A DNA stretch of 64,000 bases from a virus (lineage: Duplodnaviria; Caudoviricetes). How positions within the stretch are numbered: position 1 is the stretch's first letter; every line of letters starts with the position of its first letter. This document shows, piece by piece, positions 1 through 64,000 of this stretch. Made by a program: the position numbers and the translations under genes. Below the pieces are notes generated by a model. That model saw nothing but the letters and a program-made list of their open reading frames with translations, made no database searches and had not been told where the DNA came from. The stretch lies in the IMG/VR virus record IMGVR_UViG_3300037041_001930; one strand, written 5' to 3'.

Positions 1-252
1 AATCAAACTGGCATCCGAGAAGTGATCCTTGAGGAACCGCATGATCAGACCGGTCATCGTGCGTGGGGTCATCCCCACTGAGCACAGGTTCCGGACTCTG
101 TCGAGGTTGTGCCGCCAGATCCAGCCGCCATCAGGATTATCTGGTACCGTGCCGGCTTCGATAGCACTGGAAGGCGTATCGATTTGCTCACCAAACCCCG
201 TCATCGGGGATAGGCAGCTCTCATTGCCGGTTTGTGCGTTACTGGCGGTCAT
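1..252 (-). CDS. Partial gene running off the left edge; probable tail-completion/neck protein
   Basis: Manual translation: ATG at 252, open to base 1 (MTASNAQTGNESCLSPMTGFGEQ...GMTPRTMTGLIMRFLKDHFSDASLI). The function is a positional inference only (follows two neck-like genes). Confidence 0.55.
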   Translation of the reverse strand, partial: MTASNAQTGNESCLSPMTGFGEQIDTPSSAIEAGTVPDNPDGGWIWRHNLDRVRNLCSVGMTPRTMTGLIMRFLKDHFSDASLI

Positions 253-434
253 GTGAGTTTGAGCACCGATCGAATCGGGAGACGTGACATCGTGGCCGTG
301 CAGATCTTCTCGACCCCTCGGGATTCAGCAACACCCCTGGAGTCTCCAGGCTGGAGACTATTGAGGTCGAGGGTCTTCGGCGCCGGGATCGCGGCGAGCC
401 CACGCGCTTTACGAATTATTGGCTTGGGGGTCAT
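249..434 (-). CDS. Possible 61-aa hypothetical protein
   Basis: 3' part of the 249..686 ORF (MTPKPIIRKARG...VLKLT). It fills the gap between two genes and its TGA overlaps the next ATG (ATGA). No recognisable motif. Confidence 0.3.
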   Translation of the reverse strand: MTPKPIIRKARGLAAIPAPKTLDLNSLQPGDSRGVAESRGVEKICTATMSRLPIRSVLKLT

Positions 435-1350
435 ACGTGCTCTGGTTTGGCAATGGGATCTTGTAGGCGACATGGGTTGTCGGGAGTTCGAGTAACCGGA
501 GACCCAGGATGACATCGACGCCGCGATGTCTGGCCAGTTTCTCGATGTCGCCTTGAATCTGGTATCTGGTGTCCCCAACCGTGCTCGCCCAGATGTCGGC
601 GGCTTCTGGAGCCGGGTGGGCCAGGCAGCGCACGGACTCGATGACCACGGTACGGGTTTCACCGGTTTCCGCGATCTTGACGGCACGGAGTCCGGGTTGC
701 TGGATCACCCAATACTCCAGGGGATCATAGAACCCCTTGGTGACCCCGGTACCCAAACAGATCGGGCAGTTGGAATCCGTGGCCGTCGCCGAGTTCTTGT
801 CGAGACAACGTGGGCAGGGATCCCCGAATTGCCGCGCCTTGATGAGCCAGCCCTTGGTTCCCGCTCCTCGTGCTCTGGCCTGTCCATTGCGGACCCCCTG
901 GATCAGGAGCTCCTTGCGGACGATCTCGCGGACGAGACGCCAGTCATTGTGGTTCCAGATGACATCGAAGCTGACGGGGTGACCCCAGTAGACGACACCA
1001 TTGCCATCCGTGATCTTGAGACGGTAGTACATGCTGCGTTCATGGGGCCTCAGCAGGGGGCGGTTGTCGTACAACCAGGGCCGATCCACGACTTCCGAGA
1101 TCTTCTCCCAGGCGTCGTCGTTGATGGCACGCCCGCGATACAGCTCGAACTTGTATGGCCCGGGTTCCACGAACTCGGGTACCATAGCCCAGGACACCTT
1201 GATGGACTTACTCACGGCGAGGTGATAGCACCCCTCGACCACCATGCGTTTAATGGGGTCAAACAATGAATTAGTGTGCTTTGGTGGCAGCGCCCCAAAG
1301 GAGACCCCGGATCCCGGGAAGTTGACGACATCAGGTGTTGAGTTTGCCAT
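409..1350 (-). CDS. Probable head-closure/neck protein with CxxC...CxxC zinc-finger insert
   Basis: Start re-assigned to ATG 1350, directly after the upstream stop at 1352. Beta-rich N-terminus (YKFELYRG...YYRLKITD), then CPRC...CPICLGTG..GFYDP, a pattern I associate with phage neck/head-closure proteins. Follows the adaptor-like gene. Confidence 0.6.
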   Translation of the reverse strand: MANSTPDVVNFPGSGVSFGALPPKHTNSLFDPIKRMVVEGCYHLAVSKSIKVSWAMVPEFVEPGPYKFELYRGRAINDDAWEKISEVVDRPWLYDNRPLLRPHERSMYYRLKITDGNGVVYWGHPVSFDVIWNHNDWRLVREIVRKELLIQGVRNGQARARGAGTKGWLIKARQFGDPCPRCLDKNSATATDSNCPICLGTGVTKGFYDPLEYWVIQQPGLRAVKIAETGETRTVVIESVRCLAHPAPEAADIWASTVGDTRYQIQGDIEKLARHRGVDVILGLRLLELPTTHVAYKIPLPNQSTYDPQANNS

Positions 1351-1351
1351 A

Positions 1352-2239
1352 TCAGAGATAGTAGTTTGTGGACCACGCCCGGTCCATGTTTTGACGCCGC
1401 TTCTCCATCTTGAACCATTCGTCGAACTCTTGGAACTCACGCGCCGCGATCTGTTCGTATTCCGCGGACTTGTTCTGATCGTCGATTGTTATACCCCCGG
1501 CTTGGTAGGCGAGTCGGTTTCGGGCATAACGCTTCGCCGCCATGCGCATGAGCTCGATGCAGGTACCCTTGAGCCACCAGTACCGGAATGGGAAGTTGAA
1601 ATAGGAATAGGTGTTCACGGGTGGGGGTGTATTGTTCCAACGGTCGACGACCCAGCGAATCGCCATGGCGATCTCGGTGTCATCGAACTCAAAGGAGTCG
1701 AGAAGGTTGACTTCGCCTTGGGTGGAGTCCCCTAGGGCAGCCCGGATTTCAGGCAGGGTGATCATACCCCTGGCCTGGAACTGACTCAGGAGATTGGGCT
1801 CAATGGCGAGGTAGGCGGGGTACGCGTCGACTTGGTAGCCACCATGAACAAAGCGGGAGATCTGGGCCTTGTAGATCCCGGGGCAGAAGTCTTGGCCGGC
1901 TTCCAGCTTGAACTCGACGACCCCCTTGCAGTCCAGGCATTCCTTGCTGTCCGGGATGAGTTCACCGAGGACATCGAGGAGGAGTCGGTTGCTTTGCTCA
2001 CCGGGGACCTCGTCGAGGACGAGGAGCCGAATCGCCACGGTTCCCGCGGCTACCTCGGTCTGGTATCCAAACCGGGGTTTCTCCGCTGGGATGTTCTCGG
2101 GTTCCTTGGCGAGGTCGACAGGTCTGCCTTCCTCGTCAACGATGCGGACGACGACCTGCTTGCGGCTCCCGTTCAACCACCGAATGGTCTTCCAGGTCTC
2201 CGCTTTGGAGGATGGCCGGATCTCGACTGGGTCGATCAT
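1352..2239 (-). CDS. Probable head-tail adaptor (neck) protein
   Basis: N-terminal beta domain (VVEFKL..GIYKAQI), then helical EIRAALGD...EFDDTEIAMAI..VVDRWN...AGGITIDDQNK..Y, resembling head-tail connector proteins. Position downstream of the capsid module. Confidence 0.65.
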   Translation of the reverse strand: MIDPVEIRPSSKAETWKTIRWLNGSRKQVVVRIVDEEGRPVDLAKEPENIPAEKPRFGYQTEVAAGTVAIRLLVLDEVPGEQSNRLLLDVLGELIPDSKECLDCKGVVEFKLEAGQDFCPGIYKAQISRFVHGGYQVDAYPAYLAIEPNLLSQFQARGMITLPEIRAALGDSTQGEVNLLDSFEFDDTEIAMAIRWVVDRWNNTPPPVNTYSYFNFPFRYWWLKGTCIELMRMAAKRYARNRLAYQAGGITIDDQNKSAEYEQIAAREFQEFDEWFKMEKRRQNMDRAWSTNYYL

Positions 2240-2242
2240 GGT

Positions 2243-3772
2243 TCAGACCTGACGGGCCGTGCGTTGGCCGAGGACGACGTGACGATCTTGGGTGCGCAAG
2301 ATGCCCAGGGCGAGGCCGACGCGTTGAGTGACGACTTCCAACCATTCCGAGGCGGCTACCGCGGCCTGATCGGGATGCCCGGGGACCAGAAACTCTTTTT
2401 CGACGAGCATCCCGGTGACCAGGCTTCTGATGTCCTGGTACAGGAAGACGCCTTGAATGTTCTCTGGAGTCGCCCCAAAGGTACCACCGAAGTCGACATT
2501 GGCGGGGCCATAGCGATCGACGAGGAGACGATCAATGAAGTTGAGGTCGATGCCAACCCGTGCCCACACCGAACCCTTCTTGGGTTCCAGGGGTTCGCGG
2601 ACCACAGATGATAGTGGGTAGTCTGAGTTCGGGGTCCCTATCTTGGAGGCATTGATGACCTCGAGATCGCGGATCGATTTCAGGGGGTACCCACTCGAGG
2701 TCCAATCGCCAACACTGGCGTCATAGGTGAGCAAGACGACATCACTGTACTGGAACGAGTTCGCAAAGGTGACGATGAGGTCACGGGGGTCCTGTCCCGA
2801 GACTACCCCTGTGGGGGCAACAATCAAACCATTGACGGTGAAGCCAAGTCCGAGGAGGTAGTCCGTGGAGACCACGGGGGTCGAAAACGACAAGGTCAGG
2901 ACTTCGGGATCGATTTGATTGAAAGCGATTACAGCGGCCTGCAGAGTGGCGTGGTTCGAGATATTGGTGGCCACGTAATCCGTGAAGGTCACCAGGGGGA
3001 AAGAACCCGTGGCGTTGGTGAGGTCACCCTTGGTGTCATCATAATTCGCCTTGACGGTGTCGCGATCACTGATGACCCCAGCCATGGTGAGCCTGAGCAG
3101 GGAGTCCGTGATGAACACGGCATCATCGGGATACGCGGCGACTCCATTGACAGTGATCCGGAACCCCTCGCCATCACGTCCCGTCGGGGATCGGATGGGC
3201 TGGTCAAAGGTGATGTCGATCTCGGTTTCCCGCGCCGTGACATCAACGACCACTGGGGATGCGGCGACACGGTGGACCACCTGAGTCGCCGTGGCCACAG
3301 AGGCGCCCTCATCATTCCAGACCACGACGGCGTAGTAATGGGTTTCCGGAGTCAGCGGGATCGGGGCACCCACGACATGAACGAAGTAGATGTCTTCAGC
3401 GAGGTTGTTGCGGCTGAACCGGGTCGTGCCCACAGGGGGCAGCCCATAAACGGACTCACCCACGGGGATCCATGGTGCGTCCTCATCGATGATGACATTG
3501 GTATTCGAGGGTACGCCCCCATAGTTCACTGGGGGCACCATCGGGGTCAGCACGGGGTCCACTGGCGGCGGCTGCATAGTTTTTGCAGCGAGATGCGCGG
3601 CGATATCGGCGTTGGCCTGGGCAAGGGCATCGGCCAGACTAACCACGCTATGGAAGTATTTGTATCCCAGGATCTCCGGGAATACCCCTTGTGGCTCATC
3701 ATGGCGCAACGTGATCGCGGAGACCATGTCGGAGATAGCTGCGAGACGAGAGATGGCATTTGGAATCGGCAT
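2243..3772 (-). CDS. Virion protein with two SwmB-like (Ig-like) repeats
   Basis: Two ~100-aa repeats: IDITFDQPI...FRITVNG...LRLTMAGVISDRDTVKANYD and LTLSFSTPV...GFTVNG...LIVTFANSFQYSDVVLLTYD. Confidence 0.65.
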   Translation of the reverse strand: MPIPNAISRLAAISDMVSAITLRHDEPQGVFPEILGYKYFHSVVSLADALAQANADIAAHLAAKTMQPPPVDPVLTPMVPPVNYGGVPSNTNVIIDEDAPWIPVGESVYGLPPVGTTRFSRNNLAEDIYFVHVVGAPIPLTPETHYYAVVVWNDEGASVATATQVVHRVAASPVVVDVTARETEIDITFDQPIRSPTGRDGEGFRITVNGVAAYPDDAVFITDSLLRLTMAGVISDRDTVKANYDDTKGDLTNATGSFPLVTFTDYVATNISNHATLQAAVIAFNQIDPEVLTLSFSTPVVSTDYLLGLGFTVNGLIVAPTGVVSGQDPRDLIVTFANSFQYSDVVLLTYDASVGDWTSSGYPLKSIRDLEVINASKIGTPNSDYPLSSVVREPLEPKKGSVWARVGIDLNFIDRLLVDRYGPANVDFGGTFGATPENIQGVFLYQDIRSLVTGMLVEKEFLVPGHPDQAAVAASEWLEVVTQRVGLALGILRTQDRHVVLGQRTARQV

Positions 3773-3835
3773 CGTGAACCCCTGTGCTGTAAGTGTGGTG
3801 ACTGTAGTGGCCTGGCAACCCCATCTATTATTCGA

Positions 3836-6820
3836 CTACCCAACGGTCCATGTATCCGTGAGTCTATTGATGTTAATGCTGCAAAGTTTTCCAACGTATC
3901 GATTAGCCCACATCGTGCGTGGTATGTCAAATCTAGCACGTGAGACCCATACCCCATCAGCGACCTCACCTATGTAAACATAACCCCCGAGATCTGTTAT
4001 TGGCCCTGGGCCATCTGTGTCTTGATTTGAGTAATTTATGTATAAGTCTGCCGTTAGTGTCGTTTGCCCCTCGGGTGTCACATAGCGATTTCTCCAACCA
4101 ATACCACCACCATGAAAACCACCACTATTTTCATAGGGGCATGTAATCGATACATCTGTCCAGACTAAGCCAGTTGGCTGCCCTGGGTTTGGTTTATACC
4201 CGCAACTAATCGCTACTTCGACTGCAATTGCAGATACGCAACCAGTGGGCACCTGGCTTGGTGTACGTGGGGCCAACGCGGTACACACCAGCTTTGCGCT
4301 TCCAGGAATCACTGAACATGAAACCAGGTCAACTATTTTAGTCAGCGGCTGTACTAATTGAATGTCAGTGACGTAGCATCTGTCACTAGTATCCCATTCT
4401 ACACTGGATACGGGTTCCAACCCAGGCAACAAAGAACCAGGTTGGCAGGAGCACGGTCTGGTTTCAAGCGCGGGTTCACAACTATAGAAATCACTTTTAC
4501 AACAGAAAATGTTGATGGCTTTAGAATTATCACCATGGTACGCCGCAGGGCGATGTCCTGCATAATAAGTGTTCGCTAGCTCCTCGCTAGCTGCGAATAA
4601 AAACTCAGTTTTAGTAAGAACCCAATGATATAAATCATAATTCCAGACATCAACTTGCAGAACAGCTACTCTAAAATCACAGCAATCGCAATCGCAGGAA
4701 GCTATGGGTTCTGTTGCTCCGAGGCATGCTTCACCCCGTACAAATAGCTTAACGGTAGCCGATGCACCGTCGGAGCACACCTCAACTTGCTCCGGTACAT
4801 ATTCATAGCCACCAACGCAAAGCCTTGATATCAAGGCTTCTTCGGCATCAGTGCACGCTGTCTCAATAAACACATCAGCCTTGAGATCTGTGGGTGTGAT
4901 GTCGACTCCATCATGAGTATGTGTTTCGCAATCCGAGCACGTATCCGGTGGGGGCGTGCACGCAGGGCCAGTGGGGCCACTCGGGCCAGTCGCCCCGGTG
5001 TCTGAGTCTGCGCCCCGGGGTCCAAGCCTCCCTTTTTCACCATGTGGCCCTGGATCTCCCGGATACACGTTGCCATCAAAGCCTGTGGGGCCCCTTGGTC
5101 CCCGTTTTCCGTAGTCCCCACGTGGACCCTGACGTCCTGGGTCACCATCTGGACCCCTTGGACCAGTTGGTCCCATGGGTCCATTCACGTTACCACCTCC
5201 GGGTCCCATGGGTCCCGCGGGGCCACGGGGACCCGTGGGACCCGGAGGCCCATCTTCACCGATTTCACCTGTGCTACCGTCTGGACCCTGAACCCCGGTG
5301 GGCCCCGGTGGCCCAAGTGGGCCAACATCGCCTTTAGGACCGACTCCACCGGCAACCCCTGCGGGTCCCTTGTCACCGGGGGGGCCTTCTACACCAGGGA
5401 TACCACGTGGACCCTTGTTGCCATCCAGGCCTGGGAGACCAGGTTTACCTGCGATTCCGGGGTCACCTTTGATACCACGAACACCAGGTGGCCCCTCAGG
5501 CCCCATATCACCTTGTGGGCCTACTATTCCCTGAACCCCCTGTGGACCCGTGACAGATAAACCAGTGGGGCCCTCCTCACCTTGAGGGCCCTGAACACCT
5601 TGTAGCCGCCTCTGTGGACCCTGTGCACCAGTTATACCTGGTAACCCAATGATGCCCTGCAGCCCCGTAAACCCACGTGGACCCGTGACCCCCGTAGACC
5701 CAGCGATGCCATGTAACCCCATCTGCCCCTGTGGACCCCGAGGTGCCCATGCCTGAGAATCCCATGTTGATGCCTCCGTACGTGTGTAAACAACGGCGAA
5801 ATCAACGGCGAGATAGGTATAGCCAGTGGGAACACTGATCGCCTGTGGTCGGTCTGCTAGGGTCCCTACTCCGTTCAAAGACTTAGTGCTATCGACACCC
5901 CGCGGCCCCATGACACCAGTTGGACCAGCTGCACCCACACCAGGAGGGCCCTGGATACCACGTGATCCCGGGACCCCCACTGTGCCTTGAACCCCTGTGG
6001 GGCCCACTATTCCAGTGTCCCCGTCTACTCCCTGTTGCCCCTGTGGACCCTGGAGCCCTTGGGGACCCTCGACGCCCTGGGGACCCGTGTACCCTTGTAA
6101 GCCCTGTAAACCCACTGGGCCAGTGGGGCCTAGAAGCCCAGGCCCCGTGATTCCTTGGGGGCCTCGAGGTCCGCTCGCACCTTGGGGTCCCGTGGCACCT
6201 ACTCCGACCTCAGTCCAATCTGCAATAGTGTTTGTTCGTGTGTTAGCTGTACATAACCACAGCGAGAAGTTTCCAGCGTCTTCGATCCAACGATCACCCT
6301 GTGAATACTCTCTGGTGAGAACCCACCCACGTGTTCCCCGCCATTCCTTGAACGGAGACGACAGTGACAGTGAGCTCGGGTAAATCTTAGCAGCGATTAC
6401 CCATGCTCGGATGAACCAAATGTAGAGTTCGTTGCGGTCTGTATCAAACCATCGAAACCCAGTATCAGCACGACTCAACGAAGTCGCGACACGCTGAGCA
6501 GTGGATCCGAATTGAACCTGGAGCTCGGCGATGTGCTCCGATGTACTTACGAGACCAACGAGTTCCTGTGCGGCGTGTCGGATGGCTGTGGTGCCTTGGA
6601 GACCACGAGAGAGCCCCATCAAGTATCTACCAGAAATCGAGGTATATCTGATGACTTCACTGGGGGTACCCACTAATCCCGTGCCCACTACGACGACCCC
6701 ACCCTGAGGTGGCAGCTTCGCGGCATCCACGACTTCAACAAAAGAGCCAGGCCCCTCGGTATCAGCGAGAAGTGCCGTGGCCAGGCGAGTTAGTGTGTCG
6801 TTTTGAATTGGCAGTGCCAT
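3836..6820 (-). CDS. Collagen-like fibre protein with Cys-rich C-terminal tip
   Basis: ~410 aa of nearly continuous Gly-X-Y triplets. N-terminal module shared with the 7886..12214 and 12237..16148 proteins. Cys-rich C-terminus (CSDC, CDCDCCD, CCKS). Confidence 0.85.
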
Positions 6821-7855
6821 TTAGTACCCCAGGATCGTCTTGATTTCGCCACAAGTCTCGACTACGATAGGTTTCGCGGTTTTCCCCGCAACAATGAGAG
6901 ACCGCGCACGTAGAGTAATCGTGTCAAGAATTGGTGTAGTCACTGCCACCGCTTTGGTTCGTGCTGGAAACAGAGTGTCTCCGGCATGGTCGTGATTGCA
7001 GGGGGGCTGTGGTGGCCACTCTGTGAGATCACATGGTCCGATTTCCCCTGTGGGGCCCCTGGGTCCCGTGAGAACCCTCCCCTGGGGTCCCTGATCACCT
7101 GTATGACCAGTATCCCCCTGCGGCCCCATCGGTCCGAATCCACCATCCTTACCTGGTACCCCCTGGGTACCGCGTCCTCCCGGTGGCCCCTGGAGTCCCC
7201 GCTCACCCAGGGGTCCCTTGTTTCCCTGGGGGCCCTGGGGGCCCTGGGGGCCCGTTGATGACTTGCCGTCTGGACCTCGAGGTCCCGTGATTCCCTGGGG
7301 GCCTTGTGGACCCACACCAGTGGATCCCCGTGGCCCCTGGATCCCCCTGATCCCCTTGATACCGGGATCCCCCTGGTGTCCGCGTGGACCCTGGTCACCT
7401 TGGAGACCTGGGATTCCATCTGGACCCGGGTCTCCAGGAGGCCCCCAGGGACCCTGGGGGCCCTGGGGGCCAATATCCCCTGGTGGACCCATTTGACCAT
7501 CGCGCCCAGGATTCCCATTCTTTCCAGCATCGCCGGCATCCCCAGGAAGCCCTTTAGGTCCCTGCCGGAGTGGACCAACTGGACCCGGGTCCCCCTGGGG
7601 TCCACGGGGACCCGTGATGCCATCAAACCCAGGTATACCTGTTACCCCTGGCATACCAGTGATCCCCTGAGGGCCGGTACCCCCGGTGGCTCCTTGTGGA
7701 CCCTGAGGCCCCTGGATACCCCGTGGACCCCTAGGGCCAGATAACCCTTGTGGACCCTGAGCACCCACAGGACCACGTGGCCCCGTAGGACCCCGCGGTC
7801 CTGTTGCTCCCACTGCTCCCTTTCCAGGTAAAGGACCTAACCAGAGATCAGCCAT
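6821..7855 (-). CDS. Short collagen-like protein
   Basis: ~260 aa Gly-X-Y region, then [13 protein letters not shown]..., similar to the post-collagen segments of the neighbouring fibres. Lacks their N-terminal module. Confidence 0.8.
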
Positions 7856-7885
7856 GGCATCACCTTGATTTCGAGATTACAGAGT

Positions 7886-10800
7886 TCATGCGATGAGATC
7901 CCACTCTACCAACGTGGTCTCCCAGTTAGTATTATCACCTGTACCTCTTGCAGATCCATCTGCTCTCAAACATAGGTAGTGGTCTGAGCCCACCCCCAGT
8001 TTCACGGCTGGAGCAAGTGCGGCAACAGGAACCGCTGCAGTGGACACCACTGTTCCGTCTGCTTTACGCCCAAAGGTTGTGATCACGTTACACGCGATCT
8101 CCACGATCCCGGTCCACGCCCCGATATTACATTGCCCGTTGGTGTTTGACCCCGTGGCGACCAGGGTGCCGTCGGCCTTCAATCCCACTGAATGCTGGGA
8201 CCCCGCTGCGATCGCGATGATACCTGTCCACCCCGAGACATTGCACTGCCCCGCGGAGTTCTGCCCCGTGGCCACAACTGTGTTGTTTGCCTTGAGGCCC
8301 AGTGTGAAATACCCTTGGTAACCCGCAGCAATAGATATCAGAGTTGTCCAGGCCCCCACGTTGATCTGCCCGTTTACGTTGGATCCCACTCCCACCGCGG
8401 TACCATTGGCTTTCCTACCCACTGAGAAGTTGGGGCCACTGGATACCTGGGCGATGTCGGTCCAGGCACCGACATTGCATTGCCCATAATCGTTCAACCC
8501 TGTGGCCACAACTCCACCAGAAGACAACAGCCCCAGCGTGGTCTTCGCACCACACGCGATCTGAGTTACCCCAACCCATGCCCCCACGTTACATTGGCCG
8601 ACATCGTTGTTACCCTTGGCAAAAACAACTCCATCCGCACGGAGGACAACTGTGTTTCTGCTGCCACCAGCGATTCCAATTAGGTTATGCCACCCACTAT
8701 TGAACTCGAGTTCGCCATAATAAGTGTAACCAATAGGATGGGTAGTGGACACCAGGGTTCCATCTGCTTTAACACCGACGACGGAGTATTTCCCCACAGA
8801 AATCGAGACAATGTCTGTCCACCCAGAAACATTCAGCATCCCCTTGCTATTATCCCCAACGGCGACCACTGTACCATCACTCTTTAACCCAACAGTGATG
8901 CTCTGCCCACATTTTACGGATACAAGTCCAGTCCATGTCGAGACGTTCATTTCACCATAATTGGATAAACCAGTTGCTCTTGCAGTGCCATCGGCTAGGA
9001 CGGCAACGAGATGGTGCTCCGCGATATCAAAATCAACAACATTCACGAAGCTGGCGAGGTCCAGCAGGCCACCGGGCTGGTAGTAACTGTAATCCCCACC
9101 AGTTGTCGCCAGCAGAGTCCCATTCGATTTCAAGGCGACTACACAGCCATAATGTGTACGAACCTTCGTGATTCCAGAGAACGGGAATATAGAGATCTGA
9201 CCGTCGGCATTGTTACCAGTGGCGACCACAGTGCCATCCGGCTTTAGCCCGATGGTATGTGTAGGCCCGCATGCGATCGCCGAAATCCCAGACCACGTGG
9301 TCACGTTAGTCTGGCCATCAGTGTTCTGCCCAGTGGCTACTACGGTACCGTCTGTACGCAGGCCAACCGAGTGATTCCGCCCACAGGCCACCGAGGCTAC
9401 TCCTGTCCAAGGGGTAAACCCACGAAGACCGATGTCGTTGGTACTCACCCCAACCACGGAGCCGTCTGCACGACGCCCGACGAGATGGCGAGGTCCCGCG
9501 TAGATCTCCACGATCCCGGTCCATGAGTTTGCGGCGTAGAGCGGATTCTCGGGGTTTGACGTTGAAACGACTACAGTCCCATCTGCATGCAAACCTGCCG
9601 CGAAGATATAGCCGGCAGCAATGGCCACGATCCCCGACCACATCGACACTGCATCGTAGACTTCTGAGTACCCGGTGTTCCCTGCGTACTGGACGTACCC
9701 CGAGGAGTCCAGCGCTAATGAGAAATCCTCCCCAGCTGCAATCGCGACGATACCATAGAACCAAGAAAAGTTTAACTGTCCAGAGTAGTTGCTGCCCACC
9801 CCACGAACAAATCCGCCGGAATCCAACGCTAGGGTGTGGTATGGCCCCATGGCAATCGAAACTAATCCATACCATGGGTACTGGTACCCATAGATATCGT
9901 CATATAAATTCAATTGACCGTAGTCATTCTTACCCACTGCGATCGCGTTTCCGTACTCCTCATAAATCGCAATAGTGGCGTATTCCGCGCAGTAAATCTT
10001 CTGGACACCGGACCACCCGGATACCGCGCACTGCCCATAGTTATTCAGCCCCGCAGAGAGCACGTTCCCGGCGAGTACCCCGACGGCATGCCCATTTCCA
10101 ACTGCAATGGGCCACACCCCAGGCCCCCATGTTGGAATCGCGCTGAGTTGCCCATAGGCATTACTCCCCAAGGTGAGGTACGCACCAGCGTTGTTCGTGG
10201 CAACCACGTTTTCATACCCACATGCGATATGAAACTGTGCAATAGATGACCACCCCGCGGTGTTCGTTTGCCCATAAGTGTTGTCACCTGCACCAGTCAC
10301 GGTACCGTCCGTTTTGACCCCTAAACTGTGGTTATCCCCACATGCGATATCAGTGATACCTGCCCAGCCGGATACCGCGATTTGGTTATTCGCGTTGTTC
10401 CCTGCACCCACAACAGTACCGTCAGATAGCAACCCAAGGGAGTGCGCGCCACCCCCACTAACCTTGGCAACCCCTGCCCAAGCCGAGACGTTGAGCTGGC
10501 CAGACGTGTTTAACCCAGTGGCAACAACAGTCTGATCTGCGCGGAGGCCTAGTGTGTGGTTGTACCCGCACGCCACCTGGGTAAGCGCTGCCCAGGTGGT
10601 CACATCACATTCGCCGTTCACGTTGTACCCGGTGCCCACTGCCGCGCCGTCTGCCGTCATCCCTATCGTGAACTCGAACCCGCACGCGAGCTGGGCGATA
10701 TTGGACCACCCCGATGTATTAAGCTGCCCATTGACGTTTCTACCCTTGGTTGCCACAGTCCCATCGTTTTTGATGCCAACTGTGCTCTGGTTACCAGCGG

Positions 10801-12214
10801 CGACTTGACTCACGAGGAGCCAGCCCGCCAGGTTACGCCGCCCTCCATAGTTATTACCAGCACTCAGCAGTGTACCGTCTGCACGAAGCCCGACAGACAG
10901 ACCAGTCGCCGCTGAAATAGCGATGACTTCAGACCACCCGGATACGTTACACTCCCCAGAATAATTGTAGCCAACCGCAATCGCGGTTCCGTCGGTTTTC
11001 AGACCAAGGATATGATTTCCGTTGGAGGCCACCCCTTTGATCCCAGTCCAGGCTGCACAGCCGGATTCTCCATAATAACTGTAACCCGCGAAGTAGACTC
11101 CCCCACTTGGTTTAACCGCAGCAGTGTTCTGTGTGTACCCATTCGCTGAGATTCTTTCATCGTAACTGACAGTTCCAGATGACCGAAACCAGACTTGGTC
11201 CACCGCGATATCCCACCACATGAACCCTCCTGGCTGGGAGTCATAATTCGAGCGAGGACCATCTAGCGAGGTCGCGCTTGCGACAGTACCCCCACGAGGT
11301 CCCGCTGGACCCTGGCCTCCCTGTGGACCCGTGGGACCCGTTGCACCAGGGGGTCCTTGTGGTCCTGGTGTAGTCCCCTGGGGTCCCTGGTCTCCACGTG
11401 TCCCTTGGTCTCCGCGTTGACCCCGTGGCCCCTGGGGCCCTGTTTCTCCCTGCGGACCCGTGATTCCCTTGGGGCCTACGGCACCTTGCACACCGCGAAT
11501 ACCTATAGGCCCTTTGGGGCCCAGTGGTCCCTGGATACCATCTAACGGTGGTATACCAGGGATCCCACGTGGACCGGGTTCTCCAGTGGGACCGCGAGAT
11601 CCGGGGGCGCCTGAGACAGGTATCCAGTCAGAAAGTGTGCGAGTCCTGGGGGATACCACACATCTCAGGAGTTCATTGGTGTCCGTGTTGATCCAGCGAT
11701 CTCCACCATTGTAATCCGCGTTGGCCAGGATCTCAGTGGTGCCCCCGATGAACTCTCGAACCGCGATCCCAGTACCCGCGACGCGGTCTAATAGGGGTAC
11801 AACCCAATCAGATCCCGTCCACTCGTAGAACTCATTATCGTCTGTATCAAACCATGTCTTACCGACATCCTGCGCAGTAAGGGTCATCTCACCAAGGAGT
11901 AGGCGCTCAATGGTGTCGCCCTCGCCGACCTGGAGTTCCGTGATATGCGCCGCTAATATGCTAAGCCCGCAGTAGGCCCCTGCGGGATGGCTGCTACGCG
12001 GTGTACCCATCATAGCACGTTCGGACAACATCAGGGCATGGTCAGTCTTCGAGCTATATCTAACTATCTCAGTGATCCCCGGATTCACCGTCGCGATGAC
12101 AACCACGCCCTGTGCAGGAAACAGTTCTGTATCTGCGACATGAGCTATGGTGCCCTCAGCGTCTAACACGGAGGTCAACTTGGTCAAAGCGTTGTTGGAT
12201 ACTGGTAATGGCAT
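7886..12214 (-). CDS. Fibre protein: anchor module, short collagen stalk, ~25 RCC1/BLIP-II-type repeats
   Basis: Repeated ~40-aa unit [33 protein letters not shown] over ~1050 aa; Gly-X-Y segment at aa ~200-310. Confidence 0.88.
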
Positions 12215-12236
12215 GGTTCTGTCCGGGGTGTGTTAG

Positions 12237-15200
12237 TTAATTCTCGATGACTTCTGAACCAATCAATGGGTTACCTGGCAGACCGCTTCCTGGTGTCTTC
12301 GTGTGGAATTTGCAGTCCGGGAGATGTCGCTCGAGGACCCATGTCGTGGTCTTCCCGCGAATCACGATGACGAGTGTGGCTAAACAATCATTTTTTTCAT
12401 CGAATGTTAGATGGGCATTGAGAACTGTACTGCCACCCGGTAAGCCTTCACAAGTCAGATCGAAAGACCCCACGTCGAGTACCCATTTCCTGGGAAATGA
12501 CTGTCTCAACCTCAGGTTGAGATTGCAGTCTCCAATTGATGGAATTTCAATGATACTGAAGTTAAAGTCAAACTCTGTCGGAGGCATACTGCACCCGCAC
12601 TCTTCGTAAGGGGTGCTTGACCCGCTTGAGTGATGGGATCCACTGGAGACATGGGACCCACTTGAGTGATGGGATCCACTGGAGACATGGGACCTACTTG
12701 AGTGATGGGATCCACTGGAGACATGGGACCCACTAGAATGGTGAGACCCACTGGAGGCATGCGCCACACTGCGCGACTTACCACTAGAAACCGATCGGCT
12801 GGATCCGTGTCCTGATGGTTGGCTATGTGGCTGACTATGTGGCTGACTATGTGGCTGACTATGTGGCTGACTATATGGCTGACTGTATGGCTGACTCAGG
12901 CAGCAGCCACTTCTCACAGGTCCCTTCCAACCTGTTGGTGGGTTTGTATTGGGGTCTGGTGGATTACCGGCTTCAGGTGACACCTCTCGCATCACATATC
13001 TCGTACAGTCAAACTGCGTGCAGGGATCCACTATCACAGATTTCATATACACGAATCGGCAAGGATCTGGATCTGCGACAGGGTCCAGCGTTATGTCGGC
13101 GACACTGACCCCTTCTCCACCGTCGTGTGTGCAGACCACACATGTACCCACACATTTGATTCTATCTCCGGTATCCGTGAACCGCATTGTGCCAACTACT
13201 TGAACCTCGGCACCTGGATACCAACCATCGGGGACGTCTCTGAACGGCCCAGCCCAGACTACCCTATCTGTGAGTTCCCATAACATAGTATCACAGTTAA
13301 ACGTGTACTCACTGATCACGAGTTCCTTCATGAGATCGCAGTTGCATTCGCATGGGTGGCTATATGGCTGACTGTGCGAATGACTCGAATGACGTGATGA
13401 CCCAGAGTGTTTACCACTGGGGGTGTGCGATGACCCAGAATGTAGATGTGATGACCCAGAGTGTTTACCACTGGGGGTGTGCGATGACCCAGAATGTAGA
13501 TGTGATGACCCAGAGTGTTTACCACTGGGTAAGTGGGATGACCCACTGGGTAAGTGGGATGACCCACTGGGTAAGTGGGATGACCCACTGGGTAAGTGGG
13601 ATGACCCACTGGGTAAGTGGGATGACCCACTGGGTAAGTGGGATGACCCACTGGGTAAGTGGGATGATCCACTGGGTAAGTGGGATGACCCACTGGGTAA
13701 GTGGGATGACCCACTGGGTAAGTGGGATGACCCACTGGGTAAGTGGGATGATCCACTGGGTAAGTGGGATGATCCACTGGGTAAGTGGGATGACCCACTG
13801 GGTAAGTGGGATGATCCAGATGGTTGCTGGGATGACCCAGATGGTTGCTGGGATGACCCACTGACAAGTCCCGATCCCGATCCCGATCCTGATCCTGATC
13901 CCGATCCCGATCCCGATCCTGATCCTGATCCCGATCCCGATCCTGATCCTGATCCCGATCCCGATCCTGATCCTGATCCTGATCCCGATCCCGATCCCGA
14001 TCCCGATCCTGATCCCGATCCCGATCCCGATCCCGATCCCGATCCCGATCCCGATCCACTTTGAGTAGGACACTCAGTTACATCACAGTCACATTCGGGG
14101 CCAGCTCCGCATGGAACAAGAACACCGATGCACTTGAACCCAGTTGATACGCATGCTTTGATTACGTCTGGGCACCAACCCACCCCATCAACAGTGAGTG
14201 TGTTCGTCAAACCTAGAGTGGCGTCTAGTGTGGTCGTGCAGAGATTCTCGGTGATTACTGCCTCCGGTGCTAAACTATCCCCTCCATCCTTTGGATCCCC
14301 TGTACCAAGGATTCCATCACATATGCAATCACTCTTGCAGTGTTGATGTGGTGCGCACTCTGGTTTGCCTACGGCGTCCCCGAGATCGCCACGTGGACCC
14401 GTGGGTCCAGTGATGCCATCAGGGCCTACTAATTCGGCTGCAGCTGGACCAACGGGTCCAGTGGGTCCCGTGTCGCCAGCGGGGCCCATTAATCCAGGGA
14501 CACCATCGAAACCCTGTATGCCGCGTGGTCCTGTTTGGGTCCCGTCAGGACCAGTGAGTCCACGTGGGCCCACGTCTCCGACTTCCCCTTTTGGACCCGG
14601 GATTCCCTGTGGACCCGTGCTACCGTCTGGGGGGCCATCATAATCGTTACCACGTGGGCCAATTGGACCCGTGATACCACGTGGGCCAGTCACTGAAACC
14701 CCTACGTCTCCCCTCTCACCCCTATCACCTTGTTCACCGGTGGCACCGGGTGGGCCTGTTGGTCCAGGTAACCCCCTCGGTCCTTTTATTACTTTTCCCA
14801 TGGGTCCGCGGGCTCCACGTGGACCCTGAATACCGGCGGGCCCCTGGGGTCCCTGGGGGCCCGGACCACCGGGGTTTCCTGGTGCCCCATCTGCACCAGG
14901 GGCACCCTGTGGACCCTTATCGCCCTGAGGTCCTTGTGGACCCGGGTTTACCTGTGGAGGCCCCTTGAGGCCTTGTAAACCCTGGGGCCCAGTGGGACCG
15001 ACACCAGTTATACCTTGCGGTCCCTGGGGTCCCTGCTGCCCTGGGGGCCCCTGCGGACCCACTGGACCCTCGAGTCCAGTGTTTCCTGGAACACCCTGCT
15101 CGCCCTGGGGCCCCACGGCGCCGTCGATGCCACGCGGGCCCGTGTAACCCTGTGCCCCCTGGAGACCCTGGGGCCCCTGGGGGCCTTGGTCGCCTTGTCG

Positions 15201-16148
15201 TGCAGTCAGACCTGAACCAGTGGGCCCCTGCGGTCCCGTGATACCCTGGGGTCCCCGGGGTCCCGTGGCACCGGCAACACCAGTCAAACCCTGTGGCCCC
15301 GTGAGTCCCTGGGGCCCAGTGGGACCCTGTAAACCCTGATAACCCATGGGACCCTTGGGACCCAGGGGTCCCATGATCGGCGATGTGTCTCCAATAGGCC
15401 CCTGGACCCCCTCAGGGCCTACTTCACCGATGTCACCTCGTGGTCCCTGTGGCCCCGTGGACCCCGGCGTTCCTGGTCCGGTGTCACCACGGGGCCCCGT
15501 GGGACCAAGAGGTCCCTGTGGCCCCGTGGCGCCAACAAGAATCGGAGACCAGTCCGATAACTGTCCCGTTGGGGTCACCGTACAAATATGTAGAGTGTTG
15601 TCGTCTACCCTTAACCAGCGATCTCCAAAAGAATATGGAAGATCCACAATATCTTCAGCCGGTGCTATGAAATCCTTTATACTCCGGCTTGGCCCAGTTT
15701 TCCCACTACCATGTGTTAGCACGGCAGCATTAAACTTGCTGCCATCCCACCTCGTAAATATATCCCCTGGGGTGTCTAGGTAGATGTATCCACGTTCACG
15801 TAACCCCAGGGTCAACTCGGCACGCTGCTCCGGAGTCATTTCATGAATCCGGAGTTCCTGGATGTGTTCAGCTGTAATCGTGGACCACAGCTTGGTACCG
15901 ATGTCCCATGCCCTCGGCGTCGTGCCCCCGAACCCACGACCATTCTGCGGCAGGAGTTCAACGAAGAGGAGCCCTGCACCAACGTTCTTGTTTGACAGCC
16001 GGATGAGTTCGACCCCGGTGGAACGTGACCCCAGGGCAACAATAATTGGTGTCGCTATCTTGGAGGCGTCGCTGACTTCGATCACGGTTCCCGAGACCCC
16101 CAGCGGGGCCGTAAGCGTGACAACGGCGTTGTTCTGGATCGGTAGCAC
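12237..16148 (-). CDS. Collagen-like fibre protein with (SG)n, (PSGSSHL)n, His/Ser-rich repeats and Cys-rich domains
   Basis: GTG start, shared anchor module, ~390 aa of Gly-X-Y, then tandem repeats that keep the frame, interspersed with Cys-rich segments. Confidence 0.85.
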   Translation of the reverse strand: MLPIQNNAVVTLTAPLGVSGTVIEVSDASKIATPIIVALGSRSTGVELIRLSNKNVGAGLLFVELLPQNGRGFGGTTPRAWDIGTKLWSTITAEHIQELRIHEMTPEQRAELTLGLRERGYIYLDTPGDIFTRWDGSKFNAAVLTHGSGKTGPSRSIKDFIAPAEDIVDLPYSFGDRWLRVDDNTLHICTVTPTGQLSDWSPILVGATGPQGPLGPTGPRGDTGPGTPGSTGPQGPRGDIGEVGPEGVQGPIGDTSPIMGPLGPKGPMGYQGLQGPTGPQGLTGPQGLTGVAGATGPRGPQGITGPQGPTGSGLTARQGDQGPQGPQGLQGAQGYTGPRGIDGAVGPQGEQGVPGNTGLEGPVGPQGPPGQQGPQGPQGITGVGPTGPQGLQGLKGPPQVNPGPQGPQGDKGPQGAPGADGAPGNPGGPGPQGPQGPAGIQGPRGARGPMGKVIKGPRGLPGPTGPPGATGEQGDRGERGDVGVSVTGPRGITGPIGPRGNDYDGPPDGSTGPQGIPGPKGEVGDVGPRGLTGPDGTQTGPRGIQGFDGVPGLMGPAGDTGPTGPVGPAAAELVGPDGITGPTGPRGDLGDAVGKPECAPHQHCKSDCICDGILGTGDPKDGGDSLAPEAVITENLCTTTLDATLGLTNTLTVDGVGWCPDVIKACVSTGFKCIGVLVPCGAGPECDCDVTECPTQSGSGSGSGSGSGSGSGSGSGSGSGSGSGSGSGSGSGSGSGSGSGSGSGSGSGSGSGSGSGSGSGLVSGSSQQPSGSSQQPSGSSHLPSGSSHLPSGSSHLPSGSSHLPSGSSHLPSGSSHLPSGSSHLPSGSSHLPSGSSHLPSGSSHLPSGSSHLPSGSSHLPSGSSHLPSGSSHLPSGKHSGSSHLHSGSSHTPSGKHSGSSHLHSGSSHTPSGKHSGSSRHSSHSHSQPYSHPCECNCDLMKELVISEYTFNCDTMLWELTDRVVWAGPFRDVPDGWYPGAEVQVVGTMRFTDTGDRIKCVGTCVVCTHDGGEGVSVADITLDPVADPDPCRFVYMKSVIVDPCTQFDCTRYVMREVSPEAGNPPDPNTNPPTGWKGPVRSGCCLSQPYSQPYSQPHSQPHSQPHSQPHSQPSGHGSSRSVSSGKSRSVAHASSGSHHSSGSHVSSGSHHSSRSHVSSGSHHSSGSHVSSGSHHSSGSSTPYEECGCSMPPTEFDFNFSIIEIPSIGDCNLNLRLRQSFPRKWVLDVGSFDLTCEGLPGGSTVLNAHLTFDEKNDCLATLVIVIRGKTTTWVLERHLPDCKFHTKTPGSGLPGNPLIGSEVIEN
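12620..12896. repeat. Coding tandem repeats: ~36-bp unit (SSGSHHSSGSHV, ~3x) and 12-bp unit (SQPH/SQPY, ~6x)
   Basis: CTTGAGTGATGGGATCCACTGGAGACATGGGAC repeats at ~12620-12750; TGGCTGACTATG repeats at ~12821-12896. Confidence 0.85.
13394..13860. repeat. Coding tandem repeats: 21-bp unit x14 (PSGSSHL) plus 2 variants, and 54-bp unit x~2.5
   Basis: ACCCACTGGGTAAGTGGGATG head-to-tail from ~13521 to ~13815; 54-bp unit (PSGKHSGSSHLHSGSSHT) at ~13394-13529. Confidence 0.95.
13869..14057. repeat. Hexamer microsatellite (GATCCC/GATCCT) x~31 encoding a Ser-Gly linker
   Basis: Directly visible; in frame in the 1303-aa minus-strand gene. Confidence 0.97.
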
Positions 16149-16159
16149 TGGAGCCCCTG

Positions 16160-16480
16160 TTAGATCGTAGTGGCCACGAGAGCCTTGGTCTTCCTGACTT
16201 CATCGACATATCCGCGTAACACGACTTTATTGCGGTAGACATCCCCCGTGGACAGGACTCGGAATCTCACGATGGCCTGGGTGAACCCGATGATGGGGTC
16301 GACCACATTGGCCAAGGAGAACGTGTAGAGCCCGGGGTCCAGCAGACACTCCTGCGCCATGTTATCGGAGAGCGCAAGGAGTGTCATGGTTTCCATATTC
16401 AGGATCTGGACCTCGACGGCACCGAGCCCCGGCTGGAACTCGGCACCAACAATCACAGTCTCATGGCCGTCATATCTCAT
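16160..16480 (-). CDS. Small hypothetical virion protein (beta-rich)
   Basis: 106-aa ORF tightly packed between two virion genes; AGGA-like RBS upstream. Confidence 0.7.
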   Translation of the reverse strand: MRYDGHETVIVGAEFQPGLGAVEVQILNMETMTLLALSDNMAQECLLDPGLYTFSLANVVDPIIGFTQAIVRFRVLSTGDVYRNKVVLRGYVDEVRKTKALVATTI

Positions 16481-16489
16481 AGTGTTTCC

Positions 16490-19201
16490 TTAGTCCCATT
16501 CGAGGCGACGTGCGCCCAGAGTTGATAAACCACCGCCACTGACGTTGACGACAAGGGCGAGGCGAGACGTCGCCTGAGCCGGAGCGTTGCCTCCAGGAGA
16601 GGTGTCCACGTCGACCACGGTCAGGGCGACCACGGCGTTGCGCCCATTGTCGGCCTGGGGGTATGTATGCGAGAACGTGGGTCCAGTTCCCGAGTTATCA
16701 AATCTGGCCAGATTCCACCACGTCGGGAACGCGGGGTCATTGACACCTAGAGGTGGCAGTGCTGTCATCGATGACCGGATCTCCCAGGCATACGATGCAA
16801 TCGCGGCAGGGGTACCCCCCGATTCGATTTCGTAGTCGTTGGCGGTACGGAAGTGCTGAACCCCGGCACCATAGGTGATATTGGCACCGATAACTGAGGT
16901 ATCCAACCAGACCTTGGTGGGGTTCGTGGTATCGATGTCCACGATGGGGATGACTTTGGTGATCGCCCCGGCGAGATCAGTGAGGACGAGAACCGCGTGC
17001 CCCCCGGTGCGGAGACCACCATTGATGAGGTTGGGATCCGTGAATGCGATTGAGGGGTGCCCGGCCAAAATTGTGCCCGCTGCGGCGAGGACTGGATCGG
17101 TGCCCAGGGGATCCCCTTGCACCCAGACGACATCGGTGCCGTAGGAACGTCGACCATCGAAGACGTATGTTTTCGCGCTGCCAGGTACGGATGCAGGTGA
17201 GGGAATGATTGCTGCGGGGTTCAGGTTGTCCACCGCGCCGGTCTGCGAGTAGACCACTGGAGTAGCCCCAAACAGTTTCCAGGGCTGGCCAATCGTATTT
17301 GACCACCCCGTGGTGGACTTCACGGTAGCCCTGACATCCAGGGAGTCGTTGACCCGTTGTGGCAGCTTCAGAGGTTTTGATGGGAACCCGATAGCGATGG
17401 TGTCCGAGGGCTGGACAAGGCCAGGCAGCGGGGAACCCACAACTAAAACAATCTGGTCATCACTAGGCACACTTGCGATGGGGTACCATCCGCGCATGCC
17501 ACCGTTGACGACGACGAAGAAAGATCCCGGCCAGGCGTGTAAACCGATACCAGGGGAATTGATGGTGATCCCGGGGCCAACTGCGCTACCCCCGAGCTGA
17601 GTGTAATCCAGTCCCACACCTTCCCAGCCAAAACCACCCGCATTGATCTCCCACTCCCAGCTCGTGTGGTTGCCACCCCCGGGTTCGTTGGAGATAAAGA
17701 ACCAGTCGGCTGACGTGTAGACCTGGGTTGAACCCGTCACCGCGATAACAATGGAATCCACTGACGCCGAGGCCACAATGGGGTAACTGTGAAGAATTGG
17801 AGCCGCGAGACCGCCACCAGCAGGGGTCTGCGTGACCACGTTGAGGAACCCTCTGATCTCCCCTGCGGCGAGATCTCCGGCCTGGATACCGCGACCAATG
17901 TTGGTCACGTTAATCGTGAGGTTTCCGCCTATGGCGGCGTTGAGATCCACGTTACCCGTGAATCTCGAGTAGATCTGCCCAGACGACCAGGGGTCATTGC
18001 GTACCGCGACTCTACCAGTGCCGTTAAGGGCGACCACGGAGCCCGCGGGGGCGTCCTGATAGCGTGCGGCGACGACAAGAGTGTTGTCGGCACCGGAGAG
18101 CACAGGGGACACCATGGCGACGTCACGAATCGTGTTGGGGGCTGAGGACGAGAACACTGGGGAACCCGAACTCGCGACGAGATCGTTCCAGGAAGCCCAC
18201 TCACGTGCAGCGAAACTGAAACCAGGGGCTCGATAGGTAGTCCGGAGATAGAACGTCGCCGTGGCCGTTCTTGCCGGGTTGAGTTCACCAAGCGCACCGA
18301 CACCGGCGTCATCCTTGGATGTCAGCTGCACCGGCCAGATGTCGATATGATTCCAGGTATGCGTCTGACTCGGGAAACCAGGTCCGGGGTAAACGACTTC
18401 GGTGCCCCCGACAAGGGTTCCACCTGCACCGGGAACTAGGGTTCCAAAAGCGTTGCCGTAGCGCGATCCAATCGAGAACGCGAAACGGGTGCCGTCTACA
18501 GGGGAGCCGTCTGAATTCTGGACCCCACCACTGGGGCGGTGAGCCCCGCTGATTTGCTCGAAGAGGACCTGAGCAAACTCGGAGTAGAACTGCCCCGTGG
18601 TCCGCCCACCCGCGGTGACTCGATTCTCGTTGTCACTTGAGCTGTTTCCAAGGATCCTGGCGACTGCACGAGAGATATCAGTGGGGTTCACGGGATCGAG
18701 GCTGACCCCGGTGATGACTGCACTGGGTCCCTGGTTGAGTTGGAGATCAATGTTTCCGTTGATGTCGCCGACACCACCGCCGTCTGGGGTAGCGTTCCAG
18801 GCATCTCCAGTCAGCGTGAATAGAACACTGGCGAACTGGTCAGCGGTGGCATAGTTGGCTATCGCTGACGCCCCATTGTCATATTTGAAGCCGAGGAGAT
18901 GGTCGCCACCGCTGCCGTCTGTCGGCGACTGGTTCTCGTATGCAGAACCCGGGGGATCCACCGGGGTGACATCGCTCTTTCTCCAGAAGAGCACCACGAG
19001 TTTATCACCGTTCTGGCAAACCCAGTTGGTGCCCATGAAATTGTCTTCACTGATCGCGACTTGATAGATGCCTGCGTTATCGGTGAGGCGGACCACACGC
19101 CGCCACCGTGTTACAGTACCTGGGCGCGAGTAAATCGCGGTGTAGTAAACACCAGGAGTGTTGACCCCTGCAACCTTGACGAAACCTTGGGCGGTGGACA
19201 T
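16490..19201 (-). CDS. Large virion protein with PKD-like domains
   Basis: PKD-like motifs: GPSAVIT...NSSSDNE...THTWNHIDIWPVQLTSKDDAG and YVFDGRRSYG...IASYAWEI...GPTFSHTYP...VALTVVD. Gly/Thr/Val-rich; RBS GGAG. Confidence 0.7.
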   Translation of the reverse strand: MSTAQGFVKVAGVNTPGVYYTAIYSRPGTVTRWRRVVRLTDNAGIYQVAISEDNFMGTNWVCQNGDKLVVLFWRKSDVTPVDPPGSAYENQSPTDGSGGDHLLGFKYDNGASAIANYATADQFASVLFTLTGDAWNATPDGGGVGDINGNIDLQLNQGPSAVITGVSLDPVNPTDISRAVARILGNSSSDNENRVTAGGRTTGQFYSEFAQVLFEQISGAHRPSGGVQNSDGSPVDGTRFAFSIGSRYGNAFGTLVPGAGGTLVGGTEVVYPGPGFPSQTHTWNHIDIWPVQLTSKDDAGVGALGELNPARTATATFYLRTTYRAPGFSFAAREWASWNDLVASSGSPVFSSSAPNTIRDVAMVSPVLSGADNTLVVAARYQDAPAGSVVALNGTGRVAVRNDPWSSGQIYSRFTGNVDLNAAIGGNLTINVTNIGRGIQAGDLAAGEIRGFLNVVTQTPAGGGLAAPILHSYPIVASASVDSIVIAVTGSTQVYTSADWFFISNEPGGGNHTSWEWEINAGGFGWEGVGLDYTQLGGSAVGPGITINSPGIGLHAWPGSFFVVVNGGMRGWYPIASVPSDDQIVLVVGSPLPGLVQPSDTIAIGFPSKPLKLPQRVNDSLDVRATVKSTTGWSNTIGQPWKLFGATPVVYSQTGAVDNLNPAAIIPSPASVPGSAKTYVFDGRRSYGTDVVWVQGDPLGTDPVLAAAGTILAGHPSIAFTDPNLINGGLRTGGHAVLVLTDLAGAITKVIPIVDIDTTNPTKVWLDTSVIGANITYGAGVQHFRTANDYEIESGGTPAAIASYAWEIRSSMTALPPLGVNDPAFPTWWNLARFDNSGTGPTFSHTYPQADNGRNAVVALTVVDVDTSPGGNAPAQATSRLALVVNVSGGGLSTLGARRLEWD

Positions 19202-19260
19202 TCGTGATCTCCTGTAGTCTGGATACTAAGCCAGTGTCTGTCGGGGAGAAGCCTGTGCTC

Positions 19261-20298
19261 TCACGCCGCATTGGGACCGGGGAGGTCGTCAGCATTCTGC
19301 CGATTCGTGCGTTTCGTGGCCTTCGAGCCCTCGTCATGGTAGATACCGTTGGTTCGATTCTTGGTCTCATTCAGCCCAGTGTTTAGGCAGTTCTCGACAC
19401 GAATCTTAGTGGAGGCCACACGTCGCCCCACGGCTTCATCGGTGTGATCCGTGCTCTCGGAAGCCGACACTAACATTTCGCGGATGAGTGCCCAGATGAG
19501 ATCAACTGTTAGGTAGGATCCATCGGGATGACTCGGAAAAAATAGCTTGTGGTCAATGGAGAGCTGGTAATTCGCGAGGCCGCGTTCGGCGTGGAAGAAT
19601 ATCGCATTGAGATCCCTGCAGACACGATCCGTGATGAACGGTGCCTCGCGCTTCCAGTTGTTCTTCTGAATCGAGGTTGTGACTACATCGAAGACTTGGG
19701 GCTTCACGGAGCGCTCAAAGCACTCCTCGATGATGCGTATGGAGTCAGCGATGTTAATGACCCCCTTCTGGCGATCCAGGAGTTCACGTAACACGGATTG
19801 CAGACTGATGAAGGTTTGGTCTAGCCTGCGCTCCCTGGTGTTCTCGCGCTCCGTACTCGTGCGATCGTGGGCTGACAGGGCACTCGCAAAGGACTCGGCC
19901 TGGGAGGTCGTCAATGTCTCGAGTCTGGAGCCATGATCAACCATGTCCTTGCGGAGCCCGTGGATCTCTTTACCCAGCCCTTCAATGCAGGCCCCGTGGC
20001 GTTGGAGCCCACGCATTACGAGCTCATTGGAGTCCGTTATCGCCTTGGCGATGCTCTCGTTGGATGCCGCGATGAGTTCTGCTCTACGGGTTTTCCCGTC
20101 CTGCTCGATCTCGAGCTTCTTGTTCTCAGCTGTCTTCGCATCTTTCTTGGAGCGCAGCCATAACCAGAACGCGATGACACCCAAGACCAGGACGATGATC
20201 AGGAACACGATCCCACCTGTCTCCAAGCGGTTAGCTGCGTTCATGATACGTTCAGATGCCGCCGCGGCGTCTGCTGGATTCGTGGGTAGATCGGCCAT
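19261..20298 (-). CDS. Membrane-anchored coiled-coil protein (holin-like N-terminus possible)
   Basis: Start re-assigned to ATG 20298. One strong TM helix (GGIVFLIIVLVLGVIAFWLWL) followed by RSKK and a long helical region. Confidence 0.7.
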   Translation of the reverse strand: MADLPTNPADAAAASERIMNAANRLETGGIVFLIIVLVLGVIAFWLWLRSKKDAKTAENKKLEIEQDGKTRRAELIAASNESIAKAITDSNELVMRGLQRHGACIEGLGKEIHGLRKDMVDHGSRLETLTTSQAESFASALSAHDRTSTERENTRERRLDQTFISLQSVLRELLDRQKGVINIADSIRIIEECFERSVKPQVFDVVTTSIQKNNWKREAPFITDRVCRDLNAIFFHAERGLANYQLSIDHKLFFPSHPDGSYLTVDLIWALIREMLVSASESTDHTDEAVGRRVASTKIRVENCLNTGLNETKNRTNGIYHDEGSKATKRTNRQNADDLPGPNAA

Positions 20299-20359
20299 GT
20301 TGTTTCCGTGCTGGTGGTGTCGCCACAGAATACCGGAGATCCGCGTTACGCCAATGGGC

Positions 20360-20965
20360 TCACCAAGGCGCCGGGGCCTCATCGAGACCGAGATTATTCA
20401 ACCGAACCAGAATGCGCGCCCCATCGACGAGGGCCAACGGGGTATGCGCAGTCCCCAGGGTGATTCGTACCCCACGTGGCTCCCATTTGTAGTCACCGTC
20501 GTCATCCCAGAACAGGGGGAAGTTGGCTTGAGAGTTCAGAGGAGTCGCCCCGGGGAAGAAGTCCCAAACCGTGGCAGCCTTCTGGTCGATCATGGAGCAT
20601 CGGGTCACGATGTCGCCGGAGACCACTGCACCTAGGCCCTGGCGTTGGTTGATCTGGATAATCAGGCTGTGCACCGTGGTGACCAGACCCCAGAAGGGGT
20701 GTGGCGCCATCCGGGTCATCCAGCCACCGGGATGCCCAGATGCCGCGAGGACAACATCGGGATCCCATTCCATCTCTGCAGTGCTGAAGTCCCCATCGGT
20801 GAGGTATGGTAGCGTGACTTCAGATGTCCTGGTGACACCACCGGGTTCAATGGGAAGCCAGAGCACGTTGTCTTGACCGTCGCCACCGGGGCCAGCATCA
20901 GGGATCTGGTTTTTAGCTGCCAGCGAATGGATGAATGGACCCATGAGGCCTTGAAGAGTTGGCAT
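20360..20965 (-). CDS. Hypothetical virion protein, paralog of the C-terminus of 22021..22947
   Basis: Shared motif W(D/T)(F/Y)FPGATP(L/I)N...DD.D....RG..I.L...P.AL.D...I.+.L..L. Confidence 0.7.
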   Translation of the reverse strand: MPTLQGLMGPFIHSLAAKNQIPDAGPGGDGQDNVLWLPIEPGGVTRTSEVTLPYLTDGDFSTAEMEWDPDVVLAASGHPGGWMTRMAPHPFWGLVTTVHSLIIQINQRQGLGAVVSGDIVTRCSMIDQKAATVWDFFPGATPLNSQANFPLFWDDDGDYKWEPRGVRITLGTAHTPLALVDGARILVRLNNLGLDEAPAPW

Positions 20966-20974
20966 CGTGACCTC

Positions 20975-21970
20975 TCAGACGTCGTTTTCTCGGAACAGGA
21001 ATTGGTGGATGCTCAGGTAACTCGAACCCTTCCAGGTAATCGAAACCTTGACGGTGTAGTTGGTCTCGAAGATGAGATCACTGGCACCTGTCTTCACTAC
21101 TTTGAAGATGCCACGGGAATCCGCACCAGAGATCCAGACTTCAGCACCTGCGCTGTGGTAGGCGCGTGTGGTCCCCAGGGAGGCCCGGGTGACGGTTACC
21201 AGGGTTGGGGCGTCCACGGTGACCACTGTCATGAGTTCATTGTCGCATGCCAGGATTCTTCCAGCGGTGAGCCCTGCGGTCGAGGGTACCGTGAGCTGAA
21301 CGGCACCCGCACTGCTGCCAAGGGGGACACTGAGGAGCTGGGAGTACACTGGGGTATCGGTGCCCACGAAGATTGGGGAGACCCCATCGACTTCGTAGAG
21401 TTCCACTGTGGCGTGGTGCAGGAACTTGTCGGTGATCGCGGCCCCATTGACCTGGAGCGAGGGGTAGAACCCGATGAGATCGTTGGCGGGGACCCCGGTA
21501 TCCGTGTACTCGAACCCCAGGAGGCACATGGACACCGTACTCGAGCCCAGACGGTTGTAGATCGAGGTGAGGTCGCGGTGGTCGTCGCCAGTGATCGCGT
21601 CGATTTGATCTTCCCCACCACCAAAGACGAGTTTGTTGATGTCCCGATTATCCGCATTGGCGTCATCATAGATCTCGATGAGCAAGGCGTGTTCTTCGTA
21701 GGGCGGGAACTTGGTGGCGAAGGTGCCGGCACCATTGGCTTGCTCGTAGGCATACCCGATGTCGATGCTATAGCACCGCAAGAGGGGCTGCGGGGTGCAG
21801 GTCTCATACCCCGTGATGTCCAGGGCTTCACCGGTGAGCCCACTGGCGAGCAACTTGAGCACGCGAGCTCTCACGGTTCCCGTGGGGGCCACGGGGAGGA
21901 CGCCGACGGCGATGTGTCCGGCGTTCACGGTACCTGGGGTCGCATTGGTCACGAATGATGGATATTTCAC
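20975..21970 (-). CDS. Hypothetical virion protein containing the fibre-anchor-like module
   Basis: QLTVPSTAGL..GRILACDNELMTV...VTVTRASLGTTRAYHSAGAEV resembles the N-terminal module of the collagen fibres. Confidence 0.7.
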   Translation of the reverse strand: MKYPSFVTNATPGTVNAGHIAVGVLPVAPTGTVRARVLKLLASGLTGEALDITGYETCTPQPLLRCYSIDIGYAYEQANGAGTFATKFPPYEEHALLIEIYDDANADNRDINKLVFGGGEDQIDAITGDDHRDLTSIYNRLGSSTVSMCLLGFEYTDTGVPANDLIGFYPSLQVNGAAITDKFLHHATVELYEVDGVSPIFVGTDTPVYSQLLSVPLGSSAGAVQLTVPSTAGLTAGRILACDNELMTVVTVDAPTLVTVTRASLGTTRAYHSAGAEVWISGADSRGIFKVVKTGASDLIFETNYTVKVSITWKGSSYLSIHQFLFRENDV

Positions 21971-22020
21971 AGGTCTCTCCGATACAGGAAATCTTGGTGT
22001 TGGTCGTGAGCTGACAATGC

Positions 22021-22947
22021 CTACCAGGCCCAGAGCGAGGTCAGCGGGGTGAGATGAATGATGACTTCGCCGGCATCACGCAAAGCGCTGGGATTGGCTT
22101 CCCTGGTGAGTTCTATAATGAACCCCCTGGACTCCTTGTCGCCGTCTTCGTCGTCAACAATGGGAGTCCAGTTCGGGATCGCATTGATTGGAGTGGCCCC
22201 AGGGAAGTAGGTCCACCTGGATTTCTCGTAGACGCTACCACGGGGGCCGCCAACACTATCAACCCGAGTCGTCGTATAGGGGTGATAGGGGTTACAGTAG
22301 GCATCGTAGATCATAGGGGTCCCCGCGGGATGGTACCCCGCGGAGGTCCCCAGTCTGCCACGCACGACTTGGACTTGATAGCCGGATACCGCGGTGACCC
22401 GCATGGCTTCGTAGCCGATGACGGCGTAGTGCCCCTGGATAAACAGCCCACTCACAGGGGTCGTGAGATTGAACACAGTAGTCGATGGCAATATAGTTTC
22501 TGCGAGGATGCGATTCCCGACGGCACCGGCGCTGAGGACCCCGAGGGCGCGATGATTGGGTTCGTCCCCGGGGCGCCGGTAGTGAATGTTGAGTTGGCGG
22601 ACGATATCAGAGATCCGAGTCGGTAGCCTGGGCCATGTGCCCACGGGGTACGCGGGGTCACCACCGGTATTGATGTCAGAGTAACCCCAGGATCTCGAGT
22701 CGTCATCCCACTTCATCATGGCCAGGGATAGTGTCTCGGCTCCCAGGGGCTGCGGGAAGCATGCCGCGGGGATCGAGATGTCATGCGACAGGTTTACGTT
22801 GGCGCCCACGGCATCACGGAAGCCCTCGGGGAGCACGATATCAAGGGTTCCGCAATACTGCACTTCAGTGGGCTCCGTGAGGGGAAGGCCAGCAAACGTG
22901 GCGTTATCGGTAAGAGGCAGGGCACCGGGTATAATGTTCATGGCCAT
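22021..22947 (-). CDS. Hypothetical virion protein containing the fibre-anchor-like module
   Basis: Start re-assigned to ATG 22947, 2 nt after the upstream TAA. Contains GHYAVIGYEAMRVTAVSG..VQVVRGRLGTSAGYHPAGT. Confidence 0.7.
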   Translation of the reverse strand: MAMNIIPGALPLTDNATFAGLPLTEPTEVQYCGTLDIVLPEGFRDAVGANVNLSHDISIPAACFPQPLGAETLSLAMMKWDDDSRSWGYSDINTGGDPAYPVGTWPRLPTRISDIVRQLNIHYRRPGDEPNHRALGVLSAGAVGNRILAETILPSTTVFNLTTPVSGLFIQGHYAVIGYEAMRVTAVSGYQVQVVRGRLGTSAGYHPAGTPMIYDAYCNPYHPYTTTRVDSVGGPRGSVYEKSRWTYFPGATPINAIPNWTPIVDDEDGDKESRGFIIELTREANPSALRDAGEVIIHLTPLTSLWAW

Positions 22948-22949
22948 GG

Positions 22950-23711
22950 TTATGGCCCCATGTTCAGCACGCGGGTCACCGACGTCAAGGTTTCTGAAAG
23001 GGGAGTCGAGTCCTGGGGTGCCCATGCAAACGTGAGCGTGAGCACGGCACCATCACGAATTCGTGTGATCCTCTTGATATGGAGGAGTCCATTGGGGTGC
23101 CAGGTATAGGAGACCACAAATAACACTGCTGTCTTCGTGGCATCCGAGTAATGCGTTTTAGTCGTGAGATCCCCGGTTACCGGGCTCCACGCGTACTCGG
23201 TGTAATAAGCCTGGTTGTCGAGCTCGAACTCGATGTCGAGGCCAATCTGGTCACAGCAGTCACCACTCGGAGTCGGCCCGGGTTCCCCTGAAGTCGCCCC
23301 GGGGGCGTACGTCAGGATACCCTTAACCGCCGTGATCTCGCGTGGAGTCTGGGAGTCGAAGACGCCGATGAGACGCCACTCGAGGTCAATGGGGTTCAGG
23401 GTGTCGAGAACATTGAAGGCGGGGCTGCCACCATGGATCTGGTACGGGATGCGACCTGCGTTGGGGTTCTCGAGATCCCAGGTCGCTGCCCCGGGGACAT
23501 AATTCACGCTCAGGATCAGAGCACCCTTCTCGGTGAAGACACCGAGACGGGGATACGGGGCCTTGAGGACCAAGGGTTCAGAATCGTATTCGAGGACAAG
23601 ACGTACGCTGAGATCATCTGCGGAATCCAGAACCAAGGGGGTCTGGGGACGCAGGGGGACCAGCGTGGTCAGCGCGGACTTCAAATCGAGGCGGAGCTCA
23701 GCGATTCGCAT
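22950..23711 (-). CDS. Hypothetical virion protein
   Basis: 253-aa ORF in the operon; beta-rich, with a YD-repeat-like C-terminal part (YYTEYAWSPVTGDLTTKTHY...SYTWHPNGLL). Confidence 0.7.
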   Translation of the reverse strand: MRIAELRLDLKSALTTLVPLRPQTPLVLDSADDLSVRLVLEYDSEPLVLKAPYPRLGVFTEKGALILSVNYVPGAATWDLENPNAGRIPYQIHGGSPAFNVLDTLNPIDLEWRLIGVFDSQTPREITAVKGILTYAPGATSGEPGPTPSGDCCDQIGLDIEFELDNQAYYTEYAWSPVTGDLTTKTHYSDATKTAVLFVVSYTWHPNGLLHIKRITRIRDGAVLTLTFAWAPQDSTPLSETLTSVTRVLNMGP

Positions 23712-23740
23712 GAATAGTCTCCAGCCCCGAGACAGTTGAA

Positions 23741-24214
23741 TCAGGGGGCCTGAATCAGGGCTTCCTGGGGTTCCCTGGCATCTTCAGTGGTTTCGACATC
23801 TGCGCTAGAGGCTGGATCCACCGCGGAGATGTCACCCTGTGAAGTCAGGGCGAGCTCGATGCCCTGGATGCGTGCCAGGTTGGCGTAGAAGTTGAGATTG
23901 ACTTGGAGAGGCCCGATAACACCGGGTTCCGGGATCCTGCCGTTCTTCTCGGCCCGGATCACGGAATCCCGGATATCGGCCTGACAGCGTCGGAGATGGC
24001 GGAGTAGGAACTCCTTGGTGTCCCCGACCTCAAAGAAGAGGTCGATGGCACCGCGTTGGATGTCCTGGCGCTGTGACATCGTCCTGATATTGCCCCGGTG
24101 GTCACCAACGAAGTGGTAGACCCCGGGTCCCAGAGTCCGGTTCGGCTTAATCCAGGTGAGTATAACTCTTGGATATTTAACTACAACAATGGTGTGTGCT
24201 ATTGACGTATTCAT
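23741..24214 (-). CDS. Hypothetical protein
   Basis: 157 aa; ATGA overlap with the upstream gene. Confidence 0.7.
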   Translation of the reverse strand: MNTSIAHTIVVVKYPRVILTWIKPNRTLGPGVYHFVGDHRGNIRTMSQRQDIQRGAIDLFFEVGDTKEFLLRHLRRCQADIRDSVIRAEKNGRIPEPGVIGPLQVNLNFYANLARIQGIELALTSQGDISAVDPASSADVETTEDAREPQEALIQAP

Positions 24215-24540
24215 TTTGCAGACTTCTTTGCAGCCTTGTGACGACTCGCCAACTTGGTCAACGCGATGTCGCCATCGAGGCGTCCTGGGCGAGGTGCCGC
24301 TGCCTTGAACTGGGCTGCTTGTTTTTCCAGGAATTTGTTTACAATTCCCGCCTTCTTCTCATTCTTAGCCTTCTTCGGACTCCCCATCGCAGGGGTGATG
24401 TTACCCTTGGCGTTGGTACTCGGCTGAGTAGGCTGCTCGGGTGGCGGCGGCGCATTGGTTCCACTCCGCGGTTTAACAGGGGTGGAAGTGTGGGCTGCAA
24501 TCTTCTGTGCAGCCCGGAAGAGTAATTCACGGGGTTTCAT
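24211..24540 (-). CDS. Small basic hypothetical protein
   Basis: Start re-assigned to ATG 24540 with GGAG RBS; Lys/Ala/Pro-rich; carries KIAA and KLAS motifs. Confidence 0.65.
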   Translation of the reverse strand: MKPRELLFRAAQKIAAHTSTPVKPRSGTNAPPPPEQPTQPSTNAKGNITPAMGSPKKAKNEKKAGIVNKFLEKQAAQFKAAAPRPGRLDGDIALTKLASRHKAAKKSAK

Positions 24541-24605
24541 GGGTGCTCCGATGCGATAGGATAGTCTTGGAAATCCCTCGAACAAGTCGGGGTAGGCAGG
24601 CTGCC

Positions 24606-24642
24606 AAAGAAGGACGCCACCCGGTTTCCCAGGTGGCGTCCT
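24606..24642 (-). terminator. Probable intrinsic terminator downstream of the major capsid gene
   Basis: Minus strand AGGACGCCACCTGG-GAAA-CCGGGTGGCGTCCT is a 14-bp stem (one G-U) with a GNRA loop (24611-24642), followed by a short TCTTT. Confidence 0.75.
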
Positions 24643-24670
24643 ATTACAATCTCAAATCCAACCTATCAGC

Positions 24671-25609
24671 TCAATTCTGCGAGATGGTCACCAGGGCGAC
24701 CGCAGCGGGGTTGGCGATGGTGGCGCCGCGTTCAGCGTACGCGAAGAATTCCAGGTTGTATGCGCGCTTGTCGACATACATCGTGGTGTCTTCGAGGACG
24801 TAGGACTTGCCCAGGAACTCCGGGGAAGCGAACACCCAGAAGCTGGATTCGGCGACGAGCTCGGTCTTGTTGGTAACGACCCAGTTGCAGCCGATCAGTT
24901 TCTTCTGTTGGAAGCCGTCGACCAACATGTCTTGCGACAAGTCGCCACCGGCTTCGTCACGGGTGAACTTACTGACGTCATGGATGGTGATGTTGTTGAC
25001 CAGGATGGTCACGCCGTCCAAGTGGGCGAAAGTACGTGGCAGGATCTTTTTGATCTCGAACAACGAGTTACGGGTGATGCCCGCGGGATCAACGAACTTG
25101 ACGTTTTGGACGATGCCGGTTTCAGGAACGATACCGCCCTGAGGTCCCACGATGGCTTGGCAAGCCGACAGCATCTTGCGGTCGAACTCGAAATCCATGT
25201 CGAGGATGGCGTTGTCCGAGATGACCTGGCGGATGTCCATACCGTAGGTACGGAGTTCCGAGGTATCCTTCGTGAACTTATGGGTCACGATACGATCGAA
25301 GTAGACCGGGTAACGGTCACCACGGAAGTAGTATTGGATGGGCTGCTGACCCAGGGGGATCGTGATAGCAGCGGGTGAGTTGGGTTCGCGTTCAACCAGC
25401 TTGACGTTCTTGTCATTGCTGAGTTGTGGGGTGAGTTCGTCATCCCCAATCTTGATCGCTGGCAGAATCTTCTCGAAGAACGAGGATTCACGGATGCGAA
25501 CGCGGGTGAAATCGGTCACCATGTCCGCTGCGGCTTTGATATGACCCTTTTCGAGCATACCGAAGAATGCAGCATTGGACTGGGCCGCGGACAGCTTTTT
25601 CTGACTCAT
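24671..25609 (-). CDS. Major capsid protein (HK97-fold type)
   Basis: 312 aa. RIRESSFFEKIL, YPVYFDRIVTHKFTKDTSEL..YGMDIRQVISDNAILDMDFEFDRKML and C-terminal FFAYAERGATIANPAAVALV match the HK97-type MCP pattern. Canonical order protease-scaffold-decoration-MCP-terminator; strong AAGGA RBS. Confidence 0.85.
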   Translation of the reverse strand: MSQKKLSAAQSNAAFFGMLEKGHIKAAADMVTDFTRVRIRESSFFEKILPAIKIGDDELTPQLSNDKNVKLVEREPNSPAAITIPLGQQPIQYYFRGDRYPVYFDRIVTHKFTKDTSELRTYGMDIRQVISDNAILDMDFEFDRKMLSACQAIVGPQGGIVPETGIVQNVKFVDPAGITRNSLFEIKKILPRTFAHLDGVTILVNNITIHDVSKFTRDEAGGDLSQDMLVDGFQQKKLIGCNWVVTNKTELVAESSFWVFASPEFLGKSYVLEDTTMYVDKRAYNLEFFAYAERGATIANPAAVALVTISQN

Positions 25610-25651
25610 GGTCTCAATTCCTTGTTGGTTTGTGGTTGGAGGCTACCGAGC

Positions 25652-26263
25652 TCACAGGCTGGCAGGCAGGGTGTTTCCGGCGCGGAGGAGTTCCAGGCCG
25701 GGATAGAACGCCAGGGTGGCGTAGCCATCGGGTCCAGTGAACTTGCCGGCGGGGGCGACGCGACCGATGATGATATCGGTAGCAGGGGTCGCGAGGTCGC
25801 GGATAACACCAGCGTTGGCGTTACCAGTAGCCACGCAGGTCAGGGGCTGACCGGGGACATAGGTCTTCGAGGCATCGAATGCAGTGGTACTGAGTTCGAC
25901 AGCCGATTTACCCGTGATGGTGCCGAAGCGGGCTTCACCGGCGTAGGGCATGGCGTAGCCATTGCCGCCAGTGGAGTTCGAGCGGGTTTGGGCATTCAGG
26001 GCGCCACTGAGCAGGCCGTCGCGGACGACGTCTGGAGCATTGTTGGCGTCGGTGCCAGACACGGCGAACAGCGGGAGCTGGTTCAGGGCATCAGCTGCGT
26101 CGAGGCCAGCGCGGAGCTTGCCGGTGAGGGGAGAGATGGAGCAGACAGAACCTGCGTCGATGAGGACGCCGGGGCCGAGTTGACCAGTAAAGTCGACCAG
26201 GGTATTACGGTCGCCTTTACGGACTTCGAGCTTCTTGCCACCCATACTGGTTGGGATACTCAT
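25652..26263 (-). CDS. Probable capsid decoration/cement protein
   Basis: 203 aa, Gly/Ala/Thr-rich and beta-rich, immediately upstream of the MCP; YVPGQPLT...GVI...IIGRV resembles beta-tulip cement proteins. Confidence 0.6.
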   Translation of the reverse strand: MSIPTSMGGKKLEVRKGDRNTLVDFTGQLGPGVLIDAGSVCSISPLTGKLRAGLDAADALNQLPLFAVSGTDANNAPDVVRDGLLSGALNAQTRSNSTGGNGYAMPYAGEARFGTITGKSAVELSTTAFDASKTYVPGQPLTCVATGNANAGVIRDLATPATDIIIGRVAPAGKFTGPDGYATLAFYPGLELLRAGNTLPASL

Positions 26264-26324
26264 GTTAATCTTCCTTTGGTGAAGACATGTGAAGGGGACA
26301 TATGCCCCGGTTAATCAGGTAGGT

Positions 26325-26762
26325 TCAGTTACCCGAAGGGATGTGCTGACGAGCATGACGATCCCAAACCGCATCTGAACACTCGGCTTGGGCTTCAGGA
26401 TCCTCGACAACGCTGGCCACTTTGGTGGCCCGGCTTGCGACTTCAGCAAACTTGTGCAGTGCCGTGACAGCCTTGGAGTGATCCATGACTTCGTTGGCAA
26501 AGGCTTCTGCGCGTTCGGGACTCGAGATCATGCCGGATTGCAACAGGGTTGCAGCGGCGCGCTTGGCGAGTCCACGCAGATTTGCCACCTTGGCCTGGTC
26601 GGCTTCGCTGGCGGTCTTTTGCGTTTTCTGCGCTGCGGCGAGTTCGGCCTTGAGGGCTGTATTCTCCGCGGCTTGTTTTTGGATGATACCCTGGGCTTGT
26701 TCCAGGGTGGAGGCGAGACCATCAATAGTGCTCGCAACTTTCTTGAGCTCGTTGCCAGTCAT
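26325..26762 (-). CDS. Coiled-coil scaffold-like head protein with 7 KxA motifs
   Basis: Start re-assigned to ATG 26762. Heptad-rich; KVAS, KQAA, KTAS, KVAN, KRAA, KFAE, KVAS. Confidence 0.7.
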   Translation of the reverse strand: MTGNELKKVASTIDGLASTLEQAQGIIQKQAAENTALKAELAAAQKTQKTASEADQAKVANLRGLAKRAAATLLQSGMISSPERAEAFANEVMDHSKAVTALHKFAEVASRATKVASVVEDPEAQAECSDAVWDRHARQHIPSGN

Positions 26763-26766
26763 GGGA

Positions 26767-28302
26767 TCAGGCTTTCTTGTTGGTGGAGGTTTGCGCGATT
26801 TGGAGAGCAGCTGCCTTCTTGAAGATCGCTGCGCTGACACGAGCCTTGTAACTCGCGACTTTGTCCATCGCGGGCACCGGGGCTGCGCGGAGGTTGGCGA
26901 GTTCCTGGGGATCGATGCCCATTTCCTGGAGAACTTGCATCAGAGCTGCTTGTTCCTCAGGAGTCTTGGCTTCGAGGCCAGCCAGGGGGTCACCGTTAAT
27001 CGGGGAGCCCGTGGGGGCTGCACCAGGGATACCAGCGGCGGGATCACCACCGGGGATACCTGCGGCAGCGGCGGCGGGATCACCACCGGGGATACCGGCT
27101 TCTTCACCACCAGGGAGATGTTCGGCGTTTTCTTGGGCAGGGGATTCGCCTTGCTCGTGCGCAGCAGAGTCGCCTTCCTTCTTGCCTTCTTCAGCCTTCG
27201 CGCCTTCGGAGCCCTCGTGGCCTTCGCCTTCACCGGCTTCATGCCGTGCGGCTTCTTCGAGTTCTTGAGCAGTCTTGATAGCCAAATTGAAACCAAAAGT
27301 GTGCGCGGCTTTGTGGAGCGTGCGCAGCTTCTGGGGGTAATCGGGATGACCGGGGCCGACATCCAATGCAGCCACTTTCATGGCCTGGAGGTCTTCAGGA
27401 GGCAGTTCACCGCCGGCGTCGCCGCCAGGGGGAAGTGCACCAGCGGGACCAGCGCCACCCATGGCATCAGCAGGGGGAGCCCCGGCGTCGCCACCAGGAG
27501 GAGCTCCAGCAGCGGCGGGATCACCACCAGCACCGGCGGCTCCACCCATCTGTTCACTCAAGGCTTGGAGTTCTTGGAGGTCCTCAGGGGACAATGCACC
27601 GCTACGGGCGGCTTCCTGAAGGATCTGTGCGGCTTGCTCGTCGTCGATCTCACCGTTCTGCAGGGCTTGCATGAGCTCTTGAGCCCCGGCTTGCGCTGCG
27701 CCTTGTTCGCCACCAGGGATGGCTTCGCCGCCTGCGGCTTCCATCGCCTTTTTGGCGATGTATGCGCTCATGCCGGTCAGGGGCTTGGCGGCTTCAGGCT
27801 GACCGTTGGATTTTCCCAGGATACTGGCGACTTTCTGTTGGGCCGCAGCTGCGTTGGCATCAACCGGTGCTTTTTCAGCAGCCGATTTCAGATACGCGGA
27901 AATCTTGCGTCCAGTCGAGATGAGTTCAGCAGCGGACTTCGAGAGTTCACTTTGGGGTACGGGACCATTGTCGGCTTCACCTTTGACTTCGAGATCGGCA
28001 CCCTTGCCGCCCTCTTGGCCATCAGTGGACACCGCGGTGGCACCCTCTGTGGAGGCTTCCACGCTTGCGCCGGGCTTGTTGGCTTCGGCGCCGCCGTCGA
28101 CTTTGGCTGCGGTATGCTTACCGGCCTCCTCGACGTTCTTGTTGTAGTGTTCACCTTTTTTAACGGCTTCAGTGCCGTTATCGCTGTCCAGGGGATCAGC
28201 GGGGCTCGCGGCTTTGCGGAGACCTTCGGTGGGAACTTCGGAGGCGCGTTTGATCATGAGGTCGAGATCCTCCATGATCGTGCGCTGTGTCTTTTGAGTC
28301 AT
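26767..28302 (-). CDS. Probable capsid scaffold/internal head protein, low complexity, KxA-rich
   Basis: 511 aa, Ala/Gly/Glu/Pro-rich, directly after the protease; about ten K-x-A motifs. Confidence 0.7.
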   Translation of the reverse strand: MTQKTQRTIMEDLDLMIKRASEVPTEGLRKAASPADPLDSDNGTEAVKKGEHYNKNVEEAGKHTAAKVDGGAEANKPGASVEASTEGATAVSTDGQEGGKGADLEVKGEADNGPVPQSELSKSAAELISTGRKISAYLKSAAEKAPVDANAAAAQQKVASILGKSNGQPEAAKPLTGMSAYIAKKAMEAAGGEAIPGGEQGAAQAGAQELMQALQNGEIDDEQAAQILQEAARSGALSPEDLQELQALSEQMGGAAGAGGDPAAAGAPPGGDAGAPPADAMGGAGPAGALPPGGDAGGELPPEDLQAMKVAALDVGPGHPDYPQKLRTLHKAAHTFGFNLAIKTAQELEEAARHEAGEGEGHEGSEGAKAEEGKKEGDSAAHEQGESPAQENAEHLPGGEEAGIPGGDPAAAAAGIPGGDPAAGIPGAAPTGSPINGDPLAGLEAKTPEEQAALMQVLQEMGIDPQELANLRAAPVPAMDKVASYKARVSAAIFKKAAALQIAQTSTNKKA

Positions 28303-28304
28303 AG

Positions 28305-29705
28305 CTACTTCCTTGGTGACAAGGGTGATGGTAACGGGGTTGCGCGCCTCGACAAGGCCATGCCCTGAACGAGGGCTCCGAGCGTGGCTTCATCTGCGTT
28401 GTTATTGGGATGCACGGCGAAAGCTACTTTGTAGTGGAGATAGAGGTCGGCAAGACCCCTACTCGCCGTGACATCAGGAGCACGACCAGCACCGGCCAAC
28501 TTCACATTCGGCTGACCGGAGATTGTGGCGTGGAGAACCCGACGACTCGGGTGGTCTCCGCGCATCGATGTCGCGTAATCCAGGGAGCCCACGACCTCGT
28601 CCTCGAGACGAATTGGGGTCGTGGATTCAGCGCCATCTAAAGAGTTGATTTCGATAGCAGATTTCAAGAGGCCATGAAAGCCTTGTTTAACAGCGAGATC
28701 ATGTGCCAGGTGAACATCTGGAGAGATCGATGCCATCGGGATCTCGACGACAAAGTCTGCGAAGTCCCGGATACTGAGGACACACCCACGCTTGTGGAGC
28801 CAGTTCAGCATCGAGGGGGCACCATGGGCCTCAAACGCCTTCTTGATCTCCTTGCGGGTCTCGAGATCGAGATCCTTGGGTTCTGGACCAATATCGGCGA
28901 GCTGGGCGAGACCGCCGATTCGCTTCTCGATGGTGGCCAGCCGCATCATCATCGCATACTTCGATGAGTTCAGTTTCCGCATCGAGGTCTGCAGGGCAGC
29001 CTCGAAACCAGGGACTCCTGGTCGCTCTAGTGCCACCTTCCGCAGAGTATAACCAATGCGGTCAGCGGGTTTCCATACCGTGGACTGGTCCATGTAGTAC
29101 GGATTCGGATTCTGCATGTAAACTTTTTGCCCATCCTTGGTGACTTCACCAAGCATGTGCTTGACGTGTTCGCAGTGATCCTTGGCCTCAGGTGCCTTGT
29201 GGCCACACACTGAACAGACGTCATAGGCCTGCATGGATCCCATGGATACCGGGACATCCTTGCCTTCTTCGAGAGCCTGGACCTCGTCAGCATTCTTTTC
29301 ATTGTCGAGTGCTGAGAGAAGCTCGATTCTCGACATGGGTCCGTTGTGACCCGTGAACAGGATGTCGCCCGTCTTCTTATCGGGGTCATCGTTGTCATGG
29401 TTCTTGAAGACATGACCATGAGTCTTAAATCTGGTATGACAAGTCTTGTTGTCTTTCTCGCTGAAGCCATCGTTGTTACGATTATCCCCGTAGCGTTCCT
29501 CGTCACCCACTGCGATGGTATGGATGATGGTCTTCCCTGGGATCGGCTTCATCTCGGCGAGTTCCTTCTGGAACAGGAGACCGCCGGCCTCCTTCGCCGT
29601 CTTCATGAACAGCTCTTTGTCGAACCCATGACTCGAGAATCTCACCAGGGTTACCTCAGGGGCCTGGAAGTCGTAGGTGTGCGGAGAAAGAATCTTGGCA
29701 ATCAT
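28305..29705 (-). CDS. Prohead (capsid maturation) serine protease, HK97-gp4/assemblin-like fold, with Zn-finger insert
   Basis: Start re-assigned to ATG 29705, after the upstream TAATAA. Motifs NRNNDGF, VFKNH (putative catalytic His), VSMGS (putative catalytic Ser), CSVCG...HCEH, DQSTVWKPAD; position upstream of scaffold and MCP. Confidence 0.8.
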   Translation of the reverse strand: MIAKILSPHTYDFQAPEVTLVRFSSHGFDKELFMKTAKEAGGLLFQKELAEMKPIPGKTIIHTIAVGDEERYGDNRNNDGFSEKDNKTCHTRFKTHGHVFKNHDNDDPDKKTGDILFTGHNGPMSRIELLSALDNEKNADEVQALEEGKDVPVSMGSMQAYDVCSVCGHKAPEAKDHCEHVKHMLGEVTKDGQKVYMQNPNPYYMDQSTVWKPADRIGYTLRKVALERPGVPGFEAALQTSMRKLNSSKYAMMMRLATIEKRIGGLAQLADIGPEPKDLDLETRKEIKKAFEAHGAPSMLNWLHKRGCVLSIRDFADFVVEIPMASISPDVHLAHDLAVKQGFHGLLKSAIEINSLDGAESTTPIRLEDEVVGSLDYATSMRGDHPSRRVLHATISGQPNVKLAGAGRAPDVTASRGLADLYLHYKVAFAVHPNNNADEATLGALVQGMALSRRATPLPSPLSPRK

Positions 29706-29709
29706 TTTA

Positions 29710-30954
29710 TTACTTGCCCCATATCTTCTCACCCAGCATGGATGCCCCGGATCCCATGAAGCCATACCCGAGTGCGCGTGCTGCGACTCCACCAAGTGTT
29801 GGCTTGGTACTAATGCGTTGAGCACCCGCGATACCATGGGGGACCCCAACGATGTTGACTACCCTGGACCCCAGACCAGACGTAAACCCCTCACGGAGTC
29901 TATGAGCCGCTTGCTCCTGCGCGGAGAGTGCCTGGTGCTTTGTGATATCCGGCGTGTTCGCATTGAAGTCAAGTTTACGTTGACCTGAATCCGCGAAGCC
30001 CACCAGTTTCTCCGCATTGGCTTGTTGAATCGCCAAGTTGGGATCACTGTTGTTACCGAAGACTCGTTTGAGGATTGACTGCTTACTGGGGTCCGGAGTC
30101 ATCGGGCCCTTCGCGGTGCCCTGATTCACGGCGTTGACCAATTCTTTGTTATCAAACAAGTCTTTGTTGTTCAGGATTGCCAGGGGGTGACTGGGATTGA
30201 CCATAGAACCCGCGGCGAACGTGTGTACCGCATTTCCGGCTTCAAGGGGAGCACGTGGCCCCTTGTCACCCTCGAGTCCTGCTGCGGTGCCCATAGCACG
30301 CAGATGGGGCTCTGCGGCTTCACCGCCCTGATTGAGTTTGTTGATGAGACCGCCAGTGGTCTGGATACCATGATCGGGGCCACCCGGCAGTTTCTTCAGC
30401 GCAGGTACAGTGCCATGGAGGACCCCAAGACCAGCACCTAAACCAAAAGCACCAGTTCCAGTGGGGGTGTTGTCCTGCAACCACGCACTCATCTTCTCAC
30501 GGGAGTCCCCGAAGATGCGACCACCAAGAGCCTTGTCGATTTCTTTGCGGTACACGTAGGCGGCGCCAAGACCAGCGGCGAGACCACCACTGGCCAAGGC
30601 CAGGGTCAACCATTCCTTGGCACCCCAGCCCTTGTCGTCCTCCTCGTCCTCGGAGTCATCCGAGACGGGATACACGGCTTCAGCGGCACACTTGATAGCT
30701 ATGTCTGCAACGTTGTACGCTGTCCTCCCCGCTGACGCATAGTCATCTGCACGCCAGTCCTTCATGTCACGTGTTTTCCAGAAATCGGGGTCGGTTACCT
30801 TACCCATAACATTGGAAACCATACCCTTACTGCTACGCCTTTTTTTGGGACTAGCGTGATTCGTTTTACTACGTGTACAGTCACCGTCTGAATCGGGGTA
30901 AACCTCTTCAGCGGCCTGCTTTGCAAAGGCGTCGTGGTCAGCATGGGTTACCAT
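29710..30954 (-). CDS. Glycine-zipper, probably membrane-associating head protein
   Basis: KQAA and KCAA motifs, acidic run, then WLTLALASGGLAAGLGAAYVY; further GAFGLGAGLG and ALGYGFMGSG segments. Confidence 0.7.
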   Translation of the reverse strand: MVTHADHDAFAKQAAEEVYPDSDGDCTRSKTNHASPKKRRSSKGMVSNVMGKVTDPDFWKTRDMKDWRADDYASAGRTAYNVADIAIKCAAEAVYPVSDDSEDEEDDKGWGAKEWLTLALASGGLAAGLGAAYVYRKEIDKALGGRIFGDSREKMSAWLQDNTPTGTGAFGLGAGLGVLHGTVPALKKLPGGPDHGIQTTGGLINKLNQGGEAAEPHLRAMGTAAGLEGDKGPRAPLEAGNAVHTFAAGSMVNPSHPLAILNNKDLFDNKELVNAVNQGTAKGPMTPDPSKQSILKRVFGNNSDPNLAIQQANAEKLVGFADSGQRKLDFNANTPDITKHQALSAQEQAAHRLREGFTSGLGSRVVNIVGVPHGIAGAQRISTKPTLGGVAARALGYGFMGSGASMLGEKIWGK

Positions 30955-30956
30955 GT

Positions 30957-32456
30957 TCAGCCCTTCGCGTGATGTTTCTGGAGTTTCAAGAGGACATCGG
31001 TGTCGAGGTCACCGCCACTGGCGAGCTGATCCTTGACGAGTCGGCGGATCATGGAGGCATCGGCATCGGGATTCGCGGCCATGACAGCATTGAAGGCTTT
31101 AACAGTTTCTGGGATCGGGCGCTGGGCGATATAGGGGTCATCCATGAGCCCGGCCAGGGAAACCGCAGCACCCGTGTTCTTGACCCGCTGTTGACCTCCG
31201 GAACCCAGAGGAGACTTGGGGGTCACCCCGTAATCCGGGGATTCGCCGCTACCACGGCTACCCATGGCACCACCAATGACATCTTCGATGGCTTCGCCAC
31301 CCATGGCAGCCTGGGGCAGCGTTGCCGCGGTATCCGAGAGATCCTTGACGTAGCCGCCGGCATCACCGGCGATCTTGGCAATCCAGGGGCCGGCTTCGGC
31401 GAGCCTGCGGTCGACTTCATTCTTGGCGGCCAAACAGTGCGAGGCGTGTTTCCACAAAGTCTCCAGCGTCGAGACTGAGTCGACGACTGCTTTCTCTTGT
31501 GGGGTGCATGTCGCGATGACGTCGCCAGCGATCTTCATCGCCGGGGTCGCCCTGTGGTGCCCACGGTTCTCGAGACCACCGGTGACCCAGATGACATCCA
31601 GGGTTGCGGGGTCGACACCAGCACGTTTCGCCAGGGTCTCCACACGGGAGAACGCTGGGGAATCAATGCGGGCAAAGGACTCCACGATTCGAGCCAGTTT
31701 AACGAAGGCGGCGTCGCGGTGTTCAGAGAACTTGGTTCTCGCGGCTTCCGCGGCAGCCTTCATGTTCTGAAGTTTGATAAAGGGGTTGTCGGCGAGGCGG
31801 GAGCAGTCGATGCCATGAAGCCCGGAGTCCAGGGCTTCCCGGATCCGTGCGGCTTCCATACCGAAATCAGCGCTGACCCCGACTCCATTGATATCGCATG
31901 CAATCTTGGTGCGACCACGGCGAAGTGCCATGGGGTCGCTGCCAAAGACTTCACGCGCAGTCTTGAAGAGTTCGGCGTCTTCGGCCTCGGCTTCGTCATC
32001 ACTGATGACGTCCTTGAAGTCGCCATCCTCTTTGTAGGACTCATCGACTTCTTCGGCGTCGGCTTTACCCGAGCTCTCAGATGCCGTCTTCTTGGCACCC
32101 GGCAACTTGTTCGGGGATTCGACGTCAGGGTAGTCCCCTGGTTTCGTACCATTCGCTGGCTTCTTGTCTTCAGCATCGGGTTCCGGGAATAACTCCTGGG
32201 TGACTTCATCCGCATTGGTCAACGGAAAGGGATCCGCTTTGGCCTCGGCTTCTGAGTTCGCGAGATGACTGAGGGTGCGTGAGTTATTGACGGCATGGCT
32301 GACCAAGGCGACCTCTTTAGCATTGAGGTCGAACTCCTGGGCTGCCTTGCGGAGTGCTGCATTGGGTGCAGCGCCATCGTTCATGCAGTCAACACAGGCC
32401 TCGGCAGCTTTGATAAGAATGGCGTGACGCCGGGGTCCCATGAGTTCAAGGCTCAT
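30957..32456 (-). CDS. Hypothetical head protein, KxA-rich
   Basis: 499 aa; KAAE, KAAQ, KTAS, KTAR, KIAC, KAAA, KIAG x2; ATGA coupling. Confidence 0.75.
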   Translation of the reverse strand: MSLELMGPRRHAILIKAAEACVDCMNDGAAPNAALRKAAQEFDLNAKEVALVSHAVNNSRTLSHLANSEAEAKADPFPLTNADEVTQELFPEPDAEDKKPANGTKPGDYPDVESPNKLPGAKKTASESSGKADAEEVDESYKEDGDFKDVISDDEAEAEDAELFKTAREVFGSDPMALRRGRTKIACDINGVGVSADFGMEAARIREALDSGLHGIDCSRLADNPFIKLQNMKAAAEAARTKFSEHRDAAFVKLARIVESFARIDSPAFSRVETLAKRAGVDPATLDVIWVTGGLENRGHHRATPAMKIAGDVIATCTPQEKAVVDSVSTLETLWKHASHCLAAKNEVDRRLAEAGPWIAKIAGDAGGYVKDLSDTAATLPQAAMGGEAIEDVIGGAMGSRGSGESPDYGVTPKSPLGSGGQQRVKNTGAAVSLAGLMDDPYIAQRPIPETVKAFNAVMAANPDADASMIRRLVKDQLASGGDLDTDVLLKLQKHHAKG

Positions 32457-33385
32457 ACAGAGGTCTCCTCGAGCACCGTGGCTTCCACGGTGCGAATCAT
32501 TTCGTGAACACGAGCCTCCCGAGCCGGGAGTTGTTTGTTGGCTTCCAGTGAAGGATTCGCCACTGAGAACGGGATTTCTTGCAGGAACGTCATGACGGCG
32601 TCAGCATTGGTATCCCCGGTGCCCACACCACCCAGGGCATGGATGGCACGATCCTTGATCATCATGAGCACGGATCGCATGGTCTCCAGACTGCGTTCGT
32701 CTCCACGGGTCTTGCAGAAAGAGGAAATCAAGGTCTGGCGATACGCGATTTCTTCAATCTGAGAGGCCAGGGCTTCACGGAGTGCGCCACCCTTCATGGT
32801 AGTCTGGAGGGCGCCCTTGGGGTCCACATAGGTCTCCAGGATCTTGGATCCCAGAAGCCAGCCGGCACGATGGTGTTCACCGAGTCGACTCGTATTACTG
32901 ATGTCCCTGATAAGACCAAGGATGTCCCCAAACAACAGGGTGCAGATCCACTCAGGCTTGTTCAGGATCCCACGGACATCGAAGAAGGTTTCCGTGTACG
33001 CGTAGATGTCGCCGAGTTTAAGCCCGGCTTCATTCCCCTGCGTCCACTTGGACAGGATGTCTTCAACCTCGATGTCGGAACACAGGAGGTAGGCCTCCAG
33101 AGAGGACCTCAGCCCGGGGGCCTCAGTGAACAACGTGTACGCGTTTTTAATACAGGAGTATTCTTCGCCGACGTCGAGTTCACGATCTCTGAAAGTCTTG
33201 AACTCATACGCCGAGGTCACCCCGAGATCATTGATCTCCTCGAGGCGAACTCGTGCCGCGGTCTCCCGCATCGCACTGAGCTCACAGACCCGACCCCACC
33301 GCCAGTCCGCACGGAACAGAGAGCTACCCTGGATATCCCGGGAGCGTCCGTACTTCTTTGCGTAGATGTCGCCTACGAGCTTCAT
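32453..33385 (-). CDS. Hypothetical protein
   Basis: 310-aa ORF with normal globular composition; few KxA motifs. Confidence 0.75.
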   Translation of the reverse strand: MKLVGDIYAKKYGRSRDIQGSSLFRADWRWGRVCELSAMRETAARVRLEEINDLGVTSAYEFKTFRDRELDVGEEYSCIKNAYTLFTEAPGLRSSLEAYLLCSDIEVEDILSKWTQGNEAGLKLGDIYAYTETFFDVRGILNKPEWICTLLFGDILGLIRDISNTSRLGEHHRAGWLLGSKILETYVDPKGALQTTMKGGALREALASQIEEIAYRQTLISSFCKTRGDERSLETMRSVLMMIKDRAIHALGGVGTGDTNADAVMTFLQEIPFSVANPSLEANKQLPAREARVHEMIRTVEATVLEETSV

Positions 33386-33388
33386 GGA

Positions 33389-33592
33389 TTACTTCTGGGC
33401 GGCCTGAGCAGCGGCGAAGGCATCGAGCTTGGCATGGGCAACCTTGGCGAGGCCATGGACCTGCTCATCGCTGAGGCCCATACCACGTGCGGCTTCATAG
33501 AAGCCGAGATCGACAGCATTGGCACCGTCGACTTGATCAGCGGCAGCCAACTTTTTCAAGGTGACTTCTTCAGCGGTCTTGGATAACGACAT
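33389..33592 (-). CDS. Small (67 aa) KxA-motif protein
   Basis: Start re-assigned to ATG 33592 with AAGGAATCCACC RBS; MSLSKTAEEVTLKKLAAAD. Confidence 0.7.
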   Translation of the reverse strand: MSLSKTAEEVTLKKLAAADQVDGANAVDLGFYEAARGMGLSDEQVHGLAKVAHAKLDAFAAAQAAQK

Positions 33593-33626
33593 GGTGGATT
33601 CCTTTTCTGGGAAATTGAAGACGGGA

Positions 33627-35879
33627 TTAGCCGTCCATGGTTGAATTGATGCCGAGACCGTAGAACTCGGGGTCTCCTGATAGCGTGCGTTTGCGCAAGA
33701 AAATGACAAGGTCACCTAAGCCCTCAAAGGACGACTTCAGGTTGTCACCGAGTTCAACACTGTCTTCCTTGCCAAACTTCTCCTGGAACTCATCGTAGTG
33801 CCAGTGCATCAGGAACAGGATGCGACCGAGGCGGTCCATTCCGGCGACAATAGTGGGCAGGAAGCGCTCAATCATTTCAATGGGGGCGTGAGCCTTGGTC
33901 AGGCTACCGAGTACAGCGGAGTCAAAGACTTCTTTTTGGCCAGTCTTCGCGGCTTGATCAATGGCATCGAAGGGGTCCCCACCACCTTCGTTTTCGGCGT
34001 CTCCATGCCCAAAGGGCGAGAAGTATTGGTATTGCTGCCGATTGTCGGGGATCTGTGCCGGTCTCGCCTGGGTCTCCCAGGGCACCTTGGTTGTATGGAA
34101 ACTCGACATCACACCACCTTCAGAGGTGTCATTGATGTCGGGGAACGCCATCATGTTTTCAGAGGCGGCTTGCTTGACTAACCAGTTCTGAGGAGCCCGG
34201 AGGGCATGCTTGAGCATGCTGCGGGTGTCGACCTCGGAGCACCCGTGCTTCTTCATGAGATAGCTGATCGCAGCTGTCTTCCCGAAGTAGTGGCTGCCGA
34301 AATCATCCTTGATGTTGATTCCGGTTTCGTCGGTCCAGACTTTAACAGCACTGGCCTGCTTCTTGAGGACTTCGATGATCGTGTTGTGGTCGCCGAAGTC
34401 AGAAGCCTCGAGATGTTTTTCCAGACGGGCCTTCTCGCGATCATCCCAGCTCACCTTGGAGTCGTCTTCACGATTACCATAGACAACGGCACTGTAATAC
34501 TTCGAGTTCACGTACAGAGTTGAATTTGTTTTCTTGAGGTCACGGTTCCCGGCAGCGGAAACGATGACTTGGTCGCAGTCGTGTTCGCCAATGTAGCCCA
34601 AGGGGCGATTGATAGCGAAGACACCACGATCCTTGTGAGCGAAGCGCTCGGGGATCGAGCGGAGATCCCATGTGGAACCCCCATGGGTCTTATAGGTCGT
34701 GATGCCGTCATCACTGACCGCGGTGAAGACATCCAGGGGAGCCGAGGTCTTCACACCATCATTGGCGACGAAGATGACTTGGTCGCCAGGGCGAACTTTA
34801 TCGGCGCCCACGCTGACCTTCTCGAGTTCCTTGGCGAAATCGGTTTCCGTGTATTGCCGCAGAGTCGCGATGACACCAGATGCTGTGATACAGGTTTTTT
34901 CATCCGAGCATCGGATCACGAAGACCCTGCCGTTGTCCTGCGACATCGGGATCACAAGTGTGGGTTCCACGGAGCCGTCTGAATACAGGACGTCGTAGAG
35001 GCCGCCACCAGTGGGACTCGTGAGCTGCTGCTTGGTCTGCGTCGAGTACACAATGGACTTCGACATCTCGGGACGCTTGTCGACAACGGCGACGTCACCC
35101 TCGAGGATCTGCTTGCGTTGGGCATCCGTGAGGTCGTCGACGCCTTCTTGGTCAATGGTCGAGATCACAGTGATGGGCTCACCCTTTTGCTCCGCGGCGA
35201 GTTTAACAACACCGGGAACCGTGAAGGCGAGATCGGGGTAGAACTTACGAACCGCATTGGCGAGTTTAACATGCCCTGCGGTCTGGGGGTTCGTGATGGT
35301 ATCCAGGAACATCGAGGCGACATCGTGACCCATGGCTTCGAGCCCACTGGGGAGATCAATGGCACCCGCGATCTTGCGGATATGGGTAATCTTGTGGACG
35401 GGGACCACGGGGCAGCCCCCTGCTGATTTCCGAGCCGCGGCGCGTTTGGACAAACTGCTGCCACCACCATCGCCGTCGTAAATACCGGCGGGGAGCGTGC
35501 GGAGACGATTGTAGTCTGGGGTGCGGACCCCACGTTGGACCCGGTTCCGCTTGTCGGCTTCACCGAGAACCGTGGGACGACGATTGATAATCGAGTTGAC
35601 CCAGTCTTCACTCAAAGGCACGAAGAGGTCTGAGTTCACGGAGTAGATGGAATCGAGCCCCTTGATCTCACCGTTAAGGAAGAACACGGGGCTGTAATGC
35701 CAGTCCCCGCCGATCTCGAACGCGAACATGCCGACCGCACGACCGCCATCTTCATCGGCATCAATGAGTTGAAACCCGACGAGATAGTCGAGGAGAACCG
35801 GTGACTTATCACGGAGTCTGGCGTTGGCGAGATCAGAGAACGTCTGTTCCAGCGCGGACTCAGAGGTATCTTGCGGCAT
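33627..35879 (-). CDS. Large hypothetical head protein with KxA motifs between domains
   Basis: 750 aa; globular N- and C-terminal regions; KRAA, KSAG, KIAG, KLAA, KQAS, KTAA, KQAA; GGAG RBS. Confidence 0.8.
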   Translation of the reverse strand: MPQDTSESALEQTFSDLANARLRDKSPVLLDYLVGFQLIDADEDGGRAVGMFAFEIGGDWHYSPVFFLNGEIKGLDSIYSVNSDLFVPLSEDWVNSIINRRPTVLGEADKRNRVQRGVRTPDYNRLRTLPAGIYDGDGGGSSLSKRAAARKSAGGCPVVPVHKITHIRKIAGAIDLPSGLEAMGHDVASMFLDTITNPQTAGHVKLANAVRKFYPDLAFTVPGVVKLAAEQKGEPITVISTIDQEGVDDLTDAQRKQILEGDVAVVDKRPEMSKSIVYSTQTKQQLTSPTGGGLYDVLYSDGSVEPTLVIPMSQDNGRVFVIRCSDEKTCITASGVIATLRQYTETDFAKELEKVSVGADKVRPGDQVIFVANDGVKTSAPLDVFTAVSDDGITTYKTHGGSTWDLRSIPERFAHKDRGVFAINRPLGYIGEHDCDQVIVSAAGNRDLKKTNSTLYVNSKYYSAVVYGNREDDSKVSWDDREKARLEKHLEASDFGDHNTIIEVLKKQASAVKVWTDETGINIKDDFGSHYFGKTAAISYLMKKHGCSEVDTRSMLKHALRAPQNWLVKQAASENMMAFPDINDTSEGGVMSSFHTTKVPWETQARPAQIPDNRQQYQYFSPFGHGDAENEGGGDPFDAIDQAAKTGQKEVFDSAVLGSLTKAHAPIEMIERFLPTIVAGMDRLGRILFLMHWHYDEFQEKFGKEDSVELGDNLKSSFEGLGDLVIFLRKRTLSGDPEFYGLGINSTMDG

Positions 35880-35908
35880 CTGGGGGACTCCTAGCGGTGC
35901 ATCAAAGA

Positions 35909-38900
35909 TTAGCGTGGGGATCGCGGAGGGGAAGTCGGTAGCGGCGGCGTGCCATAAGACCCCGTGGTCTTCAGGGTATCCCCGAAACCAGTGGCCTTGG
36001 CGAGAGCGGGGACATAGGACGTCGAGTTGGGATCCGAGACCCTGGAGCGATGAACACTGTCCAGGAATCCTGAGGAGGTATAGAAACCGGATAGCCTGGT
36101 CTGCCAGTCATTGTCGTTGTAGACCCCGAGGACCCCCCGCTGCATCACGGGCTGGAAATCGGGTTCGTCGTCATGGGCGTCGACATCCTTGACCCCCCAC
36201 TTCTGGAGATCCCCGGCGACCTTCTTGGTAATCCGGGTTCCCGGGGTGTAGTGGAGCACGGGTTCCTCGAGGTACTTGCCGACCCCAGAGTTCGGAGCAA
36301 CCCGCTTGGTCCCTGCTCTGGCCTTGTAGGCCCCGGCGACTGAGTTGTAAGACGCGACATCATCGACGATGTGGTCACCGACCCCGTTGGGATTCGTGAC
36401 CTTGACCCAGTTGATGAGCCCGGCGACCACGGTCTCGATGTTGCGACGATGAGTCTTGATCCCTGAGTTCGTCAGAGCCTCCTGGAGCATCTCGGCGTAT
36501 CTGCGGCGGGCTTCCCCGACTCCCTTGAGCCTGACGAGCTGCTCGGGGTGCGGGGCGCCATCGCTGATGTCATCCCCGGCTTCCAGGGCATCTCCGGGCT
36601 TCACCACGGGTTCGACACCGGGGTGGAGATAGTAGTCGCGGTCATCCACGGTGACGAACTGGCCACCCTGGGGTGCCTTGCGGATCCCCTTGACGACACC
36701 ATCGACCTCGGCGAGTGGACCTGACTCCGGGAATGTTTCAGGAGATTCTATAACACGGTTGAGGTACTCGAAACCAGTACGAAGATTCTTTTTAGCCCCG
36801 ATGGCACCAGACTGGTGCTTTGAGTTACTTACGATCATGCCATTACCCAGCACGAATAGGTGGTCGGGGTGAGCTACCTCGATATCATAGACATGAAGAT
36901 GCCCGGCATCTGTCCTGTCTTCCTGACGCCACCACTCTTCGCGAGTAACGCTCTCAACTGCTGTCTTTATTCGGTCGGCCGCTCTCTCACACTTCACGCC
37001 AAATAACCGTATGCTTCTATAAAAACGAATAACATCCCGATATTTAGTAATGCAGACGTTGTAATGTCGTCTCTTTTTCTTCGAGTTGGAGCTGCTCTTT
37101 GTCGCATAGATGCCGAACCTAATGCGCAGCAACTCCATTACGCCATCGATGAGTTTCTCACTGCTAGATGCAAATGAAAACCCCATACCATCTTTTTTCC
37201 GACTAAATACTGAGCCGTCGGTGACAAACAACCCGGCCAGGAGCTCACTCACTGCCTGGTTATCCCATTGATTCACAAACGAAGGTATTTCTTTTTCATG
37301 CGCGTATTTCCCATAAAGACCCTCATCTCTGAACCACTGCAAAATTGGATTTTCAGTGACCGTGCGCATCACACGTCCCGTGATTGTATCCCTCACGATA
37401 CGCCCGTACGACCGCTGGCTCAACCTGGTCAACGCATAATAAATGGTCTGCCCCCCGCATATATGGAACTGTAAATCATGTGGTGCTAAGTAGCCATTGA
37501 GGTGGTCAATCTGAGTCTGGTCTGCACAGGAAAGATGGATCCCGGTCACTGATTCAGTGTAGCATCCGTCCCCGAGAAGCACCCCGAGCAACTTAGCTCT
37601 CCAATCGTAGATCAGATGATTTTCGCTAGATAGCCCTCCCTCACAACGTATTCCAGATGCTTTACTCATGTCTCCAATCGCGCACACGGCATCACGGTGC
37701 ATTTCCCCATACTCAGAACTATAGTGAATGTGCGTTAAAACCTTGTGGGCAGGGGTGCATGTAATGGTATGAAACGTATGGTGGCTACAGCTCTGTCTGA
37801 AACGATAAGTAACACACGGCTGTACACCATTATCAAACGTATGGGTAACCTCCACTGGAAAGGTCTTTCCGGAGATGTCTGCCCCAAGCACGAACTCACC
37901 AGGCTTTATGGTCTCTATCTGACGTAAGCTAAAGTCAGCCATGCGAACAAGCGTACCCTTGGATAGACAATTCAGGGACCCCTGCGACAACGGGGCGCCT
38001 ATGCTCTGGGCAGCCGCGATACCTATCGCATCCCCAATGTTACTGAGTTCTGTTCTGTCTCTGCGCCCTGCTGCGATACGTGAGATCCCCCCGTCTTCAG
38101 TGGGCTCTGTCATCGGGCTGTGAACCAAGATGTCCTCAACCCCATCCTCTGACAGAGATTCCAGTATGTCTGGTGTAATTCTCTCTCCGGCTTTATGTGC
38201 GCCTGCATCCCTGGCAAGCACCGCGCCGATGTTATCAGTGTCGCTGACCTTGGATGGTAGCCCAACTGGTAGCCTGGTCATGGGAGCAGTGTCTTTATTC
38301 ACGACGATACGATGCGCTGCGTTAGCCAACTTCTTGCTTAAAAACCCTGCGTCAGCTGTCGCGAGCTTGACCTCTAGCATACCTTTTCTCTGCCCATAGG
38401 TCCCTGCCCAGTATTCCACGGGATCCAGGCCTTCACTGAGGCTGTGGAGAATCGGGATCGGAACGATTTCATTGCGGTGGTCATTGACGAGACCAGATGC
38501 CCCACGAATCGCGTTGTAGTCTGACATCTTCCCACGGGCACCAGATTTAACCTGAAACCAATATGGGTTGTTCTCGGATTCACCGGACTCCTCGAGCGCT
38601 TTCTGCATCTTCTCGACCATTGGAAACATGACATCGGTGATGGCTTGCTTCTTAGCATCGGGGTCGAGGTCAGAGGTCTCAATGGCCATGACCCTGGAGC
38701 GCGCACGCTGTATCAGCTTTTTCTCTTTGTCTGTTTTCCTGAGCCCGCTGAGACTGACGCTGACACCCTCGGTGAACGCGGCATCCCTGCCGACATCGTT
38801 CATGGTCTTGATGACGTCTTTGTAGCGATCGGGGTACTTCTCGGCGATGTGCCGCAGAATCGACATCAGCTCTTTTTTGTCGATGGCTTTACCCCGGATC

Positions 38901-38959
38901 TGGAGTTCCGGGGGAAGGCTGTCATTGAGCAAAAGGGTGCCGACCGTGGTGGGGTCCAT
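35909..38959 (-). CDS. rpoC: DNA-directed RNA polymerase beta' subunit, C-terminal half, intein-containing
   Basis: TTVGTLLLN, NPYWFQVKSGARG, SLSEGLDPVEYW, bridge helix KLATADAGFLSKKL, trigger-loop GIAAAQSIGAPLSQ...SKH, GIKTHRRNIETVV; all align by eye with bacterial beta' regions E-H. Confidence 0.92.
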   Translation of the reverse strand: MDPTTVGTLLLNDSLPPELQIRGKAIDKKELMSILRHIAEKYPDRYKDVIKTMNDVGRDAAFTEGVSVSLSGLRKTDKEKKLIQRARSRVMAIETSDLDPDAKKQAITDVMFPMVEKMQKALEESGESENNPYWFQVKSGARGKMSDYNAIRGASGLVNDHRNEIVPIPILHSLSEGLDPVEYWAGTYGQRKGMLEVKLATADAGFLSKKLANAAHRIVVNKDTAPMTRLPVGLPSKVSDTDNIGAVLARDAGAHKAGERITPDILESLSEDGVEDILVHSPMTEPTEDGGISRIAAGRRDRTELSNIGDAIGIAAAQSIGAPLSQGSLNCLSKGTLVRMADFSLRQIETIKPGEFVLGADISGKTFPVEVTHTFDNGVQPCVTYRFRQSCSHHTFHTITCTPAHKVLTHIHYSSEYGEMHRDAVCAIGDMSKASGIRCEGGLSSENHLIYDWRAKLLGVLLGDGCYTESVTGIHLSCADQTQIDHLNGYLAPHDLQFHICGGQTIYYALTRLSQRSYGRIVRDTITGRVMRTVTENPILQWFRDEGLYGKYAHEKEIPSFVNQWDNQAVSELLAGLFVTDGSVFSRKKDGMGFSFASSSEKLIDGVMELLRIRFGIYATKSSSNSKKKRRHYNVCITKYRDVIRFYRSIRLFGVKCERAADRIKTAVESVTREEWWRQEDRTDAGHLHVYDIEVAHPDHLFVLGNGMIVSNSKHQSGAIGAKKNLRTGFEYLNRVIESPETFPESGPLAEVDGVVKGIRKAPQGGQFVTVDDRDYYLHPGVEPVVKPGDALEAGDDISDGAPHPEQLVRLKGVGEARRRYAEMLQEALTNSGIKTHRRNIETVVAGLINWVKVTNPNGVGDHIVDDVASYNSVAGAYKARAGTKRVAPNSGVGKYLEEPVLHYTPGTRITKKVAGDLQKWGVKDVDAHDDEPDFQPVMQRGVLGVYNDNDWQTRLSGFYTSSGFLDSVHRSRVSDPNSTSYVPALAKATGFGDTLKTTGSYGTPPLPTSPPRSPR
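36824..37969 (-). mobile_element. 382-aa intein with LAGLIDADG homing endonuclease, inserted in the beta' trigger loop
   Basis: Starts CLSKGT, block B TCTPAHKVLT, LLGVLLGDGC and LLAGLFVTDGS, block F VYDIEV..DHLFVLGNG, ends IVSN followed by Ser(+1). Removing it restores QSIGAPLSQGSLN|SKHQSG. Visibly more AT-rich than the gene's 3' part. Confidence 0.92.
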
Positions 38960-39177
38960 TATCGGGATCCAGTACGGATGACCTCAACGGGGGTCGGGGT
39001 CAAACCAAGTTTGCGAACCGTGGATGAGAAATCTGACTTCGTGGCATCGGTATGCGCAACCAACCCATTTTCCTCATACGACAGCGCCAGGGGTTGTCCG
39101 AAGTCATCGGTAACGACGACTTCGGCAACGCTGATGTGGATCTGGCGTCCATCGGAGAGTCGGATGCGAGCACGCAT
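38959..39177 (-). CDS. Small hypothetical protein coupled to the beta' C-terminal gene
   Basis: 72 aa; stop overlaps the beta'C start (TAATG). Confidence 0.65.
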   Translation of the reverse strand: MRARIRLSDGRQIHISVAEVVVTDDFGQPLALSYEENGLVAHTDATKSDFSSTVRKLGLTPTPVEVIRTGSR

Positions 39178-39178
39178 G

Positions 39179-40060
39179 TTACCTCTGCGCTAAAACGGGG
39201 GCAGTTGAACTCTTTGGTGCCGTGATCGCAGCTGTCGTGGCGCTCGCCGAGGGGTCTTCGACTGGTTGATTATTGACGGACACGATGCCTGACTTGGTAC
39301 CCTTGGCGACAGGTGGAAATGAGAGTGTCTTCTTAGGAGCACTCGCCGCAGACTTGGAGAGACCAAGTCGGGACAAGATTTCCTTGGCCATCTTCACCGT
39401 GTTGCCACCGATAGCGCTGGGGTCGAGTTGGCCACCCAGTGAACCCATGGGCCCACCGCCACCTTGGGGTTGGCCAGTGATAGCACCATTGGCCGTTGCG
39501 GCGGCGTCGGCATCCGACTTCTTGCCCTTGTTCTCTTGTTCTTTCTTCTTGCCTTCTTGTTCGAGCTCGAACTCGGCTTGAGCTTGTTCTTTGGTGCGGC
39601 CTTCACCAATGGAGGCCATGGCGCGTTCAACGATGCCCATGACGACATCGGCTTGTCCACGTGTCACGGAATCATCGGGACTACCCTTGACGTCAGGAGT
39701 TCCCGGAGCCGTGGGATCCGGGGCACCAGCGCTGGGGTCACCACCTGCGGCGGGGTCACCACCACCAATAGCACTCAGCATGTCGCCTTCGGGTGGCATG
39801 CCACCTGCAGCTGCGAGGTCACCGCCCGGTGGCATCCCACCCATGGCTGCAGGATCCCCGCCTGGAGGCATCCCACCCATGGCCATGGGATCACCGCCTG
39901 GAGGCGCCGGAGGAGCTCCTGCGGCGGCGGGGTCACCACCAGGAGGTGCACCACCAGCGGCGGCGGCGGGATTGCTGCCCGGAGGAGGCGCGGCCACAAA
40001 GGCCAGCTTCTGTGCGAACTCATTGAGGCTGCGTTGAAAGAGTCTTGCGGAGATGTCCAT
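39179..40060 (-). CDS. Low-complexity Pro/Gly/Ala/Met-rich head protein
   Basis: Repeats GGDP(A/M)A(A/M)GG(M/A)PP; KLAF, KMAK, KSAA motifs. Confidence 0.7.
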   Translation of the reverse strand: MDISARLFQRSLNEFAQKLAFVAAPPPGSNPAAAAGGAPPGGDPAAAGAPPAPPGGDPMAMGGMPPGGDPAAMGGMPPGGDLAAAGGMPPEGDMLSAIGGGDPAAGGDPSAGAPDPTAPGTPDVKGSPDDSVTRGQADVVMGIVERAMASIGEGRTKEQAQAEFELEQEGKKKEQENKGKKSDADAAATANGAITGQPQGGGGPMGSLGGQLDPSAIGGNTVKMAKEILSRLGLSKSAASAPKKTLSFPPVAKGTKSGIVSVNNQPVEDPSASATTAAITAPKSSTAPVLAQR

Positions 40061-40079
40061 GGTGACCTCTAAAGGGTGT

Positions 40080-41096
40080 TCACTTTGTGGCGGGGCCAGT
40101 CGCGGTTACCGGAGGTGTCGATTTGATTGCACCGTTTGTGGCGCTGGCCGGAGGTGCTGGGGGTGTGATCGGGACTACCGCACCGTTTGTCGCACTGCCC
40201 GGTGACTTACGTTGTAGCTGTGCCAACTCCGCTTTCAGGTCATCATTCGTCGGCAATTTAACTGGTGGAGCCCCCACGGGATCAGGTTTTAATAGCATGT
40301 TCATTGGATTTATGTTATGCGCTGCGTCGAATATCTCCGGTCCAGCTTTATTCAAGTCTACATCGTTGCCAGCCTGTGGCTGCTTTTCCGGCGCTGTCGC
40401 TGGGGTTAGTGCATCCTGCGCTTTACCAAGCCCTTCCCGAATCTGGGGGAATGCCTTGTCGACATGGGGTCCCGCGAAGTAACCCGCGGTTCCGCCGGCG
40501 AGGGCAGCGATGAGAGCATTGCGCCACTTGTTCTTCTTACTCAGGAGGGCAGCACCCCCACCGGCGAGAGCGGCACCAGTAACGGCACCGATATTGGCGG
40601 GGTCCTTGTAGAACGGGGTTGTCGGGGCGGCGTCTTGGGCAGTCTTCTTGCCAACAACCTTAGCAGGGGCCACCTTTGGTGCAGGGGCTGCTTTTGGCAA
40701 CACGGCTGGCTTCGTCGCCGAGCGCGGGGCCATCTTGGCGCCAAGTGCTTCGAGAAAATCCGGTGAAGTCCCCACTGCGTTGCCATCGAAGTCGGCACGT
40801 GATGCCGCCGCTGTTTTGGCGACATCCTTGGCACCTGCTCCAGAGAGAGCACCGAGGCCCTGGCGGATCTGGGGGACCGCTTTGTCGACATGGGGACCCG
40901 CGACATAACCAGCGGCACCCCCAGCCAAAGCAGCGATGAGGGCGTTACGCAACTTGTTCTTCTTACTCAAGAGAGCTGCGCCACCACCGGCGAGAGTGGC
41001 ACCAGCGACGGCACCGATATTGGCGGGGTCCTCATAGAAGGGGACTTCAGCAGCTGTTTTAGTCAGGCACAGGGCAAGAAGACGTGTTGGGCGCAT
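40080..41096 (-). CDS. Protein with a duplicated 64-aa glycine-zipper hairpin module
   Basis: PFY(E/K)DPANIGAV..ALAGGGAALLSKKNK.RNALIAALAGG.AGY.AGPHVDKA.PQIR.GLG twice (40851-41042 and 40425-40616), each preceded by KTA. Confidence 0.8.
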   Translation of the reverse strand: MRPTRLLALCLTKTAAEVPFYEDPANIGAVAGATLAGGGAALLSKKNKLRNALIAALAGGAAGYVAGPHVDKAVPQIRQGLGALSGAGAKDVAKTAAASRADFDGNAVGTSPDFLEALGAKMAPRSATKPAVLPKAAPAPKVAPAKVVGKKTAQDAAPTTPFYKDPANIGAVTGAALAGGGAALLSKKNKWRNALIAALAGGTAGYFAGPHVDKAFPQIREGLGKAQDALTPATAPEKQPQAGNDVDLNKAGPEIFDAAHNINPMNMLLKPDPVGAPPVKLPTNDDLKAELAQLQRKSPGSATNGAVVPITPPAPPASATNGAIKSTPPVTATGPATK

Positions 41097-41165
41097 GGTG
41101 GATTCCTACTATGGGTTATGGGATGACAGGATAACAACTGGATCGGAGACACCAAGATGGTGTGT

Positions 41166-42110
41166 TCATGGGGCAGGCTGGGCTTCCCCTTGTCTGCGGA
41201 TGGTATCGAAAACTACTTGTTGGGCCTTACGCCTCGCCGCTGCCTTGATCTTAGCCAATGCGATTTCCTGGGCTTTAATGGCAGCCGCGGAGCCGACTAT
41301 GCGCTCTACAGCTTTCACTTTTACCTGGGTCTCCGGGGATTTCCAGGCAGCTTTGGCGTCATCAACGGCCTCGCCTGCGATTTCCTTGCGGTCGTTCCAG
41401 ACATCAACGAGAGTCTTAAATATGGCTGAGTTCTTGAAATCGTCTTTATTCGAGTGCATCAGTGCCGCTGCTAAACGCTTGCCAGTATCCACTCGTGTCG
41501 GAGCAAAGACATTGCCTGCTCCAGTCATCGCGGCACGTGGGATGGTGTCACCGACGACATTGGGCAGCGTGAGCGCCTTCCGGGGCTGTGTGTAATCCTT
41601 GAATACGGGTTGTTCCTTGAATGTCCGCAGGAGCTCATCGAGGTAGACACGCCCCATCGCACGATTCACGGGGTTGGTGATATTCAGGGATCGCAAAGCA
41701 AACATGGGGAGATGCTCGGCGACCCGTGCAGGGGATACCGGCAACCCGGTTTCCTTCACGATCATGGCGGCCGCGGAATCATTGGCCCTACTGGCAGCAT
41801 CCCCGGCTGCGTATAGTCCGGTTCCCGCTGCGGTGGCCCCGAGCCCTGTGGCCAGGAACTTACCAGGTCTGGTGCCCATGCCCATGACAAGTCTGGGGAT
41901 CGAGGAGGGGCCCACCTTAGTGGTCCCCGTCCATTGCTGATACGGAGTCATCTGCCCCTTGGGGGTCATCACGGGTGTGTGGAATTTCTGCACGGCATCA
42001 GTGGCCTTGTTGACCACTGGTTTCACCGCGCTGACCCCGGACTTCGCCGCGTTCCATATCCCGCTAAGACTGGCAGCTGCGGTCTTCGAGATTACACAGG
42101 GCAGCCGCAT
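41166..42110 (-). CDS. Hypothetical head protein with N-terminal KTAA and glycine-rich helix
   Basis: MRLPCVISKTAAAS...LATGLGATAAGTGLYAAG; TAATG coupling to the RNAP gene. Confidence 0.75.
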   Translation of the reverse strand: MRLPCVISKTAAASLSGIWNAAKSGVSAVKPVVNKATDAVQKFHTPVMTPKGQMTPYQQWTGTTKVGPSSIPRLVMGMGTRPGKFLATGLGATAAGTGLYAAGDAASRANDSAAAMIVKETGLPVSPARVAEHLPMFALRSLNITNPVNRAMGRVYLDELLRTFKEQPVFKDYTQPRKALTLPNVVGDTIPRAAMTGAGNVFAPTRVDTGKRLAAALMHSNKDDFKNSAIFKTLVDVWNDRKEIAGEAVDDAKAAWKSPETQVKVKAVERIVGSAAAIKAQEIALAKIKAAARRKAQQVVFDTIRRQGEAQPAP

Positions 42111-45100
42111 TACTTGGACCCCTTACCAGAGTTCAGGATAACCACGGGGTCGGCGACACCAAGATCCCCCCTGAGGTAGGCCTGGTAGGCGTCCTCCTTG
42201 GAGGCAAAGGTGCGCGGAGTCTTGTTCTTCTTGATACTGGTGGCCAAGTAGAGCCCGGCGAGATAATCCTTGTCAGGCTTGAGATGGACGTCGAAATCAG
42301 CGGGGTGCCAGAGGTTCTTCGAGGGCATCATCTTCTCGATGACATCCCTGACGGCGTCGTGATGCGAGGGCACATGCAAATTGATCTTGTCGCCGTCGAA
42401 GTCCAGGTTCGCCCCGGGTTCGACGACCTGGGGGACCCCAATGTTGTTGCCTCTGGAGAGCACGGGCCAGGCCCCAACATAGTTGTAGCGTTGCAGTGCA
42501 GGGGCGCGATCCCAGTACACGGGGCGAGTCTTCATCTCGTTCTGGAGCTCACGGAGTGCAGCGGGCTTCTGTTCCCGTACAGCCATGACGGCCTCACGAG
42601 CACTCCACCCCGATCGGACGAGACGCCGGATCACATAGGGGCGATACACGGTCCACGCCATGTCCTTGGGGATCGAGACCTGGTCCATGTCGAGTTCGGG
42701 GTCCGGGGTGGCGACACCACGACCCACGGTATCCACGGCCTGGCCGAGCACCTTGCGCTGGAATCTCGCAAACTTGGGGGAGTCGCCGACACCAATGGCG
42801 TTCTGGAGAAGCCCCTTGACGCCCTGTTCGACATGCTTGGGGTTAATGGGGGCACCTAGACCCGCGACGGCTTTGGCAGCCGCGTACATGGCACCGTATT
42901 CCTCACCGGCATCCCCAAAGGTCTTCTGGGCCTCCGTGTAATTCTTCCCGGACTCCATGAGATCATGGTAGAGATAGTTGGCGTCATGGATGATATCCAT
43001 TTTACCAGCACGTATAACAGGCCTGAACTTCGGAGGTATAACAGGGATCTTGGAGATCATGAGGTCTCCGGGATCGACGCCTGCGGACTTCAGACCACTG
43101 AGATAGTTGAGGGCACGGACATGGACATCACGGGATGACTTCGATCCCGTCTTGACCCCCTGGATGTGCATGGCGATCTCGCGTTCAACATTGATCCCCT
43201 TGAGCGCAGTCTCAATGGCTTCAGGCCCAGTCTTGTCGCCAATCTTCTCCTGCCCACTGAGGACATCGAGGAACCTCTGCTTGGTGAGGCCAAGTATCCG
43301 GATGATGGGTTCCTCCATCACGGGATTCGGGATCTTCTGGGGCAACTCGATCTTGGTGAAGTGGCGGCCATCGGCACCACCTGTCTTCGCGAGATCGAAG
43401 AGGCCGCCATCCTTGGGCTGCATGGTCTCGAAGTCAAAAGTCTCCGATGTCGAGACTGAGTGCTGGGCCAGGGCATCGGTGTCCGCATCAGTCATCGGGG
43501 CGAGCTTGAGCCTGCCCTGGTTCTCACGCACGTTGACCCCGGCACCCTTGAGGAGGGTGAGGAAGTGACCGTGTGCACCCGACGCCTCGGGCATCACGGG
43601 ATCCATACCAAGTTTCACGGAGCGCCAGTAGTCATCGTTGCGTTGCCCACGAATCAGCTTGGCGTCTTTCAAAACATTTGTGGCACCGGCACTTAGGAGG
43701 CATTGCACGCCAAGCAGAGCAATTTTCTTACTACCTGAGCTGCCACCTTTGGCAGGCGAATCATCGGATGTGTAACCCCCGGTGTCCCGTGCGGCGAGGC
43801 CAGACTCCGCGGTGTGATGTAACCGCATGAGATGCTGGACCCCAGTGAAGATGCCCTTGATCTTCCGCCCCGTCCTGGGATCAGTGACATCATCGAGTTC
43901 ATCGACACCGTTGGCCTTGGCCTCGTTCAACGCGAACTCACCGAGGTCATCGTGGTCAAATGATTTTAGAACGTATGGTTTCCCGGTTTTCTGGGCCACC
44001 TTACCTAGCAGGGTCTCCGCGAGCACTGATGGGTTCGCTCGGGAGATGACCCCAAGGGCATTAACGATGACATCCAAGGGCTTGCCATCCGCACCCACTG
44101 GCATCTCACCATCGGGAACTATCTGGGAGACGACACCTTTGTTGCCATAGCGTGCTGAGAGCTTGGAGCCCTCAGTCATGGGCTCCACACTGGAGATCAT
44201 GACCTTGATGCCCTTGCGGGTTCTCACGACATCTGTGACCTGACCGGGGGTCGAGTGATCCCAGGTCTGCGAGGCATCAGAGAACGCTGATCTCGCCGAT
44301 GGGGTGACGACCCCACCAGGTCTCGGGGTCTTCTTGCGCACCGCGAGGAGCACGGGATCCCCGGGCTGCACAATGGTGCCCTCTTTGATCACACCGTCGT
44401 CATCGATACCCGAGATCTGCTCAGGTTTGTACTTACCCTGGAAGATCGAGGAGTAATCCGCTTTCTTCGTGGAATGAATGTTCTTATCGAGTTCAAGTTC
44501 ATGTTTGTAGGCGTGCTGTGAGGACAGCCGGCGAGCCGCGGATTCCGAGATGACAAAACCATCTTCATATGTTCTGCCGCTTCCAACCATATAACCAACA
44601 TTTAAGTTTGTACCCAGTGTTGCCTGGCCTTTGTCATCCGTGAAGTTCGATTTCGCGAGGACATCCCCGGGTTTGAAACTATCACCTTCGCGAACCAATG
44701 GTGTGTTGTGCAGACTTGTTTTACGCGCCAGGGGGTAGTTGTTATACAACTCATGTCGTTCCTTCTTGCCCCCAGCGTAGACGACATCGATGTGGTCTGG
44801 TGTCACGGCGACAACACGCCCGGGTGCCTTGGCCTTCACGGCGCCCATCCAGGTACCCATGGAGTCATGAATCGAGGTGCCGTCGGGATTCGCGGCTTGA
44901 ACTAAAGGGGCCTCAGGCGCTTGTAGCGGGAGGGCCTGTGACGTCATTCTTGCCCCCATCAGGGTTCTCTGTGACTTCGCACCTTGGGTCATCGGGACCA
45001 TATTGGTGAGCCTGGAGAACATCGAGGACCCATGGGGGAGTTCGTAGTCGACCTCTGCGGCGGGCTTCCACTTAATGTCTTCGCCATCGAGAACGCGTAC

Positions 45101-46657
45101 CATCGGTGGCAATGGCTTCCCGAGACCGTGCATGCCCACGGACGCCGAGAGCTCGGGATCCCTGGAGATGTCATCCATGGTGACCACGTGGTCCACATAC
45201 TTTCCATCATCACCAGGCAGGGGTACCTTGTAGAACTCGCGCTTCGCCGCTTTCGCGAACTCACCAGGAAACGCAATGGGCTTCTGGGAGGCCTGAAGTG
45301 CAGACAGCGTGACTTCCTCACCCTTGCGTGATCGCACCTTGAAATAAAGGCGACCATCGGAACCCTTGAGGGCGCCATCGGTGAGACGCATGTCGACACC
45401 GATGTTCTGGCCTTCAGGTGCCCGGATGGGATCAATGATACCGAAGTAGCTGGGCTGGACACCGCGTGCTGAACGCGGTACGGCTTGGTTGGACGAAATC
45501 CCGCCCTCGCCGAGGCGCGTTATGGTCTGACGGGCATCCATGATCTCCAGGGGATTCGTGTCTTCCACTGAGCTCATGAGTCCACTTTGAAACACGCCAT
45601 CCACTGCTGGGTTCAGGAGTCCTGGGGATACGTTTCCAAGATTGCCCTCACGGGTCGCCCGCCACAGCAATTTTCGCATGGCGTCACTGCCACGACTCAA
45701 GCGTTCCTCGAAGAAGTCCTCGGGGCCATGGAAACTCTGAAAGGCCTGAGAATCCCGGACATCGTCGGGGACCTCATCACGACTCCGCTTCAACATCTTC
45801 GTAGTCGCATTCAACATGGTGTCGAGATTGAAATTCTTGTACTTGGCTCCCAGCGTGGTCTCAGTGGTTTCCTCGTCGAGCTCGGCTCTTCCAAGGATCT
45901 CATGGAGTTTGTCTTTGAGGAGTTCGGTTGCCGTGTCTTGGTCACCTCGACGCCCCATCTTGGCCACGATCTTACGAGCCTCCTGGGCGTCGTGCCCACC
46001 AGGTGGGCGCCAGTTCGCCTTGAATAGATCATCCCCCCAGGCTTCCCTGATGGTTGCATCGGGGACCCCCATGGATCTCAGCAAGGGGTACAGCCGGGTT
46101 CCACTCTGGCCCACGTTCAACTTGAACACGCCTGTGGAGGGCTCGAGCTGGAGATCGAAGCCCCGACCACTGCCTGGCTTCGGATTCACCTGAGCCTTGA
46201 CGTCCCCGTTCTGCTGGCGGAGCACGTAGACCCCGGGGCGCAGGCGCTGCTGGTTCTTGGCGGCCCAAATGGTGCCCCCGCGAACAAAGATGCCACGTGG
46301 GGTCAAATGGGGGACATGCGCAAGGGTGGTCTCGGTTTCATCGACGACTGCACCGGATGCCTTGTCGACCAAGCGAACCCTGCCCTTGATGGCGCGCTGC
46401 ATGCTCTGACGAGACATCAGCGCTTTCTTCTCATCACTGAGGCTGGGGTTGTAGTCCTGGGCGTAATCGGAGTCTGCGATCTCAACCCTGTACTTCTCAT
46501 TCTCGACAGGCTTCAGGGCACGGACCCCGCGCAGTGCATTCGAGTAGATGGCGTCGCGTTGTCCGCTGACGTCATCAAAACTTCTATGGGTCACCGGGGC
46601 TACGGGACTCGGGCTACCCACGGGGGTATCAAAGGCGCCTTTGAGATCGCCTATCAT
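42110..46657 (-). CDS. rpoB: RNA polymerase beta subunit fused to the N-terminal (catalytic) half of beta'
   Basis: Beta motifs: VPHLTPRGIF..QRLRPGVY, DTNPLE..RLGEGG, QPSYFGIIDPIRAPEGQNIG, RTLMGARMTSQALPL, TYEDGFVIS, GSKLSARYGNKGVVS, LDVIVNALGVISR, GIFTG..LMRLHH. From ~43530: GGLFD, IPVIPPKFRP, RFQRKVLGQAVDTVGRGV, RAPAL, catalytic NLDFDGD (42389-42409), KDYLAGLY. Confidence 0.95.
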   Translation of the reverse strand: MIGDLKGAFDTPVGSPSPVAPVTHRSFDDVSGQRDAIYSNALRGVRALKPVENEKYRVEIADSDYAQDYNPSLSDEKKALMSRQSMQRAIKGRVRLVDKASGAVVDETETTLAHVPHLTPRGIFVRGGTIWAAKNQQRLRPGVYVLRQQNGDVKAQVNPKPGSGRGFDLQLEPSTGVFKLNVGQSGTRLYPLLRSMGVPDATIREAWGDDLFKANWRPPGGHDAQEARKIVAKMGRRGDQDTATELLKDKLHEILGRAELDEETTETTLGAKYKNFNLDTMLNATTKMLKRSRDEVPDDVRDSQAFQSFHGPEDFFEERLSRGSDAMRKLLWRATREGNLGNVSPGLLNPAVDGVFQSGLMSSVEDTNPLEIMDARQTITRLGEGGISSNQAVPRSARGVQPSYFGIIDPIRAPEGQNIGVDMRLTDGALKGSDGRLYFKVRSRKGEEVTLSALQASQKPIAFPGEFAKAAKREFYKVPLPGDDGKYVDHVVTMDDISRDPELSASVGMHGLGKPLPPMVRVLDGEDIKWKPAAEVDYELPHGSSMFSRLTNMVPMTQGAKSQRTLMGARMTSQALPLQAPEAPLVQAANPDGTSIHDSMGTWMGAVKAKAPGRVVAVTPDHIDVVYAGGKKERHELYNNYPLARKTSLHNTPLVREGDSFKPGDVLAKSNFTDDKGQATLGTNLNVGYMVGSGRTYEDGFVISESAARRLSSQHAYKHELELDKNIHSTKKADYSSIFQGKYKPEQISGIDDDGVIKEGTIVQPGDPVLLAVRKKTPRPGGVVTPSARSAFSDASQTWDHSTPGQVTDVVRTRKGIKVMISSVEPMTEGSKLSARYGNKGVVSQIVPDGEMPVGADGKPLDVIVNALGVISRANPSVLAETLLGKVAQKTGKPYVLKSFDHDDLGEFALNEAKANGVDELDDVTDPRTGRKIKGIFTGVQHLMRLHHTAESGLAARDTGGYTSDDSPAKGGSSGSKKIALLGVQCLLSAGATNVLKDAKLIRGQRNDDYWRSVKLGMDPVMPEASGAHGHFLTLLKGAGVNVRENQGRLKLAPMTDADTDALAQHSVSTSETFDFETMQPKDGGLFDLAKTGGADGRHFTKIELPQKIPNPVMEEPIIRILGLTKQRFLDVLSGQEKIGDKTGPEAIETALKGINVEREIAMHIQGVKTGSKSSRDVHVRALNYLSGLKSAGVDPGDLMISKIPVIPPKFRPVIRAGKMDIIHDANYLYHDLMESGKNYTEAQKTFGDAGEEYGAMYAAAKAVAGLGAPINPKHVEQGVKGLLQNAIGVGDSPKFARFQRKVLGQAVDTVGRGVATPDPELDMDQVSIPKDMAWTVYRPYVIRRLVRSGWSAREAVMAVREQKPAALRELQNEMKTRPVYWDRAPALQRYNYVGAWPVLSRGNNIGVPQVVEPGANLDFDGDKINLHVPSHHDAVRDVIEKMMPSKNLWHPADFDVHLKPDKDYLAGLYLATSIKKNKTPRTFASKEDAYQAYLRGDLGVADPVVILNSGKGSK

Positions 46658-46659
46658 GG

Positions 46660-47427
46660 TTACCCCGTGATCTCAGTAGCCGGATCACGTTTCTTGAGAG
46701 TTGGAACCATAACAGCCATCGGGGTACTCGCCCCCACGTTGTTGAGGTAGTCGCGCATCGCCTTGGCTTTGGCGCGATACTTATTCTCGTCTTTGTTCTT
46801 GTTATACGCGTTCATGGCCACGATGGTTCCCGCGATACCCAGAGGGATCCCAATGGGGGCCAGGACTTCACCGACACCGGCGGCACCACGCATCCCGAGG
46901 TCCGCGATGAAGCCTGCGGTCTTCGGTAACTCAGCGGTATGACTACCGACTTCCGAGGTACCCAGGTTTTCCACATAGACGTCTTCGGCAACCTTCATGG
47001 CGCGGGAGAGCCCGGCATCCGCGGGGTCGGGTTCACCATTGATCAAGGCCTGGACACGTTTTCTGCTGCGCTCCAGTGAGCTCATCGCTTTGGCTTTTCG
47101 CTTCTTGTCCAGGAAACTATCGAGGGCAGACCAGCCACCAACTGCGGACAGGGTGCCAATGCTGCCTTGCACCGCTGTATCCAGAATGTTGTCGGCTGCT
47201 GTTTTAACTTTGATGCCCTGCTTCTTGAGCTCCTTGGCCTCTTCCTCACTGACATCCACGGGGACCTCAACCGCTGAGCTCTCCCCCGGGGGCAACTTGA
47301 CAGGAGCACGGGTGCCCGACTTATTGGCGATGTCGTAACCCCATCGGGCCAGACGAGCACCAACACCGAGTCCGAGACCGGCGATAGCTGGGAACGCGAC
47401 ATCACTGTAAGTAAGATTGAGTGCCAT
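46660..47427 (-). CDS. Glycine-zipper head protein
   Basis: Three Gly-rich hydrophobic segments, two directly after KTAA and KTAG; KVAE also present. Confidence 0.75.
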   Translation of the reverse strand: MALNLTYSDVAFPAIAGLGLGVGARLARWGYDIANKSGTRAPVKLPPGESSAVEVPVDVSEEEAKELKKQGIKVKTAADNILDTAVQGSIGTLSAVGGWSALDSFLDKKRKAKAMSSLERSRKRVQALINGEPDPADAGLSRAMKVAEDVYVENLGTSEVGSHTAELPKTAGFIADLGMRGAAGVGEVLAPIGIPLGIAGTIVAMNAYNKNKDENKYRAKAKAMRDYLNNVGASTPMAVMVPTLKKRDPATEITG

Positions 47428-47436
47428 GACGGGATC

Positions 47437-47859
47437 CTATTGTTCCGGGGACGCCTGTAGAGGGGCGAATCGGCGCGGGGGTCGAGGTGATCCAGGAAGT
47501 CCGTAATCGAGTGCAGACCATCGCATGAATGCTTTATACTTTCCGGTCTTCTCGGAGAAATCCACCCGATTCTCAGATAACACTGCACGGGCCTCAGCGA
47601 TGTCCTGCCAAACCCTACGATAGGCTTCCAGGTGGTCTGGGTTATCGAGATCGAATACGGCGACCTCAGGAGTATAGAACTCCTGGACTTGTTTGGAGTC
47701 GGGATCCTTGGGATGGATCAGTGGGACTTCCCCAGTGATCGGGACTTCACGTGGTGCCGTGTGGCGTACCACCCGCATGCCCTGAGGCAGGGGTACCCGG
47801 GTGCCCTGGAGGACCTGGTTGGCGTTAATGGTTCCTGGAGGCAGGGGGTTAGAGCTCAT
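47437..47859 (-). CDS. Hypothetical protein
   Basis: 140-aa ORF within the operon, with short spacing on both sides. Confidence 0.7.
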   Translation of the reverse strand: MSSNPLPPGTINANQVLQGTRVPLPQGMRVVRHTAPREVPITGEVPLIHPKDPDSKQVQEFYTPEVAVFDLDNPDHLEAYRRVWQDIAEARAVLSENRVDFSEKTGKYKAFMRWSALDYGLPGSPRPPRRFAPLQASPEQ

Positions 47860-47862
47860 CTC

Positions 47863-48591
47863 TCAGAACCTCATGGATTGTTTGGGGGCCGTGCGCTTGG
47901 CAAGAATAGATGACAAAATCTTATTCGTGCGCTGTGACTTCAACTGATCCGCTTTCTGCTCTAGGAGTCGCTTCTCAACCATGACACGCTCGATGTCTTC
48001 ATCAGTGGCGTCTTCCCCAAAGATATGCCCCATTGTGGTCCCCGCGGTACCATAGAGCCCAGCGGACGCCGAGGTCACACCTTTGATCGGTGCGGTGACC
48101 AGAGTGGGGTCCACGAGAAACGAGGCGGCTTCCTTGACGTGACCAGTCTTACAGAACCCGGGGTGATCGATGAGCCCAGAGGCCCGGGCACCCTCGAGGT
48201 ACCCAAGTCTGACCGCGTTGCGGACGTCCCGCTCAATCGCGAGTTTAATGAGTTCTGCCGGCTTCATTTTTGCTGTCTCCATTCCAGTTTTCATATTGAG
48301 TAGCGTCCCCAACCCAGCCCCAATGGTCTTCATTGTCGACGCCGTGGAATCGCTGACCCCCAGCCACTTCGCCGCGAGGGCACCGATGCCGAGGCCGACG
48401 CCGGCGCCCAGGGCACCCTGGACGACCTGAGTAGGCGTGATCCAGGGTTTGGCTGCCGGCTGCTGAGCTGCGGCACGATCAATGATCTCAATGCTCTTCA
48501 CCTTGTCCCAAAGATTCAAGGATGGGTCAGTGAAGACCCTGTCCTTGGCATCGCTCACCGCGATCATAGCCGCTGCGGATTCCATAGTCAT
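47863..48591 (-). CDS. Glycine-zipper head protein
   Basis: GALGAGVGLGIGALAAKWLG and IGAGLGTLL; KEAA motif; ATGA overlap. Confidence 0.75.
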   Translation of the reverse strand: MTMESAAAMIAVSDAKDRVFTDPSLNLWDKVKSIEIIDRAAAQQPAAKPWITPTQVVQGALGAGVGLGIGALAAKWLGVSDSTASTMKTIGAGLGTLLNMKTGMETAKMKPAELIKLAIERDVRNAVRLGYLEGARASGLIDHPGFCKTGHVKEAASFLVDPTLVTAPIKGVTSASAGLYGTAGTTMGHIFGEDATDEDIERVMVEKRLLEQKADQLKSQRTNKILSSILAKRTAPKQSMRF

Positions 48592-51500
48592 GGTTTCTTA
48601 CCTCCCGCCAAGCCCCAAGAACGCAGTTTTAGATCAGTATTGTTGGCTAAGCCAGTCAGGCTCCATCTGCTCGCCTTTGGTTTACCAATGCGGTTTCCAG
48701 TCAGATATGCCAGCAGGGCCTCAAACTGGTCATCGTTGATGCCTTTGAAATAGGGGTCCGAGGCCTCGACACGAGATTTCAAAAAACTGGGCATGAAGTC
48801 ATGTGCGAGTTCAAGGCTGTTAAAGAATCTGGCGTTATCAGGGGACTTCATCCACTGCTGCCATTTCCCCTCGTCTGCCGAAGCCTGCCGCATGACTTCC
48901 AAGCGCTCCTTGACCACCTTGGCACGATAATCATCCATCTTCTTGGGATCCGCCTTGATCTGTGCGAGAAGATCTGGATCCGTGGGTGGTGGGATCTCAC
49001 CACCTGCGTTGTTCAAGGACTGATATCTCTGGTATGCCCCATAAGCGCCACCACCTAGGACAAGTGCCCCCATGATGGCGCCGGCCTTACCACCCATGAG
49101 CATGAGCACGAGACCCACGGGGATCGCGGCGAGGTCGAGGTTGTACTTTTGCGCCCAGTCCATGCCCTCTTGGGCCTTCGCCTTGGCCTGATCCCATACC
49201 GAGGGGGCCTGAGGAGGCTTCGTGGCATCGGGGCTGGTGGGTGTGGCCTGCGTCGTCGCTGAGACAGTCGTGCTGGTAGCCGTGGTCTGCGGTGCCTGTG
49301 TCGACTTCCGCTTGGCAGCCTGTGATTTCGCCACCGCATCTGACTTTTCCTGCTGGGTCAACGCAGGGGTCCCCGTGTTGCCACCAGTCCCAGGAGGGGG
49401 CTGGGGAGCCGACGGGGGTGTCTTGATCGAGTTTGTGTACGTCTTCCCCATGTCGCCGGCGTCAGGAGTTGCCGGAGGGGGCTGTGACGTGGGCTGTTTC
49501 TGCATCCCCATCATATTCTTCGCCCAGTCTATGGCGCCCTCAGCCAGAGGCCTCATCGGCTTCACGACGTTTTCGAGAGGGGTCCCACCATCAGCGGATT
49601 CCGCGGCGAGCTTGCACCCACGCCCCCACACCTTTGCGAAAGCCTTCTTTGGGTTGCCAATTACAGGCGGAGTATTCGAGACAACAGGTTTCACGGGTTG
49701 GATCTCCGTAGGCTTGACCTTAGCGGGTTCTTGGGGTAGGGGAACCACTGGGGCTTTCGGTGCCTCGACTTTAGTAAGATTTTTCCGGTAAGCCTCGTAA
49801 TCCTTTATGGCCTGTGCTCGGTTTCCACCTGCTCTCTTGTCCCAGTACGCCGAACTCCAGCTCTGCTCAGCGGGATCCCCTGGTGGCGTCTGTGGTGTCG
49901 AGTGACCCCTGAAGCCGCCTGGGAACATGTCACGGTACACCTTGGGGTTCTCGTGCATGTGAGTGATGACATCCTCCCGGGTCACCGGGCGTGCATTAGC
50001 ACCCTCACCAATGCTCTGAGTGGGTTTTCCATCAGCACCCATGATGTATTCAGGTGCGGGTTGAAAGGGGTCAGGGGCTTCGCCTGCTTTGGCCTGGTGC
50101 TGCCGCCAGTACGCATCCATGTTCTTGAATGTCTCCGGGGACTTCGCAGCCCAGAACTCGGGGTGCGCGGTCTGATACCTGGATACCCCGGTGAGGTAGA
50201 GGCCTGGGTTGGTAAGCGGGGAGTCGACTTGGTACCCACGACGGATGGCCTCGGGGCTCACCTGCATGATGCGGCCAGTGGTCTTATTGAAAGTCCACGC
50301 CGGCGCATTGTCGCCCTGGGGATCCCACTTCGAGGAGTCAAACCCATAGGCTTGTTCCTTGAACCCCTTGGGGGCCTCCTGGCCCTCGGCGAGGTCATGT
50401 GAGTTACCCTTGGCATCGACGTAGTACCTGCCCTGCACAGCCGGGGGTTCTACTTTATCAAAGCCATACTTCTCTCCAAGTTCCTGTAACAGTTTATTGG
50501 TTGCCTCTGGGTTTACGAAAGTGTTATCTTTGAATCTCTCAAATCCAGCAGCGCCTCCCAGGGTATGGCCGCCTTGAGACCGGACATCCTGGTTCAGGGC
50601 GTGCAGGGAAGCATTGGCACGTGTAAATGGCGCCAGGACTGCCTTGGCCGTGGTCTCCGGGAGTCTGGACAACTTGGCCTGGAAAATGGACTCAGCGTTG
50701 GGATCCTTGGGGTCGATGTCCAGGCGCTGATACGCCGCGGCTTTCGCGGCCTCCCTGCGGTCCTCGAGTACGATGCGTTGGTTCTTCAGGGAGTCACCCC
50801 CCATGGAATCAAACCCGTATCTGGAGTTCATGGGGTTACCGGGTCCCCCGAATGTCTTCCCGCCCCATGAATACTTGTCACTGGTGCGATCGCTGCCCCG
50901 GTACTCGACGAGGAGATCCCCGAGTCCGTTCTTCTTGAGATCATCTACGATCTCTTGTTTTCTCAGCGCACCTCGCTGGAGCATCTTGGGCTTCATGACA
51001 TCCGTGTAATCCGTGGTCTTCACCCTGGCCTTGGCCATGATCTGCTCAGGTGTGAGCCCCGTGGAATCCGTGATCAGCTTCGTGGTCTCCGGGGCCCCCA
51101 GTGCCTGGATGTCCTGGGGGTCCATTAGGGTGTCCAGGATACCCTGGACCCCGCGGTGGATGGCATGTGGGGAGTTCCGGGAGATATCGAACCGAGGCTT
51201 CTCGCCAAACCCTGCCCCAGTGGAGAAATCGTTAATCTGCTGTGTCGCCGGCGCAATCGCCGTGGAGGCCTGCGATAGCACTGAGGCGAGTTCGTCGTGG
51301 GTCTTCACGGACTCCAGGTTATTGACGATGCCATCAGTCTTGGACTGCCAGTGGGCCTGAGCACGTTGCGCCAACTGGTCCTTGTACGCCGCGGGGAGGT
51401 GCATGTATAACGGACTGGTGTCCAGGGCATCCCGCACCGTTGTCCTCACGCGATCATGAGTCGCCGCAACTGAGGTCCTCGCGATGTCCCTGAGATCACG

Positions 51501-54293
51501 ATCCCCGAGGACATTGAAGAGCCCCCTGAGCTGCCCCGCAGATTTATTCTGTTGTTCCCATGTCGAGGCATCGAGTCCAGGGGGTGCATTACCCCTGGGC
51601 TTCGAGGCCCCCGTGATCCTGGAGATCAAGGAGTCGTAGGGATTCCCGGCGCCTTTACCCAGGGTGTCGATGTCGATGACACCTGTGTTAAACGGCTCGG
51701 CTTCCTGCTTCATGATGTTGAATGCACGGTCCCCAATCGTGCTCGCCAACATCAATCTGAGATCTGGGGGGAGCCCAGCGAACAATGGGCTGTCTTTAAC
51801 AGTCCCATTCGCGAACTCAATGGCCCCCTGCATCAACTTGGCATCCACCAGCATCTTGGCGCCGCGTTTGTACCCGGCACCTAGCATGTTTAACTTGGAT
51901 TCATCACCAAGATTGTTGATATAGTTCTGTTTTCCCTGTCTTACATTAAAGGCTTGGAGAGGGGACAATGCAGTACCCCAGAAACCCATACCATGGCCAC
52001 CGTTTGCGAATGTGTTCTGGGCAACCTGAGCAATCTTCTCGTCTTCGTACCCCGTGGTATCCGTGAGCAGCCCATACGCCCATCTCCCGATATCCAGTGT
52101 GGACGAGACACCCTCCATGATTACGGCGCCAGCTGCAGTGTTCGCACTCAGAGCACGGATTCCCTTGAGGACAGAAGCTAGTCTAACAGCGGAGGATGCC
52201 CCAGCGGCGGCCCCACTACTCGGAGATCCCGTGAGGACTCTAGCAGTGGATTTCATGCGATCGAGAGCACCAGTGTAAGCCTTCCCTGCAGTAGCCGCGG
52301 GGTTCAGCACTGCGCCTGCAACGGACTTCGTGGCATCAATGGGGTGCCTGACGGTTTGATAAACCTTGTTCAGGATTCCCGTGGGGCTGGCCCCTGGGGG
52401 CGCACTGGCCTTCACGGCATCCTGGGTGGCCTTGTCGAGTCCACGCCACCAGAGCTGCTGGGCACCGAAATGTGCGGACATGTCCAGGGTCTGCTGGCCA
52501 ATGTTGAGAGCTGAACTCTTGATCCATTCAGATGTCGGGACATCTACGTTCGTGGGGTTGTTCCACCTGTTATAGATTGCCCCGCCAACGCCGGCTAGGG
52601 TGCCCCATAAAGGCATACCAATAAGGCTACCATTCCTGGACATCAGCGCTGACGCCATTATCCCAGCGTTCTGAGTCACGTTTCCGAAATTATCACGATC
52701 ACGAAGTTCTCGATAGAGATCAGACCCGGGTGGAATCTTTTTGTCCAGGATGGAGTTCACCCTGGCCTGGGCTTCCTGCACAGGTAACCCACGAACCTCG
52801 TGGAGTGCATCCTGCATCGCATTGAAGTGGTTGTGATAATTGATGACATTGGGGTCCCCCCCAACAATCCTAGCCCCCTTCTTATCGATCCGGTTTATGT
52901 TGAGATCAGTCGGCATGAATGGGGCTGCTACAGGAGTGCATGCCCCGAGTCTCGGCAAGAATAGTTCAACTGGTACGTCGAGAAAGTTGGAAAGCGAACT
53001 AGCGACTTCAGCGACGGGGCGTGTCCCCGAACTCACCATGTTATGGTGATCTTTGATTGCGCGTAAGGTGTGGTCAACTTGGAGTTGAGCCCGGATCCCA
53101 GACTCAGATTTTACCCTCTCATAAACTCGAGTCGCGGCTGCAACAGCATTATCCAGGAACTCTGGGTTCTTCTCACTCCACTGCTGGATCTCAGCCGGAG
53201 TCTCCGGGATCCCCATCTTGAGGAACTCAGTGGCCATGGTATGCGCGGGGTTCAGGGGATCCCCAGCCGCAGCCTTCATCCCAGTGGTGACATCGGCGAT
53301 GTAGCCAGCACGCAGCTTGGCCCCGAGATTCCGAGATTCCGGGTGATCTGGGTTATCTACGAACGCAGACAACATACCCTCGGGGTTCAGCCCCTTATTC
53401 GCGGTGTCCACGCGGTACGCCTTCAAGGCGTCGGCAAGATTTGATGGTTTCCCTGTCCTCTCGGATTCAATGATCGCTGCCTGCGCTGACTTCAGGAGCA
53501 TGTAATCATCGGTGTTGGGTTCACCATTCTCTAGGTGTAATAAAACTGGAAGTCCAGTTTTCCTATGAGTGTGGTAGTCCACTGCGGTATCAATGATGTC
53601 TCTGGCAGTCTTGTCCGCAGAAGCACGGTTCCAGATGTCACCAGTGGCACCAGTATCGGCTTTCCAGAATCTAATGATTTTATCAGTGGGTGCCCCAGAC
53701 GCCTTTCCGACTTCCCAGGCCTGGGCAGCAAAGTATCTCTTGGCCATCCAGGCCTTCGCGGCCTCGTCAGGATTCGGCCCATCCAGTTTCGGAGGCGGTG
53801 CCCATCTGGAATCAAACTTGAACTCGCCATCCTTGGCCTGGGCATCACTGGCCAACATGTCGACGTATTGGTCGCGAACCCCAGGTGACAGTGTCTTTGG
53901 TATCGCGGCGAGATCAGGGGTCATCGTGGCGGCACCATCGTTGACCTGCTTGGTGAGCTCCTTCGAGGGAGTCTTGCCGCCTGCGATGGTATCGACGAGA
54001 TCACTGACCCCTGGGATCCTCATGGCTCCAATAGAAGTCAGGGCCGCTCGAGCCTTATCTGGGTAATTCTTGATCCAGATGTAACCCGCGGCGCCAAGAC
54101 CACCGATGGCAGCCAACCAGATCCATGTATCGGACTTTTCTTCATCCTCGTCGTCATCCGGGGTCCGGGAGTTCGCGGCGAGTTTACGTGTCTTACCATG
54201 CCCAAAGAAATTGGGCGTGTTATTGCGGAGTTCATCAATAGGAAAATGAGCGCGTCGATTCTTGACGCGCTTGATCTCCGACTTTGGTTTCAT
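48588..54293 (-). CDS. 1901-aa protein, probable internal-head/ejection protein (tape-measure-like alternative)
   Basis: Follows the portal with an ATGA overlap. KLAA near the N-terminus followed by an acidic run and TM-like WIWLAAIGGLGAAGYIWI; a second KLAA before a Pro/Thr-rich linker and a C-terminal hydrophobic hairpin. Confidence 0.7.
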   Translation of the reverse strand: MKPKSEIKRVKNRRAHFPIDELRNNTPNFFGHGKTRKLAANSRTPDDDEDEEKSDTWIWLAAIGGLGAAGYIWIKNYPDKARAALTSIGAMRIPGVSDLVDTIAGGKTPSKELTKQVNDGAATMTPDLAAIPKTLSPGVRDQYVDMLASDAQAKDGEFKFDSRWAPPPKLDGPNPDEAAKAWMAKRYFAAQAWEVGKASGAPTDKIIRFWKADTGATGDIWNRASADKTARDIIDTAVDYHTHRKTGLPVLLHLENGEPNTDDYMLLKSAQAAIIESERTGKPSNLADALKAYRVDTANKGLNPEGMLSAFVDNPDHPESRNLGAKLRAGYIADVTTGMKAAAGDPLNPAHTMATEFLKMGIPETPAEIQQWSEKNPEFLDNAVAAATRVYERVKSESGIRAQLQVDHTLRAIKDHHNMVSSGTRPVAEVASSLSNFLDVPVELFLPRLGACTPVAAPFMPTDLNINRIDKKGARIVGGDPNVINYHNHFNAMQDALHEVRGLPVQEAQARVNSILDKKIPPGSDLYRELRDRDNFGNVTQNAGIMASALMSRNGSLIGMPLWGTLAGVGGAIYNRWNNPTNVDVPTSEWIKSSALNIGQQTLDMSAHFGAQQLWWRGLDKATQDAVKASAPPGASPTGILNKVYQTVRHPIDATKSVAGAVLNPAATAGKAYTGALDRMKSTARVLTGSPSSGAAAGASSAVRLASVLKGIRALSANTAAGAVIMEGVSSTLDIGRWAYGLLTDTTGYEDEKIAQVAQNTFANGGHGMGFWGTALSPLQAFNVRQGKQNYINNLGDESKLNMLGAGYKRGAKMLVDAKLMQGAIEFANGTVKDSPLFAGLPPDLRLMLASTIGDRAFNIMKQEAEPFNTGVIDIDTLGKGAGNPYDSLISRITGASKPRGNAPPGLDASTWEQQNKSAGQLRGLFNVLGDRDLRDIARTSVAATHDRVRTTVRDALDTSPLYMHLPAAYKDQLAQRAQAHWQSKTDGIVNNLESVKTHDELASVLSQASTAIAPATQQINDFSTGAGFGEKPRFDISRNSPHAIHRGVQGILDTLMDPQDIQALGAPETTKLITDSTGLTPEQIMAKARVKTTDYTDVMKPKMLQRGALRKQEIVDDLKKNGLGDLLVEYRGSDRTSDKYSWGGKTFGGPGNPMNSRYGFDSMGGDSLKNQRIVLEDRREAAKAAAYQRLDIDPKDPNAESIFQAKLSRLPETTAKAVLAPFTRANASLHALNQDVRSQGGHTLGGAAGFERFKDNTFVNPEATNKLLQELGEKYGFDKVEPPAVQGRYYVDAKGNSHDLAEGQEAPKGFKEQAYGFDSSKWDPQGDNAPAWTFNKTTGRIMQVSPEAIRRGYQVDSPLTNPGLYLTGVSRYQTAHPEFWAAKSPETFKNMDAYWRQHQAKAGEAPDPFQPAPEYIMGADGKPTQSIGEGANARPVTREDVITHMHENPKVYRDMFPGGFRGHSTPQTPPGDPAEQSWSSAYWDKRAGGNRAQAIKDYEAYRKNLTKVEAPKAPVVPLPQEPAKVKPTEIQPVKPVVSNTPPVIGNPKKAFAKVWGRGCKLAAESADGGTPLENVVKPMRPLAEGAIDWAKNMMGMQKQPTSQPPPATPDAGDMGKTYTNSIKTPPSAPQPPPGTGGNTGTPALTQQEKSDAVAKSQAAKRKSTQAPQTTATSTTVSATTQATPTSPDATKPPQAPSVWDQAKAKAQEGMDWAQKYNLDLAAIPVGLVLMLMGGKAGAIMGALVLGGGAYGAYQRYQSLNNAGGEIPPPTDPDLLAQIKADPKKMDDYRAKVVKERLEVMRQASADEGKWQQWMKSPDNARFFNSLELAHDFMPSFLKSRVEASDPYFKGINDDQFEALLAYLTGNRIGKPKASRWSLTGLANNTDLKLRSWGLAGGKKP

Positions 54294-56161
54294 TGGGGAG
54301 CTCCGCCACCAGGGGCCTGACCTCCCTGCCCACCCTGGAGAAGCATTTGCTGGCCCTGTGACGAGGCCTGCTGACGTATTTCATCCAGCTTGGCCTTGAC
54401 GAGGCCATGGAGATCTTTGTTGCCTTCGCGAAGCGCCTTGAGCTGCTGCTTGCGGTCGTACTCGGGCATCCCGGCTAATTGACCCGCGATCTGCTCGGCC
54501 TGGGAAGCCATGCCGCCCAGGGTACTCGCATTTGCGCCGCCACCTGCGGGGAGTCCCCCCATAGGAGATCCACCCATGGGCATACCAGGAGGTGGAGGTG
54601 CACCGGCACCGCCTTGCTGCTGGGCCTGCTGTTGCTGCAGCATCGCCGAGGGGCTCTGGGCTCCGGCGAGGGCACTGACAGCTCCCATCTCCTGATCCTT
54701 GACCGCCTTGTCGTCCTGCTCCTTCTGGAGCTCCTGGATAAACTCTTGATGCTTGAAGACTTTCCTGGCCTCGTCGCCGGCGAGGACACCCAGGGGTTCC
54801 AGCGCGGTCTGAGGACTGATCTGATTCGCAGCCATGAGCTGCATGAGAATGTTCTTGCGTTCCTGGTCGTCAGCAATGGTACTCCGCTGAATCCGGACAT
54901 CGGTTTCCTCGAGACCAAAGTTGCGTGCGGCAACTTTAACGATCCATTGCAGGATCGAGGTGTACATCGCGGGCACCGCAGACCACGCGGACTCAAACAG
55001 ACGCAGGGCCATCGGAGCCGCCTGTGCTGTCAGTGTCATCTGGTGGTACTCAAGTGGGACATTGCACTGGTTCAAGGATTCCTGCTGACGGAACTTCAAC
55101 TTGTCCGCGGGGAGGAGATCCTTGCCCTCACCACCCAGGAACTGGTAGTTCACGGGGTACGGTGCGGTGTGGTAAGACATGGGTTCAGCGCGATGTGCAT
55201 TGATGATACGATTCATACCACCAACGAAGTTGTCCATGCCATGCTGGATCATGGGGTCGTTCTGATTCGCCATTGCTGGAGAAATCAAACGGAGGCCCAG
55301 GGTGTAGTCCGATGCAATGGCTTGGTCGGCACGGTTCAGGATCTGCTGCAACCAGAATGTCCGGAAGTTGGAGATCGAGGCGGGGACACCCCAGCCACGA
55401 GTCCGCATCCCCGAGATCACGGGTTCATCGACGTGGTAAATCATGTCCTCGTCGAAGAGGAGACGACCATTAACCGCGACGGCCTCGAGGACCTCGATGG
55501 GAGTGTCATCAATGAAGATGCGGGCCTTCGACATGATGTCTTGACGGAAGTCGTTGGGGATCCTCCACCAAATGTTCTTGCGCTGGGACCAGAAGTTCTG
55601 GGCGAGCTCGATCTCGAAGGGGGAGTACCGGAGGACACGGATCCGGGAGATATCGGGATCCTTGCGATCCCGGAGCACGAAGTCCTGGGTATTCCCACAG
55701 GAAGGGCATGGCTTCTTGCGGAGCCAGCGGACCCCTCGCTGAGAAGTCAGATCAATGGTGTAATCGACATGCTTGATGGGCTGCTCGAAGTAGCAGTGTG
55801 GGCATGACAGGTTACGCTTGAATGGTAAGTATATGGACAGGAAGCAGTTACCATAACATAGGAAATCGGATCCTGCCGCCTTTAGCTCGCGGCTATAGTT
55901 GAGATGCTTCTGGAAGAGATCCTTGAACTCGGACTCCTCATTCTCGGAGAGTGCCGGGAATTGAACATTGGTAATGAAATGTGCGATGACACGCCCGAAA
56001 GCAGAACGATAGTTGCCATCGGTGAGCCAGAGGTACTGGGCCCACCACATGATGAGCTCATGGTTAGTGGGCATCACCGTGGAGGCATAGTCGAGCCAGG
56101 GGACATGGAGTTGACGTACGGCCTGGCCGCGATCCCCACCATTGACATTGAGATTCGCCAT
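54290..56161 (-). CDS. Portal protein with Zn-finger insert and Q/G/P-rich C-terminal tail
   Basis: GSDFLCYGNCFLS, IRVLRYSPFEIE, IYHVDEP..GWGVP, QILNRADQAIA, NVPLEY and coiled-coil segments follow the generic portal layout; CPHC...CPSC insert; first gene of the head module. Confidence 0.75.
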   Translation of the reverse strand: MANLNVNGGDRGQAVRQLHVPWLDYASTVMPTNHELIMWWAQYLWLTDGNYRSAFGRVIAHFITNVQFPALSENEESEFKDLFQKHLNYSRELKAAGSDFLCYGNCFLSIYLPFKRNLSCPHCYFEQPIKHVDYTIDLTSQRGVRWLRKKPCPSCGNTQDFVLRDRKDPDISRIRVLRYSPFEIELAQNFWSQRKNIWWRIPNDFRQDIMSKARIFIDDTPIEVLEAVAVNGRLLFDEDMIYHVDEPVISGMRTRGWGVPASISNFRTFWLQQILNRADQAIASDYTLGLRLISPAMANQNDPMIQHGMDNFVGGMNRIINAHRAEPMSYHTAPYPVNYQFLGGEGKDLLPADKLKFRQQESLNQCNVPLEYHQMTLTAQAAPMALRLFESAWSAVPAMYTSILQWIVKVAARNFGLEETDVRIQRSTIADDQERKNILMQLMAANQISPQTALEPLGVLAGDEARKVFKHQEFIQELQKEQDDKAVKDQEMGAVSALAGAQSPSAMLQQQQAQQQGGAGAPPPPGMPMGGSPMGGLPAGGGANASTLGGMASQAEQIAGQLAGMPEYDRKQQLKALREGNKDLHGLVKAKLDEIRQQASSQGQQMLLQGGQGGQAPGGGAPQ

Positions 56162-56173
56162 GGGGTCAGCGCC

Positions 56174-56371
56174 TTATCGGGGGCTCGGGTGGTAGTCGCG
56201 TAACAGAGTGGCCTGAGCACATGAGCGCTGGATGTCTTCGGCGGCGACTTCATCACTTATCCCGACAACAGCGAAAACACGGGAGTTCATACGAATCGCG
56301 GTTTCGGCCCCGGCGTCTTCAGCGATCGCGGCGAGCACGGGTTCCGTCGAGGCATTAGCGCAGTGTGGCAT
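56174..56371 (-). CDS. Small hypothetical protein
   Basis: 65 aa from ATG 56371; fills the gap before the portal; weak RBS. Confidence 0.45.
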   Translation of the reverse strand: MPHCANASTEPVLAAIAEDAGAETAIRMNSRVFAVVGISDEVAAEDIQRSCAQATLLRDYHPSPR

Positions 56372-56434
56372 AGGAGTTCCCAATCTAGGTAGCAGCGGTG
56401 TCCCAGCGTACCCCGGGGGGCAAATCGGACAAGG

Positions 56435-57316
56435 CTACTGGGCGACGGGAACAATCACGAAGACGAAATACAGCTTGTTGTCCTTCTCAGCTGACCACCC
56501 CCCATAGATGCACTGATACGAGTTCGCATCGATCTGGAGTTGTAGAGGTGCCTTGGCACCCGCGGGGTTGGGTTCGTAGATGGTCTCGGCGTCGGCATCA
56601 TAGATCAGGATGATGATGCTGGGACTCAGGATGATGTCGTCGACCTGGGAGCGCACCTTGCTGCCATCTGCGGGCATGAAGACGACACGGCGGCGTGGGG
56701 GCTTCGGAGGCGGCACGTGAACCGCTGGGGTCACCGGGGCTCCACGGGGCACCCGCTCCGCCATCACAGGGGTCTCCTCGGCAATCTTGACCGTAGGGGT
56801 CACTGCGCGGACTTCACCTGCGTCTCCAACAGTTACCGACTTTGTGGCATTGATGCGACTGCCCCCTGCTGCGGTGCCATCTGAAGCGAACACCTTGGGC
56901 TTGAAACCCTCGGGGTCACTGGGTATCCCAAACTTGTCGACATCGGCATTAGACTGAATCAGGATCGGGCGTTCGGAGAGCCCGAGATCACGGGAGCTCA
57001 TCACGGCACCCTTGCCACGTTTCGCGGGGCCATCACCACGTTGGACCTCGACTGCCCTTGGCTTCATGACCACGGTGGCACCATCGGGGAGACCATCCTG
57101 GTTCGCGGCGAGGAGGACTTCCTGTGCGGTTCCCTGAGGATTCGGGGACTGCAGGGTCACGATGCCATCGGCATCTGCACTCTCGGCCACCGATGGCGTC
57201 GAGGCCTGGCGGCGATCAATGTGCTGGTCGAGATGGTACTCGACACGCTCCAGGGGTTCACGTGTTTTGGGAGTAGGGCTCAGCGAGTCCACGGCTGCGT
57301 CGAATTCACCTGGCAT
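56435..57316 (-). CDS. Hypothetical protein (disordered N-terminus, beta-rich C-terminal domain)
   Basis: Start re-assigned to ATG 57316 with AAGGA RBS. Confidence 0.7.
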   Translation of the reverse strand: MPGEFDAAVDSLSPTPKTREPLERVEYHLDQHIDRRQASTPSVAESADADGIVTLQSPNPQGTAQEVLLAANQDGLPDGATVVMKPRAVEVQRGDGPAKRGKGAVMSSRDLGLSERPILIQSNADVDKFGIPSDPEGFKPKVFASDGTAAGGSRINATKSVTVGDAGEVRAVTPTVKIAEETPVMAERVPRGAPVTPAVHVPPPKPPRRRVVFMPADGSKVRSQVDDIILSPSIIILIYDADAETIYEPNPAGAKAPLQLQIDANSYQCIYGGWSAEKDNKLYFVFVIVPVAQ

Positions 57317-57350
57317 CTTGTATTCCTTGTACGACAAGGCTAGATGGGGT

Positions 57351-58214
57351 TCACTGAGCGTCAAGCCCTGCTATGTAGCCGTCGAGGTCGCTGCCATTGA
57401 TCTCGGTGAGTAAAACACGCTCCCAGAGCACACGGACTCCATTGAGATTCCGCTTGGCTTCTGGGGTGTCACCCTCGAGGTCGGCATAGGGAACGAAGGC
57501 ATCAAGGGTGCCCGGATCAGTCTCCTGTGTCGAGACTATCCAGTTGTGGTTCCCTGCCGTATTGGTGTCGAAAGGATGCAACAGTGTGAAGTCCGCGAAG
57601 AGGAGGCTGCGAGGTGCCACCCCAGCGGCGACGAGATCCTGGAGCATGGTCTTCATGGGGTCAATGTTGGGGCGACCAATGATATTGATCCAGATGTTCC
57701 GAGTAATCGCGGCACAGGCCTTGAAGAAGGCGACCTGATCCCCGGTGATCAGAGACTTGCCATCATAGGCGTCGTGGAGGATAAAATCGTAGGGGTAATT
57801 GTCACGCGGGCTCCCCGCGATGAGGGGGATCATGGCGAGGGCATCAGCGGTGAATACCCGAAGACGGCCGGACTCGATGGCAGCATTGACCTCAGGGAAT
57901 CCTTGCTTGCACAAATGGACTGCCACGGGGTCAATTTCGATGACATCGATGCGGACCCCAGGGAAGTTGGTGAGCACGGCGACGGCACCGGCACCACTGC
58001 CGAGACCAATCATGAGACCTCTCCCCCTTGGGTTCATCGCTGCGGCGGCAAGCCACCCCAGGGTGTACGGGGATGCCGAGACGACACCGGGGCCGCCGTG
58101 CTTAGACGGGGGATCCAGGAACGCGGCACCCTGGACCTGCCCATTGATTCGGAGCTGGCGTGCGCCATTGACGTCGATGACATCGACGACGCCGAACATA
58201 CCCGGGGCCATCAT
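57351..58214 (-). CDS. Spermidine-synthase-like / class I SAM-dependent transferase
   Basis: RQLRINGQVQG, GLMIGLGSGAG, IDVIEIDP, VFTADAL, YDFILHDAYDG. Confidence 0.8.
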   Translation of the reverse strand: MMAPGMFGVVDVIDVNGARQLRINGQVQGAAFLDPPSKHGGPGVVSASPYTLGWLAAAAMNPRGRGLMIGLGSGAGAVAVLTNFPGVRIDVIEIDPVAVHLCKQGFPEVNAAIESGRLRVFTADALAMIPLIAGSPRDNYPYDFILHDAYDGKSLITGDQVAFFKACAAITRNIWINIIGRPNIDPMKTMLQDLVAAGVAPRSLLFADFTLLHPFDTNTAGNHNWIVSTQETDPGTLDAFVPYADLEGDTPEAKRNLNGVRVLWERVLLTEINGSDLDGYIAGLDAQ

Positions 58215-59158
58215 GCCGACTGCAACTCAGGATGGGTATGGTCAGCAGGGGCGTACTTCCGACGTAGTTTAGTGGGTCTGACATCCCCACTGTAGGGGTC
58301 ATCAGATGACCGACGTTTCTTTGTAGACTCCACAGGACGATTAGACATTTTGTATAAGAGATACAATAGTCCAGCAGTGGCTACACCAGCAGTACCCAGG
58401 ACAAGAGGTGATGTCAAAGTTTTAACAGCATCGCCCATGTTTTCGACACCACGTGATGTCCGCTCACCAGTGGCGGCTACATCTTTAGAAAGTTGTTCAA
58501 CATTCTTCGCCGTATTTGCCGTACTTGTCAAGCCTTCAACAACTGGTTTATTTGATTCCTCGATGAGTTTCTTGGAGGCTCCAGCTGCCCCCTCGAAAGC
58601 ATTGGCTGCACTACTAATTGACTTCGCAGATCTAGCGGCTTCCAACCCAAGACCAATTCCAGCTTTAACACCGATATTCTTCATGATTGCGTCAGTTCCA
58701 GCCCTTGATTTCAAGGGGTCAAGAATGGCAAGCGCACGCTGGGGATTCGCAGATGAAATCTCGAGCTGTCCCCCCTTCGTAGTGGGGTGATCAATCCGCA
58801 TCGTAAATGCCCCTGGATTTTTGGGGTCTGGTGACCAGATATTAGATTTAGATAGATCGGGTTGTCCTTTACCTGCTTTTAAGGCATCTTGGAGTTCGCT
58901 GTGTCCAGCGTGTAAGTGGCCCCCACGCATTGCGTGTCGCTGCCCCTTCGTAGTCGCCAGTGCCCCTATCGCAGAGAAAGTTGCGGCTTGCAGTGGATCG
59001 ATGGGTTGTCCACGAATCTTATCAATGGCAATGGGAATGGTGCCACCAGCTACACCTGTGGCCACTGGCCAAATGATGTCACGGAGTGCCGCCGCCGCCT
59101 CCTTTTGCATGGCCACTTTACGAGTGAGATAAAACAACATGATCTGTGCTGGGCTCAT
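58211..59158 (-). CDS. Glycine-zipper/TM protein with N-terminal KVA/KEAA leader
   Basis: MSPAQIMLFYLTRKVAMQKEAAAA; hydrophobic segments incl. LVLGTAGVATAGLLYLLY; AT-richer than neighbours; ATGA overlaps at both ends. Confidence 0.75.
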   Translation of the reverse strand: MSPAQIMLFYLTRKVAMQKEAAAALRDIIWPVATGVAGGTIPIAIDKIRGQPIDPLQAATFSAIGALATTKGQRHAMRGGHLHAGHSELQDALKAGKGQPDLSKSNIWSPDPKNPGAFTMRIDHPTTKGGQLEISSANPQRALAILDPLKSRAGTDAIMKNIGVKAGIGLGLEAARSAKSISSAANAFEGAAGASKKLIEESNKPVVEGLTSTANTAKNVEQLSKDVAATGERTSRGVENMGDAVKTLTSPLVLGTAGVATAGLLYLLYKMSNRPVESTKKRRSSDDPYSGDVRPTKLRRKYAPADHTHPELQSA

Positions 59159-61245
59159 ATCTGGGGCTCCTGTGCAGACGTTTGTAGCGGTGCTTCGGCT
59201 ACTGCCTCTGGGTTCTGGATCTCGGGGGTCTCCGGCTTCACCGCCTTCGACCTCCGAATCGCACGGTGGATCACCCTCGCCCTGGCACGATCAAGATTAC
59301 GGAATGGCTTATTGATGGCTAGACCCATGGACCCGTAGACCTGCTTGAGGACCTGGTCATGGGGGATCCACTCACCGGGGAAATCCGCGGGTGCCTCGCC
59401 TTCACCGAGATGAAAGGCGTAGTCGTAGCCGTGGTACCCAGGCTCCGGCGCCCCTTCATCAGGGATCACGCGGACGTTGGACGAGTAGGGGGCTGGGGCC
59501 CCCTTACCCTCAGTCGGGAAATGAAATCGACGGTTGCTGTCACGTCGAACCAATACTTTACCTTCGGGATCCAAATAGACGTACTCAGTTTTAGGAAGCA
59601 GCGCGGCAGCATCTGCCTGCTTCTTCAGTGGCATCTCGGTGTGCGTGGCCAGGACGTCCTCACCGACCCCGCCTGTGAAAAACTCTTTCTCATCGAAGTA
59701 GGTGACCCCAGCGGTCTCTGCGGCGTCATGATCGTCATCGGTGTTGCCAACCATGCAGATCACGGGATCCAAGGAGAACGCTTCCTCGGCGTATTCGAGC
59801 ATCGCCGGCGAGGGTTTCCTACCCGCATCGTCTTCATCGGTGCAGAACACGATGTCGTCGATCTCAGGCAGGAGCTCAAGGGTCTCGTCATTGAAGTCGA
59901 GGACATCAGCTAGGGTGCTCGTCCCCATGACACTGCGATTCGTGACCCCGATGATGCGGACCCCCGCTGCCTTAAACTTCTTCAGGAGTTCCTTGACCCC
60001 AGGCTGTATCTTCTGAGTAGCATCGATGCCGGCGTCGTCATCCCATTCGGCGACCACGGTGCCATCGAGATCAACGAGGAGCCCAGGCGCCGTCGATGGT
60101 GTCTTGTCCTGGAACTTCTGGGTGCGCATGGATCCCGAGATCTCAGCGGCATGCTTCTCGGCGAGAGTATTGGTGTGCTTGGCCATCGTGAAATCCCCGT
60201 TGGTCGGGGAGTCCCCGCTGCGGAGGACAAGGAGAACCCGGCCATCCGGGAATCTCCGGACTTCATCGAAGTAGTGGCCATGGGCGGCCTCGAGGTCCTG
60301 GAGGGCCTTCACGAAGACCTTGGGGTCCTTGGGCGCATAGATACGGCGAAGACTATTGCGGTACAGTGCCCAGCCGTGGTGCTGACGCGGAACACTGGCC
60401 AGCTTCTTGCCCTTGAGTTCGGGATCCTTCTTCGCCATGCCCCTGGCGGCCTCGACGAGTTCGAGGCGGACCTCGTTGGCCCTCTTGGCCCAGTCGTTCT
60501 TGGCTACGAGTTCTTTGAGACGGGAGATCAGCGTGGCGAAGGGGATCACATCGAAGTCCTCCCGATCCGGGTGTGTGGTCCCCAGCTTGCCGTCATGGAC
60601 TCCAGTGAAGAAGTAGGTTCGTTCACCGTCGAATGCGGAGTCGTCCCAGAAGTCGTTGACCCCCTGGGGCCAAATCGACTCCACGATCTCACGGGTCTCC
60701 GGGGAGATGATCTTGAGATCGGCTTCCTCAATGGCCTCCCGAATCGCGGCGAGCAATGGGGGTTCGCCATCGTCGATGCCACCCCCGGGGAACAGGATGT
60801 AGTCTCCCTTGTCGATGCCGACGACTCCATCCTTGTCGAACGCGACGATCTCGGATCTCGGCCTCAGGAGCTGGCTCGGGGAGCCCTCGTGTTTATCCGG
60901 TGTGGGTTCATTCTCGGCGGCACGCTTGCCCAGCCCTCTGGCGAAGCTGTGATCCCTGCGTTGTCTTGCCAAGGCGGCCTCATCGGGCGCGACATCCTTG
61001 GGCTTCGCCGGCATCATCTTTGTCGCATTGGTCCAGATCTTCGCTGCTGGAGACGGCAGGCTGTGGTCCTCGGATGTCCCCCTGCAGTCACCGCCACTGA
61101 AGAGTTCAAGAAAGGTTTTGCCCTCGACCATGTGGGCATTCGTGGCTTTAACAGGATTCCCACCCGTTGGCGTCGCCACAGGTGTGTTGGTTACGGGGCG
61201 ATCACTGCCCCGGCCTGGAGATGGAATCTTGGTCTCCGCACGCAT
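59155..61245 (-). CDS. Multi-domain protein: Nudix hydrolase, PCD/PhhB-like domain, HAD-IIIA phosphatase, degenerate Nudix-like domain
   Basis: Nudix box GGIDDGEPPLLAAIREAIEEADL; PCD-like GWALYRNSLRRIY...HGHY...VLLVLRSGD..TNGDFTMAK; HAD motifs DLDGT, VTN, RKPSPAML, VGNTDDD; last domain VYLDPEGKVLVRR....FHFP. Confidence 0.85.
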   Translation of the reverse strand: MRAETKIPSPGRGSDRPVTNTPVATPTGGNPVKATNAHMVEGKTFLELFSGGDCRGTSEDHSLPSPAAKIWTNATKMMPAKPKDVAPDEAALARQRRDHSFARGLGKRAAENEPTPDKHEGSPSQLLRPRSEIVAFDKDGVVGIDKGDYILFPGGGIDDGEPPLLAAIREAIEEADLKIISPETREIVESIWPQGVNDFWDDSAFDGERTYFFTGVHDGKLGTTHPDREDFDVIPFATLISRLKELVAKNDWAKRANEVRLELVEAARGMAKKDPELKGKKLASVPRQHHGWALYRNSLRRIYAPKDPKVFVKALQDLEAAHGHYFDEVRRFPDGRVLLVLRSGDSPTNGDFTMAKHTNTLAEKHAAEISGSMRTQKFQDKTPSTAPGLLVDLDGTVVAEWDDDAGIDATQKIQPGVKELLKKFKAAGVRIIGVTNRSVMGTSTLADVLDFNDETLELLPEIDDIVFCTDEDDAGRKPSPAMLEYAEEAFSLDPVICMVGNTDDDHDAAETAGVTYFDEKEFFTGGVGEDVLATHTEMPLKKQADAAALLPKTEYVYLDPEGKVLVRRDSNRRFHFPTEGKGAPAPYSSNVRVIPDEGAPEPGYHGYDYAFHLGEGEAPADFPGEWIPHDQVLKQVYGSMGLAINKPFRNLDRARARVIHRAIRRSKAVKPETPEIQNPEAVAEAPLQTSAQEPQI

Positions 61246-61988
61246 CAGATACCCCCGAGATACCGGATCGCATAGGCGCCGAGACGCCGGAGTTCCACTG
61301 CTGTCTTGGGGAGATTGGGGCCCATGCCATAGCTGGCGCCCGTGGACTGTGTTGGCGGGCTCCCGGGCTGCCCACTCGCCGTGGAGGTCATGGGTTGGGC
61401 TTGGGCGACACCACCGGAACCGATACCAGGAGTGGACCCCTGGGCTCCACTGACCTGACCACCTCCAGCGGGGATGATGGTCTTTGAGCGATGCTGGGGG
61501 TCCACGGCGAGATCGCCGGGACCCTGGTTCTTCTGGATCCCCACGCCACCCGGTGCGGGCATCCTGCTCACATTGGGGGTCGAGGATGCCGTATTGGAGA
61601 CTGACATCGATGTGTTCGGCAGCCTGCCACCAGCCATCGCCTTCTTTTCCAACTTCTCGGATTCCGTATAATACTTTGGATTCTTGGCGAGGTGGTCGAT
61701 GGAGATTTCTTTACGTGCCTCGAGGTTGGGGGTGTGCTCACCCTCTTCCTTGATCCCCTTGATGAGTTCCTTGACACTGAGCTTGCCATGCCTTGGTGTC
61801 TGCCCCCCGAGGATGGCAGCTGCGACCTTGCCAACACCTAACCCCAGGAATGCCGCCTCTTTCTTCCAGTTCTCCGGTTTACGCCCCTGCTTGTTGGCAG
61901 TAGCGTAGAACACACGCTCAGCCTTTTCCTTACTGTAGGTGTCTCGCATGGAATTAAGAACTTTCTTGGCATCCCCGACGATAGGCAT
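61245..61988 (-). CDS. Basic protein with a DUF5661-like domain and a low-complexity tail
   Basis: ELIKGIKEEGEHT..LEARKEISIDHLAKNPKYYT matches my recollection of DUF5661; N-terminal KKVLNSMRDTYSKEKAERVFYATANKQG module; TGATG overlap. Confidence 0.7.
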   Translation of the reverse strand: MPIVGDAKKVLNSMRDTYSKEKAERVFYATANKQGRKPENWKKEAAFLGLGVGKVAAAILGGQTPRHGKLSVKELIKGIKEEGEHTPNLEARKEISIDHLAKNPKYYTESEKLEKKAMAGGRLPNTSMSVSNTASSTPNVSRMPAPGGVGIQKNQGPGDLAVDPQHRSKTIIPAGGGQVSGAQGSTPGIGSGGVAQAQPMTSTASGQPGSPPTQSTGASYGMGPNLPKTAVELRRLGAYAIRYLGGI

Positions 61989-62004
61989 AGCTGCTTCCTT
62001 TCGC

Positions 62005-62406
62005 TTACATCAGGGCCTGTAGACTGGCGAGAACGGTTACCGGGATCTCGTTGGTGTCCAACTGTAGGTCGGATTCAACGATCTTCTCCGCGTTAATCTC
62101 GACTTCCTGATCTAAGATCTTTTCGAGTTCCGCGCTAAACTCGACCACGCGGTCAGCCGGGATATGGTTTCTCACCGCGAACTGTTGCTCGAGCCCAGCA
62201 CGCGCCTTGTCAAATACTTCGGCGGCGTTGCGGATCTCGTGAAACAGCTTGCTGAGACGAAAACGGAATGTGCCAGTGAAGTTGTAGGGCTTCACGTAGA
62301 CGCCGCCACGCTCCCCATCAGCTCCGGGAGTGGTAGGTACGGCGCGACCGTCTAGCGCTGCCATGTGCTGGCGAAGTTCGGCGATACGGCGGTTGGTCAA
62401 TTTCAT
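62005..62406 (-). CDS. Conserved-type helical phage protein often adjacent to tail-fibre genes
   Basis: Start re-assigned to ATG 62406 with GAGGAGGAG RBS; FRFRLSKLF..I.NA.EVFDKAR..L.QQF...EF..EL..ILDQEVEI. Confidence 0.7.
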   Translation of the reverse strand: MKLTNRRIAELRQHMAALDGRAVPTTPGADGERGGVYVKPYNFTGTFRFRLSKLFHEIRNAAEVFDKARAGLEQQFAVRNHIPADRVVEFSAELEKILDQEVEINAEKIVESDLQLDTNEIPVTVLASLQALM

Positions 62407-62511
62407 AGTAACTCCTCCTCTCGCTACGGAGAGATTGGGGTGGGTGCACTGCGTGAAATACGCGGATGGGCACAAGTATGGCAGCAAGGCGTCACCTGCA
62501 ACCCGCCGCTA

Positions 62512-63270
62512 CTAGGGGGTCACTGGCACCTCACTCAGAGCCTCTAGCTCTGCAACTCTAGCGATTTCTCGTGTGTCACGTATGCCCTGCAGATGCCTCC
62601 CCAGGGAGTAAATCATGGTGTGAATACTGCCAAGCGTTGTGAGACCGATCTCAACGTCATCCACGCTCCGACGTAAGATTACAACCTCGTCTGGGTTAGT
62701 CGGATAATGAATAAGTTGTGGAAACTGGCGTGACACCGAACGCTCGACTAGCTCCCCATCAAGCAGAAACAACCCTACGCACTCCTCATACATTATCGCA
62801 TAGGGTGAAGCGCCCAGGGGGTTGTTGTTTTCATTGCGCCAGATGCGCCGCCTCGTGGTCCCCAACACCGTCAATGGCGCGTAGTTAGGTGCACTGTAAT
62901 TCCCGAGACCATCTCGAGCATAACGGGCAGCTTCGGCGGCATCCCGCAAGGACTGCATGTGCCGCCCCAGGGAGTAGATCATGGTGTGGACCACGCCTAA
63001 AGTTGTCAGCTGTATCAACTCATCGGTGATGACGTGGCGGAGCTCAACTACCTCTTCAGGACGTACAGGGCAGTGAATCAGGGCGACACTGTGAGTTCGT
63101 ACAGGAACCTCGCGCTGGGTGCCGTCAATAAGCCCCAGCCCGACATCCTCCTCGTGCATCGTCGCGAATGGAGCGTGGTCTACCGGGTTGTCATTCTCAT
63201 TCCTCCATATCCGACGCCGCGTACTGCCGAGCGAAGACAATGGGGAATAATTGGGTATAAAGTAGGGCAT
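62512..63270 (-). CDS. Tail-fibre-associated hypothetical protein made of two tandem ~115-aa copies
   Basis: NY(S/A)PL..LG(S/T)TRRRIWRNEN.NP...HTMIYSLGRH.Q..RD occurs twice; GAGGAG RBS. Confidence 0.75.
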   Translation of the reverse strand: MPYFIPNYSPLSSLGSTRRRIWRNENDNPVDHAPFATMHEEDVGLGLIDGTQREVPVRTHSVALIHCPVRPEEVVELRHVITDELIQLTTLGVVHTMIYSLGRHMQSLRDAAEAARYARDGLGNYSAPNYAPLTVLGTTRRRIWRNENNNPLGASPYAIMYEECVGLFLLDGELVERSVSRQFPQLIHYPTNPDEVVILRRSVDDVEIGLTTLGSIHTMIYSLGRHLQGIRDTREIARVAELEALSEVPVTP

Positions 63271-63375
63271 GGTATACTCCTCTCCCCTGGGTGGTTAGTG
63301 AACTTCGCGAAACCCTATGCTCCCCTGATAAGTCTGGTCTGAGCCGTTTACCGTAGAGACTGGCAGGGGGAGGAT
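63271..63375 (-). promoter_or_regulatory. Possible structured 5' leader with alternative pairing over the RBS
   Basis: On the minus strand, TCCTCCCCCTG is complementary both to CAGGGGAG (closing a hairpin with an inner AGTCT/AGACT stem) and to a second CAGGGGAGAGGA that contains the SD. Confidence 0.35.
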
Positions 63376-63405
63376 ATCGCTCGTCTGATAGTCATTTCAA
63401 ATCCC

Positions 63406-64000
63406 TTAGAATATGGTCCAATCAGTACCAATCGCAGTGAGCGAGAATGCCTCACCTGGGGAGATGGTGAAATTAGCAGTTGACCCCTCAATTGTATCAG
63501 CCCCTGCACGCGACACTGTGATAGCCACAGTGCCGGAATTACGAATCCAGACATCCCGCCCATTCCCTGCCGCGGGGAGCTCGAAGACCTGCCCAGCAAT
63601 AGACCCCGTGAATCTGACGCGTGAAGCCGTGATCACCGAAGTGGTCGTGACCGACTGAGTGCTGTTCTTCAGAAAACCGCCAATGCCGACATCTCCATTT
63701 ACTGTCACGCTGCCACCAACACCAACTCCTCCGGCCACCTGTAACGCGCCAGTCGCCGGGCTAATTGAATCAGTGGTGTATTTGATTTGCAGGGCCCCGG
63801 TCCCCAGGTTACCGCCGGTAAACTGAGCGACTTCACTTGTGTTAATACCTATAATTATAGGCTTGTTCGTGTTGTATATCCCAAATAACAATCTATCTGG
63901 CGCAAAGCTACCCGACGACAAAATAATTGATGACGACGACCTGGTGGAATAGCCGAACAACGACGAGGGTAGTGGGCCTGGCTGTGGAGACGCCCCAACC
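63406..64000 (-). CDS. C-terminal part of a probable tail-fibre/spike protein (5' end outside the window)
   Basis: The frame stays open to the window edge. TGALQVAGGVGVGGSVTVNGDVGIGG beta-spiral-like repeat and C-terminal ELPAAGNGRDVWIRNSG..ITVSRAGADTIEG...ISPGEAFSLTAIGTDW. Confidence 0.7.
   Translation of the reverse strand, partial: VGASPQPGPLPSSLFGYSTRSSSSIILSSGSFAPDRLLFGIYNTNKPIIIGINTSEVAQFTGGNLGTGALQIKYTTDSISPATGALQVAGGVGVGGSVTVNGDVGIGGFLKNSTQSVTTTSVITASRVRFTGSIAGQVFELPAAGNGRDVWIRNSGTVAITVSRAGADTIEGSTANFTISPGEAFSLTAIGTDWTIF

Follow-up and report, generated by a model that had tools for sequence, protein, structure and literature searches.

Excess of the Lys-x-Ala motif in the head module

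Do the short Lys-x-Ala motifs that recur in the head proteins of this phage form a processing code, or do they simply reflect proteins rich in lysine and alanine? We counted them in the head module of the window (the whole 64 000-nucleotide stretch of DNA analysed), which comprises 26 proteins encoded at positions 24211–61988, on the minus strand throughout; all features described below lie on that strand. The pattern K.A[ASG] was found at 67 sites spread over 21 of the proteins, compared with 27.7 expected by whole-protein shuffling (z = 7.6), and none of 1000 shuffles reached 67. Shuffling within blocks of 40, 20 or 10 residues left the expectation at approximately 28, so that the excess is not caused by local richness in Lys and Ala. 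The abundance of K-x-A-small motifs described in the initial annotation is therefore real, and is no effect of composition; the individual strings that it quoted are also all present. Patterns with altered spacing or residues were near or below expectation (A.K 1.12-fold, KA 1.02-fold, R.A 0.97-fold, K.S 0.77-fold and K.G 0.85-fold), indicating that the signal requires both Lys and Ala at exactly the K.A spacing, and T4-type and phiKZ-type motifs showed no enrichment in the window (L.E 1.21-fold, I.E 1.09-fold, S.E 0.92-fold and G.E 0.78-fold). When the scan was applied to four T4 head proteins (gp21–gp24), the top pairs were ES, I.E and L.E, which correspond to the established T4 I/L-x-E code, confirming that the method recovers a real cleavage code.

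Approximately 96 of the 138 K.A sites in the window are nevertheless expected by chance; many single sites must therefore be non-functional, and the earlier figure of some twenty substrates can be taken as an upper guess only. The fibre and neck proteins, which are Lys-poor, have one site where 3.9 are expected, so the scarcity previously noted there is correct as a count but is not significant.

The phage of this window is uncultured, and its genome is roughly 216 kb. In a sister genome, which is complete at 216 kb, the excess is restricted to the head module plus one outlying gene: the head module has 49 K.A[ASG] sites (25 expected) and 25 K.A.E sites (5.1 expected), compared with 11 (22.5 expected) and 6 (6.1 expected), respectively, in the non-virion region at 1–60 kb. 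Between window and sister, 61 of 70 motif sites are kept, against 427 of 596 control Lys pairs (p = 0.003). In addition, we studied 80 IMG/VR loci containing a relative of the protease (28–45% identity, except for two near-identical loci; GC 33–68%), and in most of these a K.A pattern was the top-enriched motif beside the protease gene; 41 non-redundant loci gave 2648 K.A sites against 1396 expected. The top motif in the head module of Salmonella phage Arash is L.K.A (27 versus 6.2 expected), and K.AS heads the scan in that of Bacillus phage G.

Shape of the motif

An unbiased three-position scan of the window (4193 patterns, each seen at least six times) ranked K.A.E first (33 versus 5.1 expected, p = 2e-16) and L.K.A second (34 versus 7.1 expected), showing that the signal extends beyond the K-x-A-small originally described; that form is enriched, but omits a hydrophobic residue at −2 and an acidic residue at +4 relative to the Lys. 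The full signal is hydrophobic-x-Lys-x-Ala-(Ser/Ala/Gly)-(Glu/Asp). Typically −2 is Leu, Met or Phe, +1 is highly variable (Thr, Gln, Val, Glu, Arg or Leu), +2 is strictly Ala and +3 is small. Glu is the sole residue that stands out at +4 in the window, while Ser or Ala at +3 and a varied +4 are seen in Arash and in most of the 80 relatives. In the 41 non-redundant loci, information around the Lys is limited to −2 to +4 and centred on Ala and +3, with a bias against Gly, Pro and Asp at +1 and against bulky residues at +3. The alternate-residue spacing (i, i+2, i+4) suits an extended strand rather than a helix.

The prohead protease and its own sites

The 466-residue product of 28305–29705, whose start was set at 29705 because its homologues are about 450 residues long, matches the profile of a head maturation protease (phrog_18299, E = 1.9e-8). 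Its AlphaFold2 model (pLDDT 80) comprises a catalytic domain (residues ~16–225), a helical scaffold-like middle and a conserved C-terminal helix. The modelled protein superimposes on T4 gp21 (5JBL) with Z = 10.9 and an rmsd of 3.0 over 139 aligned residues, and on herpesvirus proteases with Z = 6–7; residues NRN75–77, H103 and S154 are invariant and collinear with NRN51, H85 and S140 of T4 gp21. By its model, this protein thus shares the fold of T4 gp21 and herpesvirus assemblin and has a His103/Ser154 pair.

Three motif sites punctuate the protease. FMKTAKE (K35-x-A37, 29589–29609) lies upstream of the catalytic core; alignment A1 has an invariant K35 and an A37 conserved to at least 90%, and 40 of 41 representatives (no more than 70% identical to one another) have K.A at this position. 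LRKVALE (K223-V-A225, 29025–29045), situated where the catalytic domain ends, just precedes a linker (residues 228–244, pLDDT <50) and has K.A in all 41 representatives; gp19 of phage G has ILEKVAS at the aligned place. NVKLAGA (K402-x-A404, 28488–28508) precedes the C-terminal helix, in a short stretch of low model confidence (pLDDT <50 at 400–402 and 404–406), and K402 is at least 90% conserved in 24 full-length homologues, with K.A in 4 of 41 of a wider, poorly alignable set. None of the three has a conserved Glu at +4.

The major capsid protein

The 312-residue product of 24671–25609 was identified as the HK97-fold major capsid protein (MCP) by its 27% identity to Arash MCP gp226, by an NCBIfam match (capsid_Caudo_2, E = 1.7e-6) and by an AlphaFold2 model (pLDDT 83.6, pTM 0.80) that Foldseek matches to the HK97 capsid (E = 8e-10). 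The KAAA reported at residue 25 lies in its N-terminal site HIKAAAD (K25-x-A27, 25523–25543), at the loop-to-helix junction preceding helix 24–42 in the model. K25 and A27 are among just 17 invariant columns in 29 MCPs (down to 25% identity); K-x-A is retained in 41 of 42 distinct aligned N-terminal segments, including that of Arash (LVKEAG), and the K25 column has K-x-A in 36 of 37 representatives. Among these MCPs, the Ala is often followed by Gln, Ile, Leu, Val or Glu, and +4 is mostly Asp.

N-terminal leaders and other head-module proteins

The initial annotation placed motifs after short N-terminal leaders, and this is borne out: 11 of the 26 head-module proteins have K.A in their first 20 residues, compared with 4.3 in shuffles, and 1 of 2000 shuffles reaches 11. 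The leaders, among them MRLPCVISKTAA, MRPTRLLALCLTKTAA and MVTHADHDAFAKQAA, are heterogeneous, and in relatives they can be as short as M-x-K-x-A. Candidate sites were scored with a position weight matrix (PWM) derived from 41 other lineages. The top score (4.52) belongs to the leader site (41046–41066) of a 338-residue protein (40080–41096), whose leader is MRPTRLLALCLTKTAAE and whose ATG is accompanied by AGGA; MRLPCVISKTAA belongs to a 314-residue protein (41166–42110; site at 42072–42092). A 315-residue protein (58211–59158) has a leader ending MQKEAAA (59090–59110, PWM 3.74), a site absent from the diverged sister copy (39% identical). In a 414-residue protein (29710–30954), an 11-residue leader ends FAKQAAE (30907–30927) and a second copy of the motif, AIKCAAE, follows (30679–30699); the stretch exactly between the two copies is absent from the sister genome. 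The reported MSLSKTA starts a 67-residue protein (MSLSKTAEE, 33389–33592, PWM 3.37) at the internal ATG 33592, with the ribosome-binding site AAGG 8 nt 5′ of it.

Among the Ala/Lys-rich proteins, a scaffold-like one of 511 residues (26767–28302), whose frame was confirmed by a codon-usage gene call in the sister genome, has nine K-x-A-small sites (2.7 expected) and five K-x-A-x-E, with K184, K309, K343, K481 and K495 present in all five alignable homologues. A small head protein of 145 residues from ATG 26762 (26325–26762) has the leader MTGNELKKVAS and seven K.A sites, with five K-x-A-small against 0.8 expected and PWM scores of 2.1–3.3, and a Lys/Ala-rich protein of 109 residues (24211–24540; ATG 24540 with GGAG) has five against 0.76, its LEKQAAQ being the second-best PWM site. 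Two larger head proteins carry sites conserved at a distance: one of 499 residues (30957–32456; six K-x-A-small, 1.55 expected) has LRKAAQE (K37, 32334–32354), present in 20 of 21 distant homologues, and one of 750 residues (33627–35879; seven, 0.8 expected) has VVKLAAE (K226, 35190–35210) and LVKQAAS (K569, 34161–34181) as its best conserved sites, in 18 and 22 of 33 distant homologues, respectively. A giant protein of 1901 residues (48588–54293) has TRKLAAN (K37, 54171–54191) and six more K-x-A-small, a total that alone is not significant (4.2 expected). Next to it lies a probable portal protein (623 residues, 54290–56161), with weak matches to SPP1_portal (E = 0.0014) and phrog_64 portal (E = 3e-4). 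The block of motif-bearing proteins opens with one of 247 residues (61245–61988) that contains KEAA, KVAA and LPKTAVE.

Motifs were also said to fall exactly at domain boundaries, which holds for the cases that could be tested, namely K223 and K402 of the protease and a multi-enzyme protein of 696 residues (59155–61245; Pfam NUDIX 151–239 and HAD 390–516). Sites at K107 (60913–60933), K254 (60472–60492), K364 (60142–60162) and K542 (59608–59628) flank the domains of the latter, although K425 is inside HAD, and the sites are retained in the sister protein (93% identical). The virion-module RNA polymerase is encoded as a beta subunit fused to beta′-N (1515 residues, 42110–46657; Pfam Rpb2_6, E = 2e-40, Rpb2_3, Rpb1_1 and Rpb1_2), beginning MIGDLKGAF (K6-x-A8, 46628–46648), and a beta′-C subunit (1016 residues, 35909–38959; Rpb1_5 and LAGLIDADG_3) with an intein-like LAGLIDADG insert; the sister beta′-C copy (634 residues) lacks both the insert and the insert's two K.A.E sites. 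In the corresponding place of the Arash module, gp206 (1525 residues, annotated as RNA polymerase subunit beta) has the N-terminus MPKSAS; mass spectrometry shows it to be the most abundant protein of the virion.

Proposed processing and position of the scissile bond

In this phage, and likewise in dozens of distant relatives, the Lys-x-Ala signature of the head proteins most likely marks the cut sites of the phage's own protease, and the full motif is probably the recognition code of the 28305–29705 enzyme. The placement of the sites, on the flanks of the catalytic domain, near the MCP N-terminus, densely in scaffolds and at leader ends, is typical of prohead-protease substrates. During prohead assembly, the protease would undergo self-cleavage at K35, K223 and K402, which would release the catalytic domain from the scaffold-like tail; it would also trim approximately 27 residues from the capsid protein, chop the Ala/Lys-rich scaffold proteins to small pieces, strip the short leaders from internal head proteins and split the domains of packaged multi-enzyme proteins.

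On balance, we lean towards cleavage at the motif, with the cut falling after the Ala. The bond favoured by the centring of information on Ala and +3, by the biases at +1 and +3 and by the strand-like spacing is Ala|small, which would place the hydrophobic residue at P5, Lys at P3, Ala at P1, Ser/Ala/Gly at P1′ and the acidic residue at P2′. The residues that often follow the Ala in MCPs would be unusual for an enzyme with a strict small P1′, and count against this bond.

That the same protease cuts after the Lys (hydrophobic-x-Lys|x-Ala), in a charge-swapped form of the T4 L/I-x-Glu| code with a hydrophobic P3 and Lys at P1, is unlikely, if slightly less so than the readings that follow. Leu, Met or Phe at −2 with Lys at 0 does match the T4 P3-x-P1 spacing, and the family includes nine protein starts of the form M-x-K-x-A and none of the form M-K-x-A, so that the −2 residue seems to be required; however, the centre of the information lies downstream of the Lys, and a highly variable P1′ followed by a strict Ala at P2′ and a small P3′ would be an odd profile for a protease.

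Cleavage after the Glu of K-x-A-x-E, a phiKZ/SPN3US-type A-x-E| bond (P3 Ala, P1 Glu) with extra P5 Lys and P7 Leu, we consider improbable. The bond could follow the Glu because Glu is the strongest +4 flank in the clade of the window, where K.A.E is the most enriched pattern, and A-x-E is a known phiKZ-type cut motif; every gp21-family enzyme whose cut sites have been mapped experimentally cleaves after Glu (PMC5694885, PMC10052503), and a non-significant hhalign match sets K-V-A-L-E of the window opposite K-E-I-T-E of T4 gp21. On the other hand, the family's invariant sites lack a conserved Glu (protease K35, K223 and K402, and MCP K25, where +4 is mostly Asp), and this position varies in Arash as in most of the relatives. 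Moreover, the enrichment of A.E depends on the Lys (in the window, x.A.E is at ~1.0-fold for every other x), and a protease strict at P5 and P7 yet indifferent on the prime side would be out of the ordinary.

Equally improbable is that K-x-A is a selected signal that is bound and not cut, as a docking or incorporation tag for the protease–scaffold core or another head component. The M-x-K-x-A leaders of relatives, and MIGDLKGA (window) and MPKSA (Arash) on the RNA polymerase, are alone too short to be targeting peptides, and Arash scaffold-like proteins are reported in virions at high coverage. Taken at face value, the 100% coverage that the mass-spectrometry table of Arash virions lists for several K-x-A-rich proteins (gp221, gp223 and gp224) would mean that the uncut sequence, or all its fragments, stays in the virion, although the same table also gives 100% from two unique peptides. 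Against such a tag, the sites bracket the protease catalytic domain, in linkers, like the auto-processing sites of T4, phiKZ, SPN3US and herpesviruses; scaffold-like proteins carry up to 14 copies each, which suits degradation to small peptides better; and the equivalent statistical signature in T4 represents real cleavage sites.

Finally, an excess without function, arising from Lys/Ala-rich helical or low-complexity scaffold-like composition, can be dismissed almost entirely: several motif-rich proteins are Ala/Lys-rich (A 0.16–0.22, K 0.07–0.14) and the best-ranked residue pair in the window, K...E, has the i/i+4 spacing at which opposite charges form salt bridges in helices, but this explanation is contradicted by the block shuffles (28 expected even with 10-residue blocks), the sister-genome control, the spacing controls (A.K, KA and R.A), the non-helical spacing of the motif, the invariance of sites in the globular MCP and in the protease, and replication across GC contents of 33–68%.

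Comparison with known systems

Our search of the phage literature found no report of a Lys-x-Ala protease specificity. The processing code put forward in the initial annotation is supported in part, in that comparative tests back a code distinct from those of T4 and phiKZ, and cleavage itself is what we infer from them; a role of the leaders in packaging or targeting is speculative. The position of K223 in the protease resembles that of the herpesvirus R site, and the position of K402 that of the M site. T4 and phiKZ use codes with Glu at P1, from which the proposed Lys-x-Ala code differs, but a cut at the Ala|small bond would share its P3-x-P1|P1′ layout with both T4 (L/I-x-E|S) and the herpesviruses (V/L-x-A|S).

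Organization of the head module

The window belongs to a large phage. Its genes run on the minus strand, and its DNA is 80–92% identical to approximately 102–168.5 kb of IMGVR_UViG_3300032236_001859 (referred to as G001), a complete 216,043-bp IMG/VR contig with terminal repeats, which, with 199 genes called by codon usage, stands in for the window's whole genome. Collagen-like fibres and tail and neck proteins are encoded at 1–24214 and the head module of 26 proteins at 24211–61988, all on the minus strand. Within the module lie the genes for a 696-residue Nudix/HAD multi-enzyme protein (59155–61245; Pfam NUDIX and HAD), the probable portal (54290–56161), the beta/beta'-N fusion (42110–46657) and the beta'-C subunit with a LAGLIDADG insert (35909–38959) of a multisubunit RNA polymerase (both from Pfam), the predicted 466-residue prohead protease (28305–29705), Ala/Lys-rich scaffold-like proteins (26767–28302 and 26325–26762) and the 312-residue major capsid protein (24671–25609). 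The last of these has the HK97 fold, with HK97 and many phage capsids matched at a Foldseek probability of 1.00 and NCBIfam capsid_Caudo_2 matched at E 1.7e-6, below the family cut-off. The minus-strand order of protease, scaffold-like protein (26767–28302) and capsid protein is shared by 80 related loci, and of the cultured phages Salmonella phage Arash is the closest, with 27% identity in the capsid protein and 32% in the protease.

The beta'-C gene has a LAGLIDADG/Hom_end insert of approximately 380 residues (1016 residues, compared with 634 in G001) and the converse is found in the beta/beta'-N gene, which encodes 1975 residues in G001 and 1515 in the window; intein-like mobile inserts occupy different polymerase genes in these near-identical phages, and intein domains are also present in several protease homologues (P0019, P0043, P0051, P0053 and others). 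The head-module protein encoded at 57351–58214 (minus strand) has a weak spermine/spermidine-synthase-like (methyltransferase-fold) match, at E 1.6e-4 just below the cut-off, and may be another packaged enzyme. In the fibre genes at 1–24214, collagen-like G-x-x repeats dominate (G..G, 380 vs 177; P.G and Q...G are also enriched), and the fibre proteins of 994, 1442 and 1303 residues (3836–6820, 7886–12214 and 12237–16148) have alike N-termini, M-(A)-L-P-(I/V)-(Q/S)-N-(D/N).

Enrichment and full form of the Lys-x-Ala motif

The initial annotation had proposed that Lys-x-Ala followed by Ala, Ser or Gly (K.A[ASG], a dot denoting any residue) serves as a cleavage and packaging code in the head proteins. 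We counted 67 such sites in the 26 head proteins, compared with 27.7 expected from whole-protein shuffles (z 7.6), and the expectation remained at approximately 28 when residues were shuffled only within blocks of 40, 20 or 10, so that patches rich in Lys and Ala are not the cause of the excess. Arg does not substitute for Lys (R.A, 0.97-fold), nor Ser or Gly for Ala, and other orders and spacings gave no signal (KA, 1.02-fold; A.K, 1.12-fold). The head module of G001 holds 49 K.A[ASG] sites (25 expected) and 25 K.A.E sites (5.1 expected), and the non-virion proteins of its first 60 kb hold 11 (22.5 expected) and 6 (6.1 expected), respectively. On the basis of the local shuffles, the reversed and neighbouring motif controls and this genome-wide control we reject an artefact of composition, and the claimed abundance is real. 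The motif was also said to be scarce in fibre and neck proteins; it is, with one site found, mostly as a consequence of their low Lys content (3.9 sites expected).

The sole outlier outside the G001 head module is a plus-strand gene at 73308–75038, with 13 K.A[ASG] sites compared with 1.5 expected. Its 576-residue product has 17 K.A sites within the first 390 residues and a Pro/Gly/Ala-rich tail, and is likely to be a protease substrate encoded approximately 55 kb from the head module; plus-strand genes are rare in this 216-kb genome (approximately 10). The deficit of K.A[ASG] in the non-virion proteins of G001 (Poisson p 0.006) could mean either that these proteins avoid the protease motif or that the proteome as a whole is biased.

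A scan of every three-position pattern spanning six residues ranked K.A.E first in the head proteins of the window (33 vs 5.1 expected, p 2e-16), L.K.A second (34 vs 7.1) and K.AA third. Counting Lys as position 0 and Ala as +2, Glu alone was enriched at +4 after K.A, Ala alone in K.x.E and Lys alone in x.A.E, while L.K.A.E occurred 10 times compared with 0.4 expected. The full signal in the window is thus hydrophobic-x-Lys-x-Ala-(small)-Glu, in which the small residue at +3 and the Glu at +4 contribute independently; all 38 of the K.[ASG].E sites in the window lie within the head module.

The same scan for residue pairs, applied to gp21, gp22, gp23 and gp24 of T4, returned ES, I.E and L.E as the top three, recovering the established L/I-x-Glu↓Ser code, so that the code of a prohead protease can validly be read from the enrichment of short motifs in head proteins. 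In the head proteins of the window neither L.E (61 vs 50.5) nor I.E (33 vs 30.2) was enriched, and the phiKZ-type motifs S.E, G.E and A.E stood at 0.92-, 0.78- and 1.24-fold; because x.A.E was approximately 1.0-fold for every x but Lys, the last value is due entirely to K.A.E. We therefore reject Glu codes of the T4 or phiKZ type as the primary signal, in agreement with the earlier view that the code is distinct from L/I-x-Glu and S/A/G-x-Glu. The Pfam phiKZ_IP match was below threshold (E 0.0039; 16.9 bits, with a cut-off of 27).

The predicted protease

The AF2 model of the protease (pLDDT 80) matched T4 gp21 (PDB 5JBL) with Z 10.9 and an rmsd of 3.0 Å over 139 of 164 residues, and the pseudorabies, HSV, HCMV, EBV and KSHV proteases with Z values of 4.5–7.2. 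His103, Ser154 and the NRN sequence at 75–77 do not vary among 24 homologues, and the NRN-His-Ser spacing is 28/51, compared with 34/55 in T4 gp21 (NRN51, His85 and Ser140). Its modelled fold, the order of His and Ser and the position of its gene indicate an assemblin-like prohead serine protease (gp21/HK97 gp4/herpesvirus), predicted to act on the head proteins and on itself. No protease family was matched in Pfam (E <0.01) or NCBIfam (E <0.1), no match was obtained among PDB sequences with either the single sequence or the profile, and aligning the family profile with T4 gp21 in hhalign gave a non-significant probability of 0.09; for these reasons the family is, as judged from sequence, unclassified and outside the T4 gp21 family proper (MEROPS S77). 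A co-fold of the protease domain with residues 1–60 of the capsid protein scored 0.01, which counts neither for nor against an interaction. Just past the strand bearing the catalytic Ser, residues 164–180 contain invariant Cys164, Cys167 and Cys178 in a zinc-knuckle-like insert (C-x-x-C ... H-C-x-H), of which T4 gp21 has no counterpart.

Conservation and placement of the sites

Among 29 capsid proteins, down to 25% identity, Lys25 and Ala27 are two of only 17 invariant columns, and Lys-x-Ala is present at this N-terminal site in 41 of 42 distinct aligned segments. In the protease, K35-x-A37 is retained in 40 of 41 representatives, K223-V-A225 in all 41 and K402-x-A in at least 90% of full-length homologues; in the model Lys223 is followed by a disordered linker (228–244), and Lys402 lies in a short stretch of low confidence (pLDDT <50 at 400–402 and 404–406) that precedes the conserved C-terminal helix. 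Homologues of the 499-residue protein keep Lys37 in 20 of 21 cases, and those of the 750-residue protein keep Lys226 and Lys569 in 18 and 22 of 33, respectively. Of 70 K.A.E or K.A-small sites compared between the window and G001, 61 are preserved, a higher proportion than for control Lys pairs (427 of 596; p 0.003).

The placement of sites behind N-terminal leaders and at domain boundaries, as originally suggested, was borne out in the cases examined: with four start codons corrected by ribosome-binding sites and homologues, 11 of the 26 head proteins have K.A within their first 20 residues, compared with 4.3 in shuffles, and Lys107, Lys254, Lys364 and Lys542 of the 696-residue protein flank its NUDIX and HAD matches. 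The C-terminal ends of family proteins showed no pile-up at K-x-A-stop and so give no clue to the bond. The protein encoded at 29710–30954 (minus strand) contains, at residues 12–92, a module of approximately 76 residues between two copies of K-x-A-A-E, each followed by (E/A)VYP.SD, and in G001 precisely the segment from one copy to the other is missing (junction AFAKQ/AAEA), a pattern suggestive of duplication or deletion through recombination between motif repeats.

The motif across the protease family

A profile of 24 protease homologues identified 233 relatives in IMG/VR, and the best 80 of these 233 loci were analysed, which, excepting two near-identical loci, have 28–45% protease identity to the window, a GC content of 33–68% and contigs of up to 235 kb. 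In most of the 80 a K.A pattern (L.K.A, EK.A, K.AA, K.AS, K.A.E or K.A.D) ranks first among three-position motifs at up to 10 kb from the protease gene; where another motif is top, collagen-like or Pro/Ser/Asp/Met-rich low-complexity repeats dominate. Pooled over 41 loci (at most 70% protease identity), K.A occurs 2648 times compared with 1396 expected, and the information is limited to seven positions, with L/F/M preferred at –2, E/V/T at –1, Q/T/V/E at +1 (G/P/D avoided), S/A/E at +3 (W/L/I/P avoided) and D/E/A at +4. On this pooled profile Lys-x-Ala is the core of the motif throughout the family, and Glu at +4 is a preference of the window's clade.

In the head genes of Arash (gp1–17 and gp204–228) the same scan puts L.K.A first (27 vs 6.2), the sites taking the form L/M/I-(E)-K-x-A-S/A/G and being densest in gp220–gp225 around the protease. 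Bacillus phage G gp19 also belongs to the protease family (32% identity, E 3e-18), and K.AS heads the scan of its head module. A distant protease relative lies inside the 1511-residue gp90 of Mycobacterium phage Alice (NC_028986; 42678–47213), and in cluster C mycobacteriophages the gene for this protein is directly upstream of that for the major head protein; K.A occurs 19 times in Alice gp90 (vs 8.8, approximately twofold) and is not among the top motifs of the module, and Alice was set aside as an unclear case. Full-text searches, mostly of literature outside the subscription journals, brought up no Lys-x-Ala motif for a phage protease, which is not proof of absence.

Proposed role of the motif

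There is good support for Lys-x-Ala as a motif under selection and linked to the protease, and it is a candidate cleavage site, the best reading of the sequences being that it is the cleavage signal of the window's prohead protease. We consider cleavage between Ala and the small residue somewhat better than an even prospect, because the motif would then have the usual P3-x-P1↓P1' arrangement, in which P2 varies and the information spans P5 to P2'. The sites in the protease are arranged like the R and M sites of herpesvirus protease-scaffold fusions and like the places where gp21, gp175 and gp245 cleave themselves (PMC5694885), and the many sites in the scaffold proteins fit a breakdown of these proteins into peptides small enough to exit the capsid. 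Cleavage after Lys, which would put the strictly conserved Ala at P2', seems to us improbable. We likewise give little credence to a docking tag, bound but left uncut, to which the leaders nevertheless lend something: they can be as short as M-x-K-x-A, with none starting M-K-x-A, which suggests that the motif itself, not the leader, holds the information. Cleavage after Glu, at A-x-E as in phiKZ and SPN3US (PMC10052503), agrees with the K.A.E statistics of the window's clade and misfits the family, in which +4 varies at invariant sites, and is unlikely.

Returning to cleavage between Ala and the small residue, we tentatively propose, as a possibility somewhat short of even, that an unclassified branch of the assemblin fold has switched from Glu at P1 to Lys-x-Ala↓small and that the motif itself is the address of the cargo. 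Such a branch would span a large, mostly uncultured clade of 100–235-kb phages, with at least 233 IMG/VR contigs as well as Arash and phage G. The motif, rather than a longer propeptide, would bring cargo such as the RNA polymerase and Nudix/HAD enzymes to the core of protease and scaffold, the cargo arriving as leader-tagged proteins or polyproteins that would then be freed by cutting inside the capsid.

To our knowledge, prohead-protease codes have been mapped in only a few phages, namely T4, phiKZ, 201phi2-1 and SPN3US. These proteases all cut after Glu (PMC5694885, PMC10052503). A family-wide Lys-x-Ala code, if true, would show that specificity can be re-targeted within the assemblin fold, would allow propeptides, joints within polyproteins and the mature forms of virion proteins to be predicted for hundreds of large uncultured phages with nothing but their sequence, and would flag packaged and injected enzymes, in the window the multisubunit RNA polymerase and the Nudix/HAD multi-enzyme protein. 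Since Arash and phage G are cultured, the code is immediately testable.

Comparison with known systems

T4 gp21 (family S77; L/I-x-Glu↓, with capsid targeting sequences) shares with the window's protease its predicted fold, the collinear NRN, His and Ser and a gene beside those for scaffold and capsid proteins. It acts on itself, on the N-terminus of the capsid protein, on scaffold proteins and on short N-terminal leaders of internal proteins, all of which carry candidate sites in the window, and its P3-x-P1↓P1' layout is picked up by the same statistics. It differs in its length of 212 residues, compared with 466 in the window's protease with its scaffold-like C-terminal half and Cys cluster, and in its code, Leu/Ile-x-Glu rather than Lys-x-Ala.

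The systems of phiKZ gp175, 201phi2-1 and SPN3US gp245 (S/A/G-x-Glu↓ or A-x-Glu↓) resemble that of the window in belonging to large phages whose virions carry a multisubunit RNA polymerase and numerous internal head proteins, extensively processed at a short motif (in the window, as predicted). The jumbo-phage proteases undergo C-terminal auto-cleavage (PMC5694885, PMC10052503). The motif in the window's clade also often ends in A-x-E; in its protease family, however, the motif requires a Lys two positions ahead of the Ala and can do without the Glu. In addition, the window has a small, 312-residue HK97-type capsid protein, with no large one, and a beta/beta'-N fusion polymerase that is recognised by Pfam.

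Herpesvirus assemblin (S21) is part of a protease-scaffold fusion that it cuts at two (V/L/I)-x-Ala↓Ser sites, R and M. The related fold, the P1 Ala and small P1' proposed for the window and the fusion of the protease to a scaffold-like domain, with candidate sites where the catalytic domain ends (Lys223) and before the conserved C-terminal tail (Lys402), are points of likeness, whereas P3 in the window would be Lys rather than hydrophobic, the hydrophobic preference would fall at P5, and the system is that of a bacteriophage.

Head-protein processing is not described for Arash or phage G in the literature examined, in which the phage G multi-omics study used a fully tryptic search; Arash virions package RNA polymerase and have been analysed by LC-MS/MS (PMC10585845). 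Proteins of these two phages are only 25–32% identical to those of the window, the Arash sites are flanked as L/M-E-K-x-A-S/A with no marked Glu at +4, unlike those of the window, and the phage G capsid protein lacks the N-terminal K-x-A site. Arash (OQ632216; protease gp222, 32% identical) and phage G (JN638751; gp19, 32%) share with the window an excess of K-x-A across the head module.

What the first reader, a model, noticed from the sequence alone, without database searches (positions are those of the whole stretch)
29710..59158. At least seven glycine-zipper hydrophobic proteins in the head module: an ejected membrane channel or compartment?
The 414, 338, 314, 255, 242, 1901 and 315-aa proteins have GxxxG-rich hydrophobic helices without signal peptides, often directly after a KxA motif, so cleavage would expose them. 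Known parallels: T7/P22 ejection proteins form trans-envelope conduits, and chimalliviruses build an early membrane vesicle containing the virion RNAP. Inference: these proteins form an entry conduit or protected early-transcription compartment together with the neighbouring RNAP.
Basis: inference. Interest (0 to 1): 0.72.

Follow-up and report, generated by a model that had tools for sequence, protein, structure and literature searches.

The report
Glycine-rich greasy phage head proteins
An uncultured 217-kb phage encodes, around its portal, capsid-protease and own RNA polymerase genes, a set of fast-evolving proteins with conserved glycine-rich, weakly greasy helices and a shared N-terminal tag; they are most likely packed in the head and shot into the host, but membrane action is unproven.

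Summary
All seven named proteins carry uncharged Gly/Ala-rich hydrophobic segments: 14, against 1.1±1.0 in composition-preserving shuffles. The segments stay conserved where the rest of the protein diverges, and they recur in relatives with 25-45% identity.

They are only marginally hydrophobic, unlike the one classical membrane helix in the window. Five of the seven start with a leader ending K-x-A-A. K-x-A-[A/S/G] is enriched only in the head module (z = 5.4). In the 255-aa family (128 cluster representatives) the two best-conserved lysines are both K-x-A sites, and one sits in a flexible linker just before a hydrophobic hairpin.

The block sits between portal, a protease-like gene and the capsid gene, interleaved with a fused beta-beta' RNA polymerase. 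That polymerase's homologue is the most abundant protein in Salmonella phage Arash virion preparations.

Best reading (0.45): these are protease-processed internal head or ejection proteins whose glycine-zipper helices act on the host membrane at entry.

A chimallivirus-like vesicle is not supported: the complete relative has one RNA polymerase set and no phiKZ internal-head family members.

No virion, cleavage or membrane data exist for this phage. This scan noted the same pattern earlier in other Arash-related genomes. It is a new variant of a known kind.

The parts
58211..59158 (-). 315-aa protein. It has an N-terminal leader (K-V-A at residues 14-16), Gly-rich helices at aa 28-45 and 251-270, then a basic tail and a conserved C-terminal end.
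   Evidence: It is only 26-31% identical to G001/G002, while its neighbours are 82-93% identical.
54290..56161 (-). Portal protein (623 aa).
   Evidence: Weak hits to phrog_64 and PF05133. Homologous to the Arash gp204 portal, E 1e-55.
48588..54293 (-). 1901-aa protein: a conserved N-terminal module, a variable centre of about 1400 aa, and a conserved C-terminal hairpin domain.
   Evidence: No Pfam, PHROG or PDB sequence match.
54072..54128 (-). N-terminal Gly-zipper helix of the 1901-aa protein (aa 56-74). It follows K-L-A-A (aa 37-40) and an acidic run.
   Evidence: The first 100 residues are 84-93% identical in five relatives.
49023..49139 (-). C-terminal hydrophobic hairpin of the 1901-aa protein (aa 1719-1757).
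   Evidence: It is the only part recognisable in G003 (a 400-aa protein) and in L033 (a 429-aa protein), at 45-47% identity.
47863..48591 (-). 242-aa protein with Gly-rich helices at aa 54-74 and 89-100. It is the first gene of a conserved trio upstream of the RNA polymerase.
47437..47859 (-). 140-aa protein, not hydrophobic. It is the middle gene of the conserved trio.
46660..47427 (-). 255-aa protein with three conserved uncharged Gly-rich segments (aa 10-27, 84-103, 184-208). It founds a family of 128 cluster representatives.
   Evidence: AF2 model: pLDDT 78, long helices.
46915..46923 (-). K169-x-A171 of the 255-aa protein, a candidate processing site in a low-confidence linker before the C-terminal hydrophobic hairpin.
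   Evidence: K is 95% and A 92% conserved in 83 sequences, the best-conserved of 21 lysines. The linker 157-173 has pLDDT about 50.
42110..46657 (-). RNA polymerase beta fused to the N-terminal part of beta' (1515 aa).
   Evidence: PF00562, PF00623 and PF04565. About 29% identical to Arash gp206 over 97% of the length.
41166..42110 (-). 314-aa protein with a leader (K-T-A-A at aa 9-12) and one Gly-rich segment (aa 85-103). It is an inserted cassette.
   Evidence: Absent from G001 and G002. Flanked by a 32-nt direct repeat at 41127-41158 and 42134-42165.
40080..41096 (-). 338-aa protein: a leader (K-T-A-A-E at aa 13-17), then two copies of a helix / KKNK loop / helix Gly-zipper hairpin (aa 25-70 and 167-212).
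   Evidence: Sub-threshold match to PF13488 Gly-zipper_Omp.
39179..40060 (-). 293-aa low-complexity protein with PGGDPAA repeats and a leader-like N-terminus. It is not hydrophobic.
35909..38959 (-). RNA polymerase beta' C-terminal part, carrying a Hint/LAGLIDADG intein (1016 aa).
   Evidence: PF04998, PF14528 and a faint PF05203 hit. G002 lacks the insert.
29710..30954 (-). 414-aa protein: a duplicated leader (K-Q-A-A-E, then K-C-A-A-E), an acidic run, and Gly-rich helices at aa 115-135, 166-186 and 387-408.
28305..29849 (-). Prohead-protease-like protein (514 aa).
   Evidence: phrog_18299 'head maturation protease', E 1.9e-8. Homologous to Arash gp222. No Pfam match.
26767..28302 (-). 511-aa Ala/Gly/Glu-rich scaffold-like protein with the same kind of leader (K-R-A-S at aa 18-21) and many K-x-A sites.
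24671..25609 (-). Major capsid protein (312 aa), with K-A-A-A at aa 25-28.
   Evidence: Homologous to the Arash gp226 major capsid protein. 99% identical in G001 and G002.

Best explanation
These are internal head proteins of a roughly 217-kb jumbo phage distantly related to Arash. They are made late as soluble precursors.

How they most likely work, as inference:
1. Most are loaded into the prohead through a short amphipathic N-terminal leader ending in K-x-A-A.
2. They are cut at K-x-A sites by the prohead protease encoded in the same block.
3. The mature pieces keep conserved glycine/alanine-rich helices that are only weakly hydrophobic. They could therefore stay soluble in the capsid beside the DNA and the packaged RNA polymerase.
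4. At infection they leave through the tail as extended helical proteins and insert into the host cytoplasmic membrane, as hairpins that pack through small residues. There they help DNA and polymerase to cross, or anchor them.
5. Variable middle parts, and enzyme domains in relatives, are cargo carried by these modules.

Shown here: the segments, their conservation, the motif enrichment, the leader, the synteny with the polymerase, and the fast and modular evolution.

My odds for each step: located in the prohead and cleaved, about 0.65; kept in the virion and ejected, about 0.5; inserted in the membrane, about 0.35.
For: Segment statistics and conservation:
- 14 segments against 1.1±1.0 in shuffles.
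- The segments are kept in G003, L033 and 83 members of the 255-aa family.
- In the 1901-aa protein the hydrophobic ends are 71-93% identical while the centre is 27-28%.

Marginal hydrophobicity: +1.7 to +5.4, against -5.6 for a true TM helix.

K-x-A motif:
- K-x-A-[A/S/G] occurs 52 times in the G002 head module against 25.5±4.9 in shuffles. The rest of the genome has 43 against 51.
- In G002, six leaders place the K of K-x-A-A at residues 12-14. Leaders of the same pattern occur in the window, G001, G003 and L033.
- K145 and K169, both K-x-A, are the best-conserved of 21 lysines in the 255-aa family. K169 sits in a low-pLDDT linker before the hydrophobic hairpin.

Context:
- A protease-like gene lies in the block.
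- The order portal, 242, 140, 255, RNA polymerase is kept in three distant lineages.
- The Arash polymerase homologues gp206 and gp216 top the virion MS list. The Arash head-module Gly-rich proteins gp221 and gp224 were also detected (PMC10585845).

Evolution: the seven are 26-89% identical to G001/G002, against 92-99% for portal, capsid protein and polymerase.

Cargo-like relatives: G002 has a 351-aa protein with leader, HELAH motif and C-terminal Gly-zipper. G003 has a 999-aa protein with six Gly-rich segments and a NUDIX domain.

Precedent: N4 gp51 and gp52 are ejected with a virion RNA polymerase, have predicted membrane helices and form pores in bilayers (PMC13434306).
Against: - There are no virion proteomics, cleavage mapping or membrane data for this phage or any phage that carries these families.
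- The Arash proteins are analogues, not homologues, and the Arash MS lists 116 proteins, so it is not selective.
- No sequence or fold match to any known ejection protein.
- Pfam glycine-zipper families are hit only below threshold.
- The phage is probably a myovirus like Arash, where a tail tube already crosses the envelope, so a podovirus-style conduit may not be needed.
- The trio 242/140/255 lacks the N-terminal leader.
- The protease call rests on one PHROG hit with no Pfam support.
Confidence: 0.45

Rival explanations
1. Assembly-only core or scaffold parts. The Gly/Ala-rich helices make the proteins stick to one another and to the scaffold inside the prohead, like the T4 core proteins or the phiKZ inner body. 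K-x-A cleavage then removes or trims them, and they never act on the host membrane.
For: The scaffold-like 511- and 171-aa proteins carry the same leader and many K-x-A sites. Small-residue helix packing also works in soluble bundles. The AF2 model of the 255-aa protein is made of long helices with coiled-coil-like matches only. The hydrophobicity is marginal.
Against: Uncharged stretches of 18-28 residues, conserved across a family of 128 clusters, are unusual for scaffolds. Basic residues follow most segments, and hairpin loops such as KKNK are membrane-like. Modular cargo such as NUDIX and HExxH domains, and a swapped centre, fit delivered proteins better.
Confidence: 0.2
2. Late membrane proteins of the infected cell. 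They insert into the cytoplasmic membrane of the producing cell and anchor portal or prohead initiation there (as in T4 head assembly, which starts at the membrane), or they serve in exclusion or lysis control. They are not virion parts.
For: Sub-threshold resemblance to glycine-zipper 2TM and holin families. Some genes lie next to the portal gene. The 338-aa leader looks a little like a short signal peptide.
Against: The segments score positive on the insertion scale, unlike the real TM helix of the 373-aa protein. The leader also occurs on non-hydrophobic and scaffold-like proteins. K-x-A enrichment ties the set to protease substrates. A 1901-aa protein with a swapped centre is hard to explain as an anchor.
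Confidence: 0.12
3. The conserved trio 242/140/255 is a set of accessory or specificity subunits of the phage RNA polymerase, and the glycine-rich helices are subunit interfaces.
For: The trio lies directly upstream of the fused beta-beta' gene in every lineage examined. Jumbo-phage polymerases are known to have non-canonical extra subunits (PMC7598289, listed; the point itself rests on my own knowledge).
Against: Arash and Vibrio phage D69 have the same polymerase layout but no detectable trio. Three uncharged Gly-rich segments per 255 residues are not a feature of known polymerase subunits. The conserved K-x-A sites point to head processing.
Confidence: 0.08
4. A chimallivirus-like early membrane vesicle. 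The ejected proteins remodel host lipid into a closed compartment that holds the genome and the polymerase.
For: Chimalliviruses inject virion RNA polymerase and internal proteins into a lipid vesicle, and how that bilayer is shaped is unknown. Many membrane-like proteins sit beside a virion-type polymerase here.
Against: G002 has a single polymerase beta match, not a virion plus a non-virion set. No PF12699 protein passes the cut-off. The relatives are Arash-like, not chimalliviruses. Chimallin itself was not searched for.
Confidence: 0.05

Closest known systems
Schitovirus (N4, DEV) ejection proteins gp51/gp52 with the giant virion RNA polymerase (PMC13434306, PMC11445570)
   Same: Proteins encoded in the virion block and packed with a virion RNA polymerase. 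They have predicted hydrophobic helices and no signal peptides, and they act on membranes after ejection. In N4 they form pores in bilayers.
   Different: No sequence or fold similarity. N4 is a podovirus with a single-subunit polymerase. This phage is probably a myovirus with a fused multisubunit polymerase. It has many more such proteins, with glycine-rich, weaker hydrophobic segments.
T4 capsid-targeting sequence and internal proteins (IPI-III, Alt), cut by the gp21 prohead protease (own knowledge)
   Same: A short N-terminal leader ends in a protease site. Unrelated and fast-changing cargo proteins share the leader. The genes lie in the head-assembly block.
   Different: The motif here is K-x-A-A(-E), not (L/I)-x-E. 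The leader is 12-14 residues and differs in sequence. T4 internal proteins are not hydrophobic. Cleavage is not shown here.
Podovirus ejection proteins T7 gp14/gp15/gp16 and P22 gp7/gp20/gp16 (PMC8954989, PMC8605104)
   Same: Internal virion proteins that are 'conformational gymnasts'. They are helical, lack a stable compact fold when modelled alone, and build a trans-envelope path.
   Different: No homology. Those phages need a conduit because the tail is short, and that need is not evident here.
phiKZ/Goslar inner-body and injected proteins (Pfam PF12699) with virion RNA polymerase (bioRxiv 10.1101/2024.03.24.586471; 10.64898/2026.04.21.720040)
   Same: A jumbo phage with protease-processed paralogous head proteins that are injected with DNA and the polymerase.
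   Different: None of the seven matches PF12699. There is one polymerase set instead of two. The phiKZ proteins are not described as hydrophobic.
Pfam glycine-zipper membrane hairpins (PF13488 Gly-zipper_Omp, PF13441 Gly-zipper_YMGG, PF05433 glycine zipper 2TM)
   Same: A helix-loop-helix of Gly/Ala-rich uncharged residues, clearest in the two repeats of the 338-aa protein.
   Different: Scores are 15.5-19 bits against cut-offs of 24-29. Those families are small bacterial envelope proteins, many of them lipoproteins.

Membership tests
Pfam glycine-zipper families (PF13488, PF13441, PF05433) | Profile score above the curated gathering cut-off | tested here: not met
   The 338-aa protein scores 15.5 bits against PF13488 (cut-off 25). 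The G001 homologue scores 19.0 (PF13488), 18.5 (PF13441, cut-off 28.9) and 15.9 (PF05433, cut-off 24.2). The other six have no hit.
phiKZ-like internal head proteins (PF12699) | Match to the PF12699 profile above 27 bits | tested here: not met
   None of the seven hits it. Only the 171-aa scaffold-like protein and its G001/G002 homologues give 17-19 bits.
Chimallivirus early-infection system | Two multisubunit RNA polymerase sets (virion and non-virion) | tested here: not met
   There is one PF00562 match in the complete 216-kb relative G002.
Chimallivirus early-infection system | Chimallin shell protein | not tested
Phage ejection / internal virion proteins (functional class) | Encoded in the head-assembly block | tested here: met
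   The genes lie between the portal, protease-like and capsid genes.
Phage ejection / internal virion proteins (functional class) | Present in purified virions and released into the host | not testable with these tools
   The only data are for analogous, non-homologous Arash proteins gp221 and gp224 in a permissive MS list.
Phage ejection / internal virion proteins (functional class) | Sequence or fold kinship to a characterised ejection protein | tested here: inconclusive
   There are no PHROG, Pfam or PDB sequence hits. Foldseek and VIA searches with the model of the 255-aa protein gave only generic long-helix matches with Z below 5.
T4-type capsid-targeted internal proteins | Shared short N-terminal leader ending in the prohead-protease site | tested here: inconclusive
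   A shared leader ending in K-x-A-A, with K at position 8-21, is found on 28 ORF entries (many of them homologues of one another) across the window, G001, G002, G003 and L033. Targeting and cleavage themselves cannot be tested here.
T4-type capsid-targeted internal proteins | (L/I)-x-E cleavage motif of the gp21 protease | tested here: not met
   The recurrent motif is K-x-A-[A/S/G], often followed by E or D.

The most novel reading that the evidence does not exclude
A widespread clade of phages with a fused beta-beta' virion RNA polymerase ejects a dedicated set of glycine-zipper proteins. These assemble in the cytoplasmic membrane into a platform or pore, through which the polymerase and genome enter and at which first transcription takes place. 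It would be a myovirus counterpart of the N4 transcribing ejectosome. A new K-x-A protease code would arm the membrane-active helices only inside the capsid.
Probability: 0.15. Interest if true: 0.8.

Novelty: new variant of a known kind. Interest (0 to 1): 0.5.

Why it matters
How large proteins such as a multisubunit RNA polymerase travel from a phage head into a cell, and what meets the membrane first, is open for jumbo phages.

This block offers a defined and widely conserved candidate set:
- one family with 128 sequence clusters, always next to the polymerase gene;
- a simple sequence grammar of leader, K-x-A site and glycine-rich helix, testable by virion proteomics and bilayer assays;
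- a possible portable tag for loading foreign proteins into capsids.

If the proteins turn out to be assembly parts only, the result is ordinary.

Tried and rejected
- PHROG and Pfam scans of all seven proteins and their neighbours found no family for the seven.
- tblastn of the 1901-aa protein against 50,697 phage records found no match.
- The PDB sequence search of the 1901-aa protein and the profile search with the 255-aa family found nothing meaningful.
- Three ESM Atlas look-ups gave scores of 0.83 or below, or no usable hit. These are leads only.
- The AF2 model of the 242-aa protein with 8 sequences had pLDDT 43 and was not used.
- Fold searches with the 255-aa model (PDB Foldseek, BFVD, VIA wide, Atlas) gave no match above noise.
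- hhalign of the 242 and 255 families against Arash gp221 and gp224 found no homology.
- The 140-aa protein shows no similarity to the small genes before the polymerase in Arash and D69.
- The homo-tetramer job on residues 1-245 of the 255-aa protein returned 'no answer'. It counts neither way.
- No whole genome is held for the window, so the complete relative G002 was used instead.
- Reading the leaders as Sec signal peptides or lipoboxes was rejected. Their hydrophobic runs are too short or absent, and the same leader sits on scaffold-like proteins.
- The 287-aa protein's Gly-rich hit is a Rossmann GxGxG of a spermidine-synthase-like fold, not a zipper.
Full report
**What the window is.** All long ORFs lie on the minus strand. 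In transcription order the region of the finding reads:
- a Nudix/HAD protein (696 aa), the 315-aa protein, a spermidine-synthase-like protein (287 aa) and a 309-aa protein;
- portal (623 aa), then the 1901-, 242-, 140- and 255-aa proteins;
- RNA polymerase beta fused to the first part of beta' (1515 aa), then the 314-, 338- and 293-aa proteins;
- the rest of beta', carrying an intein (1016 aa), then the 750-, 108-, 310-, 499- and 414-aa proteins;
- a prohead-protease-like protein (514 aa), scaffold-like proteins (511 and 171 aa), a 203-aa protein, the major capsid protein (312 aa), and tail genes with collagen-like fibres.

The nearest cultured relatives are distant. They are Salmonella phage Arash (a myovirus, 180.8 kb) and Vibrio phages D69, D148 and D181, at about 30% identity for the polymerase. 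Close uncultured relatives exist:
- G002 is a complete 216-kb genome with terminal repeats.
- G001 is a 72.8-kb fragment.
- G003 is a 103-kb fragment with 40-50% identity.

The window's own contig is 217,040 bp.

**The observation.** Each of the seven proteins has uncharged Gly/Ala-rich hydrophobic stretches.
- By one fixed rule they hold 14 such segments, against 1.1±1.0 in 500 shuffles. None of the shuffles reached 14.
- The other 37 proteins hold fewer than their shuffles do.
The one classical membrane helix in the window, in the 373-aa protein at 19261-20382, scores -5.6.

So the segments are real but only marginally hydrophobic. That suits proteins which must stay soluble until some later event.

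**Conservation shows the segments matter.**
- Between the window, G001 and G002, the portal, capsid protein and polymerase are 92-99% identical. The seven are 26-89% identical, and the 314-aa gene is absent from both relatives.
- Within the diverged proteins the hydrophobic modules are the conserved parts. In the 1901-aa protein, residues 1-100 (leader, acidic run, helix) are 84-93% identical in five relatives and residues 1701-1850 (hairpin domain) are 71-97%. The 1400-residue centre falls to 27-28% between two types.
- That C-terminal hairpin domain is a separate protein with its own leader in G003 (400 aa) and in L033 (429 aa).
- The 315- and 414-aa proteins likewise keep the leader and the flanking helices while the middle varies.

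**A shared grammar.**
- K-x-A-[A/S/G] occurs 52 times in the G002 head module, against 25.5±4.9 in shuffles (z = 5.4). In the other 183 predicted proteins it is at the shuffle level, 43 against 51.
- 28 ORF entries across the window, G001, G002, G003 and L033 start with a leader that ends K-x-A-A/S. Many of them are homologues of one another. Hydrophobic residues sit at -6, -3 and -2, and Glu or Asp often sits at +4. In G002 the K is at residue 12-14 six times.
- Four of the seven have this leader (414, 338, 314, 315), and the 1901-aa protein has K-L-A-A at 37-40. The scaffold-like 511-aa protein has it too.
- Arash head proteins show similar K-x-A-[A/S/G] sites near their N-termini.

**The 255-aa family.**
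- An exhaustive profile search found 128 cluster representatives, 98 of them at E below 1e-10.
- In an alignment of 83 members, three uncharged small-residue-rich segments are conserved.
- Of the 21 lysines of the window protein, the two best conserved are K145 (82%, with Ala at +2 in 84%) and K169 (95%, with Ala at +2 in 92%). Both are K-x-A.
- AF2 with this alignment gives pLDDT 78 and pTM 0.38. The model has long helices, and a low-confidence linker at 157-173 holds K169 just before the C-terminal hydrophobic helices at 174-213.
- Distant members again lie directly upstream of the fused polymerase gene, behind homologues of the 242- and 140-aa proteins and a portal. This holds in L032/L033 (69% GC) and in a third contig.

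**Links to virions.**
- In Arash, the polymerase homologues gp206 and gp216 are among the most abundant proteins in virion preparations.
- gp218, the homologue of the 750-aa protein, and gp222, the protease homologue, are also detected (PMC10585845).
- Arash gp221 and gp224 are small Gly-rich head-module proteins, also detected. They are not homologous to the window proteins.
- That study lists 116 proteins, so this support is weak.

**Modular cargo.**
- G002 has a 351-aa protein absent from the window, built of a leader, an HELAH motif and a C-terminal Gly-zipper helix.
- G003 has a 999-aa protein with six Gly-rich segments fused to a NUDIX domain.
- The 314-aa gene of the window is an insertion bracketed by a 32-nt direct repeat.

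Such gain, loss and domain swapping fits delivered proteins better than fixed structural parts.

**Interpretation.** I read the set as protease-processed internal head proteins whose glycine-zipper helices act after ejection, most likely on the cytoplasmic membrane. The closest working precedent is N4, where gp51 and gp52 leave the capsid with the virion polymerase, carry predicted membrane helices and form pores (PMC13434306).
- Membership in any known family fails or cannot be tested.
- The chimallivirus-type vesicle is unlikely: G002 has one polymerase set and no PF12699 proteins.
- Rivals that remain open are assembly-only core parts, late membrane anchors in the producing cell, and polymerase accessory subunits for the trio.

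**Earlier notes of this scan.** The same pattern was recorded in other Arash-related genomes (e1-5377192, e1-5360725), with similar cautious verdicts. Those notes agree with this report but are not independent evidence.

Noticed in passing
window 41127-41158 and 42134-42165: A 32-nt direct repeat (88% identical, 1007 nt apart) brackets the 314-aa gene. The gene is missing from G001 and G002, so it looks like a recent insertion that copied the 3' end of the polymerase gene.
   Followed up: yes
window 35909-38959; G002 145031-150958; G001 29104-31959: Insertions sit at different places in close relatives. The window and G001 carry a Hint/LAGLIDADG insert in beta'C, which G002 lacks. G002's beta-beta'N gene is 1975 aa against 1515 aa in the window. 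G001's portal is 951 aa against 623 aa.
   Followed up: partly
window 30680-30954 (aa 1-92 of the 414-aa protein): The window's 414-aa protein has about 76 extra residues between two copies of the leader end (K-Q-A-A-E-E-V-Y-P and K-C-A-A-E-A-V-Y-P). G001 and G002 have one copy.
   Followed up: partly
window 39179-40060 and 26767-28302: The 293-aa protein and the scaffold-like 511-aa protein share PGGDPAA-type low-complexity repeats.
   Followed up: no
window 19261-20382: A 373-aa protein in the tail block holds the only strongly hydrophobic, classical transmembrane helix of the window (aa 58-76).
   Followed up: no
G002 142041-143096; G003 28418-31417: Relatives carry enzyme-like cargo on the same modules. 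One is a 351-aa protein with a leader, an HELAH motif and a C-terminal Gly-rich helix. The other is a 999-aa protein with six Gly-rich segments and a NUDIX domain.
   Followed up: partly
window 57351-58214: A spermidine-synthase/methyltransferase-like protein (PF01564, E 1.6e-4, just below cut-off) sits inside the head block. It is conserved in G003 and L033.
   Followed up: no
G002 whole genome: There is only one RNA polymerase beta match and no Sigma70_r2 match. Arash, by contrast, annotates two sigma factors, one of them found in virions.
   Followed up: partly
window 3836-16148: Four large collagen-like, Gly-rich tail-fibre proteins lie here (994, 344, 1442 and 1303 aa). One of them has RCC1-like repeats.
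   Followed up: no

What the first reader, a model, noticed from the sequence alone, without database searches (positions are those of the whole stretch)
35909..46657. Multisubunit RNA polymerase with an unusual layout: beta+beta'N fusion and a stand-alone beta'C
Seen: one 1515-aa chain holds all of beta plus beta' up to just past the catalytic DFDGD and QD..GLY-like region. A second gene 3.1 kb downstream, after four unrelated ORFs, begins at the TTVG(R) motif and carries the bridge helix and trigger loop. Known: Helicobacter and Wolbachia fuse full beta-beta'; cyanobacteria and archaea split the largest subunit near here; phiKZ/AR9 enzymes are split differently. I do not recall this fusion-plus-split combination. 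Both double-psi barrels lie in one chain, as in single-chain crAss/YonO enzymes, but the sequence is clearly bacterial-like, so it may be an evolutionary intermediate.
Basis: partly seen in the sequence, partly recalled or inferred. Interest (0 to 1): 0.9.

Follow-up and report, generated by a model that had tools for sequence, protein, structure and literature searches.

The report
Two-chain phage RNA polymerase, fused and split
A roughly 217-kb uncultured phage encodes a bacterial-type RNA polymerase as two chains (all of beta fused to the first third of beta-prime, and the rest of beta-prime on its own with a self-splicing intein); this layout is shared by hundreds of phage contigs and by Salmonella phage Arash, whose purified virions contain both chains, yet no paper I could search describes it.

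Summary

- **The two genes.** window:42110-46657(-) encodes a 1515-aa chain. It holds a complete beta (aa 1 to about 1050) running directly into beta' up to 92 aa past DFDGD. window:35909-38959(-) starts at TTVG and carries the bridge helix, the trigger loop and the beta' C-terminus.
A 382-aa LAGLIDADG intein sits inside the trigger loop.
- **Not an artefact.** More than 100 protein clusters and at least 568 IMG/VR contigs end at the same residue. A stand-alone beta'C lies 0.6-7.4 kb downstream in 60 of 79 loci.
- **Isolates with the layout.** Salmonella phage Arash (gp206 and gp216, both abundant in the virion proteome) and Vibrio phages D69, D148 and D181.
- **Single-chain relatives.** About 30%-identical proteins of 1,960-2,590 aa are collinear across the split point.
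- **Other subunits.** The family lacks the beta' zinc-binding domain. Arash and D69 show no alpha or omega but do encode sigma factors. The window's genome also has a sigma-family gene.
- **Split site.** It lies in the post-barrel linker used by cyanobacteria and, per a review, by phiKZ-like phages, so "split differently" is wrong for beta'.
- **Interpretation.** "Evolutionary intermediate" is unsupported.

This scan met the same family earlier on other genomes. Verdict: a new variant of a known kind.

The parts
42110..46657 (-). Gene for the fused chain beta::beta'N (P0001, 1515 aa; stop codon included).
   Evidence: ORF and translation. Pfam finds Rpb2_3, Rpb2_6, Rpb1_1 and Rpb1_2 in one chain. 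PDB beta and beta' hits fall on the two halves. The family-wide alignment A3 keeps GNKG and DFDGD invariant.
43508..46657 (-). Beta portion (aa 1 to about 1050), including the beta double-psi barrel with RYGNKGV at aa 835-841.
   Evidence: T. thermophilus beta 510-908 aligns to P0001 516-902. The last residue of bacterial beta P0122 (1232) aligns to P0001 residue 1050.
42113..43507 (-). Beta'N portion (aa 1051-1515): the beta' N-terminus without the zinc-binding domain, then clamp helices, lid/rudder region and the catalytic barrel. It ends 92 aa after DFDGD.
   Evidence: E. coli beta' 145-500 aligns to P0001 1124-1474, and cyanobacterial gamma 185-550 to 1141-1500. P0001 1068-1087 matches B. 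subtilis beta' 28-47 and P0001 1138 matches residue 165, so about 67 residues, including the Cys4 zinc domain, are absent. This holds across the family.
42389..42403 (-). Catalytic DFDGD motif (aa 1419-1423).
   Evidence: Read from the translation. D1419, D1421, G1422 and D1423 are invariant in 25 family members. In relatives this position is also an intein insertion hot spot.
41166..42110 (-). Gap ORF 1 (P0126, 314 aa), specific to this lineage. Its start codon overlaps the stop codon of the fused gene.
   Evidence: No Pfam, PHROG or Atlas match. No homologue in the spacers of 37 related loci.
40080..41096 (-). Gap ORF 2 (P0125, 338 aa), with two Gly/Ala-rich membrane-helix-like repeats. Found only in the closest relatives.
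   Evidence: The only homologues are in L037 and L010.
39179..40060 (-). Gap ORF 3 (P0124, 293 aa), rich in Pro, Ala, Gly and Met. It has the same build as the roughly 240-aa proline/alanine-rich protein that follows the fused gene in most relatives.
   Evidence: The spacer protein family is found in 25 loci by HMM. The likeness to P0124 rests on architecture and composition only; it did not reach HMM significance.
38959..39177 (-). Small conserved gene (P0123, 72 aa). Its stop codon overlaps the beta'C start codon by one base. It is a candidate extra subunit or assembly factor.
   Evidence: Homologues sit downstream of the fused gene on the same strand, directly before beta'C in the loci whose coordinates I compared, in 49 IMG/VR loci. 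AlphaFold gives a confident model of five strands plus a helix, pLDDT 84.6. No fold match was found.
35909..38959 (-). Gene for beta'C (P0002, 1016-aa precursor; 634 aa after splicing).
   Evidence: It aligns with the intein-free homologues of Arash gp216 and D69, and with the C-terminal third of single-chain P0115. The intein-free allele P0134 is 634 aa and 88% identical.
37970..38959 (-). N-extein (aa 1-330): TTVG start, secondary-channel rim, bridge helix (about aa 185-215) and the first trigger-loop helix, ending ...AAQSIGAPLSQGSLN.
   Evidence: plus the sequence itself.
36824..37969 (-). Intein (aa 331-712, 382 aa) with a LAGLIDADG homing endonuclease, inserted three residues before the trigger-loop histidine.
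   Evidence: Pfam LAGLIDADG_3, E 4e-15. It forms a clean 382-column insertion relative to three intein-free homologues. The sequence shows Cys1, the TPAH block B, two LAGLIDADG motifs, a terminal Asn and a +1 Ser. The same VSN|SKH junction is kept in six homologous inteins. Site 330 is occupied in at least 54 clusters.
35909..36823 (-). C-extein (aa 713-1016) plus stop codon: the trigger-loop His (SKH) and the beta' C-terminal regions. The four Cys of the second zinc site are lost.
   Evidence: Arash, D69 and P0115 keep C..C..CQKC where the window has no Cys.
54290..56161 (-). Portal protein homologue, upstream in the same co-oriented block. It places the polymerase genes in the virion module.
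   Evidence: tblastn to Arash gp204 (annotated portal), E 6e-56, and to D69, E 2e-57. Weak PHROG portal hit.
28305..29849 (-). Prohead-protease-like virion protein downstream of the polymerase genes.
   Evidence: PHROG head maturation protease, E 2e-8. Homologous to Arash gp222, a virion protein (PMC10585845).

Best explanation
This is the transcription core of a large uncultured tailed phage (contig about 217 kb). It is a bacterial-type multisubunit RNA polymerase made of two chains.

**Chain 1** is a full beta whose last residues run straight into beta' residue about 18. It continues through the catalytic DFDGD barrel and stops in the linker behind that barrel.

**Chain 2** starts at the next conserved motif (TTVG). 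It supplies the bridge helix, the trigger loop and the C-terminal clamp and jaw parts. It is made as a precursor and must first lose a 382-aa intein from its trigger loop by protein splicing.

**Shown here**
- The gene structure and the integrity of all catalytic motifs.
- The exact collinearity with single-chain relatives.
- The conservation of both the fusion junction and the chain end across hundreds of contigs.
- The position of the genes between portal and head-maturation genes.

**Inferred**
1. The enzyme is packaged in the capsid and injected to transcribe early genes. Its homologues gp206 and gp216 were the most-detected and fifth most-detected proteins in the proteome of purified Arash virions.
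2. It works with phage sigma factors, not the sigma-less mode of phiKZ-like enzymes. A sigma70-family gene lies in this genome's baseplate operon, and Arash and D69 also encode sigma factors.
3. It needs no alpha dimer or omega. The covalent beta-beta' link stands in for the assembly platform and fixes 1:1 stoichiometry for packaging.
4. The split sits in a permissive inter-domain linker where two genes, later four, came to lie. It is a tolerated gene-structure state and not a functional necessity.
For: **Layout and motifs:**

**A clean fission point.** Single-chain P0115 residues 38-1490 match P0001 57-1507, and residues 1495-2033 match intein-less P0002 4-481.

**Family-wide conservation**
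- The chain end is conserved.
- The fusion junction is conserved, and so is the loss of the zinc domain.
- Beta'C lies on the same strand 0.57-7.4 kb downstream in 60 of 79 IMG/VR loci, most often about 1 kb, and is never contiguous.

**The gap is not an intron.** Rfam finds nothing in window 33000-49000. In contrast, the interruption in Vibrio phage D181 is a group I intron (100.7 bits).

**Virion context**
- The portal, the 750-aa protein, the protease-like protein and the 312-aa protein are syntenic with Arash and D69.
- In the Arash virion proteome, gp206 has 3516 spectra, gp216 has 1210, and sigma gp10 has 467 (PMC10585845).

**Sigma**
- Sigma70_r2 hits occur in Arash and D69.
- A profile built from the window genome's protein hits RpoS at E 3e-9, and also SigB, SigA and FliA.

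**No alpha or omega.** PF01000, PF01193 and PF01192 are absent from Arash and D69, while the controls were positive in 14 of 14 genomes.

**Intein**
- All splicing blocks are present.
- The junction is conserved among homologues.
- Presence varies among close relatives: P0134 has none, and P0131 and P0132 carry one at the bridge-helix site.

**From established knowledge.** Natural (Helicobacter, Wolbachia) and engineered E. coli beta-beta' fusions are active. This fits the beta C-terminus lying next to the beta' N-terminus.
Against: - No expression, splicing or activity data exist for this phage.
- Virion packaging is transferred from a relative that is only 30% identical, and from gene order.
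- Only about 82 kb of the roughly 217-kb genome could be read, so a divergent alpha, an omega or a second polymerase set cannot be excluded here. Pfam models could also miss very divergent alpha-like proteins in Arash and D69.
- Host alpha or omega could be recruited.
- The sigma gene shows no pairwise similarity to the Arash or D69 sigma factors. Its link to this polymerase rests on co-occurrence only.
- The intein has Ser, not His, before its terminal Asn.
- The window's clade has lost both zinc sites, which in cellular enzymes help folding.
Confidence: 0.75

Rival explanations
1. The layout is an artefact. A frameshift, a lost stop codon or a chimeric assembly joined rpoB to rpoC and truncated rpoC.
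For: The window comes from a metagenome assembly. rpoB and rpoC are adjacent in bacteria, so a single error could fuse them.
Against: The junction sequence is conserved in every family member examined, including the isolates Arash and D69. The chain end is the same in about 105 clusters and at least 568 IMG/VR contigs. P0001 occurs letter for letter on two independently assembled contigs, one from JGI and one from Logan. Composition is uniform across the region.
Confidence: 0.01
2. The two genes give one chain after all. The 3.1-kb gap would be removed at the RNA or protein level (a large intron, trans-splicing, a split intein or translational bypass), producing a single beta::beta' like the roughly 2,100-aa relatives.
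For: Single-chain relatives are collinear to within about five residues of the break. The family is full of inteins, and D181 carries a group I intron in the same gene.
Against: Rfam finds no intron family in window 33000-49000. The gap holds real genes, one of which is conserved in 49 loci. P0001 ends ...GKGSK and P0002 starts MDPTTVG, with no split-intein halves. In Arash, nine genes on both strands separate the two parts. The gap length ranges from 0.57 to 7.4 kb.
Confidence: 0.03
3. The enzyme is not packaged. It is an ordinary intracellular middle/late polymerase whose genes merely lie in the late operon, and the Arash virion signal reflects abundant protein that co-purified.
For: The Arash authors themselves raise this possibility (PMC10585845). 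Several metabolic enzymes were also detected in their virion preparation. The window offers no direct evidence of packaging.
Against: gp206 was the most-detected protein of all in the preparation, above the major capsid protein, and gp216 was fifth. The genes sit next to the portal gene in three deep clades of the family. Only one polymerase set was found in Arash. A phage that relied on this polymerase alone and did not bring it in the virion would still need the host enzyme to express it first.
Confidence: 0.15
4. The layout is an evolutionary intermediate between multisubunit cellular polymerases and single-chain two-barrel enzymes such as crAss gp66 or YonO.
For: Both double-psi barrels lie in one chain. 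Fully single-chain relatives exist in the family.
Against: The family has the full complement of bacterial beta and beta' regions and matches bacterial subunits at E 1e-57 and 1e-34. The mReC authors report that crAss enzymes show no recognisable similarity to the cellular beta and beta' models (COG0085 and COG0086) (PMC7481178). The tree gives three deep clades in an unresolved trichotomy, so even the order of fusion and split within the family is unknown. Adjacent rpoB-rpoC genes fuse easily, as in Helicobacter and Wolbachia.
Confidence: 0.03

Closest known systems
Salmonella phage Arash gp206 and gp216 (OQ632216; Yousefi et al. 2023, PMC10585845), and the homologues in Vibrio phages D69, D148 and D181 (OZ195729, OZ196545, OZ196140).
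   Same: The layout is the same: a fused beta::beta'N chain of about 1525 aa and a beta'C of about 606 aa. The portal gene lies just upstream. The fusion junction is the same, the zinc-binding domain is missing in the same way, and the chain ends at the same point. In Arash both chains are abundant in the virion proteome.
   Different: Identity is only about 30%, and they form a separate deep clade. Beta'C has no intein. The second zinc site is kept. The spacer differs: nine genes on both strands in Arash, two small ORFs in D69. No homologue of the 72-aa gene was found. The published annotation calls them simply beta and beta' and does not note the fusion or the split.
Natural beta::beta' fusions of Helicobacter and Wolbachia (Zakharova et al. 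1998, cited in PMC3821669), and the engineered E. coli fusion (from my own knowledge).
   Same: The beta C-terminus is joined covalently to the beta' N-terminus in one open reading frame.
   Different: Those are complete fusions of about 2,900 aa with a linker, in cellular enzymes that have alpha, omega and both zinc sites. Here the chain stops after the catalytic barrel, and the junction has no linker and no zinc domain. Complete fusions of about 2,000-2,150 aa do exist in this phage family, as a separate clade.
Cyanobacterial and plastid split beta' (gamma/RpoC1 plus beta'/RpoC2; PDB 8syi, 8h3v, 8gzg).
   Same: Beta' is divided in the linker just after the catalytic barrel. P0001 aligns to gamma 185-550, and P0002 residue 21 aligns to RpoC2 residues 3-10.
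   Different: The break lies about 18-20 aligned residues earlier: TTVG belongs to the C-terminal chain here but to gamma in cyanobacteria. Beta is not fused to gamma there. The two cyanobacterial genes are adjacent. There is no large SI3 insertion in the trigger loop here; instead an intein sits three residues from the catalytic His.
Virion and non-virion multisubunit polymerases of phiKZ- and AR9-like jumbo phages (Sokolova et al. 2020, PMC7598289).
   Same: They are phage-encoded relatives of beta and beta' with no alpha or omega. One set is packaged in the virion. Beta' is split after the barrel at a site said to coincide with the cyanobacterial one.
   Different: Their beta is cut into two or three pieces and is never fused to beta'N. 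They have two paralogous sets. They have no sigma factor and use a different promoter-recognition subunit. Their sequences are much more divergent from bacterial ones. Here none appeared among the 60 best PDB hits listed for P0001 or P0002; 172 and 77 distinct sequences matched in all.
mReC, the multisubunit-RNAP-encoding Caudovirales (Weinheimer & Aylward 2020, PMC7481178).
   Same: They are uncultured tailed phages whose beta and beta' genes are recognisably cellular-like.
   Different: Their tables list separate beta genes (about 1000 or about 1365 aa) and beta' genes (about 905 or about 1005 aa), often as two sets per contig. The main text uses 'fused'/'fusion' only for crAss phage, and 'split' does not occur. 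None of the listed pairs has the 1450-1550 plus 620-640 aa signature.
Single-chain two-barrel polymerases (crAss-like phage gp66, YonO, P23-45 tape-measure fusion).
   Same: Both catalytic barrels lie in one polypeptide, and the enzyme is delivered by the virion.
   Different: Those enzymes are minimal and highly divergent, lacking most beta and beta' regions. This one retains essentially the full bacterial set and still needs a second chain for the bridge helix and trigger loop.

Membership tests
Bacterial-type multisubunit RNA polymerase core (beta/beta') | Beta double-psi barrel with the conserved basic residues (GNKG). | tested here: met
   Pfam Rpb2_6, E 2e-40. RYGNKGV lies at aa 835-841. 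G838 and K840 are invariant in A3.
Bacterial-type multisubunit RNA polymerase core (beta/beta') | Beta' barrel with the metal-binding motif NADFDGD. | tested here: met
   NLDFDGD ends at aa 1423. Pfam Rpb1_2. The motif is invariant in A3.
Bacterial-type multisubunit RNA polymerase core (beta/beta') | Bridge helix and trigger loop. | tested here: met
   Pfam Rpb1_5, E 4e-16. P0002 123-335 aligns to E. coli beta' 713-938. The trigger loop is interrupted by the intein and is restored only after splicing.
Bacterial-type multisubunit RNA polymerase core (beta/beta') | Alpha dimer assembly platform and omega subunit. | tested here: not met
   PF01000, PF01193 and PF01192 give no hit at E<=1 in the complete genomes of Arash and D69, with controls positive in 14 of 14 genomes. 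No Pfam hit among the window's neighbouring ORFs. The rest of the window's own genome could not be searched.
Bacterial-type multisubunit RNA polymerase core (beta/beta') | Two beta' zinc sites: the N-terminal Cys4 domain and the Cys4 near the bridge helix. | tested here: not met
   The N-terminal zinc domain is deleted across the family. The second site's four Cys are absent in P0002 but kept in Arash, D69 and P0115.
Bacterial-type multisubunit RNA polymerase core (beta/beta') | A sigma70-family initiation factor is available. | tested here: met
   The gene L008:16764-17354 lies about 13 kb beyond the window's start. Its family profile hits RpoS at E 2.9e-9, plus SigB, SigA and FliA. Arash and D69 have Sigma70_r2 hits above the curated cut-off. 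Physical use by this polymerase was not tested.
Complete beta::beta' fusion (Helicobacter/Wolbachia type) | One reading frame holds all of beta and all of beta'. | tested here: not met
   P0001 stops 92 aa after DFDGD, and the remainder is a separate gene 3.15 kb away. The feature is met by relatives P0109, P0110, P0112-P0116 and P0118.
Cyanobacterial-type split beta' (gamma plus beta') | Beta' is divided after the catalytic barrel into two adjacent genes, with beta separate. | tested here: inconclusive
   The linker is the same, but the break is about 18-20 aligned residues earlier. Beta is fused to the N-terminal part, and the genes are not adjacent.
phiKZ/AR9-like jumbo-phage multisubunit polymerases | Beta is split into two or three polypeptides; there are two paralogous sets; there is no sigma factor. 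| tested here: not met
   Beta is unsplit and fused. tblastn finds a single place in Arash. Sigma genes are present. The features of the phiKZ-like enzymes are taken from PMC7598289 and PMC7824862.
Intein (HINT domain with LAGLIDADG homing endonuclease) | Cys/Ser at position 1, a TxxH block B, a C-terminal Asn, and a +1 Cys/Ser/Thr. | tested here: met
   The sequence shows C331, T-P-A-H, N712 and S713. The insertion is clean relative to three intein-free homologues.
Intein (HINT domain with LAGLIDADG homing endonuclease) | Penultimate His before the terminal Asn. | tested here: not met
   The junction reads VSN|S. The same Ser is kept in six homologous inteins at this site. This argues for a lineage trait and against decay. 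Splicing itself was not tested.
Intein (HINT domain with LAGLIDADG homing endonuclease) | Two LAGLIDADG motifs. | tested here: met
   LLGVLLGDG and LLAGLFVTDG are present. Pfam LAGLIDADG_3, E 4e-15.
Virion-packaged phage RNA polymerase | The protein is physically present in purified virions. | not testable with these tools
   This is shown only for the Arash homologues, by mass spectrometry (PMC10585845). For the window it is inferred from synteny with portal and head genes.

The most novel reading that the evidence does not exclude
The conserved four-gene unit encodes a self-sufficient, injectable transcription machine. The unit is beta::beta'N, then a proline/alanine-rich protein, then a roughly 75-aa beta-rich protein, then beta'C. 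In this reading the covalent beta-beta' tether and the small protein, which is translationally coupled to beta'C, together replace the universal alpha2/omega assembly platform and the zinc sites. That would make it the simplest sigma-dependent cellular-type RNA polymerase known, with the small protein as a new kind of polymerase subunit.
Probability: 0.15. Interest if true: 0.8.

Novelty: new variant of a known kind. Interest (0 to 1): 0.6.

Why it matters
- **It is the standard form of a widespread group.** The layout belongs to a very large, almost wholly uncultured phage group (at least 568 IMG/VR contigs, many of them 180-225 kb), not to one odd gene. That group's transcription strategy has not been studied.
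- **It bears on minimal polymerase assembly.** The enzyme appears to lack alpha, omega and the N-terminal zinc domain yet keeps sigma. That combination makes a basic question testable: what is minimally needed to assemble and aim a cellular-type RNA polymerase?
- **A laboratory system exists.** Arash grows on Salmonella Typhimurium ATCC 14028.
- **It bears on how subunit boundaries evolve.** Complete fusions and fused-plus-split forms coexist in one family. The post-barrel linker is also used as a break point in cyanobacteria, plastids and phiKZ-like phages, so it looks like a recurrently permissive fission site.
- **It is a rich source of inteins.** Insertions recur at catalytic motifs in both chains. 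Individual family proteins reach 3,038 aa against about 1,500 without inserts.

Tried and rejected
- **Near-identical DNA search.** A search of the finding against 50,697 phage records found nothing.
- **Neighbouring ORFs.** PHROGs and Pfam gave no function for most of them. Atlas look-ups for the 255-aa upstream ORF and for P0126 gave only sub-threshold viral hypothetical proteins.
- **The window's whole genome.** It is not held. I walked 17 kb beyond the window's start through an identical Logan contig but could not read the rest.
- **Sigma comparisons.** Pairwise BLAST of the window-genome sigma against the D69 sigma and Arash gp196 found no similarity. Only the profile search placed it in the sigma family.
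- **Candidate promoter motif.** The motif TTGAC-N5-GTAAA, reported elsewhere in this genome, is not enriched in the window: 2 matches against 1.6 expected. Consensus promoter and terminator scans of 33-50 kb were at or below chance.
- **The small gene P0123.**
  - BLAST found no similarity to the small ORFs before beta'C in Arash or D69, and an HMM search found no homologue in those loci or in the single-chain locus L003.
  - Foldseek against the PDB gave no match at E<=0.001.
  - A complex prediction of P0123 with the intein-free beta'C P0134 returned no verdict. This is not evidence either way.
- **Direction of evolution.** The rooted tree left the three deep clades unresolved. I therefore make no claim about whether the split or the fusion came first.
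- **mReC supplementary tables.** I checked them for this layout and found none.
- **Alteromonas podovirus paper.** PMC3821669 surfaced in a search for fused polymerases, but it concerns a split N4-type single-subunit enzyme and is irrelevant.

Full report
**1. What is in the sequence**

All sizeable genes of the window lie on the minus strand, and composition is even at about 58% G+C.

window:42110-46657(-) encodes P0001, 1515 aa.
- Pfam places Rpb2_3 (aa 364-426), Rpb2_6 (648-963, E 2e-40), Rpb1_1 (1186-1239) and Rpb1_2 (1305-1369) in this one chain.
- Against solved structures, aa 516-1003 match bacterial beta. T. thermophilus beta 510-908 aligns to aa 516-902, and the best E-value is 9e-57.
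- aa 1124-1508 match beta': E. coli 145-500, cyanobacterial gamma 185-550.
- The last residue of a bacterial beta (P0122, residue 1232) aligns to P0001 residue 1050.
- P0001 1068-1087 (VSTSETFDFETMQPKDGGLF) already corresponds to B. subtilis beta' 28-47. The two subunits are therefore joined without a linker.
- About 67 residues that hold the Cys4 zinc-binding domain in cellular beta' are missing.

window:35909-38959(-) encodes P0002, 1016 aa.
- It starts MDPTTVG.
- It carries Rpb1_5.
- It aligns to M. tuberculosis beta' 665-1019 and to E. coli beta' 713-938.

Four ORFs of 314, 338, 293 and 72 aa fill the 3,150 nt between the two genes.

**2.

P0002 also hits LAGLIDADG_3 (E 4e-15). Three intein-free homologues were aligned with it: Arash gp216, the D69 homologue, and the C-terminal third of single-chain P0115. 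In that alignment P0002 has one clean 382-residue insertion, aa 331-712.

The intein has:
- Cys1;
- a TPAH block B;
- two LAGLIDADG motifs;
- a terminal Asn;
- a +1 Ser.

It sits at ...SQGSLN|intein|SKHQSG, three residues before the trigger-loop histidine.

The residue before the terminal Asn is Ser and not the usual His. The same VSN|SKH junction is kept in six homologous inteins, so this looks like a trait of the lineage and not decay.

The mature beta'C is 634 aa, exactly the length of the natural intein-free allele P0134 (88% identical, on a 216-kb contig).

**3. Not an artefact, and not rare**

A word-indexed search found more than 115 clusters at 90% identity with the same Pfam content.
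- About 105 of them end within a few residues of P0001 position 1507-1515.
- The longer ones (1,800-2,585 aa) carry inserts of roughly 140-550 residues, many matching Pfam intein or homing-endonuclease families. They recur near P0001 positions 215-270, 365, 417, 572, 647, 703-712, 834 (just before RYGNKG), 874, 976, 1300 and 1423 (directly after DFDGD).

An exhaustive HMMER search with aa 850-1515 gave 150 listed representatives at 50% identity. All scored E<1e-150, and nearly all end at the protein's C-terminus. Some reach 3,038 aa.

A scan of IMG/VR found at least 568 contigs, many of 180-225 kb.
- In 60 of 79 fetched loci, beta'C lies on the same strand 0.57-7.4 kb downstream.
- The most common distance is about 1 kb (35 loci).
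- It is never contiguous.

P0001 itself is on record letter for letter on two contigs, the longest 217,040 bp.

Beta'C homologues number more than 290 clusters. Of the 119 examined:
- 44 are intein-free;
- at least 54 carry an intein at the trigger-loop site;
- 23 carry one at a bridge-helix site (extein position about 200-208).

**4. Named relatives**

tblastn against deposited phages found four full-length matches at about 30% identity: Salmonella phage Arash and Vibrio phages D69, D148 and D181.
- Arash gp206 (1525 aa, annotated "subunit beta") lies two genes after the portal gene.
- Arash gp216 (606 aa) lies nine genes further on.
- D69 has the same pair separated by two small ORFs.
- In D181 the fused gene is annotated in two pieces around a homing endonuclease. 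Rfam shows this is a group I intron (RF00028, 100.7 bits), not a true split.

The Arash paper reports gp206 as the most-detected protein in the virion proteome, with 3516 spectra. It gives gp216 1210 spectra and a sigma factor, gp10, 467 (PMC10585845). It calls the two proteins beta and beta' and does not remark on the fusion or the split.

**5. Context in the window**

- The 623-aa product of 54290-56161 is homologous to the Arash portal (E 6e-56).
- The 750-aa protein after beta'C matches Arash gp218, a virion protein.
- The 514-aa product of 28305-29849 matches Arash gp222 and a PHROG head-maturation protease.
- The 312-aa product of 24671-25609 matches a D69 protein in the same order.

The polymerase genes therefore sit inside a conserved block running from portal to head genes. 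No Rfam family, and no promoter or terminator signal beyond chance, interrupts 33-50 kb. The ORFs overlap or nearly abut. This fits one late operon.

**6. Single-chain relatives and the nature of the split**

Eight clusters at 30-33% identity (1,963-2,586 aa) also carry Rpb1_5 and Rpb1_4.

In P0115 (2145 aa, on a 189-kb contig next to a portal homologue):
- residues 38-1490 align to P0001 57-1507;
- residues 1495-2033 align to intein-less P0002 4-481.

The window's two genes are therefore one chain cut at a single point.

The fusion junction and the missing zinc domain are shared by all three deep clades. This fits a single ancestral fusion.

A tree of 38 family members rooted on bacterial beta gives three well-supported clades:
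- Arash plus D69 (split);
- six single-chain forms (support 99);
- thirty window-type split forms (support 100).

They sit in an unresolved trichotomy. Whether the split or the full fusion came first cannot be told from these data.

**7. Where the split lies relative to known splits**

- Cyanobacterial gamma (624 aa) aligns up to about residue 550 with P0001 about 1500.
- P0002 residue 21 aligns with RpoC2 residues 3-10.

The phage break is therefore in the same post-barrel linker, about 18-20 aligned residues upstream. TTVG belongs to the C-terminal chain here.

The Sokolova review states that both jumbo-phage polymerases share a beta' split after the barrel that coincides with the cyanobacterial one (PMC7598289). 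There beta is cut into pieces; here it is intact and fused.

**8. Other subunits**

- **Alpha and omega.** The complete genomes of Arash and D69 gave no hit to either alpha model or to omega, even at E<=1. All 14 control genomes were positive.
- **Sigma in the relatives.** Both genomes have sigma70 region 2 hits above the curated cut-off.
- **Sigma in the window's genome.**
  - A gene about 13 kb beyond the window's start, in the baseplate operon, has weak Sigma70_r3 and r4 hits.
  - It has homologues that JGI names sigma subunits.
  - Its family profile hits RpoS at E 2.9e-9, plus SigB, SigA and FliA.
- **Zinc sites.** In the window's clade the second beta' zinc site is also lost. Arash, D69 and P0115 keep it.

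**9. The spacer genes**

- **Conserved pair.**
  - The 72-aa ORF (P0123) has a stop codon that overlaps the beta'C start codon by one base. An HMM of the family finds it in 49 IMG/VR loci, downstream of the fused gene on the same strand. It lies directly before beta'C in the loci whose coordinates I compared. It was not found in Arash, D69 or the single-chain locus.
  - AlphaFold gives a confident small fold of five strands and a helix (pLDDT 84.6), with no structural match. A complex prediction with beta'C gave no verdict.
  - Most relatives also have a roughly 240-aa proline/alanine-rich protein right after the fused gene. P0124 has the same build.
- **Lineage-specific insertions.** P0126 has no homologue in the related spacers, and P0125 occurs only in the closest relatives. 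They look like later insertions.

The conserved unit is thus fused gene, proline/alanine-rich protein, small protein, beta'C.

**10. How it most likely works**

- **Shown.** Two chains together contain every catalytic element of a bacterial core enzyme.
- **Inferred, about 0.8.** The enzyme is packaged and injected, as in Arash.
- **Inferred, about 0.6.** It uses phage sigma factors.
- **Inferred, about 0.5.** The covalent beta-beta' link substitutes for the alpha platform and secures equal amounts of both barrels. From established knowledge, natural and engineered beta-beta' fusions are active.

Beta'C must splice before the trigger loop can function.

The split appears to be a tolerated state at a permissive linker. 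Mobile and small genes accumulate there in a family that also collects inteins and introns.

**11. Literature and novelty**

I found no description of this layout in any of the following:
- the Arash paper;
- the jumbo-phage polymerase review;
- the Iyer et al. jumbo-phage survey;
- the 2026 jumbo-phage review;
- the mReC paper and its tables, which list separate beta and beta' genes of other sizes.

Several full-text searches also found nothing. The library is incomplete, so this is absence of evidence only.

Within this scan the same family has been reported before on other genomes:
- e1-370420 and e1-3435475 (single-chain forms);
- e1-1940430 (a betaC-beta'N fusion plus beta'C, with four inteins).

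Those reports have the same closest relatives.

I rate the finding a new variant of a known kind. It is of solid but not extreme interest. Its main value is that it is the standard enzyme of a very large phage group and that a culturable member exists.

Noticed in passing
Family proteins P0003-P0120 and P0265-P0396, mapped on window 42110-46657: The fused gene is a hot spot for inserts of about 140-550 residues, many of them with Pfam intein or homing-endonuclease hits. They recur at about eleven sites that coincide with conserved motifs: PEGQ|NIG, before RYGNKG, directly after DFDGD, and others. Some genes carry three or four, and family proteins reach 3,038 aa.
   Followed up: partly
L009:7488-7768 (Vibrio phage D181, OZ196140): A group I intron (Rfam RF00028, 100.7 bits) with a homing-endonuclease ORF interrupts the fused polymerase gene. 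The record annotates the two exons as separate hypothetical proteins. The sister phage D69 lacks the intron.
   Followed up: yes
window 38959-39177 and 49 IMG/VR loci (alignment A4): A family of 70-90-aa beta-rich proteins is encoded downstream of the fused gene, directly before beta'C in the loci compared, throughout the window's clade. The fold is confidently predicted but matches no solved structure.
   Followed up: partly
window 39179-40060; spacer ORFs of L013, L014, L019, L023, L043 and about 20 more: A family of proline/alanine/glycine/methionine-rich proteins (repeats such as PPxDPAAMG, plus one conserved helix, KPEQMMQMLDYRLYNMQQQLTAIMNAMG) follows the fused gene in most relatives. 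Its function is unknown.
   Followed up: partly
window 48588-54293: A 1901-aa ORF lies between the portal gene and the polymerase genes. It has no PHROG hit and no counterpart in the Arash or D69 loci.
   Followed up: no
L008:16680-17354 (same genome, about 13 kb before the window's start): A short sigma70-family factor (regions 2.x, 3 and 4) is encoded inside the baseplate operon. The called start codon probably truncates region 2, because the upstream in-frame residues look like region 2.1.
   Followed up: partly
window 35909-38959 compared with L001, L002 and P0115: The four cysteines of the second beta' zinc site are replaced in the window's protein but kept in Arash, D69 and the single-chain clade. 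The loss is therefore specific to this clade, unlike the family-wide loss of the N-terminal zinc domain.
   Followed up: partly
P0136 (beta'C homologue, 55% identical): NCBI carries this protein as 'LAGLIDADG family homing endonuclease [Thermoanaerobaculaceae bacterium]' from a metagenome-assembled genome. It is probably a phage contig binned with an acidobacterial genome. This is a weak hint at the host range and an example of mis-annotation.
   Followed up: no
window 40080-41096 and 41166-42110 (N-termini); window 46657 downward: P0125 and P0126 both carry K-T-A-A within their first 15 residues, and P0001 has L-K-G-A at residues 5-8. This matches the K-x-A motif that other notes of this scan propose as a maturation-cleavage signal.
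   Followed up: no
window 12237-16148: A 1303-aa collagen-repeat tail-fibre protein gives strong PHROG tail-fibre hits (E 8e-62).
   Followed up: no
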